DNA of 64,000 bases from Styela clava (lineage: Eukaryota). The stretch covers positions 8,866,001-8,930,000 of the forward strand of contig NC_135260.1 in assembly GCF_964204865.1 (NCBI RefSeq). The letters are read 5' to 3'. The translations under genes and the position numbers were made by a program. Below are positions 1 through 64,000 of this stretch, piece by piece. A model generated the notes under the pieces. It was not told the origin of the DNA. It searched no databases and saw only the letters and a list, made by a program, of their open reading frames with translations. Within the stretch, counting starts at the first letter, position 1, and every line of letters starts with the position of its first letter.

Positions 1-162
1 AGATTGTAATACATTATACTTACGGCTACGATTATTGTTTTGCAACTGTATGCTGTCCGATTATATACAACGTAATTTAATTAAACAAAGCTGTTATGAC
101 GTAACAAGATTTGAATACACAAGCAGACGCATTGTTGCTTGGATTGTATGATTTCAGTGGTT

Positions 163-3100
163 TTATACAATTAACAAGACAGCCAACCCTAATAAAATCA
201 AAAACATATCCGTCAGGTTTGCACTAGTTGCTGAAGATCCCCAGTTGTCTTGACAACTTTTGTATGCGTCAAAATCTACTTCCGTCATGGCGCATAATTG
301 ATATTTTTGACATGTTTCATCACACTTTTTAAGGTTATAGGAAACTGAATTGTATAAGAAGTACTTGTTGAAAACTTCTGGACATGATGTTTTAATAGAT
401 TCGCATCCTGAGCGCATGTTCAATGCTAAGTTTCCCCAAGAAACAGTAGATATATCGGGGATGTTAAAGGCTTCTGTCGCTGTGTATTCGAGTTCCCACA
501 TGTCAGCTGCTTCGGATTGCGAGTCATTATTTGCCTTCGCTAAATCCAAGTAGTATTGTTGGTAATCCTGAGAAGGAGGCATATAATTATATTGTTTCAG
601 ATCATTGGCTCTGACTAGGGCTGGGCATTTCAAATCAAATATTCGAATCGAATAGTAAATTATTCGAATCGATTTAGAGCAAAATTTCGAATCGCCGCCA
701 TCTTGTTTTTTTCTTTTCTGCCAATTGTCGAGGTAAATTTCTCAATTCTTTTTATTGAAGCCATATTTTTTTAACACAATTCTGACATATGACTCTTTTC
801 TGTAGTGATTTATTGATGAAAACAAGTATTTTATTGTGCGTGAACGCTCAGCAATCTGTCCAAGTGATGTATTTTACTTTTCCAGTAATTTATGTGTCTG
901 GAGAACCCAATACAAGAAGAAAGTTACATACAATTATATATCTCCCAAGTATTCGAGATTCGATTCGAAAAAATTACTCGATTTGATTCTAAAATCATCA
1001 GGTATTCGAAAATGCCCAGCCCTAGCTCTGACACAAAGAGTGCCAACTGACACAATGAGTGTCAATAGTCAAAACATAATGGTAAAGTGGAGATTTACCA
1101 AGCATGCGGGCGAATTAAGCCATGGCCATGGTTATAGCCATGATGTTATAGCCATGTAGATTACTTCAGACGTCAGAGCTTACAGTTTTAACGAATTAAA
1201 CCATTAGCGCAAACAGAGGCTTGAAGCATCGTGCTCGAAGGTAAATATAATTCAATGATATGAATATAGTAAAACATTAGAAAAATTGTTAAAATGCGCA
1301 TAGAAATGATATTCATACATATGGTTTTCTTTGTTTACAAATTTCTTTTGCCTCCGCTTTGAAATTCAAAACACTAAATCGTCATTAAACGACGTAATAA
1401 CTTAGAAATCGAAAAAGAATCAGTCGGATATATTCATATTTAGGCCATGAAAATAAATAATATATTAGATATAATAAATATCAAACGAATTTAGAACCTT
1501 GAGATGCAGAGAATCTCTGTCGTACTCTATTAATCGAATTCCAGGATTGTTTGCACCGTCGTCAACTCCAGGCAGTGTTGTCATCCATGGAGTAATTCCA
1601 GGCGTCAGTAATACCGACGATATCTACAGTGGAAAAAATATACTTTCATCAAGTAAGTTGACATAAGCAGGAGTCTGTCAAAGCAGAACTAAAGAAGATA
1701 TTGTCTACTTTAAAATGTTAAAATTTAACTAAATACAAACACTCAGCCATAACCGCATCCAAGTGTTATACAAGCCAATTCGCAGTATTGATAAAAACTT
1801 TGATTGATAAACATTTGTTTCTTCATGATTGCAATGCAAATTAAACCTGTTATCGATGTGCTAATCAAATACTGTTGGATTGCTCAATTTTCACGATTAA
1901 ATAAATATGTGTCACGGGAGGGATCTAGTCATGGTGAACTACATTTATCCATTATGCTTTTAAAATATAAATGAGATTTACAAATTTAGCAGTACTGTAT
2001 ATTCAAGTCCTTGTTTAAAACATGTTTTAAAAGATTTGTATAATCAGATTACCTTGATTACATTTCCACCATTTCGCAGAGGGGACGATTTTGGATTCAG
2101 CTGAAGATTATAGATTGTGCCTTTTCATCTAGTAACTAGTTTCAAAACTTCAAATTATAACATAAATTGGTATTAGGTTATATTTTACCACTTTGCCAGA
2201 TGCATCCTTAAAAATCTTGAAATGATCAGTGTGATGATGTCCAAAGAACTGCCCAGAAATGACATCGGCATAAGATCGTATGATGTCGTTGAAACGTTCA
2301 TTGTATTCCGGATATAGCCAATACCAAGGTTCAATTGCAGCGTGCTCAAAGTATCCGGAAGGAATATGACCAACCAAAAACACCTATAATATTGAAAAAT
2401 AAATAAAAAAAAATTGGAATGAAAACAAGAATTTTCTGTTTCAAAAATTTGTAGATCTCTATGGATGGACTACCGCTAATAATTATTGGTACAAGCATCG
2501 GTGAAAATCGATCAAGTAAAGTAAACCTCTCATTGAATACTTCTACCGAAAATATTTTTCTAAGCTCACCTTCTGTGAATTTTGTTTAGCTGAATTCAGC
2601 GAATCTTCCATCCATGCAAATTCATCTCCTGGATCTCCAGTTCCGTCAACTTTTTTGTTACTTTTGTACCAAAAATTACTGTTCAACGCAATAAGCAAAT
2701 GTTGATTTTTCGATCCAAACGTTTCTTTATAGAATCCATCTGAAAATTTTTAATTCAGTACCGCGTTCAAAAAATAATAATTCTCTGTGCTTAGAGCGGG
2801 GGGTAATGTATATTCAAAATATACCTTTTTGAAACGACGTGAAACTCTCTGGTGTCAGCCAGTCTTCCCATAGTTGTGCAATTTGAGATAAGATTTCGTT
2901 TTCGCCAGGCGCCATTTGATTTTTTGGATACATATCATGATTGCCAAGAACTGGATAGACTTTTGTGTTAGGAAAAACATCTTTTATCAATATAGTTATA
3001 TTGCCAACAATTTCAACAACCGTATGAGCCGGGACGTATTTCTCTTCATCATTTGTATGTAATGTGTCGTCTCTAGGATATGTATAATAATAAATTTAAT

Positions 3101-4284
3101 TTTTTTTAATAACTCTTCAAACAGGCAGTAATGGTAAGTCGATCTTAACAATAACCATAACAAGCTGGACCCGACACTGAATATTCAATGTCGTGATAAC
3201 AGGTTAAAATGGTCATCGCGTAATTCGATTGTCCATCTGAATCCTTGTTGGATTAACAACCACTGTTTATCATTTAGTTGATGGTTGATTTAGATTATTG
3301 TAATAAAAGCAAAGCAATCATGCTTGTCCCGAGTATTTTCAGTGCATGGCGGATTATTGGTTAGAAGTTTCAGTTAATTATATGCTCCTGCATCATAAAT
3401 TGTAGGTCATCTATTGTGGAAACCGGTGTTAAACACCCGTTGACCAAAAGGGCACGTTTCCCTATAATAAATTCTCTTGATAAAAGGTGATTAACTTCAA
3501 TTTTGTCAGTTGATTCATGTAACGTTACAAACAAATTGGTGACTTATGATAAGAGTATCATGTTGTTTTAGCATGTTTATAAACTAAATTATAAACAAGA
3601 ATAATCGCTTACCCAGTCCATAAAATAAAATCTGGATCCGGTTTTATTCTTTTCATTGCGTAAACAGACGAGTTGATAAGATTCCACGGTGAATCACACC
3701 TGAAATGTGAGCATTCCATGAAATATTCTGAAGGATTTTGAATTGATAAATCATCTCATTTTCAGAAAGTTGAAAGGTTCGAGAATTGCTGGATATCTCG
3801 GGTCTACGTCGGGTCGCGTCTTTGAAGTCTAACCCACCAGCTAACTTCATTTATTTAGCAACTTCCATACCAACACGCGCTGGTAATTAAAGTGACACGT
3901 CATATGATTACAAACTTTCTGAATATAAAACTTCTGTTTCGATGACACATATTATAGCCACAAGATACGTGGGACCGACTGACATTAGTGCTCAGTCAGC
4001 ACTCAATAGTGATAACGGGAAGCCACGAATCCAGGCATTGTACACCAGATTTAACGTTATGGTACCTACTTATAATCTCCTAATGGCCCGGCATCTAATG
4101 TAGCGGCTCCATAAGATGATGGGCAAACTTTTGTTGGGTCATCAGCATTTTCAGTGTAGTATGGATCTAAATGATGATCGCTGATATGCCAGAATGTGCC
4201 GATATTTTGTCCTTGGGCTCCGTAAAATTCAATTTTACAAAGGGAAAACATACACAAAATCACAACGAAGTTTATGAAACTCAT
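163..4284 (-). CDS. SMPDL3B: Acid sphingomyelinase-like phosphodiesterase (SMPDL3 family, 3B-like, probably GPI-anchored), 7 exons, about 481 aa
   Basis: Phase-consistent GT-AG exons: 4284-4070, 3699-3613, 3072-2825, 2739-2570, 2383-2189, 1623-1498, 567-163. Signal peptide and metallophosphoesterase motifs WHISDHHLD, CDSPW, DFILWTGDD, LGNHD, GHIP, FFGHHHTD, NNPGIR. The C-terminus has small residues (GSSA) followed by a hydrophobic tail, as in a GPI signal. The 3B versus 3A assignment rests on this tail only. Confidence 0.9.
616..1024. mobile_element. hAT-type MITE in the last SMPDL3 intron
   Basis: TIR TAGGGCTGGGCATTT...AAATGCCCAGCCCTA, perfect 8-bp TSD GCTCTGAC (608-615, 1025-1032), subterminal ATTCGA repeats. 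Confidence 0.9.
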
Positions 4285-4339
4285 TGTTATATATATATAT
4301 CTGTAAAAAAGCGAGTATTAATGTAAATATTCATATGAC

Positions 4340-5092
4340 TAGGCTTACCATACGTCCCGTCTTAAGCGGGACAGTCCCATTTTTTAACGTTTTGTCCCGG
4401 CGTCCCGACCGGCCAGTCAAAAGTCCCGCTTTGGCGTTCGGCCAGCCAGCGTAATACACGAACATTACCAATTAGCATGTTTTCGTTACTGTTGTTGCTG
4501 TGTAGCGTACCGGTTGCCTACTACTTACCGAATGTGAATAGGTGATTTTGTTTGTTTCGTTGTTTCCCGCTAACATTGTTAGCGGATAATTGGATAATTT
4601 GTTATGTGTAAGCCCCGTATGTCAAGATAGTGCTGGTCAGCAGAACTTGAGAGCCGTTATCACATGTAAAATCAATACTGATTGGTCCTCCTCTGACTTT
4701 TACGAGAATGTAACATTGAATAATGTATTTTCGAAGATTATCTACAGAAAAGTAGGATTGGGCGAATAAGTAAATTCCCAATGCTCGAAAACAGCAGGCT
4801 ATTTTTTAATTCTTCATTTCTATTGCTTTACATATTAAATCTAAATTCGAATTATTTTGTATCGTTAACGTCAATTTCTTCCTATTTTTTGAACTGAAAC
4901 CGATATTTAGACATAGAATATGCGCATGAACTCTCGATGACAATGTGGTCAATGAAGACAGCCGAGATGACTAGGTAGGCCTATCTCTATGTAGTGAAAT
5001 CGGATAATAAATAGGATTAAAAAAATCTCAGCTAAGGGTGGTCGGTCTGTGGAGGCGTCCCGCTTTGAAGTCACAAAAAGATGGTAACCCTA
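4340..5092. mobile_element. Non-autonomous hAT element just upstream of the SMPDL3 ATG
   Basis: TIR TAGGCTTACCAT...ATGGTAACCCTA (11/12), perfect 8-bp TSD CATATGAC (4332-4339, 5093-5100), subterminal GTCCCG repeats. Confidence 0.88.
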
Positions 5093-6512
5093 CATATGAC
5101 ACATATTATGCCAATTACTGTTTCAGAGCTTTGTAACTATTCTAGTCATGTCGGATAACTTTTGCCTAATTTTATGTAACGTTTCCTAAGATGCTATTCA
5201 CATTATCCCAGTCTCGAACATTCAAATATATTACTGATAAAGCCGAATTTTTTCAACCATCCTAACTCAGATGCAACATTCATGCTAACTTGTCGTAATC
5301 AGTTTATGACTACTCGTGCAAATGTTTGCATTGATCTTTTCATATTTGTTCTATGCTAACAGATAAACTAACATTGCACGATAAAGTGATATTTGACAAA
5401 ACTGCATGGACTATTGTTACCGACACTGATTTCTATATCAAAGAAGTGTGCCGATTTTGTTAAATACGCATTTATATTTCGACATATATCGAGGGCTGAA
5501 CATAAACTTATTTTATGATCGGGTTCCAACAAAGTAGATGCTCTTATAGTCTCAGGCCCTAATACCTCTAACATAAATGAGTGAAAATTTGAATATTCCT
5601 TTCCCCGCTACTAATTCAAAGTATTACTTAGTAAAAGCATACCGATTACAGCGTAACGATTTGCGTCTTGTCAATATTAAAATTTAATTGCAACTATGAT
5701 CAACCAACTACTATCTTTAATTGTTCCTTTTGTCAATGATAATTTGCTATGATGTGATTCTGGGGCAAGATTTGAGGCAGATTAAGTGAGATAGCTACAA
5801 GTTTTGTGTGAACGGGTATTTATCAGCACGACGAAGAACTGCTGTTTAATTAGTAAAAAAATCTAAAGAAATGGGGACTTCATAAATAACAATCGAAGGT
5901 TTACATCTTGGTACTGTGGCTGTTTAGCCAAATCCGAATTTATCATTTGGTTCAGCATGGTCTTCTTCATTTACTTCATGAGGTGTTTTTGTGAGAGGGG
6001 GTTTATCTTTTAATATTGTGTCTTGAAAGAATTTTGGTTTAAAAGAGATAAGGGAGTTTTGTTACGCCATAGGCAATATTTTGCTAAATTTACATCGGAC
6101 CAAGGTCCAACAAAATTAGGGTCAATATGGAGGCAATTTTGTTGGAATTCTCTTCAAATAGCTCAATAAACGCAATATTGCTTTCACCGACCGAAGTAGG
6201 TAAATTTTGGATCTCGATCGTTTCCTTATAGTGATATTTCAAAAACTCCAAATACTACACTATTTTTGGAAAATTTCAGCATGTTTCTCGTTCAATAGAG
6301 TAATAGTTGATTTGGTATGAAAATCACGATGTAAGATGTCTTTGGGAACTAGAAAATTAATTTGGTCATAAGAAAGAGTTCCAGTTTTGTTTTGACATTG
6401 CTTGCAGTTTTGAAATGTTGGTGCAGAGAACTTTTGTCTGCTAGTAAGAAACGAGCTATTTAAATGTACCATATGTTTCAGTGATAAACTCATTTTACAC
6501 GAAAGAAATAAA

Positions 6513-8342
6513 ATGGACTTCTGTATATTATTGCTGCTGGTCTCCACCATTTACTCATCGATTCTCTCGTGCACATTTGCTAATACGGATTGCGGTTCTT
6601 GCCATTCCATTTGTAATGAAACTGATGAAGGAATAACGGTTGATCGTAGCATAAGGTATCAAAGATGTATAGGACCACCCGGACAGAATGGGTCTCTTGG
6701 TCTGAAAGGAGAACCTGGCACCCGTGGACCTCCTGGTCAACACTGCGTCTGCGAAGAATACAAAAATCTTTTGAGTCAAGTAGAGTTTCTGCGGGAAGAA
6801 TTAGAAGGTGTGTAGATGGTTAACCATACTATCATAATTACAGACACTGTACCACAGTGGTAAAATGGTTTCTTTACAATGGCCGCGGTGGAGGTTAGTT
6901 GGCTCCAGTGAATTTAATCACAATAATTTATATTTGCAAATTTTATTTATATATATTCAATTTTTGATTGTTGTTCAGTAGCATTTCAGTTAGCATACAC
7001 AACACAAGAGCACTCAAGGTATATAATACGGAATGACCAAATCAACACACCCAGCGTAAACTTTAAAATAGATATATCATTACGACGAATTATTAAAGAA
7101 GTTTATGATTCGATAGCAATAATTTTAAATTTCAGAAATTCAAGGAAATATTTTTAAATTAGTTTAACAAAATTACCTTATACACATTCTCCAGTTTTAA
7201 TTGTTTCAAGACTTTTATTGCATCGATTTTAAACTCAGTGGTTATGAGCTGACCAGCTACAATATTTCAGCAATTCAATGTTAATCTTTGATGATGAACT
7301 AAACATAGATATAAACATAAAAATTCTTAATTTAAACTCTGGCGCGAACACGACCAGAAAAGACCCGATCTGGCGTGAAATTATGAGCCGACAAGTAATG
7401 AAATGGTACATTATTTTGGATGTCTTATTCTGTAATACGCTTGTTTCACCCAAACACATAGTCGCATTTAGAACAGTTTTTTTACGACGACTCCTATCAT
7501 TTTATTCAGTGTTCAAAAAACATTCCAAGATGGAATTCTCGGAATGGAAAAAGGCAAAAAATGGGATGTGGTATCGTTTGTATGAAGACCGAGCAAATTG
7601 GGAACAAGCAAAATTAAATTGCGAAGCAGAAAACGCAAGATTGCCTTCGACCGGAATGAGAAATAGAACCATACGAAAGTAAGTGTTTTCTTTCCTTTTT
7701 ATTAGTGTTAATTTCAAGTTATTTTTGTTGAGGCAAAAGGATTTTTGATGGATGGTGATGATGGAATGAAGGAATTCTTTGTTTCAACGTTTGTTGTCTA
7801 TGGAATTTTTTCAAATGCGAATTTCCCATTAGTTCAGCGTTTACACTAAAATGAATGTATGTGACAACATGGGATCAACAGCACCGTTCGTGTTCTCGTG
7901 ATACCACTTCTCGTTCCTCACTAGTCTTGCGGTTGATGGTCGAGACAATCTTTGTTTGCAATTGAGTTGCAATTTGTTTAATATCAATGCTATTATAAGA
8001 TATACTGAATGTTATTATTAAAAACTTTCTCGGGTTGTTGCTAGTTAAACTTTTATTTCTATTTATTATTTAAGGGAAGTATTTCGTGGTTTACCGAGAA
8101 CAATAAAGTATCTGTGGTTGGGATTCAACGATATCCAGCAAGAGGGAAGATGGGTCTGGTCAGACAATGTCGAACTCTTCGATTTCTACTGGCGGGGAGG
8201 AGAACCAAATAATGCTTGGGGTGTCGAAGATTGCGCTCGCCTTAGAATTGAATCGCATGAAACAGGGAAAATAACAGTAAACGACCTCCCTTGCACTCAG
8301 ATGGCTATAACTTCTCGTTATATATGCGAATACGTGCCGTAG
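6513..8342 (+). CDS. Collectin-like C-type lectin C1, 3 exons, about 243 aa
   Basis: Exons 6513-6807, 7510-7678, 8075-8342. Signal peptide, Cys-rich segment, 8 Gly-X-Y triplets (GPPGQNGSLGLKGEPGTRGPPGQH), CVC neck, CTLD with WLG, EPN, EDC, VND, YICE. AATAAA at 8370. Confidence 0.9.
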
Positions 8343-8405
8343 TGTCACGGCGTAATGAAAACTAAATTCAATAAACTTATACTCATTCCACCAAAGTCTT
8401 TTACA

Positions 8406-8621
8406 GGCGCTCTCGATGGCGGACACCGAAACGTAGTACAGTATGTGTACCAGGTTAGGGTTAGGCCATAGTTTTATTCCAATTTTCCTCATTTTAGTTC
8501 TATTACGAGTTCGATGACTAGCCAAGTGACTCCCGTAGTATTTCCAGAAATTATGGCATAACCTGGTACACATACTACGTTCCGGTGTCCGCCATCTTGG
8601 TTTACATACTACGGGAGTACG
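8406..8621. mobile_element. Palindromic MITE (GG..CC-end family with GGTTAGGGTTAGG), copy 1
   Basis: Homologous to 25602-25837; 8-bp TSD CTTTTACA (8398-8405, 8622-8629). Confidence 0.85.
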
Positions 8622-10245
8622 CTTTTACAAGTAATTTCGTGATGAGAAACGGTCATTTTACTTTCTAAAATTCTTCAAAAACTGCTTTGTGAGGATAATT
8701 TCATAACATGTATTAGTAAATACAAAGTATCAACTAACAACTGGGTAATTATTTTATAAATGTTATAGTAACGAACAAATGAATATCTGCATCTCAATAT
8801 TTTTTGTGAGTGATAAATTTGAGTAAAATTTATTTTGTTGGTTCCATATTTCAGTCTCTTTTTGCAGTTATAACTATGCGGTTAGCAATACTTGAATCTC
8901 ATTTAACTATGAAAATTTAAATAAATTACCTTCGCACGGCAGTGAAAAATATTACATCATTTCACTATAATAAAACATGAATCGTTATTACGTTGGGGCA
9001 AACAGAAGTTTTTCAAGGCAATCGGAAGTAGTTGATAAGTAGTACAGTGGTGAAAGCCTAGGACAGGAATGACGAACCATTGACCAGCGGGTCACAAAAT
9101 GACCCAACGTGTGACAAACATGACGGCGCGTTAAAGAAGCAACAGCGCATTTCTCATTGATTTAATTTCTGTGACTCACGGTCCTCTATACTGTGATAAG
9201 AATAAATTATTTAACCTATTTAATTCAAGGGACAGCGAGCGGTACATACAGCGCAATAACTTCGACCAAATTGACTGTATAACGCTGATGAAATCCCAAT
9301 GTTTACACAAGATAAACCTGCAGAGTTGTTCCGCATGAGCGCAAGTTAGATACGACTGTTTTCACGGTGAAGATGATGGCAGTTTTACTACGGACTTAGC
9401 TCAGATATAAGGGAGCAAGGCAAGGTTTCAAATATTTTGAGTACAATGTACAATTATCGAGATATTATAAAAACTCTTACGTCTAACAGACGAAACGCTA
9501 CAATTTTCATCGCAAAAAGTAGGTTTTTATGCCTAACATATATTCTGCTGTAGTTACGATATTTAGATATTTGTTGGTTACAGAATAGGCCCTCACTGGG
9601 AATCTGAAATTAGGGGACGTCCGATGAGAATCGATACTCGTGTATATAGAATGCAGTGACGTTTATGATATATACTTCTACTCGACAACAACGTTTGCAC
9701 TTCATATCGCCATAAGATGACTAATAATGGATATTGAATTTGCTATATGTATGGCGTGCAGCTGATGCCTTACCATTTCAATATTAACTGCTTTAACGGG
9801 TTGATTTGGATTTATAATTGAATGATAACATCAGCCCGGCTATGTAACTAGGGCGCAATAATATAACATAAGAGCTGCACTCAATAAATGGACACGAAAA
9901 TCAAATGACGATCGAAATATTAGCTAAATTCCAGCCAAATCGTAAATTGTGTAAAAATATAATAATGGATAAATAAAAATAATGGGTTCCCAGAGACTAT
10001 TTCGTTGCGTATTGAAAATTTGAATAAGGTGGGTTCCATCAGTTGCGCAGAAAACGTCCATTTAGTGTAATATCTTTTATGATGTTTAAAGTACTGTAAA
10101 TAGGTTTCTCAATTTCCATTTACGACTTGGATAGCCCTTTATCATTGTAATATTATCAGGGTTTGCTATAATAACACGTATCAGACTGAGGAATCGATGG
10201 TCAGTTGAAAGTGTTAGGAACTGAAATTAAGAAATTTTTCAATAT

Positions 10246-10469
10246 GTATGTGAACCAAGATGACGGGCACCGGAACGTAGTGTGTGTGCCAAGTGATAGT
10301 TGGGCCATAATTCCAGGTACAAATACTACGGGAGTCAATTGGCTAGTCCCCGAACGCGTAATAGAACTGAAATAAGGAAAATTGGAAAAAAATTATGGCC
10401 TAACCCTAACCTGGTACACATACTACGTTCCGGTGTCCGCCATCTTAGTTCACATAATTCGGGAGTATC
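10246..10469. mobile_element. Palindromic MITE, copy 2 (left end truncated), about 50 bp upstream of the HAO start codon
   Basis: Same long inverted arms (AACCAAGATG.CGG.CACCGGAACGTAG / CTACGTTCCGGTGTCCGCCATCTT) as the other copies. Confidence 0.8.
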
Positions 10470-10520
10470 CTTATTCTTTTTAACTAATTACTTGACTGGA
10501 AAGGAAAAACTTCTTAAAAC

Positions 10521-13500
10521 ATGGAATCAAATCTAATATGCATAGAAGATTATGAAAGAATAGCAAAGAAGAGAATATCTCCTTATTACTGGGGATTCTA
10601 CTCTGGCGGAGCAGTGGGGGAACATACTATAAAAGAAAATTGTGACGCATATAAGAGGTAGGTCACCTTACTTATATATAAATTTTATTTGACTATACAA
10701 TTGCATTTTTTGAATTCACAATTTTGATAAGACGATGATACTACCTGGACCTGGTACCATCACAGCCATCTTTCATTGATTTTCAGGTGGAGATTTCGAC
10801 CGAAGCTTTTAAGAAACGTTTCAAAAGTGGACTGTTCCACCACAGTTTTGAATTTACGGATTCCCTTTCCGATTTGTGTTGGTCCGACAGCAAATCATGC
10901 TTTTGCATATCAAGAAGGCGAAGTGGCGACAGCAAAAGGTGATGATTAGAGAAGGCTTTTTTCCACAAATCGATTTCAATTTCTAAATACGTTTACTTCC
11001 ACTCAATTACAAATTTGTCTTGAGTATGATGTAACAGGCATTTCGTCTAAAAAATTTCTGTGTTATTGCGCTTGTTCGCCGATCTTTTCAGTGAACTCGA
11101 TTCGTACCCGTCACCCTGCATGGCGTACGTGTCCATATATTTGAACATCCGTTTTTTTATGATTCAATCGTATAGTAGTACTTCATACTTTCGTCCAAGT
11201 TCACAATGTTTGCTGCCGCGATAAATACAATTATTAGTTTGTCACAGAAGTTACATTTGATCGTTTAGCTGCAGCGTCCCTGGGCACTGGAATGACATTG
11301 AGTTTATTCAGCAACCGTAGTATGGAAGAAGTTGCAATGGAGGCTCCGGATGGAATCCGGTGGTGTCATATTCAAGTTATTCCGGTTTGATAAAATTAGT
11401 TGATTTTTAATGACGTGTTAGTTGTCTATAATGTAAAATATAGAAGAAACTATAGAAGCCGACCTTTGAACACTCTGAAATTGCAATCGCGTCATTTTAT
11501 ATGACGTCATAATCAACCATTTAGTCCCGCAAAAGGTACAATTTTGCTGCAAATTACGAAGACGACTTTGTTCAAAAGTAATGGCGACCGTTTTTTATTT
11601 CAAGCTTATAATTGATCTATTAACGTCATATGCCAGAGACCGTTCTCAGATCGAACAGTTCGCCGTATCAATATACCCATGTTTTGGAATCATAGCTAAG
11701 TTTGAAATATAATTCGTCTGTATTTGAGAACGTCGATATGCGGGAAAAAAAAATCCAAAAGTTTGACCTTTTTTTAGTATAACCTAGTTAAAACGGGCCA
11801 GTTGTGATTAGTTTATTTAATATTTACATTATAATCTAAACATATCAAGTGGTGATTTTTTCAGGATCGCGCAGTGATGGGCGATGTTATAACACGAGCG
11901 GAAGAGAACGGATTTCGGGGATTTATTGTAACAATTGACCAACCAGTATTTGGAAAACGATGCAACAAAACGGACGATGGAGAGACATATGATTTCATAT
12001 TTGACCTGGAGTAATCATTGTTACTTATCTCTCAACTCTTCTTTACACTACTTTTCACACTTTCCAATGCTTATATTGCATCATATTATCTATTTTTTGA
12101 AAAAACAGGCAAAAGAATATCTCCACATCAATCAAAAAGTGGAAACCCAACGCGCAGATGGAAGATATTGTAGCAACTTGTTACAGTTATTTGGATGGAA
12201 CGGAAACTTGGGAAAATATTGATTGGCTGAAACAAAGAACAAACCTCCCGATTGTTGTTAAAGGAATATTAACAGGTCACTTCCAAAAGAATGCCAAATA
12301 AATATTTATCGTGTATGAGTGAGATGAAGTATCCATTAGATTGGTCGTTATTGTATCGTATTTTAACCAAAGGCTTTTGTTGGCTTTTCGATATCATAAC
12401 TTATATTTGGTCAAAATCAATTCAACCTAAGCTTTTTGACGCTCAACAATTTTTATATTATAAATGAGAAAATTTGACACTGTTTGCACAAACACAATTT
12501 TGTTCAATTTTATCATATCTAGAGGAAATGGCTTTAGAAGCAATTGAACATAAAGTTGATGGCATATTGGTATCAAATCACGGTGGAAGACAACTTGATG
12601 GAACGTTTGCCACGGTTTGTTGAATATGATGTGAATTTAAACTGACATGTATATGAATTACTTTACATACGTATAACAAAATTAGAATGTCTGTAAGTTG
12701 TTAATTCAATTACTTTGCGGCAATAACAATTTACCACGAATCTTAGTTAAATAAATATTATACTACTGTTGTACAATAATATCAACCGAATACGAAACCA
12801 CCTTTTTGAAACATTACAGCAAAACCGGACTTCGATCAATCATTCTCATAAAATAGTCTATGACAGTGGTTCCCAAACTTTTTAGAGTTGGGACCCACTA
12901 TTTATTACCACAGCTTATGGCGACCCACTGAACTTTTTATGACATAACACAGAACACAGCAATGGCTAATCATCGCAAAACTACCGTGTTTTTTCGAAAA
13001 TAAGACTTGGCCTGAAAATAAGACCTAATTTGAATTTTCAAAAATGATTTTAATTAAACCTTACCCTAAAATAAATTTAAAATGTGTGGGAGAGGGAAGG
13101 TTCAATGACCTGAGATAAGGTGAAGATCACACCATTATTCAAGATTGTGTGATGTCACAATCACAATTATGATATTTGTCACTTGGTTTTTGTATAAGAA
13201 ATACAAATAAAAACAATGGATGTCGGTTTTTATATAATGTTCATTAAAAAATCTCGTGATTTTCTACAATGTAAGTTTATTATTGATAAATGATGAACGA
13301 TTCACCAGTGGGTCGCGACCCACATTCCGTTGAAAGTAAGCAGATCAACTTTATGTGACTATGTGACAACCAGGTGTGATTAATGAAAATGACTGTGCCG
13401 GCATAAATATGGGCCGGTTTGCAATTTTTCTATCCATATTATGGTATCTCATGCTCATATAATCCTCTTCTTTTTTCTCAAAGTTTAGATCGACTCTTTA

Positions 13501-14347
13501 CCAGAAGTAGTAAAAGCTGTGAATGGTAGATGTGATGTTTACTTTGACGGAGGAATTCGTAAAGGAACTGACATCGCGAAAGCACTTGCTCTTGTGGCTA
13601 AAGCCGTTTTCATCGGAAGGCCAATACTTTGGGGTCTTGCTTGCGATGTATGAATGTCTGTATATTTGATTTTAACGTGCAATATAGGTATAACTTCCAC
13701 ACGGTCAAATGCACTGGCAATCTGTACAATACTGCTCATGATTTTTGAGTAGAACTGCCCAGTATGAATGATTGTGCTGGGCGACATGCATGTCGTAGCT
13801 TCTATAAAGCAGTGCTACTCAAAATGGGATTGTTTTTCAACTATATTGCTGCTCGCGTACTACACGCATTTGACACGACATTTTAAAAGTTATTCTGAAA
13901 AGCATCTTGGCCATATCATTAGAAGTAAATGATTCAATCCAAAACCAAAACGATTCTGGTTCCATAACTTTAAGGAAAACGTTTTTGTTTATTGTCCTGT
14001 TAAAACGATTTGATTCTGATTTATTCATTTTCTTCATATAACAAACCTGATAGCAAATTACTATTTGTATAATATTTCACTAATTTGTTAATTTGCAAAG
14101 AAATATTCAACAGGGTGAAGCGGGAGTCAAAAAAGTTCTTGAAATTTTAAAGGATGAACTTGTTACAACCATGCAGCTGTTAGGTGAGATTTTAGAATCC
14201 TCGACAAAAAAATCTGTTGGCGTGATTATGTAGATTTTTCATATCTTATAATATGGTTTCAATTTTCCAGGTGTAACATCGATCAAGGAATTGCAATCAA
14301 CGCCTAATTTGGTTGTTCACGAGTCACGTGTTTTTGCAAAGTTATGA
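10521..14347 (+). CDS. HAO: Peroxisomal FMN-dependent 2-hydroxyacid oxidase (HAO1/HAO2 family), 9 exons, about 371 aa
   Basis: In-frame exons 10521-10657, 10787-10938, 11269-11384, 11865-12010, 12109-12275, 12523-12614, 13489-13647, 14114-14183, 14271-14347. Motifs [48 protein letters not shown]. Ends in the PTS1 signal AKL followed by stop. Confidence 0.92.
12864..13325. mobile_element. Degraded DNA-transposon remnants in an HAO intron (hAT-like end with a pogo/Tc-like fragment inside)
   Basis: Begins CAGTGGTTCCCAAAC, with GGGTCGCGACCCAC near 13310. TACCGTGTTTTTTCGAAAATAAGAC near 12982 resembles a pogo/Tc2 terminus. No TSD found. Confidence 0.4.
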
Positions 14348-14688
14348 AGAAAACAGAAGTTGTGCTATATTATATAGACTAGGGATTAGGTATAGTGTCA
14401 ATAGCTTGAATCATGAGCCTGTCTACTCGATTGATCGACCAAACTATTTTGCTCGTATTCATGGGGCACCTGATATCACGCGAAAATAGGTGAAAACACC
14501 AAAGCCTTGGTAGCTTTAGGTTGAATAACATGTTACGCCTTGATGCATCACTTTCAACTTATGTATATACAGTAGAGGTTGTTTGCATGTTAGCGTTGCA
14601 GTCACGGTTAGTATGTTAATGGGGTAAAATGATTTTTATTAAAAATTTGACTACAAATGAAAGTATACCATTTTAATATATTTTCTGA

Positions 14689-16963
14689 TTATATTTTTTC
14701 ACACAAATACTCTAATATGTCCACCGTACATCTACCGTCATTCAGGTACAGCCTGTTATCTTTTCTAAATAGCAGGGCGCAATCTTCAACTCCTTTGTGA
14801 TTATTTGGTTCTCCAGAAGACCACAAGGAATGATCAACAGTTGAGTCATCGACATCATCGGACCAAATAAATCTTCCTTCTTGTGTAACGTCATCCAGTC
14901 CAATCCAGCAATATGAAATTGAAGCCAATATTCCATTTTGTAGTTTCCTGAACAATCATGTCGTAAAATTATTGCCAGTATAGACAGACAAGATGCATCT
15001 CGTGAATAAATTCGACATTGACATTGCCGTTAATAATCAGACAGACAAGATGCATCTCGTGAATAAAATCGACATTGACATTGCCGTTATTGCATTTTTA
15101 CACCATTATCGAAAAGTTCTTCACCTGGCGGTCTCTTCGGTAATGATTTGAAAACGCTCAGGTCTAATTGAAACATCGTCTCTGAATGGGACTCAAAATA
15201 TAAATTGTAAATCGCTTCATAAACCTGTACTTTCATATAACTAAATGCAAAAGAAAATTTTTATAAGTATTTACTCACTGCCGGACAGTTGCGTCCCTTA
15301 TCCCCGCCGAAGCAAGTCTAGCATTGAATGATTGGCAGCTTTCTTTTGCATCTGGATAACTCATTGTTTCATCGAAAAGTCGATACCAGAAACCGTTGCT
15401 AGCTTTAGTCCAACCTTGTGCCTTCAAACTGAAGTCTTTCAAATCTGAGATATTTCAGGAGATTCCAATTATTGATTGTCACAATATACGCCTTTTTGTT
15501 GTATTGGGACAAGCAGAGTAGATAGTTTGAACTAATGATGATAAATATGTGTGGCATTAAATGACCTTGTATATGATACAAGTTTTAATGAATTATATAA
15601 AACTTGGAACATTGTTGGGAGTACTCATAGTCCGAGCACTAATGTAAAACTGCTATTCGAACGAAAAATGATGTGCTCGACAACTAGTTCAGCCTTAATT
15701 GTGCTTCTGCAATATATTATGCATTTTTGCTTTGTTACACGGGAATATATATATATTTTTCATGAAAGCAACATTTTTCGTTTTGATGTTAAAAATTCCT
15801 TCAACGTTAGGTCACAGATGCTCATTCGGAAAAAAATATAAAAGGCTGTCAAGATTAAGTACATCATTAAACGGAAAACTTAAAAAAATAAACAAACAAA
15901 AATCAATTTTAAAAGCCACATTTAAACTTCCAATGCTGGTTATTTTGCGTTGAAACAAAAACAACTATTTACAGTTTCATCATACAGGATCCGTTATTTC
16001 AAATTGTGTTGATTTTTTTAATTCACGCACACATCTTCATGTAACATTCAGCACAATCATTTTAAGAATTAGCATGAATTTTGCTGATTTTGCGTTGGAT
16101 GTATTTAGTCATCTGTCTTTCGTGTTTATATCTGCAGCAATGATCATTTGTGTGTTATCAAGTTTCACGATATCGAGCTGACGGGCTTAATGTATTTTAC
16201 TAAAGTAATATTATTCGGAAACGGAGTGTTCATTCGGATCCTTTTGCTAAATTCTTTGTTATCGTTTTTATGAAAAAAATAGATACTAACATTTTTATTA
16301 CTAAAAGTTGGTTGAAGTTATTGGGAAGGTATTAGCTTTTCCCTCTTGCTTCCCAATAATTATTTAAAACAAGGGGATGCTTCAATTAAAGTGAGCACCT
16401 TTTTATTTGGTCACACTTGTCCTTATCCTCCTCGGTGGCAGCAAAGTCGAGTTGGATTACTTTTGAGGCCCCACCGTGGTAAGGCACCAATGCATGGTAT
16501 ATATTCTTATTGGTCTCTTGTTTATATAACAGAAATAATACATTTCATCATACTCTAGTTTTCTTTAATAGCGTTACATTCTTAGTATTGATTTACCAGT
16601 TTTATGTTTTTAAGATTAGACTCATCTTATATATTCTGTTTGATTCCTCTTACCAGATAATTCTGTTTGCAGCGAGTCTATTTTTCTTGACACAATATCA
16701 AATTCAGAGCAGTGACAAGGAAGACCTGATTCTCCTGTAGGCCCTGGTAAACCAGGAAGTCCACGATCTCCCTTTTGGCCAATTCTACCGGCTTTTCCTG
16801 GAGGGCCGACAGCCCTTGTAGGGAATTCAAGATTTTGATTTGCTCCGTCCTCGTTTTGATCGCACGAAAGACGACAAGATCCAAGCTCTATACTTGCGAA
16901 CCCCGGAGAAAAACATAATGAACCACAAACTAAGGAGAAAGCAAGTGTAGCTCTTACAGCCAT
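14689..16963 (-). CDS. Collectin-like C-type lectin C2, 3 exons, about 244 aa
   Basis: Exons 16963-16654, 15444-15279, 14947-14689. Signal peptide, CRLSC, 10 Gly-X-Y triplets with GPPGKAG, PCHC neck, CTLD with WIGL, EPN, EDC, LND, YLCE. Confidence 0.92.
14983..15089. repeat. Local tandem duplication of about 50 bp in C2 intron 2
   Basis: GACAGACAAGATGCATCTCGTGAATAAA.TCGACATTGACATTGCCGTTA occurs twice here but once in C3 and C4. Confidence 0.85.
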
Positions 16964-17004
16964 TTGGTTTTAGATTACTTTTATAATATAATGTTTGCCA
17001 TAAA

Positions 17005-17230
17005 ACTCTAAAACGAATACATGCATAATTCGATTAATATTCAGCAACATGTCGCAAGAGATATAATTCAGAAAGAGTCATAATTCTAACAATACCCAAT
17101 CAATCAACCAATCGACAGTCAAAATTTTTTTTATTTTTCAATATTCTGCACTGTTCTCACTTCAGTATGTAAACCAGGATAGCCGAGTAAATACTGTCGC
17201 CTTTTGTCGGGTTAGTTTCATAAAACGTCT
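17005..17230 (-). promoter_or_regulatory. Candidate core promoter, short non-coding exon and 5'UTR intron of C2, with homologous blocks upstream of the relic, C3 and C4
   Basis: On the minus strand: TATA-like block near 17216-17225 (TATAAAA in the relic and C4 copies), ACAGT initiator-like site near 17195, GTGAGA donor at 17160, and a TTTTAG acceptor about 45 nt before the ATG. Confidence 0.35.
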
Positions 17231-18063
17231 CAGAGTTGGGAGTCGGAATCACAATTTCGACAAAGACACACCTGTGATTCAGCTTGATAAATAAAAATTA
17301 AACGCACGATAAGCGCGTGTCTCTTATCTGCTTTTGTATAATATAACTTATATCAATATATTGACTGATTTGCTTCATGTCGTTCGGTTAATGTTTAACT
17401 ATACTTCCTCGTTGGTATTGGTAATTCGTCACCACAAAACTCGAATATTTGTCTTTCAAGTCGAGCGCAAAGGTAAATGACCTTTCTATCTTCCAGATTC
17501 CCAAAACAAGCTTCGTTTGACCACTGCGTCAAGGATGAGCAAAATGTTGTACGGCGGTAAATAAGGGACATTCAATTTTGAAATATCAATCATTTAATTA
17601 TAATATCATATAAATTTTATGTACCACTAATGGTTTATTTCTCGGTAATTGGGCCATTTCTGGGTCCATGAAGTTCTATGAATTCAACTTACTATCCAAT
17701 ATAGTTGGGGATCATCGTATCTTAGTTGTAGCTAAACTTTAGTATTTGACTCAATTCAAATTTTTAATTAGACGCCCTAATCGCATTTTTATACATCCTT
17801 AAAAGGTCAATATGACGTCATAATGTAATCGGTATACCCTCATTGTAAAAGAGGGGCCACACAAATGGCATAGCATAAGGCAGGGATGGCGAACATTTTT
17901 TAATGAAACATATATATATATATTTTTATTATGGAAAAGAAGAAAGTGGTTCATAGATATATGAGATACTTGACAATACAGTAATGAGAAACTCGCTGTT
18001 GCATCGTTTCCGCAATTCACTTAATCCTTGGTTGGTGTTGTGTAGTTTTTCAGCTTTACATAT

Positions 18064-18788
18064 CGTCACGCTAATAACCGAATTGCGTAAGTCATTTTTG
18101 GCGATTTTGAGTTTTTTGTAAAATAGGTATTTATATAATGCTGCGCACTTGTCTGTTAACTCGGATTTTATTTTAAGAATTCCGAAACCCATAAAAATGG
18201 AGATTTAGTATGACATCCACATTTGTGCAATTGTTTCGTCCTAATGAATTATCATTGTTACCGCAGGACTGTTGTGACGTTACAAGGGCAAAATAACCTC
18301 GGCTAAGTGTTTTCGAGTTTTTTCATCCCGGATTTTAGCTTAGCGCTTATTAATTTGAATTTATACTACAGTATAGGAAGACGTGCACTTGTGATATTCA
18401 CTGTCCGAGTCCAATTCACCTTGGTTGGCTTTTATATTGGATGCATTGCTGTTTTATTCTTTATATTTAATCTTATTTCGGTGGGTGTGCAGAACGTGTT
18501 ATATTGATAAAATATATATTTTTAAACGTAAAAAATATTGTAATTAAAACTGATTAGCTATTTTTGGAATCGGACATTGTAGATACTGAGAATTACATTC
18601 GTTTTTGAAAGGTTTAGTTTTCAGGACTGGTGCATATAGTAAAGTTGCAAAATTGCGTATGTCCCCAAGTCATAGACACATTTCTGCCTAAGTCACAGTG
18701 CGCTATTATGACGTCACTTAACTGCGTCATACAAATTAACTTAAATCCGGCTACGATCAAAAAATTAAACCAAGACACATTATTACTG
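18064..18788. mobile_element. MITE (CGTCACGCTAATAACCG family), right TIR deleted
   Basis: Homologous to the complete copy at 46570-47032. The empty site CAGCTTTACATATGCAGC is present in the paralogous spacer near 22993. Confidence 0.85.
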
Positions 18789-18930
18789 CAAAGTATGAGC
18801 TCGTTCCAATTACACTAAAAACGTTCTGCTGCCCTATTTGATTCATGTATTTCTGAAAGAGAACAGCTGTAACAAGACAAATTGCGAGAAATGAACAATT
18901 TAATTTTATTGTTATGATATAAACATTGTT

Positions 18931-18969
18931 ACAAACAATGAAGAGAGCAAGTGTAGCTTTTATAGCCAT
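18931..18969 (-). pseudogene. Collectin relic: only the first 13 codons (MAIKATLALFIVC) and the upstream region remain
   Basis: Matches the C4 start (MAVRAALALFIVC) and its upstream sequence. It is fused directly to spacer sequence that lies about 350 bp downstream of the stop codon in C3 and C4. Confidence 0.85.
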
Positions 18970-19328
18970 TGGATTTTAGATTATCTTTATTATTTATTGT
19001 TTGTCATAAAACTCTAAAACAAATACATGCATAGTTCAAATATTATTCAGCAACATGGCTCAGAAAATATAATGCAGAGAAAGTAATGATTCTGATACAA
19101 CCCAGAACCAATCGACAGTCGAAATTTTATTTATTTTTTAATATTCTGCATTGTTCTCGCTTTAGTATGTAATCCAGGATAGCCGAGTCAAATACTGTCG
19201 CCTTTTGTCGGGTTAGTTTTATAAAACGTCTCAGAGTTGGGAGTCGGAATCACAATTTCGACAAAGACACACCTGTGATTCAGCTTGATAAATAAAAATT
19301 AACGCACGATGAGTGCGTGTCTCTTGTC

Positions 19329-22277
19329 CAGTGGCGGCGCGTGGTCATTTTGACAACCGGGGCAAGCTACTGCCGGACCAAGTCACCCCCATCTACGGGG
19401 ACAGGATGAGCGCTGTAAGTTCTCCCATCATTTTATGAGTATAAAACCCATTCCATCGGTAACAACCAATCGGCAAAAGCGACAATTTTTAACGATAGGA
19501 AAGTGTCTTTAAAACCGGTCCAAGTCAAGGGATTAATAAATATAGACATAGTTTATTTTGAAACCTCTTTCAAAAGGAAAGGCAATATTTACCCAGATAA
19601 ATACAATGACATATTAACAGAAGCTTCGGGAAAGCAGACAAAACCTAAAATAAGGTTTAAAACGTTACTATGAAGAAAGGAAAAGTAATGCAAAGGTAAG
19701 GACATGCGTCGCTCACTCATAGATATATATGCTGCTAGACTTCTACTGCTTGAACATATATGCAAACGCGCCGCGGTTTCTTGGAAGCAAAATGCTCAAT
19801 AACGCGCTGATAAAAGTCATGCATCCCAGAAATAACGTCTCTGTGAATGGATAAAACAGCTAAGGAATTTAATCTATCTTGCTTCATTGTGTTTCTGAGA
19901 TACGTTTTAATACGCTTCAGCGTGCTGAATGTTCGCTCTGCGTCGGCGGAAGAAATAGGCGTCGTCAAAATGATGTCCAGAAATTTTGCAGACGCCGCAA
20001 AGGTAGTTACTAGAGTGTTATCTATGAGGAACCCATAGAGCGCGCAAGTTGATGTGATGTTCAAAAAAGTTTGATTGGTGTATATACATCGCAATTCATT
20101 TTCCAATTTACCCACTTTATCATGGGGTAAAATTTGGAGACAGTAGCCAACAAATGGATGGGAAATTGACGTGCAAATTTTGAAATTTTTGGGGTTCATC
20201 AAAGAGAACGCGGCAAGGTGTTCAGTGCGCAGACGCAGGCGTAAAGAAGCACTCCATGTGTCGTCGTATTTTATTGTTTCCCGGATACGAGATACAGCAT
20301 CGCAGAAGTCTGAAATACACGACTGCACAGACGCTCCATCCATTAGCCTTGACTGCAATGCGCCGTATAATACATCCACGTGATAGAATATCGTGGAGAA
20401 AAAAGCGAGAAAAAATAAAAAATCACCATCTTCTAGCAGACGCTGTAGACCTGCCGCCTCCCTCACAGACCGTTCGTCCCAAACCGGAGAGCTCTGAATG
20501 CCATTGAAACACTCAATGAGCTCAGACCTAATTTCGGACACGCCCTGCACCACGCGTGATTGGAAGTTCCAACGTGTTGGTGCACAAGCTGGGAGACGGC
20601 GGCTACATATCTGTCGAAAGAGGTCAGAGCGCTTCGGCGAAACGGAAAAAATGAAGAAAACCCCGAAACATTTGCAAAAAATATACGGACGAGAGGGGTA
20701 TCAAGACACATATTTTTAATAACGAGGTTAAATTGGTGTGCATAACAATGTAAAAAATGCGCATGAGAAAAATCTTCTTTTATATAAACTTGAACACCAT
20801 GTTTCGACCCACTCATGACTGCCGCGCCGTCATAAGTTTGAGCTATCAATTTTAGCTTCGCGTTGTAAGGCTGTATCACTTCTTTCAGTACAGCCGATAT
20901 CCCGCAAGCCGTGCGATCAACGATTGGTACAAAGCTGTGAAATCTCTCGGTAGGTTTACCATCTTTCACAAACCGAAAAATCACAGCCAGTTGGGAAACG
21001 CACGTGATGTCAGTTGTCTCGTCAGACTGAATCGAAAGGAACTGGCAATTCTCAATTTCCAGAGCCAAATGTTGGAAATAAATTTTATACATTGAGTCGA
21101 GCAAATCATTTTGGATATCCTTAGATGTTCCTTCCGAAACAGTTGCGGCATCAAGATGATCTCTCAATACTGTATCTAGGGATGCGGTGTATTCCACCAT
21201 ATCCGAAAATACCCCTCTATTAGAAGAGCCAGCCCGTTCATCGTGCCCACGGAGGGACAACTCGTGACAACCAATGAACTTTAAAACATCTATCAATCGA
21301 CCGAGAACATGGCGGTTTTTCTCGACGTTTTGGTTGTGCGGACGAATACAAACCGCGCCATCTTCATCCAACTGTGCTGCAATATTAACATTTCCGAATG
21401 TTCGGTATTTTACTGCACTGTCCAGATGCTCCATAGGAGATTGATGATCCCTGGCACGCTCGGAAAGATGTTTAAGATCTCTAAAACCAAATTTACACCA
21501 ACGTGAGTCACGGGCGGTAGCAAAAAGTAGGCAATAAAAACAAAAAAGTGCATTTTTGTCCTCGCTGTAACACAACCATTTGTGTTTTTTATACCAAGTT
21601 TCTGCGCAGAATGTACGCCGACGCTTTCCTCCGTCATGAGATTGTTCCAGTGAACAATTTTTTGGTCGATAAGGCCCAAGTCGTTGTACTTCTAAATTTT
21701 GTTCCAGCGGCAGCTGCGAAAACAGAGTGCGAAGGAGTGCATCAACCTTATTCATTATGAGGTCTAAGGCTAAGAAATGCGAAGCCGGAAAGAAGTGAGC
21801 AGCTCAAAAGGAATGTGAAAAATCGAAAGCAAATGGACTAAAGGTCTCTAACAGATTCAAATAGCGAAACAAGCGACAAAAACGAAGGCGAGGAAACTAT
21901 CAACTCTTCAAGCAACCAACGAACGAGATGGAATGCGTGAATATGTCAACACGTTGTTGTAAGAAACGTCGGCATTGTGTCGTCATAATTTCGGGGCTAG
22001 CCCCGATCGGCCCCGATGATTTAGTAAAAGAAACAGAAAACAAACGAGACAAACGCGGCGAGTGGAACATAAAAGAGAGAATACGATATACAATGAGCAA
22101 TCGGGGCAAGATCGGCGTCGCCCCGTCGACGTTCGGCGAAGGCTTTGCGAGCGAAAAATGAACCATGTCGGGAGAATATGGCTAGTGTAGACAGTCTGTG
22201 CAACCGATATTGAGGTATTTTTCGAATATTTTTTATTATACCGAAAAAACAACCGGGGCAATGGTCCTATTAACGCG
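19329..22277 (-). mobile_element. hAT DNA transposon (Tip100/ZMYM1-like transposase), decayed, one terminus deleted
   Basis: Left end CAGTGGCGGCGCGTG after CTCTTGTC. The right end stops at AACGCG and joins spacer lacking about 20 bp. ACAACCGGGGCAA occurs near both ends. Absent from the paralogous spacers. Confidence 0.9.
19735..21755 (-). pseudogene. Frameshifted hAT transposase
   Basis: TTF-type Zn finger (WLCYSEDKNALFCFYC), LRGHDE, DETTD, YDGA, HCYAH, TRW (in a shifted frame) and dimerization motif PISSADAERTFSTLKRIKTYLRNTM. Frameshift at the T-run near 20646 and a locally shifted segment near 20120-20180. Confidence 0.9.
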
Positions 22278-22836
22278 TTATACCAATATACTGACTAATT
22301 TGCTTCATTGTCGTTCGGTTAATGTTTAACTATACTTCCTCGTTGGTATTGGTAACTCGTCACCACAAAACTCGAATATTTGTCTTTCAAGTCGGGCGCA
22401 AAGGTAGATGACCTTTCTATCTACCAGATTCACAAAACAAGCTTCATTTGACCTCTGCGTCAAGGATGAGCAAAATGTTGTACGGCGGTAAATAAGGGAC
22501 ATTCAATTTTAAAAAATCAATCATTTAATTATGATATCATATAAATTTTATGTACCACCGGTATGTTAGTCGTTGGTACCACTAATGGTTTATTTATCGG
22601 TAATTGGGCTATTTCTGGGTCCATGAAGTTCTATGAATTCAACTTACTATCCAATCTAGTTGGGGGATCATCGTATCTTAGTTGTAGCTGAAATTTAGTA
22701 TTTGACTCAATTCAAATTATTGATTAGACGCCATAATCGCATTTTTAGACAACCTTAAAAGGTCAATATGACGTCATAATGTAATCGATATACCCTCATT
22801 GTAAAAGAGGGGCCTCGCAATTGGCATAACGTAGGG

Positions 22837-23575
22837 CAGGGATGGTGAACCTTTTTTTATTGAAACATATATATTTTTATTATGGAAAAGAAGACAGTCA
22901 TAGATATATGAGATACTTGACAATAATGAGAAACTCGCTGTTGCATCGTTTCCGCAAGTCACTTAATCTTTGGTTGGTGTTGTGTAGTTTCTCAGCTTTA
23001 CATATGCAGCACTTATATCAGGACTGGGACAAATATAATATTACCACCACAAATCTTTCCATGGTTTTAAAAGGGTTTGAACGGGAATTCCACTGAGCAA
23101 AGTATACTTTTCGATTGGCTCCAAATTACGATAAGGTTACTACCATCATGCTCCATTGTTATTATGATTACAGAAGTCGTTAAGTTAGGTCTATAAAACT
23201 TGGTTTCCCATATGGCATTGCATGCGAGAAATAAATAAATTGCAAAGTATGAGCTCGTTCCAACTACACTAAAAACGTTCTGCTGCCCGATTTGATTCAG
23301 GTATTTCCGAAAGAGAACCGCTGTAACAAGACAAATTGCGAGAAATGAACAGATTAATTTTATTGTTATGCCATAAACATTGTTACAACATTGTTGTCAG
23401 GAGCTACATACAGATATAGTTTGCTTATTGTTGGATTGAATCAAGTCGGGTTTTATGATTAATTTCATTGCTTACATGTTACTATGTTCTTTGCATTAAT
23501 CCGTAACTTGGCGCGTCTAAGAAAAAACATGGCTGGTCACCTTGTGACCCGCGGGTCAGTGATTCGCCATCCATG
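22837..23575. mobile_element. Old non-autonomous hAT (Charlie/Buster-like) embedded in the repeat spacer; copies at 27155-27743 and from 17881 (truncated)
   Basis: Ends CAGGGATGG(C/T)GAAC...TTCGCCATCCATG, with degenerate nnnTAnnn flanks (ACGTAGGG/GCTTAGGC; GCATAGGA/GCCTAGAC). A related end lies near 9064-9130. Confidence 0.5.
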
Positions 23576-23741
23576 GCTTAGGCTAGGGTCCTCATTGTCA
23601 AAATCAAGCCCTGATTTAAGAGAAATGTTTGTGTTTAATGCTATGTTAAAAAGAATTGAGTTTCTGTGTATGATATTATGGTGAAATGATTTGTTCTAAA
23701 AATTTGATTTTGAATGAAACTAATTTTTCCATATTTTCTGC

Positions 23742-26182
23742 TCATATTTTTTCACACAAATACTTTGTGGCATATTGACATGCTCCATCATTTAGGTACA
23801 ATCTGTTATTGTGTCTGAATATCATAGCGCAATCTTCAACTCCTCCCGAATTATTTGGTTCTCCAGTAGACCACAAGGAATGATCAACAGTTGAGTCATC
23901 GACATCATCCGACCAAATAAATCTTCCTTCTTGTGTGACGTCATCCAGTCCGATCCAGCAGTTTGAAATTGAACTCAATATTCCATTTTGTAGTTTCCTG
24001 AACAATCATGTCGTGAAATTATTGCCAGTATGCAGTATTATCAGACGGACAAGATGCATCTCGTGAATAAAATCGACATTGACATTGCCGTTATTGCATT
24101 TTTACACTATTATCGAAAAGTTCTCTGCCTGGCGGTCTCTTCGGTAATGGTTTGAAAACGCTCAGGTCTAATTGAAACATCGTCTCTGAATGGGACTCAA
24201 AATATAAATTCTAAATCGCTTTATAAACTTGTACTTTCATATAACTAAATGCAAAAGAAGTATTTACTCACTGCCGGACAGTTGCGTCCCTTATCCCCGC
24301 CGAAGCAAGTCTAGCATTGAATGATTGGCAGCTTTCTTTTGCATCTGGATAACTCATTGTTTCATCGAAAAGTCGATACCAGAAACCGTTGCTAGCTTTA
24401 GTCCAACCTTGTGCCTTCAAACTGAAGTCTTTCAAATCTGAGATATTTCAGGAGATTCCAATTATTGATTGTCACAATATACGCCTTTTTGTTGTATTGG
24501 GACAAGCAGAGTAGATAGTTTGAACTAATGATGATAAATATGTGTGGCATTAAATGACCTTGTATATGATACAAGTTTTAATGAATTATATAAAACTTGG
24601 AACATTGTTGGGAGTACTCATAGTCCGAGCACTAATGTAAAACTGCTATTCGAACGAAAAATGATGTGCTCGACAACTAGTTCAGCCTTAATTTTGCTTC
24701 TGCAATATATTATGCATTTTTGCTTCGTTACACGGGAATATATATATGTTTTTCATAAAAGCAACAATTTCGTTTTTATGTTAGAATTTCTATCAACGTC
24801 AGGTCACAGATGCTCATTCGGAAAAAAATTATGAAAGGCTGTCAAGATCAAGTACAATATAAAGCGGAAAACAAAAAACAGTTTTAAAAGCCACAATTAC
24901 ACTTCCAATGCTGGGTATTTTGCGTTGAAAAAAATAATACCTATATACAGTTTCATCATACAGGGCCCGTTATTTCAAATTGTGTTGATTTTCTTAATTC
25001 ACGGACACATCTTCATGTAACATTCAGCACAATTATTTTAAGAATTAGCCTGAGTTTTGCTGACTTTGCGTTGGATGTATTTAGTCATCTGTCTTTCGTG
25101 TTTATATCTGCAGCAATGCTCATTTATGTGTTATCAAGTTTCACAATATAGAGCTGATGGGCTTAATGTTGTTCACTAAAGTATTATTATTCGGAAACGA
25201 AGTGTTCATTCGGATCCTTTTGCTAAATTCTTTGTTATCGTTTTTATGAAAAAAATAGATACTAACATTTATATTACTAAAAGATGGTTGAAGTTATTGG
25301 GAAGGTATTAGCTTTTCCCTCTTGCTTCCCAATAATTATTTAAAACAAGGGGATGCTTCAATTAAAGTGATCACCTTTTTATTTCGTCACACTTGTCCTT
25401 ATCCTCCTCGGTGACAGCAAAGTCGAGTTGGATTACTTTTGATGCCCCACCGTGGTAAGGCACCAATGCATGGTATATTTTCCTATTGGTCTTTTTTTCA
25501 TATAACAGAAATAATACATTTCACCATACTCTAGATTCTTTAATAGCGTTACATTCTTAGTATTGATTTACCAGTTTTAGGTTTTTAAGATTAGACTCAT
25601 CGGTGCTCCCGAAGTATGCGAACCAAGATGGCGGACATCGGAACGTAACATGGGTAACAGGTTAGGGTTAGGCCATAATTTGTTTCCAATTTTCTTTATT
25701 TTAGTCCTATTATCAGTTTGAAGACTAGCCAAGTGCTTCCCGTAGTATTTATACCTAAAATTATGGCCTAACCCTAACATAGTACACATATTACATTCCG
25801 ATGTCCGCCATCTTGGTTCGCATACTTCGGGAGCCCCGACTCATCGTATATATTCTGTTTGATTCCTCTTACCAGATAATTCTGTCTGCAGCAATTCCAT
25901 TTTTCTCGACACATTATCGAATTCAGAGCAGTGACAAGGAAGACCTGGTTCTCCTGTAGGCCCTGGTAAACCAGGAAGTCCACGATCTCCCTTTTGACCG
26001 ATTTTACCGGCCTTTCCCGGAGGGCCAACTGCCCTTGTAGGAAATCCAAGATTTTCATTTGCTCCGTCCTCGTTTTGATCGCACGAAAGACGACAAGATC
26101 TAAGCTCTATACTTGCGAACCCCGGAGAAATACATATTGAACCACAAACTATGGCGAAAGCAAGTGTAGCTCTTGCAGCCAT
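23742..26182 (-). CDS. Collectin-like C-type lectin C3, 3 exons, about 243 aa
   Basis: Exons 26182-25873, 24437-24272, 23997-23742. Same architecture as C2, with EPN and LND. Confidence 0.92.
25602..25837. mobile_element. Palindromic MITE, copy 3 (complete), in C3 intron 1
   Basis: GGTGCTCCCGAAGTATGCGAACCAAGATGGCGGACATCGGAA...TTCCGATGTCCGCCATCTTGGTTCGCATACTTCGGGAGCCCC, perfect 8-bp TSD GACTCATC. The empty site is in C2 near 16619. Confidence 0.95.
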
Positions 26183-27908
26183 TTGGTTTTAGATTACTTT
26201 TATAATATAATGTTTGCCATAAAACTCTAACATGAATACATGCGTAATTTGATTAATATTCAGCAACATGTCGCAAGAGATATAATGCAGAAAGAGTTAT
26301 AATTCTGATAATGCCCAGAATCAATCAACAGACAAAATTTTCTGTAATTTTCAATATTCTGTACTGTCTTCACTTCAGTATGCAAACCGGGATAGTCGAG
26401 TCAAATACTGTCGCCTTTTGTCTGAGTAGTTTTATGAAACGCCTCAGAGTTGGGAGTCGGAATCACAATTTCAACGAAGACACACCTGTGATTCAGCTTA
26501 GTAAATAAAAATGAAACGCACGATAAGCGCGTGTCTCTTGTCTGCTTTTGTATAATATAACTTATTACAATATATATTGACTGATTTGCTTCATTGTCGT
26601 TCGGTTAATGTTTAACTATACTTCCTCGTTGGTATTGGTAACTCTTCACCACGAAACTCGAATATTTGTCTGAAGTCTAGCGCAAAGGTAAATGACCTTT
26701 CCATCTTCCAGATTCACAAAACAAGCTTCGTTTGACCACTGCGTCAAGGATAAGCAAAATGGTGTACAGAGGTAAATGATGGGCTCTAAGCCTTAAGGGC
26801 CCCGACATTTAGCTTTGAAATATCAATCATTCAATTATGATATCATATAAATTTTATGTATCACTAATGGTTCATTTGTCGGTAGTTGGGCCATTTCTGG
26901 TGTCATGAAGTTTTATTACAACTTGAGTTTGTTAAAGGTTTATTGAATTCAACTTACTATACAATCTGGTACTATACTTGGGTGATCAGCCTATCTTACT
27001 TGTAGTTAAAATTTCGCATTTGACGCAATTCACAATTTCATTTACGACACCATATCACATTTTACACATCCTTAAAAAGTCAAATATGACGTCATAATGT
27101 AATCGATATAACGTCATTGTAAAAGAGGGGAATCACAAATGGCATAGCATAGGACAGGGATGGCGAACCTCTTAATGATTGCGTCAGCTTATATATTTTC
27201 ATTATGGAAAAGAAGACAGTGGGTCATAGATATATGAGATATTTGACTATAATGAGAAACTCGCTGTCGCTTCGTTTCCTCAAGTCTTATATCCCCTGGT
27301 TGATGTTGTGTAGTTTTTCAGTTTTACACATGCAGCACCTATATCAGGACAGCGTTAATTTGGGTCTATAAAATTTGGTTTTCCATACGGCATTGCAAGC
27401 GGGAAAGGAATAAACTACAAAGTATGAGCTCGTTCCAATTACACTAAAAACGTTCTGCTGCCCTATTTGATTCATGTATCTCCGAAAGAGAACCGCTGTA
27501 ACAAGACAAATTGCGAGAAATGAACAGATCAATTTTATTGTTATGCCATAAACATTGTTACAACATTGTTGTCAGGAGATGCATACAGATATAGTTCACT
27601 TATTGTTAGATTGAATCAAGGCGTGTTTTATTATTGATTTTATTGCTTACATGTTACCATGTTCCTTGCATCAATTCGTAACTCGGCGGGTCTAAGGAAA
27701 AACATGAGCATGTGACCCGCGGGACAGGGACTCGCCACCCTAGGCCTAGACTAGGACTCATTGTCGAAATCCAGCCCTGATTTGAGAGAAATGTTTGTGT
27801 TTAATGCTATGTTAAAACGGTCTTCAGTTTCGGTATATGATATTATGATGAAATGATTTGTTTTAAAAATTTGATTTTAAATAATATTAATTTCTCCATA
27901 TTTTCTGC

Positions 27909-29470
27909 TTATATTTTTTCACACAAATACTTTGTGGTATATGGACAGTTTCCATCATTTAGGTACAATCTGTTATTTTGTCTAAATACCACAGCGCAAT
28001 CTTCACCTCCATTCGCATTATTTGGTTCTCCAGATAACCATAAGGAATGATCGACAGTTAAGTCATCGACATTATCCGACCAAATAAATCGTCCTTCTTG
28101 TGTGACGTCATCCAGTCCGATCCAGCAGTTTGAAATTGAAGCCAATATTCCATTTTGTAGTTCCCTGAACAATCATGTCGTAAAATTATTGCCAGTATAT
28201 GCAGTATAATCTGACAGACAAGACGCATCTCGTGAATAAAATCGACATTGACATTGCCGTTATTGCATTTTTACAACATAATCGAAAAGTTCTCTATCCT
28301 CTATCGGGCGGCCTTTTCGATAATGATTTAAAAACACTCAGGTCTAATTGAAACTCAAGTCTGTGTGGAACTCAAAACAGGTTCTACATTGTTTTATGAA
28401 TCCGTACTTCCATATCCCCAAATGAAGAAGACAATTTTATTAAATATTCACTCACTGCCGGACAGTTGCGTCCCTTATCCCCGCCGAAGCAAGTCTAGCA
28501 TTGTGTGATAAGCAGCTTTCTTTTGCATCTGGATAACTCTTTGCTTCGTCGAAAAGTCGATACCAGAAACCGTTGCTAGCTTTAGTCCAATGTGTCACCA
28601 AGTTCTTGAAGACTTTCAAATACAAAGTTATGTAGATGTAATTGATTAAGTAACTGACGCCAACAAGAATATTATTATTGGAAGTCGAACGATGATCGAT
28701 GAAGTTGTATCATCATTCTCAGTAAAGTTTTGTATATAATTTTTTAAACTATTCATAGCTTTCCCATAAACACCAGAAGTTTATGATACGGGGCAGATTT
28801 GTTTTTGTTGCTAAAGAAGAGGAAAGCAAATTCAATAATACGTCATAGTAATAAGACAACGAAAAACTATAAAAAATTCAGTGTGTAACAGTTTTGAAAG
28901 TGGGAATTTTGCTGTTAGTGACATCTTCCTGGAATTGGTTATAAATTATAACTTATAATTACTGTATGTAACAAAATTACTTAAACTATTCTATCATATA
29001 TATATATATATATATATTATGTACATCAGCGTTCCCCAGGAATGAATTGTTGATTTCTGGGAAGAAATACTGAAATATTATTTTATATTTAGGGAAGATG
29101 CATATTTTCAAAATGTGCAAATGGAGGAATTTATCAAAAAGGTTTTATATCACACTGTACCAGATAATTTTGTTTCCAGCGATTCTATTTTCCTTGACAC
29201 AACATCAAATTCAGAGCAACGGCAAGGAAGTCCCGGTTCTCCTGTAGGCCCTGGTAAACCAGGAAGTCCACGATCTCCCTTTTGGCCGATTTTCCCGGCT
29301 TTTCCCGGAGGGCCGACAGCCCTTCTAGGAAATCCAAGATTTTCATTTGCTCCGTCCTCGTTTTGATCACACGAAAGACGACAAGATCCAAGATCTATAC
29401 TTGCGAAACCCGAATAGATACCTATTGAACCACAAACAATGAATAAAGCAAGTGCAGCTCTTACAGCCAT
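27909..29470 (-). CDS. Collectin-like C-type lectin C4, 3 exons, about 240 aa
   Basis: Exons 29470-29161, 28612-28456 (shifted AAG acceptor), 28164-27909. CRLSC, 10 Gly-X-Y triplets, PCRC neck, EPN, LND. Confidence 0.85.
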
Positions 29471-31081
29471 TTGGTTTCAGATTACCTTTATTATATATTG
29501 TATGACATAAAACTCTAAAATGAATGCATGTGTAATTCGATTATTATTCAGCAACATGGCTCAGAAGATATAGCGTATACTGTAGAGAATGTAATGATTC
29601 TAATACTGGCTCCTGAACCTTCTTTAAATTTAAAATATGAGACCATCGAAAAACATTTAAGATTACTATATATAGGCTGGTGAAGCCATACAAATTTACG
29701 ATCTATATAATTAGTTTTATAAAACGTATTGGAGTTGGGGTACCGGGGTACCCACTATATATGTATATTGATATATATTTTTTCTCTCCTGAAGTAATAC
29801 AGAACCACTTGGTTTAGTATGGTGAGCTTGCCACGACCATGGACTTTTTTACGCTATAAACGTTCAAAATTTCTTCCTCGAATCCTCACTTCCCGAAGTC
29901 AATGTTTTTAATATTTCTAATGCTTTAAAGTTCACTCTGACAGTTACTCCCATGGCATATTCACTTTTCTACAACGAGTTATCTATACTGTAACGATATT
30001 TTAGAAAAATTATTGAAACGATTTGACTGATTAAAATTCATCTTGAGTACAAATAATATCAACATTATTGCAGGAATCAGCGATATTAGATTTGCAAACT
30101 CGAAGTCTAGACTTGCAGCAGTGCAGCTGCCTTATATCTTTCAACTGAGGAGCAAAGTTCATTTCAAAATTATGCTCAAAATATTTACTTTCCTTTTATT
30201 CCTGTAAAGTCCGTAAAATATAATAATTTTACACAGTTTTTTTGACAATAATATTCCATATTTGTATGAGAAAATTCACTAACAGTATAAATGAGACAAA
30301 AACAAATACATTTTCATTGCAATTTTGATGAATATTACCAATAAAAAACTTATGACTAAATAATGTTTTGAAATCTCTCGAAAATTTAGTTGATTTGCTG
30401 CATTGTTTTACTGCATATTTAATCTTCAATTCAAAATTGCTTACTCGGGCATAATATATTTATCTTTGTCACAAGTTGGTTCATGAACCCGAATATATCA
30501 TTACACAATGATTTTCATCTTATTGTGTGCCTATTCGACAGACCTTTATTTGAACAAACTCTAAAACACCTATGCCGTACGATATTCGAAACGGGAGGTT
30601 TCATCTGATATTCACAGAGTTAAAATGACTCGTAAATTTCGATATAGCAATCAATATTATTTGTATCCCACGTCACAATCAGTGGTTCTTTGTATGTTGT
30701 GATAATCTGTAAACCAACACTTGTTTTTGTTTCAAAAGTTATATATCAGATTTAGATAACGCGTGTCATGTAGATGTAGCTCAAATAGTGGCATACATCC
30801 ATATTTTGAAAATGGGGGAACCTGCTGGTAGTGAGTTCGACACGAAGAAGAAACCGTTTTTAAAATTTCGAAACCCATCGCTGCCTGCAATTTATGATTT
30901 AATATTATAGTTTCCAATACTGAAAAATTCTACAGCAGTAATACAATGCATTGGTTACATTGGACACAATGATACAATACACGTTCTGAAATCTATCTAT
31001 TTTATACAACATTTGCTACACAATGTGATATATTTAACTTGGGGAAAAAATTCATCTTGGAATGATTTTAATATAACATGG

Positions 31082-32186
31082 TTATTGTTCCCGCTCGCAT
31101 ATGTAAGGTGCATTTGCGTAGCCTATGCCACAAGGAACGTCGTTCAAGGATACTTCCCCTGTTACGTGGCGAACGATATTCATCAGAGCACAATGTTCGT
31201 TACCCCGAGCGTTGTTTGGTTCCCCACTGCGCCACAGAGTGTGGCGACGGTATCTGACGTCACGAATTCCATCTGACCAAATCCACCTTCTTCCTCTGTT
31301 CAAGTCGTCAAGTCCAACCCACAAGTAGGACACTGTGTCGGCTATACTACTCAGTAACTCCCTGAAAAGATAAAAATTAAAATCAATTAGGAGACATATT
31401 TTAACGGAAAACGTCAAATATTTTACCCATGTGTTATTTATTAGAACGTGTTATTTTATATTAAATCATGGCACAGACAGTTTTGGGGCAAATTCGATTG
31501 ATGCGAAAAGTCCGATCAAGCACGTGTTACGCCGTTAATTTGAAGTAGAAAAAATGCGTCAAGAAAGAAAGATTAACACATATGGCGTGTTTTAAAATGA
31601 GAATTTCAATAAATAAATAGTACTTTCGTGTAGTCAGTTTTCTTATTCCCGCTGATGCAATTCTTGCGTTCTCTGCTGCGCAGTTTTTCTTGGCTTGTAA
31701 ATATGTTACATGCTCTTCAAAAAATCGATAAGCCAACCCATTGCTAGCATTACTCCAAGTCAAGAGTTTGAATTTTGCATGCTTTTTTAAATCTGGAATT
31801 GAGAGGATTAAAAAAAAGATTTTTATTAAGAAATGTGCTGATTAGTCAGACATTTTGCTTAAATGAAATAATTTTGAAGTTCAAGTCTTAAAGTTTGGGA
31901 GCACAATGAATAAATTCGAAAATGTATTCGTCTTACCTGCCAATTCATTTCGAAGATATTCCAAATCTTTCCTCAAATCTTTAAAAGCAGGGTCTGAACA
32001 CCCGCACGGTGATCCTGGAGGTCCTGCCTTTCCCGGAGGCCCTTGTGGACCAGGCAGCCCTGCTTCTCCTGTCTGAGGTACGCCAAGCTTCTCCAAACAA
32101 ATATGACATTGAGCATTGCCCAAAACTGTACCAATAAGCCCATAAAACAAACAAACAATCCCGCACAATGTAAAGCTGAACGTCAT
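31082..32186 (-). CDS. Collectin-like C-type lectin C5 (divergent), 3 exons, about 232 aa
   Basis: Exons 32186-31937, 31792-31624, 31361-31082. Signal peptide, CHIC, 7 Gly-X-Y triplets with GPPGKAGPP, PCGC neck, WVGL, EPN, EHC, LND, YICE. Confidence 0.9.
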
Positions 32187-33063
32187 CCTGTTTCCAGGAT
32201 TCTTCTAATTCCAAATATAAGTACAGTCCCTAAAGTATCTGAGTTGAAAAAAATTGTATTTAATTTGTGTTATTTAAGAATTAAATACAACATTTTGATA
32301 AAGAAAAAAGTTCAAAAAGTAGCACCATCTACTGCGACACAGACTAGACTGGTCGAATTCAAGCTATTTGATAGCATTCTGACGATCGTTGCATGTAGAG
32401 TTATCCCGTTAGAAAAAATCGGAATTTTATGTAGTATTTTAGGACATACTGACATACTGAAATTACCTAATTCGATGTCGAATACAAGTCGATTGAGTTT
32501 TATTGAACTGTTTTGCTAGCGACTGCCAATGGAGACTCGTACGTATATCAAGGAAGTTGTTCGAAACTGTACTTTCCATGAACTATGTACACGGGTCCAT
32601 AGGTCAGTTTGTTTTATAATGCTTACAGAGGCTGACATCATTAAAAACATATGCACAAATAAAGATTTGAATCCTGACTCATATATTAGGTAAATTTTTT
32701 AAAAAAATAAAAAATTTAATTTAAATGGAAAAGACAGATCCGAAGTAGATGAACAAGCACAAAAGGCATGCAATTCGATGCACAATATCATAGTAGTACC
32801 CTCTAAATATAGCTGATTTATTTTTGTGAAGAGGGATTTTTTAACACGACCAACCAGTAAAAACTTGGTGATTGGCCGGTCGACGCATTTACTCAGTGCC
32901 ATGGCAAGCCCAAATTTAATTCGGCTTTCTTATCTACAGGAATATTTTTGTTTGTGACGTCATAAAGTAGATAATATTGTAAATTTCAAAATTATTCGAA
33001 CTAAATTGTAATGCTCAATATAGATATGCATAACGTCAGGTACTGATTTTTATCTCGCTCAAG

Positions 33064-36000
33064 ATGGACGAACAAGGATTTTTAAAAGGTGAGTAAAAGT
33101 TTCAGTTTAGTCAGAGATATAAAGTAATTTATAAGTTTTTGAAAACGAAAATGTATTAAAAATTAATATCAAAAATGGGACAGAGTACTTTCACGAAGTC
33201 ATACTTTTTGTCGATATCTGCAGATAAAAAAAAAAAATTGTTAAGGTGTGTTGGATGTACGAATCACCATTAGGCTCAAAGTTCGCGTATTTACCCTAAT
33301 CATCTCCGGAACATGAGTTCGGTCTTTAGACAGAAAAATGGTATATTTATAGGAGAGAATATACTCTTTATTTGTGAATCGCTGCTAAGCTCATTTAAGA
33401 GAAAATGGATATTCGAGATTACGTTCCCTAATCATTCAATAAACTTCAGCTTCGTTACGGTGAAAAAAAAAATATTATCTTTGTATTTACAAATTCCGCT
33501 GTCATTTTTAACGAGTAGGTAAGGCAACCTAGAAGAAGGCACGGCACCCTTTAATGCATCTTCTGTTATTGTCTCAATTGCGTAGCTTTGTGATTTAGCG
33601 ATTTAATGTATCACGTTGCCATAATAACGACGTCTATAATACCTTTATTTAATATATTTTGTAAGCACATTACTACATAAATTGATCGCTCGGGAAATGT
33701 GCTATCTTTCAAACATGGCTCCATACATACAAGTTTATGCTTCTGTATTAAATAACTGGATAACTAATCCTATACCCGGCATGAACTCGTAACTGGACGA
33801 GAGGCCGTGGTTCGTCATATGATTAAGTCGTATTATCGGCTTTCTTCTCCCCGGTATAAATATGTAAATCCCATTTTATATAAATATATATATTGTAGTA
33901 GTAGTCGTCAGATGTACATTTCATTGAATTTTCATGCTGATAGAACGCTCAAACAACGAACAAAAAGTAAAAAAAAAGTAAAAAAGTAAACTGCAATAGT
34001 CACAGACTTTTCAAATTTTGGTATGTTTTTTTCCCATTTCCTCTTTTCTACCTTTGTTCTGAAAGTTCCTTGGTTGACTCTTTATTCATATTGTACCTTT
34101 TTCTTTCAGATCCGGATGCTTTTCTCAGCGATCTCAAAGTTTATGATTTCCACATTCTAATGACACGAGATCCGGGATTTTGTGACTACTTCAATAAATA
34201 TTGCTTTCTACCAATTTTTGGTCAAAAAGTTGCATATTCAAATAAAAGGAAGAAATTTATTTACGATCCACCAATGCCTAGAGAAAAGCGAAAGTACAAC
34301 ATTGCCAATGATATTGTGCGCGATTGGTTGTACCAAAATCGTTTTCCCGACTTCTCCAAGTCGAAGGCGGCGGATGAATACAAACTTTGTGCTCTTATAA
34401 TGGCATCAACATCATGCGTAACAATGGCTAAGTATGATTCACAAATGAAGCGAATTGCTGGATCTACACAATCAAGTGAGTTGAATAATGAAAATACCTT
34501 TGCTTTGCGTAGGTTGGACTTAGTGGCTCTTCTCCCTCTCTCTCTCTCTACCTGTCTTTTTTAAATACCTCTATATAACATCTCATTCAAATTTTATTTA
34601 ACATTTTTTTCCTGTTTTAATTTGACCATTATTACTCAAAAAGCAATTCTCGTGAGCCATTTACACAGAACTTTTACAATATTTTGTGATTGCTTTGTAT
34701 TTGCAATTTATCTTATAAGGTGCCACTGTCATTTTCAAACTTCTTTTCAGCTCAAGCTTTGATGGAAAATTTAGATCAAATCCTATTTTTCTGCTTCGGT
34801 GGCGTTTCTAAAATGGGAAGTTTCCGACGTTATGTGTATTCGTCCAAACACGGGAAACACTTGATTGCATTTTGGATGGACGCTGAACATTTACGAAGAC
34901 TTTCAAAAGCTGTGATACAAAACGATACAACTATTTCTTCCGATCTTCGTCAAAGAAAAAAGTTATTACTGAGTGCAATTCAGTATAAATATTACAGAAG
35001 AACCAGCAAATTTGCACTTCCACTTCCTTTCCTGAAAGAAGTAATAGCAGGTATCATTTTTTATATATTGCATACCATATAAATCTTCCATTTTATATAT
35101 TTCATTCAAGATATTCATACGACAACAGGAAGATAAATGTAACAAAACTTTGAACCACTACCGATTAAACTCTTATCAGCAAAACACTATACAGTTGATT
35201 CACTATGAAACGAAACAGTAACTATACGTCACAGAAAAATATTACACACGTTAGGAATGACAAAAGTGATAAATTGAGTGAGCCATTTTTACAGAAGTAG
35301 TTGGAGAAATGTCACTGCTTGTCGAGAGCTGTCTTCTGAGCAAAGATTCGAAATACTTCATATAAATAAAATCAATTTGACAGCACTTGGTATAAAATGT
35401 CTCAAAGTTAAAAACGAAAGTTTATCTGCAAATACTACACTATTATGACAATCTAAATGTTTTTTATATTATAGAACAGGATACGAAGAGTGATCATACT
35501 TACGGTTTCGATTTCACGATGCAGTTACAAATAAATGTATTGAAAAAACTGCAAAATTATTGGGTACCAAGATTCATCTTAACCAATATCAGAATGATTT
35601 TGCAAGAGGACGAATCTAATTCGGATGATCGGGCAAGTCTTTGTTAGCAGATAGGACTACACATTGCAAATACTTTTGACGGCAACTCACACGATACCGG
35701 GTTGTCAGCACAAGTTAATATGCTCCAATCATAGAACGTATGGCAATACATAACCCTAAACCAGCCTTAGTACATTCTTTTTTTTTTAAATATTCACAGC
35801 TATAAAAATACCTACGTATGTACCGGTATCAAATATACATCTTGTGATGACTGTGGTCGTATTGGCATTGAAAGGGGTCAAAAAGTACGTAAATAAATTA
35901 AATTTATCCCACCTTATTTTTAGAGCTCCCTAGCGCCAAGTATGGCATTCGAAGACGAAAATGACATTATGGATTATATTCTTCGCCGTTCATCTATGGT

Positions 36001-39000
36001 ACGATACATGATTGATCCCAACTTTTATCAAGTTCCTCCCACAGAATTCAAATACGACGAAGATGATGAAGATAACATTCTTATACAAGATGAAGTAAAA
36101 AGGTAAATATTCTCACAACTCTTTTTGTAAGATAGCTCGAAATAACGACAAACTTTGGTTTATAAACAGAGAAAGAGAGATAAAAGAACGGTCGCTAAAA
36201 GTGTAGGTGCACACTGCGGGCGTATGAACAGGATTTAGTCGTCAACCGATTAAAAAATGACTTTAGTAGACCGTTCCGACGTGACGGCTTTTTTTGTTAG
36301 CTATCGCATGCATATTCATTCGCCATCATCATCAGTTGTATTTGTATTATTATTTCAGAGATATCTGCAGCGTCGCTTCTTCGAAAACAATAATCGGACG
36401 TGCTGAGATGGACTACATTCATAAATATTTTTTTGAAGATAATCTGCCAGCTATTCAACAATATAAAACGACTGAAGATTCGAATAATTTAAAAACAAAA
36501 GAACCATCCTCACGTGTTTTTATGAGAATGCATGGTGAACAAGGAGTTCCACTGGATGCAGAGTCGCGTTTGAAGGTATCCGTCACGCAGGTCAGTATCC
36601 GACAGAACTTGTGAAAGACATATCTGACTCATACTTTGATTTTTGTACAAAGTATCTAAAAATTTCAATCGAATATATATTATAAATATATCTATAAACA
36701 CCACGTTTTATAAATATTTTAATAAAAATTGTTGATTGGTAATAAATCTAAGCAAGTCACTCGTACAAAATTTAATTAAAGCCTATATTATACTTAAAAC
36801 TTACATTAAAATTTATCGAATCGAAATTTTCCACGCTATAATAAATTCAGGCGCGACAATCTATGCAGTCAGAAATATCACATCAGACAGAAGTTCTATC
36901 TTCCATTTCTGGGATGACTATACAGAACTCACATGTGTCATCTTGTGGATACGATGCTGACGATTCTTCAGAAGATGACGAAGTTTCTAGTAACAAAGAA
37001 ACAAGTTCTTCATCTTTGAAATCTAAAACTCCAGGTACTGGTTACAGACAAACAATTGAGCAGATGTATTGGAGGAACAACAAATATAATTTAAGCTAAT
37101 TTCCCAAGTCCAAAATGAGAAAATTTACTCTATTCACAGATTCTCACCAATCGACGAGTCACGTGGACTCAGCTGTTTCTTCTAACTATCCCTCAAATAA
37201 TGACTTGTCGTCATCAAGTCGGATAACAAGCGGTATCAAAGGAGGAGTTCCAAAATCTTTAACATCGTCAAAGTCAACAGAGACATTTAAAATTATAAGT
37301 GAGCCTGGCACATCAGAAATGACAAGGAGCAGTGAAGTTGTGAATGACAAAATTCTGATTCGTAGTGATCACCAACAAACGTTTGCTGAGATTCTTACTT
37401 CTGATGAATTGTCAGGATTTGTATATCGATCCTTTTTGGCAACTAACGACGATTGTTCTTCTTTTGAAATTGATCGTTTGGATTCCACTTCAAGCCTTTC
37501 AACTACAACCAAAAGACGAAATAAATCAGGAAGCAAAAACTTCATAACAGACAAAAAAATCTTGATGGTTGTTTTGGATTTTTGGAGAGATGTGGAAGAG
37601 TATAGAAGGAAGTATTCCATGTTGGAAAGTCACGAACTTCAATATGAGGTAAAACTGCTCAAAACGTTACCAAGCTATTCAAACACAACAACATTTGTTT
37701 AGAATAGATCATAAACACTGTCAATTGAGCCTGATTTTTTCGATTGAGCAAATGCTCAACTTTGGTCAAACGTAATCGTGTATAATTTTAGAAATAGAAT
37801 CATGAAACCAGCGGCTCTGAATCCAGTATAGACTCAAACGAGATGCAGGCATTTGATTTTGCTCTTACTTAAGTTTTTCTTAAATTACCACTTTCCATTA
37901 TATGTCCCTCCAGATGAAAGCTGAGCGAAATGCACTTGACAGTCGTTTTTGAAGACATAGAATTGAGTAGAGTGTTCTTATCTACTATTCCCTTCTCGCT
38001 GCCTATGTGATATTGGTTGCGTATATACCGATCGTACATACGGATATTTTATGTCTTAAGTTAGCTATACACAAATTAATGTATATCAGTAGGCCAATTA
38101 AGTTCGGATTATTTCATCAGCCACCTTTCCCTCGTCGTAATCCAGAAGATAAGTGATCGCACTAATTTATTTTCTATCTTCTACTTACAGCATTGGGCGA
38201 TTATGCGAACTTATGTCTACTCGGAAATATTATCTGATTTGTTCTCGGTTTCTCATTTATTGAAAAATTTACATCAAGCACTGAAAAATTTACCATTCGG
38301 GGACCCTGCTTTATTCACTTCAAAACTACTGGATCTCCAAAACAATATTCAGCAGGTATGTGTAAAAGCAAGTATATATTTAATACAAATGCACACAAAT
38401 TAAAATATTATAAAACATAGTATAGTTTTGTAGATTGTTGTTTACAGCTATATTCAAATGAATTTTCAAATCTAAAGCAATAACTGATACGTCCAGAACT
38501 AGTCAGGATATTTACACCCTTTAACTATAGTATATTTGAAGCATTTTTGCAGTTTTTTATACATCGACTGCTTTTTGTTTTGGTACTTTAGGTGCTCGAA
38601 TCTGAATGGGTTCTTTTTGCATCAGAAGACAGATATAAGTTTCAGATATCTGTGGTAGGTATTCATTCTTGTTTTTTCACATAACTTCTGCTTAACTTGT
38701 AGTGTAGGTGGCCCAATCAATACAATTGTCGTTTTTTTTTTATAAAAATTAACAGAGACCTTTAGTATGGAAAATCGGAAGACGAAGAAGTTCGTTTCCC
38801 AGCTGTGTGGAAGAAGTTCGAAACATCCCGATATTCCGAGTAGAAAAATCATACAACGACCACAGCGACAACGATGCAAGAAAAAATACGGACAAAAGAA
38901 AAGTAATATATATATATATATTTCAGTTTAACATTTTTTTTTTTCATAGATAGCAAAAGTAGTATTAGAATTCCGTTTATCAAAGCCAATTCATATTACC

Positions 39001-42000
39001 CGCAGTATAGAAAAGTAATAATATTAGTATAATAAGCTTTTGAATTGGCAAGTTAGTATTAGTAAGCCACATCATCTTCTTTCATTCAACACCCTTTCAA
39101 ATTTAATTCATTGTAACACACACTCCGATCTTGCTCATTTTTCGAAAATTGTTTTTAAATATCGCTTGATATCACTAGTGTTATTTACATGAAGTGAGTA
39201 AATAAGCTTACCAGCGACCATCAATGAAGCTGTTTTCATTTAGGTATCGGTCCTGCAGTTTGTAGGCCTACTACAATCCAATTTCTTTTTAAGCGCAGTA
39301 CCGAATTTCTTTTCTCAGAGCTATATGCGACGTCAGTCACTTTCTGCGTTTCTCGGAAGCAGACAATCCTTCAGAATGAAATACAGGTCATCACGAGCTG
39401 TTCATCTCCTACTGATGTGTGTGAGAGGAGCCCCATACCCTTTTCACAAAATTTATGGGTACAGTAACAACGATCAAGATTGTGATGTTCGAGCTGATTT
39501 GGACAGCGACAGCGATGGTTCTTTGCTGCATGTGCCCAGGAGGAAGTATTATAGATGTAAGTCTATCATTTATTACATGTCAAACAAAGCTATTGTTCAG
39601 AGATCGAATATTGAAATATGTAGGGGTGAAAACATTTAAGATTCGCTGCACAAAAGTAATGCGTAATACGTTTAAAAAACTGCATTTTTGGCTTAACATT
39701 GCGCCTTTCCCTCTTTCAAGTGAGAGGTTGGTATTTTGCATTGTCCAGAAAAATGAAACAGTCTTTAAATTATTACGCAGCTACCACCACATATATCTGC
39801 CGATGGCGACCGTCAAAAAAAATCTTCCAAAAATGTGTTCAAATTCTATAGTTTTAGTTTCTTAATATAATTTCCAAAACATCAGTGATATTTTCCACAA
39901 TCTTGAACAAACTCTTTTTGTTTCTGCAGTTCCAAATATTGATTCAAAAATATTAGCAAAGATGAGTGCTAAAGAATATCCGAGACAAGGAATTGATTAC
40001 AGTAAATGCAAAGTAATACGTGTTGTAGAAAGACATCGAGTAAATAGGAAACCAATGTATCTACGTCCAATAACAAAAGGTGGAACTGTATTTGAAAGAC
40101 CATCAAAGAAACCCAAGTAATTTTTAATTTAAAATTTGCTCAAAATGGGAACATGGGAAAACAACGCGGTGTCTATAGGTGTGGTGTTGTACTTGTCTCC
40201 TCACCCACAGAAAATAGCATGAATTATACAGAATACTTATGCTGAATTTAACCATTTGCCACACGATATATATTTTTCCAAACTCAGAAGAGGGAGACAA
40301 GTGCCTAACAGTACGACAAGTGTGGTACACGTGTAGCAAAAGGGCAATTGTGGCACACGATATTTTTGAGGCACCACAAACAACTATAAATATGATATAT
40401 ATAAGTATTTTCCATCTAATTATTTTTTGTTTTTGTTAGAAATCTACTTGAAATTCTGCGAGATCCGACACATTTCATGTTTTTCAAACGTTACATGCGA
40501 ATGCAGAATTCAGAAGCTCCTTTGCTATTTTGGAAGAGTATTGATTTGTTGAAAAGAACCGATCATGCAGCTTCTCGACAAAGAAAAGCTCAAGGAATTA
40601 TGAAAAAGTTTTTTTCAAAAGCAGCGGGTGGAGGTAACTCGTTTCACTTTCCCATCAACTACTCAGTTTGCTATTGATCAATATGCTACATATATATTTA
40701 CTATGAGGTCCATTCTTCTTCTTTTCCATGAGTATTGCTTCATATCTCTTGATCGTCATTAGAGTTATTTCAAATAAACTATACATAGTTGTGTGGATAA
40801 TTGGTAAATAAAGTTTCTGCAAATAACGATGTTACGTACTAAAATTATATTTAACGTTAAGGTGTGCTTCTTCAATGTGATGACGAATTAATAAAAGAAA
40901 TCGGAAGAATAGAAAGCGTTACGACATCGATGCTGGTAGAGGCTCAAGGTCTGGTGTATGCGAGCATGGAAAAGAACTGGTATGTACGATTCTACTCTAT
41001 GAACAAAAGCACTATTTGGTGATCGGTAGACAAAAATAAGAATATAAATGTGTTCGATTCTTATGACCAGGGGTGCGCGATATTTGAGAACATTCCAAGA
41101 TGATGTAGAAGAGGAAGAAGAAAGGGAAGAAGAACATATACCTACTAATGATATTACTCAGGTTTGGGTTGATTTATAAGTAAACGTGCGATTATGTTTT
41201 TTTTAAATAAAATATTATGCACAAGTTTTTTCCAAGAATTTCAGTTACGTTGAATCTACTACCTCATATCTGTCTTCCTGATCGTTCAATAACACGCAAC
41301 TCAATGGTATCATTCTTTATATTTTCAATAGCTCTTGACACTTTATGGTCGCCCAAAAATTCGCTCAAAAACCAATGTTCTTTATTTATAAGTGAGAATA
41401 CGCGTCCCCTTTCTCTGAGCAAGTTTCCGTAAAATATTACAATATATAACTCTACAGGGATTCTGTCCTATCGGGTTATCAGCTTTGTTTTGTTTTTAAA
41501 GCTATTTCTCAATACCTGAAGCCATTTTGAACGAATCGTGAGTGACGCAGGAATTGGTCATGGCTCTTAGCGTGAAGTTACGGATGACGCAAAATAATGG
41601 CAATATAACGTAGAATCATAGATGATCCACTTACGCTTAGATAGGTGTACGCTTCAGCACGGTCGCTGTATGATTAAATCTACTCTTGTTCCTATGTATT
41701 TTCTCCTTTTCACTAAATCCTGATGAATAATCAACAATATATATTTCTATAACTTCGATTATTAAACTTGGCGCAAATTTTATTCCAGTCTCGACCTTGG
41801 AAAGTGTTCGGAGATTTTATTCGCCGAGGAGCAGCGTTTATGCGAGCAATGAGAAATAAAGTGATTTTAAAAGAATTTTGTAACTATTTGAAAAATCTAC
41901 CATCTAATGTTGATATCATGGCTACAGGAGGTTTGTAGACTTTTTCAGTCATGTAACACAACCTACCTATCGTTTTATTGGTTACCGTCTCTTTTTTCTC

Positions 42001-45000
42001 TGCATTTTCGATTTTGGTTTAAAAAGAGTTGAAATACAGCACTAACCAAGTTACATTGCTAATATGGTTTGAACACTTTTTTTGTTTAGAAAGCCCAATA
42101 ATCTGACATAATCATACCATTGCTAAATACAGATTATTTGCAGATGCGAGTAGCTCCGTGGAAATGTTTCAAACTGCTATCCTTAGGAACAACGATGATG
42201 ATGTGTCTCAACGTATAACTGTTCGTAAAATATTAAACAATCGTGTAGTGCTGGAACATGTTCAGAATGACTTACTTATGTGGATAGAAGTGGACAAGTA
42301 AGAAATTTTCGTTTATTACCTCAGAAACTGAAATGCCACTGTTGTCATGTAACGGACTGCCGGTAGCCATCGAATTTCTTAATTTCATAAATTTACAGTG
42401 TTGACTAAACTCTGCTTGATTTACTTACCTGGTTTTATTCTGTATAACTGCGGATCCTTACCACTTCACAATATAACCATGTGAATGACTAGATCACCTT
42501 CCAATTTCCCCAAACTAGTTTTCAGGACAGAAGCACTTTTGCTTCCAGTAAGTAATTCAATCGAAGAGGGAAATCCCCCATTCGTCTGCGGTCTGATGGC
42601 TCTTCATACAATCCTAAATAATCATATATTTCTAGTAAGATATTTTAGTTATATAATTCGGTAAAACCATATATACGGTACTTAGCGACAATAACAATAG
42701 TTCCGTAAATAAAATGCCTGATCTTCTTAGTTAGATATTAGAACCTTGCGTGTCGCTGCTCCATAACCAGCTTTTGTTCCCCACAGCTTTCTTCCCCAGT
42801 AAAACTGTATGATTATCTCTTTTTTTTAATATTGTATATGATTATTTTTTACTGGTTGGAAAAATAGACTTGACTTGAATCAAAATACACAAGCACACAA
42901 TTTTGTGTAGAAACTTCGGTTCTATGCGTGCACACACAAATCCTTCTAATAATAGTACATAATATGATCGTGTTAACTACATTGGTATCTGAGCTCAGAG
43001 TTCCGAACTCAGATAAGGGATACGCATATAACACAATATCACCAGCTCTTTCAGATTTGAAATTGCCTAAGCTGTGTCGAGTCTTTAAGTTGCCCGTGAA
43101 GTCTTTCTGAAACAAAAAAAAAATGAGGAAGCAACCTTTAATGAATCTTTTGCTCGAATTTCTTCGTCTTAGATTCAACACTCTTCTAGAAAATGCTCAG
43201 GCTCTGATGTTAAGTGGATGTAATGATAAAAGTGATCAAGAAATTGTCCGCGCAAAAGCACAAAAAATTATAGAATGCTTTTTTGATTCTCCTGTTTTAC
43301 CAAGATTGAGGGTGAGCTTCAGGTAGATTAGCCACAAAATAATTACACAAAGACAAATCTGAAAATAAGAAGAATAAGACGGAGTTTAAAAAAAATAACA
43401 GTGCAATTAGCAGATTGTCTTGCAAAGATAATTCGATGAAAGTCATAAAAATTGATATTTTGCTTGATTTCCATTCCATTTACAGCACTTTTCTTTTCGC
43501 AGGTAAATTCCAATACAGATGTTTCGAATAAACTAATTGAAGCTTATCACGCTGGAGAAATAGATCGAGCATTGTTTCATTATGCTGTTATATCCGTGTT
43601 TCCTCACTTGCTTCATTTCTGGAAAAAGTAAATATTTTTCATCAAAATTTCACGTAATTACTTGGAATCTTATGAAATTATATAGTTGTTATTTTCCTAT
43701 CATTAATGAATGCTAATATTATTATATTAATTTAATATCTTATTTATCAAATGGTTAAATATTCTATACTTATGCGAGGTGCTTCATTTGTATAGAAGGA
43801 GATTGCACTCATTACATTTCTAACTAAATGCCTAAAAATATTTTATCACCAACTTTGATCCTTTAGGGAAATTAAAATATTTTGTTTTTGTTTTTTAGAT
43901 ATCGAGAGGAAAAATTCTGTTATTTATCAAGAAAAGCAATTCGAATGAATAGACACGAAGAAGTAAAGCGAAGACGAGAGTCTATTAGCAGAAGAAGGAT
44001 AAGACATTTTAAAAGACTATTAAACATGAAAACATCAGAAAAGTCGTTAACAGATTTGAATGCAGGATTCCCAGATTACGTTCATGGACTAAGTCGATTG
44101 AAAAGTCCATTTGAAAGGGTTAAAGGCATAGTTCGTAAGTTGGTATTCCTTTTTTGTATCTGGTATTGCTCTATATCATTCAGCTTTGTTGTCCCTGTGA
44201 TATTTTGTAGTTATTAAAATAATAAATTATGATGTAAATATAGGATAACGATTATTTCAAGATTCAACCAATGGTTTGGCTTTGTAAATTTGCAAGCGTT
44301 GACCTTTTATATTCAATCTCAAAACTTCAATATTGAAAAATATAAAATAAAACCATTGTAAAGACATTAGACAGTTTTTTTTTAATTTATACAGATGACG
44401 ATCTTCCTACATTGCACTTTTCTTTGCAACATGGATTGAAATTTATCATTCCACCCAAACGAAAAATGAGTGGTCTTGAAGACTCGGAGGAGGAGGATGA
44501 AGGCATTTTTATGAAAGTTTGGACAAGGTTTGACACCTATATGTTTCTCACAATTTCCAAAACGCTGTTCATCCTTCATCTGTTTATTAAATTGGTTATT
44601 GGCTTAATGCTAAGTACTTGGCTTGTGTTTACATCAATTGCTGAAGTTAATAATATGAAACAGTTTTTATAACTTTGTTATATCTTTTTCAATAACAAGC
44701 ATTTACATATTGTAAGGTGATGAAGGTGACAATCCACAGGTATACAGCCCCCCCCGACTTTTTCATTAGTTGGAACAAGAATGGATATGTGGTCCCAATA
44801 GCCAGTGAAACTTGCAAAACCAGTGGCACTTCATTTCAAAATTTCACGAATCCCCACTGTTGATTGAGCTAACACAATCAATTTAATAAATCTATCTAGC
44901 CCTTTTCAATTTTTAAATATAGTGTATATTAAGGGAAGTAAAATAAATCAATATCTCAATTAACATACTTCCCATTGATAAACCCACAACCCATTTATTT

Positions 45001-45113
45001 ACAGACGCGCGAAGCCAGTCACCGTCCTCGGTGTCGGATCCAATCCAAAGCTACTTAATACAGAGGAACGGCAAAAGACCAATTACAACGTTAAATGTGA
45101 TTTAATGGACTGA
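33064..45113 (+). CDS. RGSL1: Large multi-RGS-like-domain protein (RGSL1/RGS22 family), over 20 exons; 3' end approximate
   Basis: Exons include 33064-33088, 34110-34475 (FCDYFNKYCFLPIFGQ), 34751-35050 (FWMDAE), 37140-37648 (LDFWRDVEEY), 40440-40633 (FFKRYM..LLFWKSID), 42144-42297 (NDLLMWIEVD), 43173-43311 (AQKIIECFFDSPVLPRLR) and 43503-43627 (IDRALFHYAVISVFPHLLHFWK). These match RGSL1 motifs as I recall them. Not every junction was resolved. Confidence 0.75.
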
Positions 45114-45559
45114 CTTTAACATGGATGTCGATAATACTCCAGTGACACATTATTATTTTCGACACAGGCTTTACAAATATTAGTCATCTTATGCCTTTTT
45201 CCACCATCGAGAAAATAAAAATATATCTTTTATCTAATTTACTTAAGGTGTATCCAGAAGTTGGGTATATAAACTCAATGCCGGTTCGGCTCGCGAAGTC
45301 AAAATTGTCTTTCAATTGAATTGATATTTGAATATCAGTGGATTCTGGCTTGGTCGTCGTCAGCAGCGAAAGGGGAAAACACATCATGAAAAACCTGGAT
45401 TAAAATATCTAAGAACAGTATTGCGCAGAGCTTTTCAGCCTTCTCAGGATGGTATTTACATATTTATTCCGGGGGAGAGAAAATCCGCTCAATAATATGA
45501 CGAACCACTGCTTCGCTTCCGGTTAACAGTTCATGTCGAATATGGAATTAGTTAACCAG

Positions 45560-47131
45560 CAGAGGCGTAGCTGAGGGGGGGCAGTGGGGTACATATGCCT
45601 CCGGGCGCCAAGGTACAGGGGCGCCAAAATGGGGCTTGCAAAAATTCACAACAAGGGTAAAAAACGGCCACAAGCAAGATCGCACCGGCGGCAGACATCT
45701 AGTCTTAGTACATGGCAAACTGCACACTTGGTCAGACCGCTTACGACTGCCGACGTCATCACGCACATAGCTCGCGCACGGTCAGATTTCCATCGTAATT
45801 ACATGGCCAAAAAATCTGGCCGGGAAACAAAGCAAAATTTGATTTGGTAACGTTAGGTAACAAAATGCACCGGGTTAGTTACGTGTTTCTGTATCGTTAA
45901 GTTCTTGCCTGCGCACTCCGATGTAAGTTGATATTAGTTCTGTGCTGGAGACAAACGGAAACATGTTTTGAGTAATACGTGGTTTTGTATTTCGTTGTTG
46001 TCAAAGTACCGTACTTTTCGGCAGAGTTACATAAAATATATTATACTGTGCTAAAAGACCCCAATGCTTTTGCAAATTTCTACGACACGGACATCAATGG
46101 CCACGAACTTTTCACCGAAATTGGAGATTGCAAAATGCTGCTCAGTAACAGAACTGAAGGTCAACCAGAAACTCCTTTGGCTCTTCTTGGTTTTATTGTG
46201 TCTTTTGGAAACGACGTTTTACCCAATCTGCGAATTTCTCTACAAATTTTGTTAACAATACCAGTTTCAATTGCAAGCTGTGAACGGTCTTTCAGCAAAT
46301 TGAAACTTATTTTGTTGAAAGAGAAACATTGGAAAAACAGATTTTGATGACGTGTTAACCAGTTTGCGACAGTGAAATTGCAAAAAATGAATTTATTGTA
46401 GACTATGTAAATCATCTTTGACAGTAACTGAGTGGGACATATGCTCTATTTTGTATAGCTTTGCTTCTTCTTTAAATAAAATGTTCCATTAAAATTTGAA
46501 TTTACGTATACATATATTTTTGAATAAATAATAAAATATATAAATACATATAAATTTGAATTCACATATCGTCACGCTAATAACCGAATTGCGTAAGTCA
46601 TTTTTGGCGGTTTTGAGTTTTTCATAAAATAGGTATTTATATAATGCTGCGCACCTGTCTGTTAACTGTTATTTTGAGAATTCTGAAACCCATAAAAATA
46701 GAGATTTTGTATGATATGCAAATTTGTTCAATTGTAATTGAAACAGATTAGGGATTTTGGATTGTTTGGTTTTCAGGACTGGTACATATAGTCAAGTTGC
46801 AAAATTGCGCATGTCCTCTAGTCATAGACACATTTTTGCCTAAGTCACAGTGCGCCATTATGACGTCACATGACTGCGTCATACAAATTAACTTAAATCC
46901 GGCTACGATCAAAAAGTTGAACTATGACAAATTAATGACTCTCAATGGCACAGCAATATCATTAGGAAGTTTATTTATGTTTTTCTCAAAACTGCTAAAA
47001 ATGACTTACGCAATTCGGTTATTAGCGTGACGATATACAATTAAATGTAATAGAAAACATGATTTAACGTGGGGGTCGGAGCGCCAATTTTATAGTTTAC
47101 CCCGGGCGCAAAATATGCTGGCTACGCCTTA
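45560..47131 (+). mobile_element. Internally deleted hAT element retaining a transposase C-terminal fragment
   Basis: Ends CAGAGGCGTAGC...GCTACGCCT, flanks TTAACCAG/ATAACCAG (7/8). ORF 45979-46347 has LPNLRISLQILLTIPVSIASCERSFSKLKLI (hAT dimerization domain). Confidence 0.85.
46570..47032. mobile_element. Complete MITE nested inside the hAT element
   Basis: TIR of about 48 bp (CGTCACGCTAATAACCGAATTGCGTAAGTCATTTTT...) with 2 mismatches, ATAT on both sides. Confidence 0.92.
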
Positions 47132-48230
47132 ATAACCAGGTATTTGTTTCGGATGCACGGACTTTATACAGCACCCAAAGTTTGAAACGATCTATCGACC
47201 CCAAGAATGCTGAGACGAAATTAAGTAGTATATATTATACTGACAAGCGGGTAACTAACAATTTATACGCAGTGTCCGCGGAGTATAGCCTTGTGAACAA
47301 ACAATGGCATGGATGAGCTGACAAGTGCACGGGTTTTAATCGGCATGCACACTTACTTCTCTAGTAGCCTACGGGAAAATACAAAAGTCAAGTGTTCGGA
47401 AAATCCTGTGGAGCATAGCGAAACCAAAGTTGACGGAATGCGGTGCAATTGGTTAGGTGTGTTGAGCATAATTTTATGTAAAAAGTTTATTTGCTATAGA
47501 TTCATTTATTATTATTGATGTTATCCAGGATACCTACAAATGACTGGAAGCTTGAACTAATTTCTGCCTCAGATTTTGGGCAAAATGACCCTCCTTTGCT
47601 TGATTAATCATAAAAATTATACAAAATTTAAAACTCATAATCAACAATCGAACAATAAATTATTATGAATATAACAATAATGAGAAGCATATAACTGTTT
47701 TGACAACGTTTTACACACTATATGTCCATGCCCCACACATATCATGTTGTCAAATCCGAGCTTTTTTCAGTGTCCATTCGTCAATCGAGTGATGTTAACA
47801 GGATTGCTGCTTAAGTAGCCTATGCCCTATGCCTATAACATTTATTAAATTGTCACACTCAGTAAACTCTCGCGTATTGGTGGCGCACCCCACAGTTTAG
47901 GAACCTCTGCATTAGACCACCAACTACTGAACCTCAGTAAATGAGTGCATTGGCCGCCAGTAATATAATATACTAGTAAGGTCTACATAAAAGTGATAAA
48001 ACCCAACCTAGAGCCAAAATTACCTAAATTCGGGTCGGAAAACATTATGACGAAACAAAGCAAGTGATTTCATCATTTTGCGGACGTTATAATGATGACG
48101 CAACAATGAATCAATTTTTTGTTTATTTCTAGTTGCTAACACGTGACAAGTACAAAATAAAATGCATAATTGGTCTTAACAACAATTGGCTGTATAGGGC
48201 GTAGATTTCACTCCATGGTAATTCACAAGG

Positions 48231-49836
48231 ATGGACCGAGGCCACCTGTCTACAACAGAACCTGCAGTAAATACTAATGAAATATCAAATGCTGTTATTA
48301 ATCATATACGTGGAACCGTATCACTGCAAAACGAAGTTCTTGCTCATATCAAACTGGTTACAGAAACGTTATTGAAAGTCAAAGATCGCGTAGAAAATAT
48401 GGTTAAATGTCTGGTCTGTGTTGAAGATGTTGAACCTTCGTCGTCGAGTTTAGCGGGTGATATAAAGCAGACCTGCTCTCGGCTGTATATTCTTGAACGC
48501 CACCGGGATGCTGAATCACGAAGACTTCAAGAAAAAGTTGTGAACATTTTCGGTGGACTTGTTGTGAAAGAAAGACAAGATAGAGCGCGGAATGAAATTG
48601 AAGAAATTCTGAAAGAGCTCAAACGTTGCATGTCTGAAGAGAGAAAATCAATGCGACAGTTGAGGAAATCGGCTTACCTGGATAGTAATGCTGAACCATT
48701 TCCCATGTTCCCCGCTGTTTTATCTCTGAAAACATCAAAAAGTACATCGTGGGATCTTGCAATGAAAAGAGCAAGTTGGAAAGAAGCTCACAATCAAGTC
48801 GAAAGCGTCTTTTTGAGACTTGATGAAAAGTGAGTTTCCGTTACATGAGATTTGTTAATGCGAAGTTCTTCAAGTATTTTGACTCCGCCAATATCGGAAG
48901 ATTCGCGTGTCTCTGTGTAGAATTAGTAAGATTTATTGATCTCAATACATCTATAGCACTTGAGAAGGGAATTTAGATAAGTATTTATATTGGTTATAGG
49001 GTCTAGGTTACGGAGTCGAGTCTGCCGCTTTCTAATTGGCACTGGGGAGATGGTCTCCTCAAATTTCATTCACGTTTTTTTGTCATCTCGGAATATATGT
49101 CAAAATTTTGCAATGGAATGAGACATGGTGTGTGTTGTTTAATCTGCTAACAGTTTGTTGAATTGAACTTCACCCGCCCCTCAGTAAAAGCTACATCTTC
49201 TGGAGTATCGTAAACATTTTGAAAATATTTTTGAATAATAATAAGGACGAGACATAGAATCATATAACTGTAGTGTTTGGCATTACATGTTTTTTTACTG
49301 GTCGCGCATTTACGTATGTTTTTCTTTTTAGGTTGAAAACGATGGAATTAGAAAAGGATAGAAAATTTCGAGAAATCATGAAATTGTATATTGAAATACA
49401 AATGGTGTTTCACGCAAATGCCTTGGAGTTACTTACGGATGCATTCGGCAAAGCTAATCCCAAATCCCGCAACGCTTCAGAGACAGAGGAAACGGACTGG
49501 CAAGCTACAAGAAAAGAATTAGGAATATCACATATCGAGACTTGTATAAATTCATATAAGTCAGAAGGAGAAAAGTTTTGTGAGAAACCGGTTGGGGAAA
49601 CAACAACAGACCCAACTAAACTCAATAATTCACCAAACGAAGAAGAAATAAATAAAGCTGGCAACTATGATCAAGATGTAAAAAACGATGACGATGATTA
49701 CCGAGCTGAAACTTTGCAACACGCGTTGTGTGCATCTCCGCAAATCAGCGATCAGTATGAACAGTCACCGCGAACACTGAGCTCGGAGTCTCTTGAGTCA
49801 GATGTGGTGCAATTTGCACGGGATAACATTAGTTAG
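48231..49836 (+). CDS. Divergent FAM92/CIBAR-like BAR-domain protein, 2 exons, about 367 aa
   Basis: Exons 48231-48829 and 49332-49836 join in phase (AA|G). RHRDAESRRLQEKVV and IEIQMVFHANALELLTDAF resemble FAM92 motifs (YRQAEVERLEAKVV; IEMLFHGKALEVYT). Acidic, disordered tail. Confidence 0.7.
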
Positions 49837-50741
49837 CTTGCAAATGGGAGACTATCCATTGCATTTATTTTGTACGATAATACAGTTATATATAATATAT
49901 ACTTAATTTATCCAGTGCGTCCGTCTTTCATTTGACTAAGTTTTGTCAAAACGCGAGACTTCGTTTTTCTGATTCAAAATTGGCGAAATATGGATGAAGT
50001 CTACTGCTACTTTCGGTTGCGGGTTGAGAAACATTTCTACTCTGGATTCGAATACATTTCTTTGAATCCGGTTGTCGATTTCGAATTTGAAAACTTAGCT
50101 TTTTTGAAGTATTATATGTATATTTTCTCAGATGTAACTCGAATTGCAGTATTTTTTGGGTTTCCTTTAATGACGTCACAACAAAATCGTGTGTATCACT
50201 AACAATGGAAAAGTTCAGTTCTGACAACAAATTTTACAAACCCTTTTAAACTTTTTAATAGAAAGCTACCATCTAAAGTTTAATTTTGCGTTAGCATAAT
50301 TGCCTTTTAAAATTGTCAAGTGTATAACCAATCAACTCCATCTTCATTACTCCGCAAATGGTAATAATTGAATCCCTTCGGCCCTCAATGGAGTATAGAT
50401 ATTTGGTTTTTGGTGTACCAACTTAAACGCAATGTATAAATGTTTATTTGATATTTATTATTCGATTGTATACTAAAAGAGTGTCTGTTTGTTATATTTA
50501 TGTTTCGCTTTGTAGACAAAAACGACATTTATTTCCCTTTTCTAGGAATTCGTACATCTTTGAAAATAAAGCAAAACATGCTACGATACATATATTTTAT
50601 TTTTCTGAAAACCTCGTTTAACAACAATGTACATGCAATTAACATAGACAGTCACAGCAGGCTATAATAAGTCATTTAAATAGATGTGCAAGTATGACTG
50701 ATGTTTGTCTTTAAATGCGGCGGTTCATAGTTTTATGCAAT

Positions 50742-53700
50742 TTAAAATGCAGAAGGTAATGTGGCTCCAGGAGTTGACAGAAGGGCATCGAGAATCTGGA
50801 TCGATCTGGATTGAGCTGGTGCTTGCGACGATCGTTCCTGCTTGTGAATTAATTTGTATACTGGAGTGTCCTTGTTGATATCAATGTTATTTTCACTGTT
50901 TTGAAATAACGAATATAACCTTTAATCAATATAAGTTATCACGAACTTTATAAAACAAAAATCAACTATCAAGCTATATCTCCAAGTATATAAGAATTTC
51001 AGAACTGCTTTGAAACTTCAGAATAAGTCACCTTAGTAATGTTATTAGTTGCTCCGATAATTTACTGCAATTGTCAACCCTCATACATGGGTATTAGATT
51101 CTTGTACTGTACATATATAATAATTACCAGAATGTGTCTGGATTAGGAACTTTTGCGCCTTTAGCTGCAGCTGTTCCAACCAACGTGTTGACAATTTGAT
51201 TGCCACTGTATAATCCAACGGGAGTATTGTACTGAGCATGGACAACGGTTGCAGACAGAGGTCCTTCAATTTCTATCGGCTGATTTGGATGAGCTTGAGC
51301 AGCAGTTTTCAATTTGTTACCTGGGTCTGAGCTATTGACCAGAAAAATAATACATATGTAAATCGAATATGCATTATAACACAGTCGCTCTAAATCAGGA
51401 GTTCTCAACGGTTTTTACCCCTGGTAGTACATTTCTACTTCGCAATGGGTACATTTATACTTTTCAAGGGGTTCATTAGATCAAGTAAAGGATATTCTGT
51501 CCGTAACTCCTAATTTGCCTTTAAAATATTTTTTTTATTACCTGCTAATAATAATTAAAGACCTGAGTTTAGGGAATTTTTAGTCACATTATCATCAAAG
51601 TAGAAACTGTAGTCGAATCTTGAATTTTCTCTGTACCGCTGAACCGAAAGTTTGAGAAACTCTTCTCTAAAAGAATGCTTTCTCTCATGCATGTAAAATG
51701 CGTATAACATTGTGATAAGACCGTTCAAATCAAATAAATTTCTTTTGAAGTAATACCCCGAAGTCGAGTCAAGTCTCACTGGTGATTAGCTGATAACGAG
51801 TCATTCCATTTATCTGACTTGGGTCAATTCGCGAGTTAGATTAAAAAACTCAAGTCGACTCAATGACTCTTCAAACCTGATCAACTCCCTAGGTCCTAAG
51901 AACATAAAAAATTCTCACAGAGAGTTTACTCACAGTGCGTTAGGATTGCCTTTAAGATTGATCTTCAGTTTACCCTGTCATTAACATATAAAAAATTATT
52001 ACTTTCTGATGTGCTCCAATATGATTGTTTAAAAAAATGAACAGATTCGTACGTGAAGCCAATTGACTTGTGGTTTGAATTCTGGAATTGCTTTTTGTGG
52101 TTTCAGATAACGTTTCACATAATCTGGGTATTCTTTCTGTTCTGCTTCGCCATGGGGTCTAAAAGATACAATATATTACACAATTACTCGCAATTAAAAT
52201 ACTCAAATTATGTAGATGTTTGAGTGCTTGAATGCCCCAGTTGTAATTTCTGGCACACCTTCACCCAGGTCACCAAATTATGGATAGTCATTCTACAGAT
52301 ATTGTTTGAATACTGGCAAATGCATAATTTCATTTAATGAAAATGTGCAAAATAAACGAAGAAGCTACTCCAGTGTGTTTTTCTCCACTTCGTCTTGATT
52401 AATGTTGCTCGTGGCTCCGTTCGCGGGCGTCAATGTAGTTCGGGGTTTTGGTGTTGGTTGCTCTCGCACTTCGGATTGGGCTACTGCGTCTTCTTTTGGA
52501 GCCGGCGTTGTTGCCAGTGGAGATGGAGGCAAGCTAAAATTCAAGTGTTTTTCGATTTATTTATTGAGTTATTGCCGTTTCGATTTACCAAACCAAGAAC
52601 TTGTTATAACTTCCATGCATAAAAAGTTATTGAGCAATTCGCTGTCTCAACAATTTGACTTCATTCCTGTGTCAACTTTTAATCAATATTTACCTCTTTT
52701 TCTGACCAATCTTCAAATTACTAAAATCTTGTAATGCATCTACTGGGGCCGGAGATTCTGCGCATGCTGGTGTGAGTGCTCTAAAAGTTATTGTTTAGTT
52801 ATTTGGTTCGAGTTATACCACAGTGTTTGATTGAAAGCAATTATATGGTAACATAAAATTTAAAATAATATGTTATATTTATATACTCAAATCAAAATGC
52901 AGTTCGCCATCTATAAGCTTGCAAAAATTACGGTCACTTTGTGCAATATGCATAATTTTAATCTGAACATTAGATAATTTTGTGCTATACATGCAGTGTC
53001 GTGTGAGGTAACTTTTGTGTGAGTATTGCGTGTGAGAGTGTATACCGAATAGATTGTTCTGATTGACTCTGGCGCTTGTTTTTGTGTTTCTCGTTTGATG
53101 TCATTGATATTTCGGCTGATGTTCGTATTCGATTGCGTGGATTTGTCATGCTTGTCTTTTCAAGAGATGGTTTTTCGTTATTGTTTGAGTGTTTTACAAA
53201 GCCATTAGCAGTTGGTTTATGTTCCTCTCTGCTAGTGATTTTTATAATGAATCTTTGAAAAAGAAGAGCATGTATTTACGAGTAATTCACTTCAATAATT
53301 AATAACCTAGCGCATAAAAATTGAATCAATTTTGTCGCAGTGCTCAAAGATATGAGTTTTAAATTTTGAATTTATCTCCAAATAGAAATGCCCAACTTCC
53401 TTATCAAACCATTATGATGACATTGTGAACTCACCGTGGTGTGTGTGATTGCATGTTGCTTGCCGGACGTTCTCTAAAATAAAGAGCAAATGTATAAGTT
53501 ACAGTCTCTGTCATCTTCAAAAATTTAAAATCCCTCTTCAAACTAGATAACACAATTTATAGCTGTTTTTGATCATTGTAGCTTTTGTTAAGAACTATCA
53601 TGTTTTTACTAATTTAACTATCGACCATAGTAGTGCCAATACTTACAGTTCGGTGGCCGTCGTAAAATTCACTTCAGACTGTCTCTTATTCTTCAGATTT

Positions 53701-54544
53701 GCTTCGATTTCTTCTTGCCTGTAATTATGTGTGTCACAAAATGTACTATATTTTTTTAAATGAAGATTTTTATTTGAGAACACGCGTTTGGGGGTACACA
53801 TACTTGCACAAAAATAATATCTAATATTTATCATACTTGCTATTGTGCACTCATAAATTAGCCACGAAAAAACTTGGGTGGATGAAAAATACAAAACAAT
53901 TATCCGCGTCTAAATTCAGGCGTTAAGAAGGCATTTAATGCTGCTGATCAGAACCATTTTAAGGAATAATATAGAGAAAAATATTATCATTACGCCATCA
54001 AAGTGAGATGAACTTCTTCGCCAGAATTCTTGATGTATTTCATAATTTCGTGTAAATCAAGATCACTGATTGACATCCCATTGACAGCAATAAGAACATC
54101 GCTTTGCATAACATTCGCTTGGGCAGCTTTTCCTCCTGGTGTAATCTAAAAATAACTTCGGTTTATTGTATCACGTATTCTACGAAATGGAAAGTGATAA
54201 TTTTTGTTTTAACACTTCGTTTAATTTTAAGCTAAGGCGATCGTATGAGATTAATAACTAATACCCTATTCATTTTAAACTTCATGGAAATTTATTTAGG
54301 AAAGTTTGTTTAAAACAGTTGACCTTGTATAGAATAGAATTATCACTTATCTATCACCATTCATTTATCGTTTGTTCATAAGATGTTGCAGTGAACGTTA
54401 ATAATCTCTTACTGTATAAATATTATATCTGTCAATAGTTGCAATACTTACTCTTGAAATAGTACAAGGTGCTCCTGCGAAAGTTCCACCTGATAAACGG
54501 AATCCCCAAGGCTGTCCGCCCGACATTGATACCTCATAAGGCAT
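50742..54544 (-). CDS. ALP/Enigma (ZASP/PDLIM)-family protein with PDZ, ZM and terminal ALP-like motif, no LIM domain; about 10 exons
   Basis: PDZ exons 54544-54452 (GGQPWGFRLSGG) and 54145-53994. Linker exons near 53474-53435, 53253-53046, 52780-52695, 52533-52368, 52158-52053, 51974-51934. ZM exon 51331-51128 (VVHAQYNTPVGLYS). Last exon 50895-50742 (TPVYKLI..QSRSIQIL..stop). Confidence 0.85.
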
Positions 54545-57500
54545 TTCGAAACTATTTTTTTTAGTAAATTATATTTAAGAATCTGCAAAATACATTGCAA
54601 AGTATAGTGTATTCATACCTTGCTAGTCATAACAAGATTGCCACGTTGCTGCTTCAATACACCTTCTGCCATTTTATTTTCATAAATTAATAATCTAAAT
54701 ATTATGTCTAATTAACATGCAAACTTGAGACCAACATATATGGACAATTTATATTTAATATATTTGGGCTATATTGACAGAAGCATAAAAATATCTAAAA
54801 AGCGTTGAGAGTCAAAATCCATTCTAACATCTTGTAATAAATCCCCCTTTGGTGCCGTTCAGTAATATGTGTGATTCTGCATAACCGTTTTGATTACTCA
54901 ACATGCTGTGCTATATGCTCAAACCTAGCCATATATCTTTAAGAATATTAGCCTCACAATACCATTAAATATAACACATCACCTTTATGCTTCTTAGTGA
55001 CCACTGATGATAAAATGAACGATTCTAGACCGACCTTCTGCTTAAAAGAGGGAAAATAAAATGGATTTACCAGCGTTTAGTGATCAGACCGATTTGTTGA
55101 TAGGACAAGGTGACGATTACCCTTGCTCAAAGTGAGAAATACCTTAACAGCAGATTGAATGTGTTAAATACCATTGCGAACTCTTCTCAACGCTCATTTG
55201 TCACTTGAAGTCTGGTTATTGTAAATATAACATGCAGGACATGCCACTAGCAACATGTACAAAAACGAATATTCAATCGAATCGTAATGTCTGTCAAAGA
55301 ATTCTATACACTCTAATATATCAATGAAATGAATAAGGCAAAACATAAAGTGTACGCGTGTATTGTTGTTTAACGTATTTATTTATTTTTGTATTCATAT
55401 GCATATAATCATTTTCTAAATACAGTTTTTCTTAACAGTGCATTTTACGCATTTTCATTACAGACCAGTCGCCTGATTTAAATATTGCATCATAATTTGC
55501 GAGAACAAGTTATTACATGTAAATGTTGTTCAAATTTTTCATTTGTGTTTAAAGTCAGATCATTCGTAAATCTATTGTAATATTCAATTTTCACTGGTGT
55601 GATATTGCATTAGTTTTTTTAGATTACAGTCAGATTACTGCCCTTTTCATGTAGTTTCTACTTACGAACATTACGTATTGTGATAATTTGACCTTTGACT
55701 ACAACGGTATTTATTTTCTTATCTTTTATAACTGAATTGAATAGGCTGTTTGGCAACAAAGCCGGAAAGACACCGAAGGAGATGTAATTTGCAAAATATT
55801 CGGAATTTCATCTTTGGCTATTTAATTCTGGTATTTAGCTTTGGAAACGATTTTAATTGGTATTTGAAGTATAGGAATTTCTCTCGGACGCCAGCCTTGA
55901 GTAATTGAAATTCACATGGCAAACTGATTTTAACTGATTCAGGTTCCGTTTCTCTTCTTTCCGTTTCTCTTCTACACTAGGTGGCGTCGAACCCTGTCGA
56001 TAATTACAAAACGTACATAGTGAAAAAGCTTAATAGTGAGTTTATTATGTCATTTAAATACCCTACCTAAATAGAGACATTAAAATGAGTATATGCGTAA
56101 AAGTGATTACAGCCCACTAGAAAGAGTTGTTTGGTCTATGACTAGATTTTGCCGAACAACCATTTATTTATACCAATCACATGGCCTTTGATTCAAGAAG
56201 TTGGATGATCTATGCTGAATCGAAAAATCTCAGGTTTTTGCGAACATAGAAGCTACTAACGTGGGAGTGGCGATAAAGCAATAGTTCTGCTCGTAGTGAA
56301 TTCGACAATCACACCATAAATATGAACACACCAACAAAAGTGTCTGAACCTGACCAATGTAAAGATATCCAAAACGTCCAAAAATCCAATAAATTGATTC
56401 TACGGTACAATTCTATACGACAGGCAGATAGATAGATGGATGGATATTATAATATTGTCGTTTGTTACATTTGTGTTATAGATGTGTAATATAGAAGCTG
56501 GAGTGCTAAAGTTATAGAATTCTCAATCACCAATGCAGCAGGCGTGCGTTCATATTTCTTCAAGGATCTCATCATTTTTATTGGGTTGTGATAAAGTGAC
56601 ACTTTTTTCCGTTTCGCATTAATAACGCGGCATGTTGATTTCTTATTGGCAGTATTTTGGGTAATTTAAAAACGATAACAAACAATAAAGGGCGAATTTG
56701 AATCTATTAAGATCATCAAAATTTGATAAAGTGTGTTAGTATCACCAGTATATTTTCGTGCCAAAGTAAACATTACGATACTTCTGCTTTGACTTTCTTT
56801 GTCAAGTGGTCGCGCAAGATCCGGGAGCTAGAAGTTTCTTTGTTGAAAAATCGTGACATATGAGGATATTATGACGTCATAAATCTCTTATCCTATTGTG
56901 TGGGTATAACCTTATTGTATGCGCAAATGAATGTAGATGTGTGGTTCTTAGAAGTTTTGGTGGGCACGATTATTCAAGAGGGAGTATAACTGAGACATTT
57001 ACCTATTTTAGGGCGAAACAAACGCTGTAAAATTTTCACGGGTTGAAAAAACGATAAGTTTTTTATTAAACCAAAAGTTGACTTCTCAGACAATTTCAAG
57101 GATATAGTCCTGGTTTTGAGTAGCGGTGACGTCATTCGTTTCTTGAGGCCAGTTTAATTTGTCCGAGTCAGAGGTCTTAAGATACGATTGTTACTCACAG
57201 TGATGCCCCGAGAAAGGTCAGATTCGAGTTCCTAAAAGACAGAAAGAAAAATGGTGTATTCAATCGTGATCTTAGTTTAGTTCCCTGGAACTCAAGTTTG
57301 ATTATATATGGCCTGGTATAAATATTAACAAAAAGCGATAAAATCGTAAGATTTTAAAAATAGCAATTTCCAACATCACTAAAATTTATACTACGTGCAT
57401 GTAGCTAGCGTCATTAAGACGCGGTTCATATTCTTTTCTTGCTTAATTCACACTAAATTAATCTAAAATTAGTTTCTCCCTCTACATTGTGCGCTCATAA

Positions 57501-59287
57501 TAACCATTAAATATTAATTAATGTGGGAATAAATGATGAAAGCAAATTGCGCAGACAGCTATAATAGCGAAAGCAAACGTTGAAGCTCATTGATTTATAA
57601 AAAGCCGACTCAGTGAGTTATAAGGAGAAGATAATAGTAATATTTATTGTGATTTTGTAAACCTTAGCTAACGGAAAGAGTCATTTGCCTCGTTAAATGC
57701 ATCTATGCAAAGATTAAGCAATAGGCTGAATTTTTGTGTCAAAACAAGCTTTTACATTAGCGACAATATATTCGTGGATTATACGTGGATTTGACGAGCT
57801 AATGAAAAGAACAGTACTTAGCATGATTCGTAAATAAAAGTACATGCGAGTTAGTTGGAAATAGCACAATGAGCTTATTGATAGGAGAGGAAAATGGCCG
57901 CAATTTTAAATAATATTACAACGATATGACTATATATAAGTATATATACTTCTCAACGCCTCGGTGGCCTAGGAAAATTCTTTAACTTTTTTGCTTGCTT
58001 CATTCAATAAAGAAAATTTCTTTTATTATTATTATTTATTACGTGGATTATTTGCAAAAATATTTTTTTTTGCGTTACTCATAATATTGAAAGAATTTTT
58101 TTATTATTCAGTTATATATAAATTAAAATGAAAATATAGAAAATTGATTTTTCATATCCTAGTCTGAAATCACATGTGTTCTACCACATAGATGGATAAT
58201 TTTAATAAAAAAATTTAACATATTGTGTCTTCAAGTATAATAAATCAAATATTTTGTGTGCAGATCAGTTCCAATCAACTATTGCATTATAAATAAGGTA
58301 AATATTCATATTAGAATTGATATTCCATGAGCTGATGGTCGTGACTTCAACAAAAACTTGTAAATAATTTCCATTTTCAATCTATGTTGATGGTTGTTGA
58401 CTTAACGAGATGAATGCCGAAAAATCGTGTATTACAGATGTAATTTTTGTTGAACATTTCATTATCCACGAGTACACGACATGAAAATATTTGGCATGTA
58501 CTTTTCGTACCAAACGCCTTAATGTGTACTTGTGAAAAATGATTGGAAGTAAACATTGTGACACGATGCGCCAAATGTCTTTTTAAAAAATATGGAGTAT
58601 CCATAATAAATTGTTTATTTGATTTTTGCCTACGTAGTATACAAATAACAAGAAATCAATCAAAAAGTATTATATTTGTTTTTGTTTGTGAACACGTTCG
58701 CGTCGTCAGGTTTGCAAATTTATTTTCTCAAAAAGCAATTCAGAAAATGATGGATCGCCAGGATGGTCCAGAACGGTCCATTCAAACTTTGTCTGTGGGT
58801 GACACATGTAACAGTCTTGGGATGTATATTATAGAAGGCTACATACTGGAACAAACTTTCCATAGTTTCAATGATTGGGTAAACTAGCTTCATTGTAGAT
58901 TAGCAGAACGTTGTAGAAACAGCTCGAAAAGTTTGAGCAGCAGTGAGAAATGCGCATTCATTATAACCAAAACCTGTTGCAGGTTGATACTTTGCACAGT
59001 TCAACTGAGAGGGCTCTAACGAGTAAAAAATTGTTCAATACATTGAGTAAATCCCATTGCTAGAATGACCAAACATTGTTAGGCATTTTTTATGATCTCG
59101 TATCAAATCTTTTACAAAAATTTCGAAATGAATTATGTTTTGAAAAAATATTTATTGGTTGAATTTAAACACGGAGGCAGATAGTTTCGTGGTCCTAAAT
59201 TGATTTTGTAATATTTGAATATATTACATTATCACTAATTAATCTCTCGTTGATGTAGAATTAAGTAAAATTAAATAACAAGCTTGC

Positions 59288-60106
59288 ATGAAAATGGCAT
59301 TCAAGTTTGAAAATGTTTATCCTGAAACAGAAGCAACAACACCGACAACGACCATTAGCTCCGTAAACGACGATGTGTTCAACACAACACTGATTATATC
59401 AACTATGACAACATTGGGATATATTGAAAGTGAAAATGAGAACGGCGAAGAGGAAGGAATGAAATTAGGTAGTTTTTACTTGATATTAGTGTTCTTATTA
59501 TTTAAAATAGCAATTATGTTGACTCCAACCACTTTCCCAGTTAAGTCTTAAGTGGAATCATGGCCATTCAAACCATGAATTGAATATAAGAGACAATTCT
59601 AGGTTGAAATAAGTATTTTGATTTCGCACCCATACTTCGGAGTAGAAGAATTTCAACTTCGAAAACATCAAGTTTTATTCGGTTCAGGGCATTAGAACTT
59701 ATTGCTCTAAAAACAAGAGCGGCGTCTCGATTATCATAGCAGTATTTACTTTTGTTGAACTGTATTGTGTCTTGATGAATATCTCTTTTCAGGGTCTATA
59801 CTTGAAATTGTAATCGGTTGCACCTTAACTTTTGCTGTGGTTGTGTTATTGCTGGTAACGCTGGTCAGAAAATCTCGGTTCGTGGAAGAAGGCGGGTGCA
59901 ATTTTCTTAAATTCGGAGATTCGGAAGAGAAATTGAAATGGATGAAAGTCAAACAAGATTATGATACTTTTGAAAAAGGAGAGAATATCAAAAAAGAGAA
60001 AAAGAGTTCGCTTTCTGCATCAATGCCCAGCATGAATTCATTGATGAACTTATTTTCTCGGTCGAAGAGTGAAGGTGATGCGAAACGGTTTGTAAACATT
60101 TCCTAA
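59288..60106 (+). CDS. Small orphan single-pass membrane protein with Thr-rich N-terminus; ends uncertain
   Basis: Exons 59288-59468 and 59793 onward join in phase (G|GG). Hydrophobic helix ILEIVIGCTLTFAVVVLLLVTLV followed by RKSR. The C-terminus may splice near 60087. Confidence 0.55.
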
Positions 60107-61497
60107 TTTAACATCAAAGATTTAGATTTCAATAGTTACCAATGAACTTATTGAAACGAATTGGGCCTAGGATCACTTTGCTAAAGTTTTGTTGTTGTTG
60201 TCGTTGGCTTTTTTGTTGAAGTTGTTGAAAACAAATTCCTGGCAACCTATCGAATAGACCAATCGATTTCAAATTTCCAGTGCCCAAAGATAGTTGAAGT
60301 TGCTGAAACGCTTTTATTTTTATTTTGCAAATTTTCGATGAACCATATGGAGGACCCGACATTTTACCCTAAACAAAAATGCAATTTTATGGTAATTCGT
60401 AGGAACGCTTGTTTATAAAATTTGAAAACACACACCAAGCTTGTTGATCTTATCAATAAACTCCGTTCTCAGTTGGATAGCTAAGGTCCTATTGTAACGG
60501 TACCAATGCATGACTACCGTGTCCATTACCATCTTATCATTCAGACAATCTCGAAAAAATGTTATAGGCTTGTTTCACTCATGCTAACAGATCATAATTT
60601 GATGCTATACGGGGAAATTTGGAAACCGCCTAAGTGTTTCCTTAACCATAAACGAAAACTCTCACTTCGCTTGATGCGTCAACTGGTTTGTAACGGTGAT
60701 AGAAAAGTGGTCAGGTTTTTCTACAAATGTTCATTTGCGATTCTTTAGAACGAATCACCCTGTTACATACCATGACCCGTTTCCCATTTTATCGTGAGGC
60801 GAATCTGTGTTATGCAAAAAACATGAATTACGTTGGCCTGTTACGTGCATCCATATTGTCTAGACTGTGGCATAACCAATTTTATAATTAGATACTTTTA
60901 ATTTGTAAATGGATTTGAATCGAGGGTCACCTGGTGTTCCCATCAAGATCTATTGCCCGCCGTCAATCAGCAGATAACGACACAGTGTCAAAGCTTCGCT
61001 CTGAGAATAGTTCATTCTCATTTACGATTTTAAATTTCAAATTCGATCCGAAATCATGCATAGGCTACTGAATCCCTGCGATCTATGTTGTGAATTTATA
61101 TAATAAGAAGCAAAGTAAGAATACTGCCTCATAATAGTTTTGTTACATGCGCCATTCACAAGGGAATTGGAGATTGAAATCTTGTACATTATTAGGTTGT
61201 TATCTTGCATTTCTCATACGAGTATCGTGCGTATTCATTCACTAATACTATGTGTATATTTCCGAAATAAACCAGTTATATAAATCTTATATATATGAGG
61301 AAATATATTAAGGGTTTTCTTAGAATCAAGATAATACACGATAACGATGTACAGTTGTGGTAATATGCAACCATTTTTTCAAATTTTTCAGAGTAGTTAT
61401 GTAGCGCTCAAAAAATTGTTGTTATGTCGTTGTTAATTTGATAAATTTTAAAAGTTATGTCACATGACAATACACACATCTGGAATATCAAATAAAC

Positions 61498-61724
61498 GGG
61501 TATACGGCAGAAGGATGGCGGACATCGGAATGTAGTATGTGTACCAGGTTAGGGTTAGGCCATAATTTCAGGTCCATATACTACGGGAGTCACTTGGCTA
61601 GTCCCCGAACTCGTAATAGAACTAAAATAAGGAAACTTGGAATAAAATTATGGCCTAACCATAACTTGGTACAGATACTATATTCCGGTGTCCGCCATCT
61701 TGGTTCACATATTACGGGAGCGCC
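61498..61724. mobile_element. Palindromic MITE, copy 4
   Basis: Same family as 25602-25837, GG...CC ends, perfect 8-bp TSD AAATAAAC (61490-61497, 61725-61732). Confidence 0.88.
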
Positions 61725-61830
61725 AAATAAACAGCTAAAGCTATCCGCAATGACAAAATACCGAGGACAATTCTCAGTATCAGTACAATTACTAAAGTGT
61801 AATACTAGTTTGGAAACCAGAGGAAATGTA

Positions 61831-61906
61831 TAAGGTGTCCCAAAATAAATAAAACCCACAAATTTGTAATCGTCCTACTGGGTCTCATTCATTTCGGGAC
61901 GCCCTG
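61831..61906. mobile_element. Tiny Tc1/mariner-type MITE (76 bp)
   Basis: TA-TAAGGTGTCCCAAAATAAATAAAACCCA...TGGGTCTCATTCATTTCGGGACGCCCTG-TA: imperfect 28-bp TIR with TA flanks. Confidence 0.6.
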
Positions 61907-61987
61907 TATGACAAACTGTATTCTTGAGTATATATTTTTTATTTGAAATTAATCTGGTTTGCTTCAAAATATCATACTAAATGACGC

Positions 61988-62120
61988 AGAGATGTCCGTG
62001 TCCGTGGTCCATATTTTTCTGTCCCATCCCATGGCAATTTAAGCCTGTCCCATCCCATCCCATGGGATTAAGATTGGAATACAATTCAATAAAAATTGTT
62101 TAGGTTTCCCATGGACAATC
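61988..62120. mobile_element. Probable hAT-MITE terminal fragment
   Basis: Starts CAGAGATGTCCG and contains repeated TGTCCCATCCCATGG subterminal motifs. The partner end was not found. Confidence 0.35.
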
Positions 62121-64000
62121 CTGAAGATACGACCATGTCTTTGTTCGATCGCCACTTTTTGTAATCGAGAAATTTTATATTTCATGACGACTTAAAAATT
62201 TTACCAATCGTATTTGGAATAATTTAAGCGATTGCACAGAATATATCTCTTGTAAATTTGAATGTGAAAATTCGAAAACAATTTCTATTTCCTCCTAGTT
62301 CCTAAGTAATATTTGGTTTAAACCTAAATCTTCTTTATCTGCACCGAGTTGTAATGTCAAAATAATCGAATGAACTGGGGTAAAATTGTAGAACCAAATT
62401 CTTCGAATTGCATGAACCATTGTTATACAAGAATTCGTCATAATTTTTTCCCAATAAATATAAGTTGCTATACAAACACATTATCGATTGCACAATCGTG
62501 ATCATCCCTGCTATTACTAGTTATATAATAAAAAATTTAAAGTAATGCTTGCGCGATTACAGTTTAATTGTACTTCCATTCACTATTTTAAGAAATAATC
62601 GAAGTCAATTATATTGAAGCGAAGTATCGTAGACGTAAATGTTGCGAGTATTGCTGATATTAATTTCAATCAATACGCATTTACGAAGAAACTATCCATG
62701 CGATACATTCTCGAGAAAAGATTGTAAAAAACACGCCAACTTACGCCATCTACCGAGTTGAATACTGCTGTCCTCAGTTCGGGGGGAGAAGTCGTAATTT
62801 TACGTTCCCAAGCTGCCAGGAGTTAGTTTCGGAATTTCAGACAAGGCTGAATCATACAATCGGTTTTTATCAAGTAGGGGTCAAGTCAACAGATCTTTGA
62901 CTGTTTAGAAAAAATTAACCGCGTTGTAAATAGACACCAGTTAGTTGTGTAGGGCACAAATCAATCAATCAATTTTATTTTGGTCACTCTGGAATAAAAA
63001 ACAACAACAAACAGACAAACAAAATGCAGTGGACCTGGGGGACGGAAAGACACGCTATAAAATCGGGCAATACCTTTTAAATCAATTTGGGATGTGAGAC
63101 ACTGATCCAAATAAGATCATGGCAACACCACGAAACAATATACCCATCGTGCTTAATCTATTTTGAGCAAGTGCGTATTGGTGTGTTTTTCCGAATTGAC
63201 TAAATACAATTAGTTAATATGGTGTTTTTGCCTAAGTCTCTGATGGCTCCAGAAATGTTTTACACTTCAATATTTTTACTGAATAATTGCTAATTGCTTA
63301 AGATATTAACAAATAAGGTCTAAACTAAGAACGCCCCTAGAATACAGACAACAACAAATTTTGTTTTGGAAAACACCTTTCAATCTTCGCGCCCGCATTT
63401 GAGAGATTGGGAATTCGGTACTTTCTCAAAATTCCTGCAATTTTTAAATGTTCAAATTGTTTTGTTGTTATTCTTCGGTAAAAATTCCCGTAACCTCAAC
63501 TTTGATAACTTTGAAAATAACCGCTGCCGTTGTTTACACTTTCAATTTCAAAGCATAAATACGGGGTATAGGACGTAATCAGTGATTCAAAAATAAGTTC
63601 AGATTCGAGGGAAACGACGTAAGAAGACGAAAACAATAGTGTAGAATTACTACCGTAGTAACTCAGAAGCAGAAATAATAGTTAGATATGGGCTGTTTGA
63701 GTTTGAAGAATTGAAATTTTCAATTGAAATAAATTTATTAGGTTTCGTTTGCAGTACCTTGTTATTATACAATGCCAGTGGTTTTTTTTTGCGACAGGCG
63801 TGAAACGAGGCAACCATGACAAGTATCAACGATTTATCTGTTACTCAGATTTGGCCGTTACAGAAAGTGATTTGATTGCATAATTCCAAATCTTGATGTA
63901 ATTTTAAATCTTAACATTTTATTAAAAGATCGAACCTATTTTGAAATTGGTGTCTGTTGATAACTTCTATATCCTTAGTTTACAAAAATTATGGATTGAT

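Follow-up and report, generated by a model that had tools for sequence, protein, structure and literature searches.

Collectin-like lectin genes on short collagen stalks in a probable tandem array of the ascidian Styela clava

The window, by which we mean the whole 64-kb stretch of the chromosome-scale contig C14 of Styela clava that was analysed, contains five intact three-exon genes (G1 to G5, Table 1), found at the coordinates where a preliminary description of this DNA had placed them. A sixth collectin-like gene (L001) lies 0.7 kb upstream, and we consider it probable that all six form one tandem array of collectin-like lectin genes, the greater part of which falls inside the window. Exon 1 of each gene encodes a putative signal peptide, called by eye on the hydrophobic N-terminus, followed by a Cys pair, Gly-X-Y triplets and a Cys-x-Cys motif (CxC); a helical neck closes this exon, whose end is in phase 1. 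Exons 2 and 3 together encode a short-form, EPN-type C-type lectin domain (CRD). The intron between neck and CRD was in phase 1 in all five genes, as had been described before, and the second intron, inside the CRD, was in phase 2 in all five. The remaining architecture reported earlier, namely five genes with signal peptide, Cys pair, 7-10 triplets, CxC, neck and CTLD, was confirmed by the gene models, by Lectin_C matches on the three genes scanned and by a helix model, and the peptide strings quoted from the window are present in G3 and G2. RefSeq annotation of these genes already exists under automatic names. They are new members of an already known kind, the ascidian collectin-like lectins on a short collagen stalk.

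Table 1. Genes and exons of the collectin-like array (positions in the 64-kb window)
Feature	Position	Strand	Content
G1	6513-8342	+	
G1 exon 1	6513..6807	+	signal peptide, Cys-rich segment, 8 Gly-X-Y triplets, CVC, neck; phase 1 end; without Lys motif
G1 exon 2	7510..7678	+	CRD first part; phase 1 in, phase 2 out
G1 exon 3	8075..8342	+	CRD second part (EPN, VND) and stop; Lectin_C E 6.3e-7
G2	14689-16963	-	
G2 exon 1	16654..16963	-	signal peptide, SIELGSCRLSCD segment, PGKAG, 10 triplets, CHC, neck; phase 1 end
G2 exon 2	15279..15444	-	CRD first part, with TC14-resembling stretch
G2 exon 3	14689..14947	-	CRD second part (EPN, LND) and stop; Lectin_C E 2.4e-9
G3	23742-26182	-	
G3 exon 1	25873..26182	-	stalk, like that of G2; 10 triplets, CHC
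G3 exon 2	24272..24437	-	protein sequence identical to G2 exon 2
G3 exon 3	23742..23997	-	CRD second part and stop
G4	27909-29470	-	
G4 exon 1	29161..29470	-	stalk, 10 triplets, CRC; lower end backed by RNA contig joint 28612>29161
G4 exon 2	28456..28612	-	G2/G3 acceptor lost; site 9 bases further into exon used instead
G4 exon 3	27909..28164	-	CRD second part and stop
G5	31082-32186	-	
G5 exon 1	31937..32186	-	signal peptide, Cys pair, 7 triplets, strict PGKAGP, CGC, neck; lower end backed by RNA contig joint 31792>31937
G5 exon 2	31624..31792	-	CRD first part
G5 exon 3	31082..31361	-	CRD second part (EPN, LND) and stop; Lectin_C E 1.5e-8

Expression was looked at for G4 and G5, and all four of their introns were matched exactly by spliced RNA contigs from runs of two studies; the joints not listed in Table 1 were 28163/4>28456 in G4 and 31360/1>31624 in G5. 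The sequencing runs carried the label 'RNA?' by guess, and the spliced joints showed their RNA nature. RNA contigs also extended past G5 exon 3 to about 30182, which is probably 3' UTR. The exon models of G2, G4 and G5 were identical to the S. clava database proteins P0151, P0070 and P0066, respectively, and the model of the upstream gene differed from P0074, also of S. clava, by two residues.

The triplet runs were uninterrupted in every stalk, a Cys-containing segment followed the putative signal peptide in all five genes, and each gene had a CxC at the junction of collagen and neck. Scores of the Pfam Collagen model on three of the first exons (25.9, 21.5 and 17.3 bits) stayed under the curated cut-off of 27.2. 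In G2 to G5 the collagen helix opens with Pro-Gly-Lys-X-Gly. The strict form of the motif Pro-Gly-Lys-X-Gly-Pro (PGKxGP) was observed only in G5 among the window genes; G2 to G4 have Pro-Gly-Lys-Ala-Gly followed by Arg or Lys, and the Lys motif was absent from G1 and the upstream gene. The neck was predicted as a coiled coil of about 25 residues and appeared as a helix at residues 86-110 of the AlphaFold model of G2, with a pLDDT there of about 60, in a model that was weak overall (mean pLDDT 62.6) and was built from 7 aligned sequences. With Foldseek, neck and CRD of this model aligned with the trimers of CL-K1, langerin and MBP, the CL-K1 trimer being second.

The domain encoded by the other two exons was recognized as Lectin_C on exon 3 of G2, G1 and G5, the three of the five genes that were scanned, and EPN, E and ND, comprising all five Ca2+/sugar ligand positions, did not vary among the aligned window genes. 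There are two CRD lineages in the array, with G2 to G4 in one and G1, G5 and the upstream gene in the other. All 30 S. clava exons examined and both Clavelina proteins carry a common motif where CRD exon 2 ends, which was defined after the sequences had been looked at. None of 7 vertebrate collectins has it, and among the 150 best database representatives it occurred only 6 times. In the exon-3 tree, all 24 tunicate CRDs stood apart from 4 vertebrate CRDs (vertebrate clade support 99/95), MBP/SP-D collectins being the only vertebrate CTLD group that this tree holds. The trees were made from single exons (84 and 106 columns), were poorly resolved, and did not include TC14, COLEC10/11, Ciona, Botryllus or Halocynthia. 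Judged from sequence, the array CRDs may be placed in a tunicate-specific C-type lectin clade in the broad sense, and this placement is supported.

The combination of stalk and CRD is not special to this array, since at least 23 complete genes with the same three exons were found in 38 stretches examined on five contigs (C14, C1, C3, C9 and C16), and Clavelina lepadiformis has two homologous proteins with collagen and Lectin_C, 33-34% identical. The array genes belong to an S. clava family of at least 23 such genes. Sequence comparison puts their stalk exon in one type with the stalk exon of about 12 ficolin-like genes in arrays on C13, C10, C6 and C14, whose first exon carries a signal peptide, an SLGxCxLSC segment, PGKxGP, 7-9 triplets, CxC or CC, and a coiled coil, and ends in phase 1. 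The heads differ, the ficolin-like genes having a multi-exon fibrinogen-like domain (Pfam Fibrinogen_C) in contrast to the two-exon C-type lectin domain of the array; 10 of 12 ficolin-labelled stalk exons were followed by a Fibrinogen_C exon on the same strand. Among 24 collectin-like stalks, 17 had PGKxGP, 21 had PGKxG and 22 had CxC, and the corresponding counts among 12 ficolin-like stalks were 9, 10 and 11. Six stalk exons of each kind were checked for their donor, which was in phase 1 in four of the ficolin-like and five of the collectin-like ones. Additionally, the non-collagen N-terminus of G2 was identical to that of a ficolin-like gene on C10 at 14 of 28 positions (E 1e-8), so the stalk similarity is not just a matter of collagen.

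The preliminary description had called the stalk CL-K1-like, but CxC/CC, the Cys pair and PGKxG(P) are common to the S. clava ficolin-like genes, which also gave the best stalk matches outside G2 to G4. Since 11 of the 12 ficolin-like stalks in this genome have CxC and the Cys pair as well, these features do not point to CL-K1, and a stalk specifically of the CL-K1 type was not supported. It is possible, though we think it less likely than not, that stalk exons were shuffled within tunicates, one phase-1, MASP-binding stalk exon having moved or been converted repeatedly between fibrinogen-like and C-type lectin heads. When the genome was searched with the G2 stalk, the best matches after G2 to G4 were ficolin-like (C13 43%, C6 47% and C10 52-55% identity) and outranked the neighbouring G1 (35%), while G5 was not found in that search; unequal divergence rates, however, could yield such a ranking without exchange. 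The phase-1 end common to both kinds of stalk exon is consistent with shuffling. On the stalk tree, the C13 ficolin stalks joined two collectin-like stalks with support 85/81, each label required 3 changes, and forcing the ficolin stalks into one clade gave a p-AU of 0.035. The backbone of that tree was poorly defined, however, with 10 of 28 branches starred, and neither one clade of all collectin-like stalks (p-AU 0.073) nor a grouping of the six array stalks (p 0.36) was rejected. Moreover, for five stalk exons no head domain was identified and the labels may be wrong, and the collagen repeats bias both alignment and tree.

The earlier proposal was that a lineage-specific CRD of the TC14 type had been shuffled onto a CL-K1-like collectin stalk, or that TC14 had lost its stalk, with assembly independent of MBL-type collectins. 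TC14 of Polyandrocarpa misakiensis (PDB 1byf / 1tlg) is likewise a styelid C-type lectin, but it is galactose-binding with a sugar motif of its own, and its 125 residues include no stalk, whereas every array gene has a stalk exon. The TC14 string given in that proposal was confirmed by alignment for TC14 residues 7-38, a stretch that fits the tunicate motif of CRD exon 2. Against PDB, TC14 was the best single-domain match of whole G2 (47.3 bits, compared to 39.6 for COLEC11 and 38.0 for MBP) and the best single stretch for G2 CRD exon 2 (18.6 bits, about 15 of 32 residues identical), and it scored 49.9 bits with P0140, a protein of the C8 array. Its lead for G2 was nevertheless small (DC-SIGNR 46.8, CD23 43.5 and CEL-I 43.0 bits), and it ranked 53 of 112 for G2 exon 3 and 35 of 56 for G5 (28.5 bits); it was not among the best 60 of 61 matches of a G1-type protein, nor among the best 60 of 105 matches of the exon-3 profile, in which COLEC11 scored 50.6 bits. 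What stands of the TC14-type CRD is the tunicate-specific clade and the common motif; TC14 as a special relative of the whole family was not supported, as it was best only for G2 and not for G5, the G1-type protein or family profiles. In favour of the stalk part of the proposal, a Cys-x-Cys opens the neck of CL-L1 (Cys119 and Cys121; PMC4339841), as it does in the array genes. Against it, besides the ficolin-like stalks, no COLEC10/11 protein was among the matches of two whole-protein word searches, and the 7-10 triplets of the array lie in one exon, compared to 72 collagen residues over exons 1-4 of COLEC10 (PMC4339841). We regard this combined origin as unlikely. We judge it equally improbable that the array genes are true, much diverged orthologues of a vertebrate collectin lineage (MBL or COLEC10/11), with collagen, neck and CRD assembled once before the tunicate/vertebrate split and the exon differences explained by intron turnover, for which tunicates are known. 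Such orthology would account for the same domain order and the EPN-type CRD, for an intron at the neck/CRD boundary in both lineages, for PGKxGP in Amia MBP as well, for the CxC of CL-L1 (PMC4339841), for the second place of the CL-K1 trimer with Foldseek, and for SP-D and MBP being the only named non-tunicate full-length matches of the word searches; a tree of only tunicate CRDs and vertebrate collectins, moreover, cannot separate orthology from independent origin. Yet the best solved-structure matches by sequence of G2, G5 and the G1-type protein were Endo180, mannose receptor, langerin, Mincle and DC-SIGNR, none of them collectins, and COLEC11 was never best (39.6 bits at rank 15 of 105 for G2, 28.3 at 36 of 56 for G5 and 38.0 at 11 of 61 for the G1-type protein). 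In the tree, the collagen-bearing CRDs were also interspersed with six S. clava CRDs for which the fetched stretches (3-4 kb upstream) showed no collagen exon. Forcing every collagen-bearing CRD, from S. clava, Clavelina and vertebrates alike, into one clade cost 21.9 log-likelihood units with a p-AU of 0.026, in a test on 84 columns with a group chosen after the tree had been seen. The CRD also spans two exons in the array and a single exon in COLEC10/11 (PMC4339841).

Ascidians possess MBL-like collectins, ficolins and MASPs (PMC5465252, PMC11312191), and the same reports together with a third put on record MBL-like collectins of Ciona, where nine collectin genes are reported, collectin-like proteins of Styela plicata and an MBL of Botryllus (PMC5465252, PMC514892, PMC11312191). 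The array genes resemble these in that a Cys segment at the N-terminus of a predicted secreted product leads into a collagen-like stretch, which a neck joins to a C-type CRD, and in belonging to a family expanded in a tunicate genome. Set against those descriptions, S. clava has more genes of this kind (at least 23), their collagen is very short (7-10 triplets in the window) and they have a CxC at the collagen/neck junction. With CL-L1/CL-K1 the array shares Cys in the N-terminal segment and a Cys-x-Cys where the neck begins (PMC4339841), and in both the neck is helical and the CRD of the EPN type, but the gene structures differ, since the array has the whole stalk in one exon and the CRD in two, while COLEC10 has a separate neck exon. 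The likeness to MBL/MBP lies in the EPN CRD, the N-terminal Cys-rich segment and the PGKxGP motif in the collagen. Vertebrate MBP and SP-D had no CxC after the collagen in any of 7 examined and had 19-59 triplets, in contrast to the array.

By the EPN/QPD rule, EPN denotes mannose-type specificity. We believe that the array products are most likely oligomeric, Ca-dependent, mannose-type pattern-recognition lectins, some of which may be able to bind MASP. Three chains would zip up starting from the neck, and the two Cys clusters would fasten the short triple helix and join trimers into larger bouquets, whose clustered CRDs would bind mannose-, GlcNAc- or fucose-type sugars on microbes in a Ca2+-dependent manner. 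In G2 to G5 a Pro-Gly is followed by Lys at a triplet's X position, and their products may serve as docking sites for MASP and so trigger C3; G1 and the upstream gene, without that Lys, would act as agglutinins or opsonins only. The broadest reading, about which we are rather doubtful, is that in styelid ascidians one self-contained phase-1 stalk exon (signal peptide, Cys pair, MASP-type Lys motif, mini-collagen, CxC knot and coiled coil) is used with C-type lectin heads as well as with fibrinogen-like ones and has passed from one kind of head to the other; tunicate collectins and ficolins would then form a single stalk family whose heads were swapped and which arose independently of vertebrate collectins, and TC14 would be a stalk-less member of the same CRD clade.

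All five collectin-like genes claimed for the window, G000:C14:8866001-8930000 (G1-G5), were found intact on reading of ORFs and splice sites, with three coding exons each, and the parts named in the preliminary description were present. Exon 1, the stalk exon, opens with a hydrophobic N-terminus and a Cys pair, continues with 7-10 Gly-X-Y triplets and a CxC (Cys-x-Cys) at the collagen/neck junction, and closes with a neck; in all five genes its last base is the first of a codon, as the claimed phase-1 neck/CRD intron requires. Exons 2 and 3 form one C-type lectin domain (the CRD) with a phase-2 intron in between. Pfam Lectin_C was detected on exon 3 in the three genes scanned (E 2.4e-9 to 6.3e-7), and the Pfam Collagen score on exon 1 was under its cut-off. 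EPN, the next Glu and Asn-Asp are invariant in the CRD alignment of G1-G5, and at the tryptophan position of WND, G2-G5 carry L and G1 carries V. Differences among the exon 3 paralogues of G2-G4 (14692-14946, 23745-23996 and 27912-28163) cluster directly 3′ of EPNN and past the third Cys, which by alignment are the loops that surround the sugar site.

Directly upstream of the window there is a sixth gene, of the G1 type (protein P0074, 243 aa), and the array therefore reaches past the window start. Database proteins matched the exon models of G2 (P0151), G4 (P0070) and G5 (P0066), and P0074 differs at two residues from the exon-model translation of the upstream gene. Splice models were searched one exon at a time, and these four database entries served wherever whole proteins were used. 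The automatic RefSeq names of these genes are 'C-type lectin mannose-binding isoform-like', 'lectoxin-Enh5-like' and 'collectin-11-like'.

Features of the array, its surroundings and related loci (window positions unless prefixed by a locus or contig)
Feature	Position	Strand	Basis or remark
G1	6513-6807, 7510-7678, 8075-8342	+	ORFs and splice sites
G2	16963-16654, 15444-15279, 14947-14689	-	ORFs and splice sites
G3	26182-25873, 24437-24272, 23997-23742	-	ORFs and splice sites
G4	29470-29161, 28612-28456, 28164-27909	-	ORFs and splice sites
G5	32186-31937, 31792-31624, 31361-31082	-	ORFs and splice sites
Upstream G1-type gene	L001:5526-7320 (G000:C14:8863526-8865320)	+	P0074
G4 splice joint	28163/4>28456	-	RNA contigs of runs X1 and X2
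G4 splice joint	28612>29161	-	RNA contigs of run X1
G5 splice joint	31360/1>31624	-	RNA contigs of runs X1 and X3
G5 splice joint	31792>31937	-	RNA contigs of runs X1 and X3
Acid-sphingomyelinase-like gene, last exon	163-633	-	Window start; Pfam ASMase_C, E 5.2e-16
FMN-dependent dehydrogenase (hydroxyacid-oxidase-like) gene, exons	10300-14233	+	Between G1 and G2
Two adjoining ORFs	19735-21755	-	Between G2 and G3; DUF4371 (E 1.6e-17) and hAT C-terminal dimerisation region (E 4.1e-10)
Dispersed repeat	8160-8573	-	
Dispersed repeat	10300-10536	+	
Dispersed repeat	25577-25789	-	
Dispersed repeat	61537-61833	+	
C16 array	G000:C16:6430000-6514000		Loci L013, L025-L032
C8 array	C8:14.74-14.78 Mb		Locus L008; P0140
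Five-triplet mini-collagen	L008:1084-1251		

Transcription was assessed in sequencing runs from the same organism, which contained 5-35% of the sampled words from 27900-32200, a share that fits exons only. RNA contigs, drawn from four runs in three studies and aligned in the region of G4 and G5 only, gave four joints, which are exactly the four modelled introns of the two genes and all have CT..AC ends, corresponding to GT..AG on the minus strand. In exon 2 of G4 (28600-28640) the AG acceptor of G2 and G3 is lost and splicing occurs 9 bases deeper into the exon, so that three linker residues are dropped; this form is present in the RNA contigs. The window thus carries a tandem array of collectin-like genes that is transcribed, as the joints in G4 and G5 demonstrate, and that is part of a large S. 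clava family.

Among the other features of the window, the dehydrogenase gene had one exon scanned, for which Pfam FMN_dh was under the cut-off (E 1.9e-4). The ORF pair between G2 and G3 is a hAT-type transposase remnant and sits where GC content in the window is highest (0.435). The dispersed repeat, which also occurs at two loci elsewhere in the genome (L011 and L014), is probably a short interspersed element and gives near-identical pseudo-ORFs (type ...GLGHNFRYKYYGSHLAS...) in both intronic and intergenic positions.

The extent of the family is seen in the 377 Mb assembly, where exon 3 of G2 had 141 matches and exon 1 had 39. Scanning of 37 loci and the window with a separate profile per exon identified 23 complete exon 1-2-3 genes and one partial gene, the complete ones located on C14 (six), C16 (twelve), C1 (two), at C14:6.85 Mb (one), C3 (one) and C9 (one). 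The C16 array is dense, with alternating orientation, and holds 12 complete collectin-like genes and one that is partial; its genes carry PGKKGP and 11-17 triplets, and since no start Met is present in their exon 1 ORFs, an extra upstream exon may encode the signal peptide. An overlooked collagen exon was considered for L002-L007, the loci with the closest CRDs outside the array, and was rejected, with no run of at least five triplets in 8 kb at each. In the C8 array, CRDs close to those of G2-G4 follow a mini-collagen of five triplets that has a GKAGP motif, and the database model P0140 apparently fuses two neighbouring genes.

Exons of the exon 1 type were also found in front of another kind of head. 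Twelve further ones belong to ficolin-like genes: 10 have a fibrinogen C-terminal exon downstream on the same strand, one is followed just by exons of the fibrinogen N-terminal part, and one lacks any within 6.5 kb (Pfam Fibrinogen_C, E 2.1e-25 and 2e-7). Five stalk-type exons at L034, L035, L036 and L037 (C2, C19 and C5), all with PGKxG motifs and three with PGKLGP, had neither a C-type lectin nor a fibrinogen exon within 6.5 kb. With G2-G4 set aside, the G2 stalk has its best genome matches in these ficolin-like stalks (43-55% identity), ahead of G1 (35%). Such likeness could be mere low complexity of collagen; this is ruled out by the alignment of the non-collagen N-termini of G2 and a ficolin-like gene on C10, in which 14 of 28 residues are identical (E 1e-8). 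PGKxGP, the MASP-type lysine motif, occurs in 17 of 24 collectin-like and 9 of 12 ficolin-like stalks, PGKxG in 21 and 10, and CxC or CC in 22 and 11, respectively; a phase-1 donor end was present in 5 of 6 collectin-like and 4 of 6 ficolin-like exons checked. The stalk exon of the array is homologous to that of the S. clava ficolin-like genes. Within the window the lysine motif is strict in G5, reads Pro-Gly-Lys-Ala-Gly followed by R or K in G2-G4, and is absent from G1.

These results bear on the earlier proposal that a CRD of the TC14 type (the stalk-less Polyandrocarpa lectin, PDB 1byf) is combined with a stalk like that of CL-K1 (COLEC11). The CxC likeness to COLEC10/11 is a real feature, but not a specific one, since the ficolin-like genes of S. 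clava have it too. CxC follows the collagen in none of seven vertebrate MBP/SP-D proteins; Cys119 and Cys121 are placed at the neck start of CL-L1 in an excerpt of PMC4339841. For the CRD, comparison with all solved-structure sequences showed that the TC14 string given earlier was accurate for TC14 residues 7-38, which align with exon 2 of G2 (some 15 identities in 32 residues; 18.6 bits, the best single stretch, at rank 4 of 22). The whole G2 protein matched TC14 in one stretch with 47.3 bits (rank 6 of 105; DC-SIGNR 46.8, COLEC11 39.6, MBP 38.0), and the sole higher-ranking entries were receptors with several domains and an SP-D fragment also aligning to collagen and neck. With exon 3 of G2, TC14 ranked 53 of 112 (26.4 bits; Endo180, CD23, CEL-I and DC-SIGNR 39-45, COLEC11 30.8). 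It ranked 35 of 56 for G5 (28.5 bits; COLEC11 28.3) and 18 of 55 for the exon 2 family profile, and was not among the best 60 of 61 for the G1-type protein (COLEC11 38.0) or the best 60 of 105 for the exon 3 family profile (COLEC11 50.6). Likeness to TC14 is therefore real for G2-G4, mostly in exon 2, but does not extend to G5 or the G1 type, and the specific TC14 and CL-K1 ancestry is supported in part only. A wider kinship of TC14 and S. clava CRDs may be argued from a motif of seven residues at the exon 2 end, defined post hoc with the sequences already seen: all 30 S. clava exons of this type, both Clavelina proteins and none of seven vertebrate collectins have it, it occurs only 6 times in the 221,271 residues of the best 150 representatives (S. 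clava proteins included), and the aligned TC14 stretch fits it. The AlphaFold model of G2 was weak (pLDDT 62.6) but has residues 86-110 as a helix, besides a CTLD core; Endo180 CTLD2, the CL-K1 trimer, CEL-I and the langerin trimer ranked at the top in Foldseek, and TC14 was not among the best 50 matches of this model. Foldseek was set aside as a family discriminator because such a model yields only the generic CTLD fold and neck.

Trees were built for one exon each: exon 3 (31 rows, 84 columns; 7 near-duplicates from the C16 array left out) and the stalk (31 rows, 106 columns; 10 left out). In the exon 3 tree four vertebrate MBP/SP-D CRDs formed a clade (99/95), and all 24 tunicate CRDs lay across a branch with 89/96 support. 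The window genes fell into two lineages, G2-G4 (98/94) and G5 with L017 and the pair of G1 and the upstream gene (93/84), the latter close to the two Clavelina proteins; CRDs for which no collagen exon was detected were scattered among the others. Holding the six array CRDs, all S. clava collagen-bearing CRDs, or every collagen-bearing CRD, those of Clavelina and vertebrates among them, as one clade gave AU p values of 0.046, 0.017 and 0.026. The stalk tree was unresolved, and one-clade constraints there gave p 0.073 for collectin-like, 0.035 for ficolin-like and 0.36 for the six array stalks; all these tests are borderline, with groups named post hoc after the trees had been seen. In a broad sense, membership of the array CRD in a tunicate-specific clade is supported. 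Orthology to vertebrate collectins and independent assembly cannot be separated by these trees, because TC14, COLEC10/11, Ciona and other vertebrate CTLD groups are absent from both.

With exon 3 of G2 as query, a word search limited to proteins of 47-149 residues returned no candidate with three words in common. Word searches by whole protein and by alignment gave 11 and 19 matches, comprising S. clava, Clavelina, SP-D and MBP proteins and none from COLEC10/11, TC14 or Ciona. The exon 3 profile had 10,332 matches among all representatives at E 0.001 or better; the best 150, ordered by summed score, were mostly unnamed multi-CTLD proteins and included the S. clava family members P0066, P0070, P0074 and P0078 and P0140 of the C8 array.

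Collagen-stalked lectins are the starters of complement's lectin pathway. In the S. clava proteins, the chains would trimerise via the neck, the two Cys clusters would staple the assembly, the CRDs may bind mannose-type sugars in a Ca2+-dependent manner, and members bearing the lysine could dock MASP. Collectins, ficolins and MASPs have been described in ascidians (PMC5465252). Whether tunicate collagen-stalked lectins are MBL or COLEC10/11 orthologues is a question left open in print: excerpts describe nine Ciona collectins with unclear MBP orthology (PMC514892) and a urochordate MBL on its own branch with a function called unclear (PMC11312191). Exon shuffling has been proposed for the evolution of collectins, for CL-10/11 (PMC12077231). 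In the open-access literature we found no description of the S. clava array, most primary ascidian lectin papers being in subscription journals, or of a stalk shared by ascidian ficolins and collectins; gene-family tables in supplements to papers on tunicate genomes may be relevant to the family counts.

The locus and its genome-wide relatives make a compact, testable system, with very short stalks that do or do not carry the MASP-type lysine and with one stalk type on both lectin heads and fibrinogen heads. If the sharing of the stalk reflects exchange, it would show how exon shuffling builds the recognition molecules of the lectin pathway; if it does not, the array would be part of one more expanded lectin family of a filter feeder.

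Follow-up and report, generated by a model that had tools for sequence, protein, structure and literature searches.

The question raised by this locus is whether tandem lectin genes that exchange sequence with one another are driven apart by selection at the residues that would meet a sugar, or whether their mosaic history accounts for the pattern. In the ascidian Styela clava, three collectin-like genes (C2, C3 and C4; names from NCBI) lie in tandem within the window, that is, the 64,000 nucleotides analysed here (contig NC_135260.1, positions 8,866,001 to 8,930,000; Table 1). On balance, we favour the reading that this tandem collectin-like trio includes a hybrid, C3, and that its predicted pocket-rim residues are likely under diversifying selection, with the calcium ligands fixed.

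Architecture of the trio and location of its variable patches

Each of the three genes has three exons and encodes a signal peptide, a short collagen stretch, a neck and an EPN-type carbohydrate-recognition domain (CRD); the spliced models of C2 and C3 correspond to NCBI proteins P0002 and P0004. The N-terminus is hydrophobic (the signal peptide was judged by eye) and carries C30 and C34, and the collagen-like region, followed by a CxC, consists of 10 unbroken Gly-X-Y triplets (residues 53-82), a short stretch that scores 24 bits with Pfam Collagen, below the cut-off of 27.2. Between collagen and CRD, an alpha-helical neck is predicted at residues 86-112. The C-terminal C-type CRD scores above the Pfam Lectin_C cut-off, and its AlphaFold model (pLDDT 84-98) has collectin folds as its best structural matches, with CL-K1 as the best match in Foldseek. 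The EPN motif, which by rule indicates mannose-type sugars, with exceptions also listed (PMC4681411), is present in C1 to C5, and C2-C4 keep every calcium ligand of site 2 (E, N, E, N and D). Against a motif of complement-activating mannose-binding lectin (MBL; PMC2856262), C2-C4 agree at five of six positions (PGKAG[R/K]) and C5 has the full PGKAGP; C2-C4 are not classed as MBL. Protein searches returned no close relative beyond S. clava.

The initial annotation described three patches amid fixed framework residues, and they are present as it wrote them: in the order C2/C3/C4, EPNN[HK/SG/AN]G, EDCA[LL/MI/VV]FR[KD/HN/QN] and LNDG[RCTVDILE/ACQYATK/NCPYTTK]YLCE, with an additional V/V/G difference at alignment position 212 in patch 1. 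Framework codons between the patches carry zero nonsynonymous differences in all three pairs. Scored by the best 30-aa window and tested with 20,000 permutations, the CRD amino-acid differences cluster in C2/C3 (p=5e-5) and C2/C4 (p=0.002), with p=0.18 for C3/C4. The genes, which had been described as near-identical, are so only locally: the identity of about 430 bp over exon 2 and intron measures 434 bp, the longest run shared by C2 and C3, and the scaffold is homogenized locally, whereas whole proteins are 88% identical for C2/C3 and 80-83% for either against C4. Insertions in C1 and C5 do fall at patches 2 and 3 (+3 each), but patch 1 is of equal length.

Table 1. Features of the collectin-like cluster (positions in the window)
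Feature	Position	Strand	Remarks
C1, distant paralog	6513..8342	+	exons 6513-6807, 7510-7678, 8075-8342; 243 aa
C2 exon 3	14689..14947	-	carries WIGL, EPN, E, LND
C2 post-EPNN block	14689-14799	-	older lineage
C2 exon 2	15279..15444	-	neck end and first portion of C-type lectin domain
434-bp tract, C2 copy	15267..15700	-	identical to C3; intron 1 3' end, exon 2, intron 2 start
C2 exon 1	16654..16963	-	signal peptide, Cys-containing N-terminus, 10 Gly-X-Y triplets, neck helix start
Relic repeat unit	18785..19328	-	C3/C4-type 3' flank fused to promoter and first exon 1 codons
hAT-type DNA transposon	19330..22280	-	two frames, DUF4371 and Dimer_Tnp_hAT; ends approximate
C3 exon 3	23742..23997	-	post-EPNN block 23742-23849 (three patches) C4-like
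C3 hybrid switch point, approximate	23826..23868	-	EPNN loop; C2-like upstream, C4-like downstream
C3 exon 2	24272..24437	-	same sequence as C2 exon 2
434-bp tract, C3 copy	24260..24693	-	identity to C2 tract; likely recent gene conversion
C3 exon 1	25873..26182	-	C2-like
C4 exon 3	27909..28164	-	post-EPNN block 27909-28016
C4 exon 2	28456..28612	-	own acceptor; C4 intron 1 unalignable to C2/C3
C4 exon 1	29161..29470	-	model = NCBI protein P0001
C5, distant paralog	31082..32186	-	232 aa, P0048; PGKAGP in collagen stretch

That the patches surround Ca2+ site 2, as had been proposed, agrees with their alignment to pocket-flanking positions of solved collectins. Position 209 (H/S/A) in patch 1 aligns with Asp325 of SP-D, a ligand-orientation determinant (PMC2791854); the equivalent of Arg343 is Gly in all three copies, which counts against selection at the rim. 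For Asp325 and Arg343 of SP-D, too, variable residues beside a conserved site are described (PMC2791854). Extrapolating from solved collectins, the patch positions would determine how a sugar is oriented and which secondary contacts it makes. C2, C3 and C4 would then recognise mannose/glucose/GlcNAc-type termini in differing glycan contexts, and the driver would be microbial surface glycans in innate immunity. A ligand other than a microbial sugar, with selection nonetheless real, is improbable in our judgement; on this view the same face would bind a protein or a self glycan (on tunic or gametes, or as a cue for settlement or metamorphosis), or would change to escape a pathogen that attaches to it. 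In its favour, patch 3 past the cysteine and the beta3-beta4 turn map by alignment farther from the primary site, and S. clava MBL and complement genes are reported as expressed at metamorphosis (PMC7540406); against it, the site-2 ligands are kept and the fast positions adjoin them.

A hybrid gene and an older block

C3 is a hybrid whose 5' part is C2-like and whose 3' part is C4-like, with the switch at EPN: from exon 2 onward, 49 informative sites upstream of the switch have C4 as the odd copy against 11 with C2, and downstream of it 57 have C2 as the odd copy against 8 with C4. The mosaic would have arisen when a gene of C2 type and one of C4 type crossed over unequally near the EPN loop, an exchange that probably also gave rise to a second unit, which afterwards lost its coding part. 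The relic unit, from which the coding region is missing, matches 23241-23388 at 94% and 16925-17328 at 87% (blastn), and a hAT-type transposon sits in its upstream flank. Later on, gene conversion likely made C2 and C3 identical over 434 bp, with 0 differences there against 6-9% elsewhere.

Could the tandem array be an assembly artefact, with C2/C3 or C3/C4 being alleles, or a chimeric join, set in a row? The identical tract and the fact that the C3 protein has no older-version partner (4/4 cluster members examined) speak for it, but C3 has private differences over its full length (6-11% from the nearer neighbour) and its own MITE, and contigs guessed to be RNA differ from its private intron at 0/174, 1/154 and 1/250 positions; we consider such an error very improbable. 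Contigs from runs for which the RNA label is likewise a guess bridge the C3 intron joints 24437/25873 (one contig) and 23996/24271 (contigs of two runs), and one contig guessed to be RNA carries the 36 differences of C4 from C3. The exon 3 type of C3 was found in none of the matches listed (32 records), which has no bearing on expression.

The 3' end of C2 is an older block. After EPNN its pS reaches 0.39, whereas the value immediately before is 0.12; its framework codons hold 7 synonymous changes, and the higher divergence of C2 extends into a 3' flank that is 24% diverged. The scenario that the initial annotation had named as its own refutation, an older recombined block, therefore holds for C2 and does not extend to C3/C4, whose post-EPN block has divergence at flank level (3' flank 60/553), with pS 0.08 and patch pN 0.36. 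A genome search with the C2 3' end matched only C2, C3 and C4. Among 92 other exons searched for a patch donor, the longest shared word was 13 nt and lay within the conserved codons for EDCA, which gives no indication that known paralogs supplied the patches by micro-conversion.

Duplicates that diverge at a selected site despite gene conversion are known from red/green opsins and RHD/RHCE (the Teshima-Innan peak; PMC3924837), which resemble C2-C4 in their homogenised introns and scaffold and in the divergence kept at a functional segment. C2 departs from the peak, since its divergence stays high towards the 3' side and forms a step, for which a crossover boundary suffices without selection. 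A rise relative to both flanks is seen for C3/C4 only, and at replacement sites only.

Probable selection in the trio and its family

The site-model check on the trio favoured a class with ω>1 after EPN (p=0.002-0.024). On 35 post-EPNN codons, a region selected after inspection, M2a was preferred over M1a with 2dL 12.8 (p=0.0017; ω2 ~9 on 29% of sites; our own GY94-type code with kappa fixed, not PAML), and the result held when indel-adjacent codons were left out (p=0.006), when multi-base mutations were allowed (p=0.008) and under rate variation (p=0.024). The controls gave no ω>1 class (exon 1, 2dL 0.0; pre-EPN, 2dL 0.06). Under three null models, the C3/C4 likelihood ratio was attained in 1, 1 and 0 of 400 simulations; simple counts of post-EPN pN vs pS for this pair gave Fisher p=0.34, and C2/C3 alone (p=0.15) and C2/C4 alone (p=0.22) were not significant.

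The small repertoire that had been suggested is contradicted by the genome, where at least 144 exons are related, and by the extent of the pattern across the whole family. For 33 independent paralog pairs from other loci, the post-EPN region gave 2dL 27 (p=1.3e-6) and the pre-EPN region 2dL 0.0, while pooled pS was 0.14 on either side of EPN and 0.13 within patches; with codon-wise rate variation the signal weakened (p=0.02, ω2 1.6). A per-position model gave 2dL 24.2, reached by 0/200 simulations with ω capped at 1, and all four positions with ω above 2 are post-EPN (ω 2.3-2.9). When fitted on a grid, the 15 farther pairs kept 2dL ≥22.9 on leaving any one out, and the 18 closest gave no signal, their entire post-EPN region fitting ω=1. 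Over the 33 pairs, the mean ω at the annotated patch positions was 1.06-1.16 (p=0.23-0.70 vs 1). The proposal of diversifying selection is thus partly upheld, by site models in the trio and the 33 pairs, but not by the older C2 block nor by the mean patch ω of ~1.1. About one fifth to one third of post-EPN codons would, with statistical support, evolve faster than neutral in trio and family.

The trio's variable columns are generally variable family columns (mean entropy 3.0 vs 1.8 bits). In favour of selection, database version pairs differed at 5/63 patch residues vs 0/444 other CRD residues in the cluster and at 6/90 vs 14/757 at seven other loci, in amino-acid comparisons that carry no synonymous data and may include assembly errors or mismatched paralogs.

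A mosaic history with relaxed constraint, in which post-EPN loops drift at ω ~1 around a purified framework, with no selection for diversity and with the contrast sharpened because conversion and crossover end at EPN, is an alternative that we consider rather unlikely. The synonymous and flank divergence of C2, the mean patch ω of ~1.1, the 18 closest pairs and the general variability of patch columns are all in line with it. However, it leaves the C3/C4 block, with its ordinary synonymous and flank divergence, unexplained, the four fast positions lie beyond 200/200 capped simulations, and among equally variable columns 2/9 vary in the trio before EPN vs 9/15 after it. Diversifying selection on lectins of a known kind is probable, and family-wide; the trio differs mostly at the predicted rim of the sugar pocket, likely as a result of selection for novel binding preferences.

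Known systems and the lectin repertoire of S. clava

Vertebrate collectins (CL-K1/collectin-11, 4YLI; MBP-A, 1KWZ/1RTM; SP-D, 1B08/1PW9) share with C2-C4 the order of Cys region, collagen, neck helix and CRD, the EPN...E...ND ligands and the fold. Unlike them, C2-C4 have only 10 Gly-X-Y triplets, LND for WND and 23-28% identity, and belong to a large recombining paralog family, whereas vertebrate collectins are few and stable genes. In langerin, K299, P310 and K313 (with the polymorphism K313I), beta3 and just-after-ND residues, alter specificity within and between species (PMC7276794). Langerin is a single-copy transmembrane receptor, unlike C2-C4. Its P310 and K313 would match the positions numbered c2-1 and c2+2 here.

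Ascidian MBL-like collectins (Ciona, Styela plicata) come from the same animal group and have the same architecture. For S. clava, 25 MBL genes have been reported, and the expansion was already known; these reports, in the parts consulted, do not deal with site-level selection, conversion or hybrid genes (PMC7540406; PMC5465252). No publication on the C2-C4 pattern was found in the open full-text literature, most subscription papers being outside that scope. Duplicated immune receptors are already known for rapid change at the residues that contact their ligands, so this kind of finding is not new.

The trio nevertheless offers a natural experiment: three lectins share a near-same scaffold and calcium ligands and differ at about a dozen predicted pocket-rim residues, so that a glycan array can reveal the effects of those residues. 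The selection signal, in turn, spans a large ascidian lectin expansion. On a further-reaching reading, which is less likely than not, the S. clava germline would encode at least a hundred secreted C-type lectins with a pocket rim under diversifying selection, unequal crossing-over at the EPN loop would move the whole specificity half-exon to the promoter and scaffold of another gene, and individuals would differ in their binding types. If true, an invertebrate chordate would have a lectin repertoire that varies between haplotypes.

Organization of the lectin genes and their surroundings

The contig carrying the window measures 22 Mb in a genome of 377 Mb, in which exon 3 has at least 144 matches. 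Each of five three-exon genes in the window (C1-C5) codes for a protein in which a signal peptide and a Cys-containing segment are followed by Gly-X-Y triplets, a helix and a C-type lectin domain. For the close tandem paralogs C2, C3 and C4, spliced models are identical to NCBI proteins labelled Styela clava (P0002, P0004 and P0001, respectively); an older C4 version, P0003, has 22 extra residues past the stop (read-through), reflecting an allele or an assembly error. Both introns are spanned by contigs from presumed RNA runs; one contig holds all 36 C4-versus-C3 differences and another all 13 C2 differences. Judged by sequence, the genes show the hallmarks of collectins, although their collagen is unusually short (7-10 triplets per gene, counted in C2-C5 and in C0, a sixth paralog of 243 aa just upstream of the window), and C2-C4 agree with the MASP motif, as extracted from PMC2856262, at only 5/6 positions. 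AlphaFold (42-sequence alignment) predicted a confident CRD and neck helix, the best solved folds matching this CRD being CL-K1, mincle, MBP-A and SP-D. Expansion of MBL in S. clava was reported before (PMC7540406, section 3.3.4, and PMC5465252, both in extract).

A seventh copy, near-identical to C0, has its exon 3 interrupted by an LTR retrotransposon whose long open frames resemble gag and pol. This element is presumably Gypsy-type, and the plus-strand gene ending 340 bp from the C2 stop is one that we take to resemble an FMN-dependent hydroxy-acid oxidase. A very abundant MITE-like element with ~82-nt inverted arms has a copy in C3 intron 1 that is missing from C2, and the tandem duplication within C2 intron 2, seen also in contigs of two runs, has no counterpart in assembled C3/C4.

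Positions of the features (in the window, unless a contig is named)
Feature	Position	Remarks
C1	6513..8342	distant paralog
C2 exon 3	14689..14947	(-) strand
C3 exon 3	23742..23997	(-) strand
C4 exon 3	27909..28164	(-) strand
C5	31082..32186	distant paralog
Last exons of neighbouring gene	14100-14348	+ strand
Tandem duplication, C2 intron 2	14980-15090	~57 bp
Second putative recombinant unit	18785-19328	coding part lost; hAT transposon in its flank
hAT-type transposon	19330-22280	transposase split over two frames; inserted beside deleted lectin unit
MITE-like element	25600-25839, 8432-8620, 10246-10469, 61514-61724	
C0 and its interrupted near-identical copy	G000:C14:8848300-8865320	L031, L032
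C-type lectin exon cluster	G000:C13:16.62-16.87 Mb	loci among L011-L015, L026, L027, L030, L053-L072, L109-L112

Patch differences and the mosaic history of C3

The three patches after EPN read in C2/C3/C4 as the initial annotation had described them (EPNN[HK/SG/AN]G, EDCA[LL/MI/VV]FR[KD/HN/QN] and LNDG[RCTVDILE/ACQYATK/NCPYTTK]YLCE), and the C2/C3 identity it had noted extends over 434 bp with 0 differences; the insertions it saw there in C1 and C5 are confined to patches 2 and 3, patch 1 having none. No replacement in the trio falls in framework codons between patches. Amino-acid differences were clustered in C2/C3 (window permutation, p=5e-5) and C2/C4 (p=0.002), with no significant clustering for C3/C4 taken alone (p=0.18).

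Between exon 2 and EPNN, 49 sites set C4 apart from the other two genes and 11 set C2 apart; beyond EPNN, 3' flank included, C2 stands apart at 57 sites and C4 at 8. The upstream part of C3 is C2-like (divergence of 9% in the 5' flank, 8% in exon 1 and 6% in intron 1) and its downstream part C4-like (3' flank, 11%). Such a switch suggests that the mosaic C3 arose by unequal crossing-over of a C2-type with a C4-type gene. The C2 post-EPNN block is accordingly an older lineage, with a pS of 0.39 and a 3' flank that differs by 24% from that of C3 and by 31% from that of C4. The refuting scenario named in the initial annotation, an older recombined block, thus applies to comparisons involving C2, and much of the patch contrast as seen by eye is mosaic history. 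C2 and C4 diverge by 6% in exon 2 and 14% in intron 2, intron 1 being unalignable; the low exon 2 value fits recurrent exchange across the scaffold, purifying selection or a combination of these.

Probable selection on codons after EPN

Site models were fitted with our own GY94-type code (F3x4, kappa 2.04), not PAML, and for the trio covered 35 post-EPNN codons with branch lengths fitted for this block itself. M2a was preferred over M1a (2dL 12.8, p=0.0017), with 29% of codons at omega ~9; the codons singled out were H209, K210, L217, L218, K221, R231, T233, V234 and D235. The signal was retained when codons next to indels were left out (p=0.006), when multi-base mutations were allowed (p=0.008) and when rates could vary (p=0.024). 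The control regions, exon 1 and pre-EPN, gave no signal in the trio. In the clean pair C3/C4, pS is 0.08 and pN 0.15 over the whole block and 0.36 in patches, and under the three nulls its LRT value was attained by 1, 1 and 0 of 400 simulated data sets. Plain C3/C4 pN/pS counts gave no significance (Fisher p=0.34), nor did the site test on C2/C3 alone or C2/C4 alone.

Since the trio region was picked after being seen, an independent test was sought. From at least 144 matches, 110 exon-3 loci (30 + 80, 4 of them duplicates) gave 105 distinct exons, of which 10 were dropped (stops or broken end), leaving 95; with 4 unlabelled exons removed, 3 identical pairs collapsed and C2-C4 excluded, greedy picking gave 33 disjoint pairs of <25% divergence. 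Pooled pS was 0.14 pre-EPN and post-EPN alike, and pN rose from 0.066 pre-EPN through 0.085 in post-EPN framework codons to 0.173 at patch positions, where omega as a regional mean (1.06-1.16) was not above 1. A mixture model placed 21% of post-EPN sites at omega ~5 (p=1.3e-6) and found no class with omega>1 pre-EPN. This signal persisted with multi-base mutations (p=9e-6) and on the 26 ungapped pairs (p=0.003), and dropped under rate variation (p=0.02, omega 1.6). It stems from the 15 farther pairs, surviving omission of any one, and is absent from the 18 closest, in which the entire post-EPN region fits omega=1. A per-position model exceeded an omega-capped one by 24.2 (200 simulations all lower, maximum 19.6), with four positions above omega 2 (the beta3 end, both residues that follow ND, and the position two past the next cysteine) and none of 32 pre-EPN positions above 1.24.

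Motifs in the 95 exons were EPN (46), QPD (22), QPN (8), EPS (7), ERN (3), EPT (3) and others (6), and primary-site switches occur within subfamilies too. The largest array seen, on G000:C13, has >30 C-type lectin exons, in which the motif varies as EPN, QPN, EPT and EPK and from several of which the ND pair is missing, and is a better site for a selection study.

The predicted sugar pocket and possible variation between individuals

The alignment with SP-D is ungapped across EPN-x-x-G-G-x-EDC and ND-x-x-C, and the double-mutant chain 4m17 anchors Asp325 at position 209 (H/S/A) and Arg343 at position 230. Both SP-D residues are described, in the extract of PMC2791854, as variable, flanking the pocket and determining ligand orientation. 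Among C2, C3 and C4, position 209 is variable and position 230 is always Gly, although the latter ranks with the family's fastest (omega 2.9); position 217 aligns to Glu333. Langerin residues were matched to trio positions on a partly presumed correspondence. By analogy with langerin (PMC7276794, in part), plausible secondary-site positions are the beta3-beta4 turn and what remains of patch 3, and EPN is stated to fix primary preference, selectivity coming from contacts outside it (PMC4681411, in part).

Between.1 and.2 versions of same-accession proteins, presumably from two assemblies, this cluster differs at 5/63 patch residues (C2 H209Y and L217M; C4 G209A; two adjacent changes in C0) versus 0/444 other CRD residues. 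These indirect, protein-level counts score C5 (a single sequence) as an identical pair, and adjacent changes in them may be single events. Seven other loci gave 6/90 versus 14/757 (p=0.014). Of the cluster members in the older protein set (4/4), two are C2-type and none is C3-type, and a run X7 contig differs from C3 at 15 sites, against 19 for C4 and 20 for C2, keeping a C3-specific base; both hint weakly at haplotype variation.

Divergence kept at a functional site despite conversion is a known model (PMC3924837, in extract). The patch observation is confirmed, and the diversifying selection on predicted sugar-binding loops advanced in the initial annotation is probable, but part of the pattern is recombination history, and the patch pattern is common to the whole lectin family, beyond the trio.
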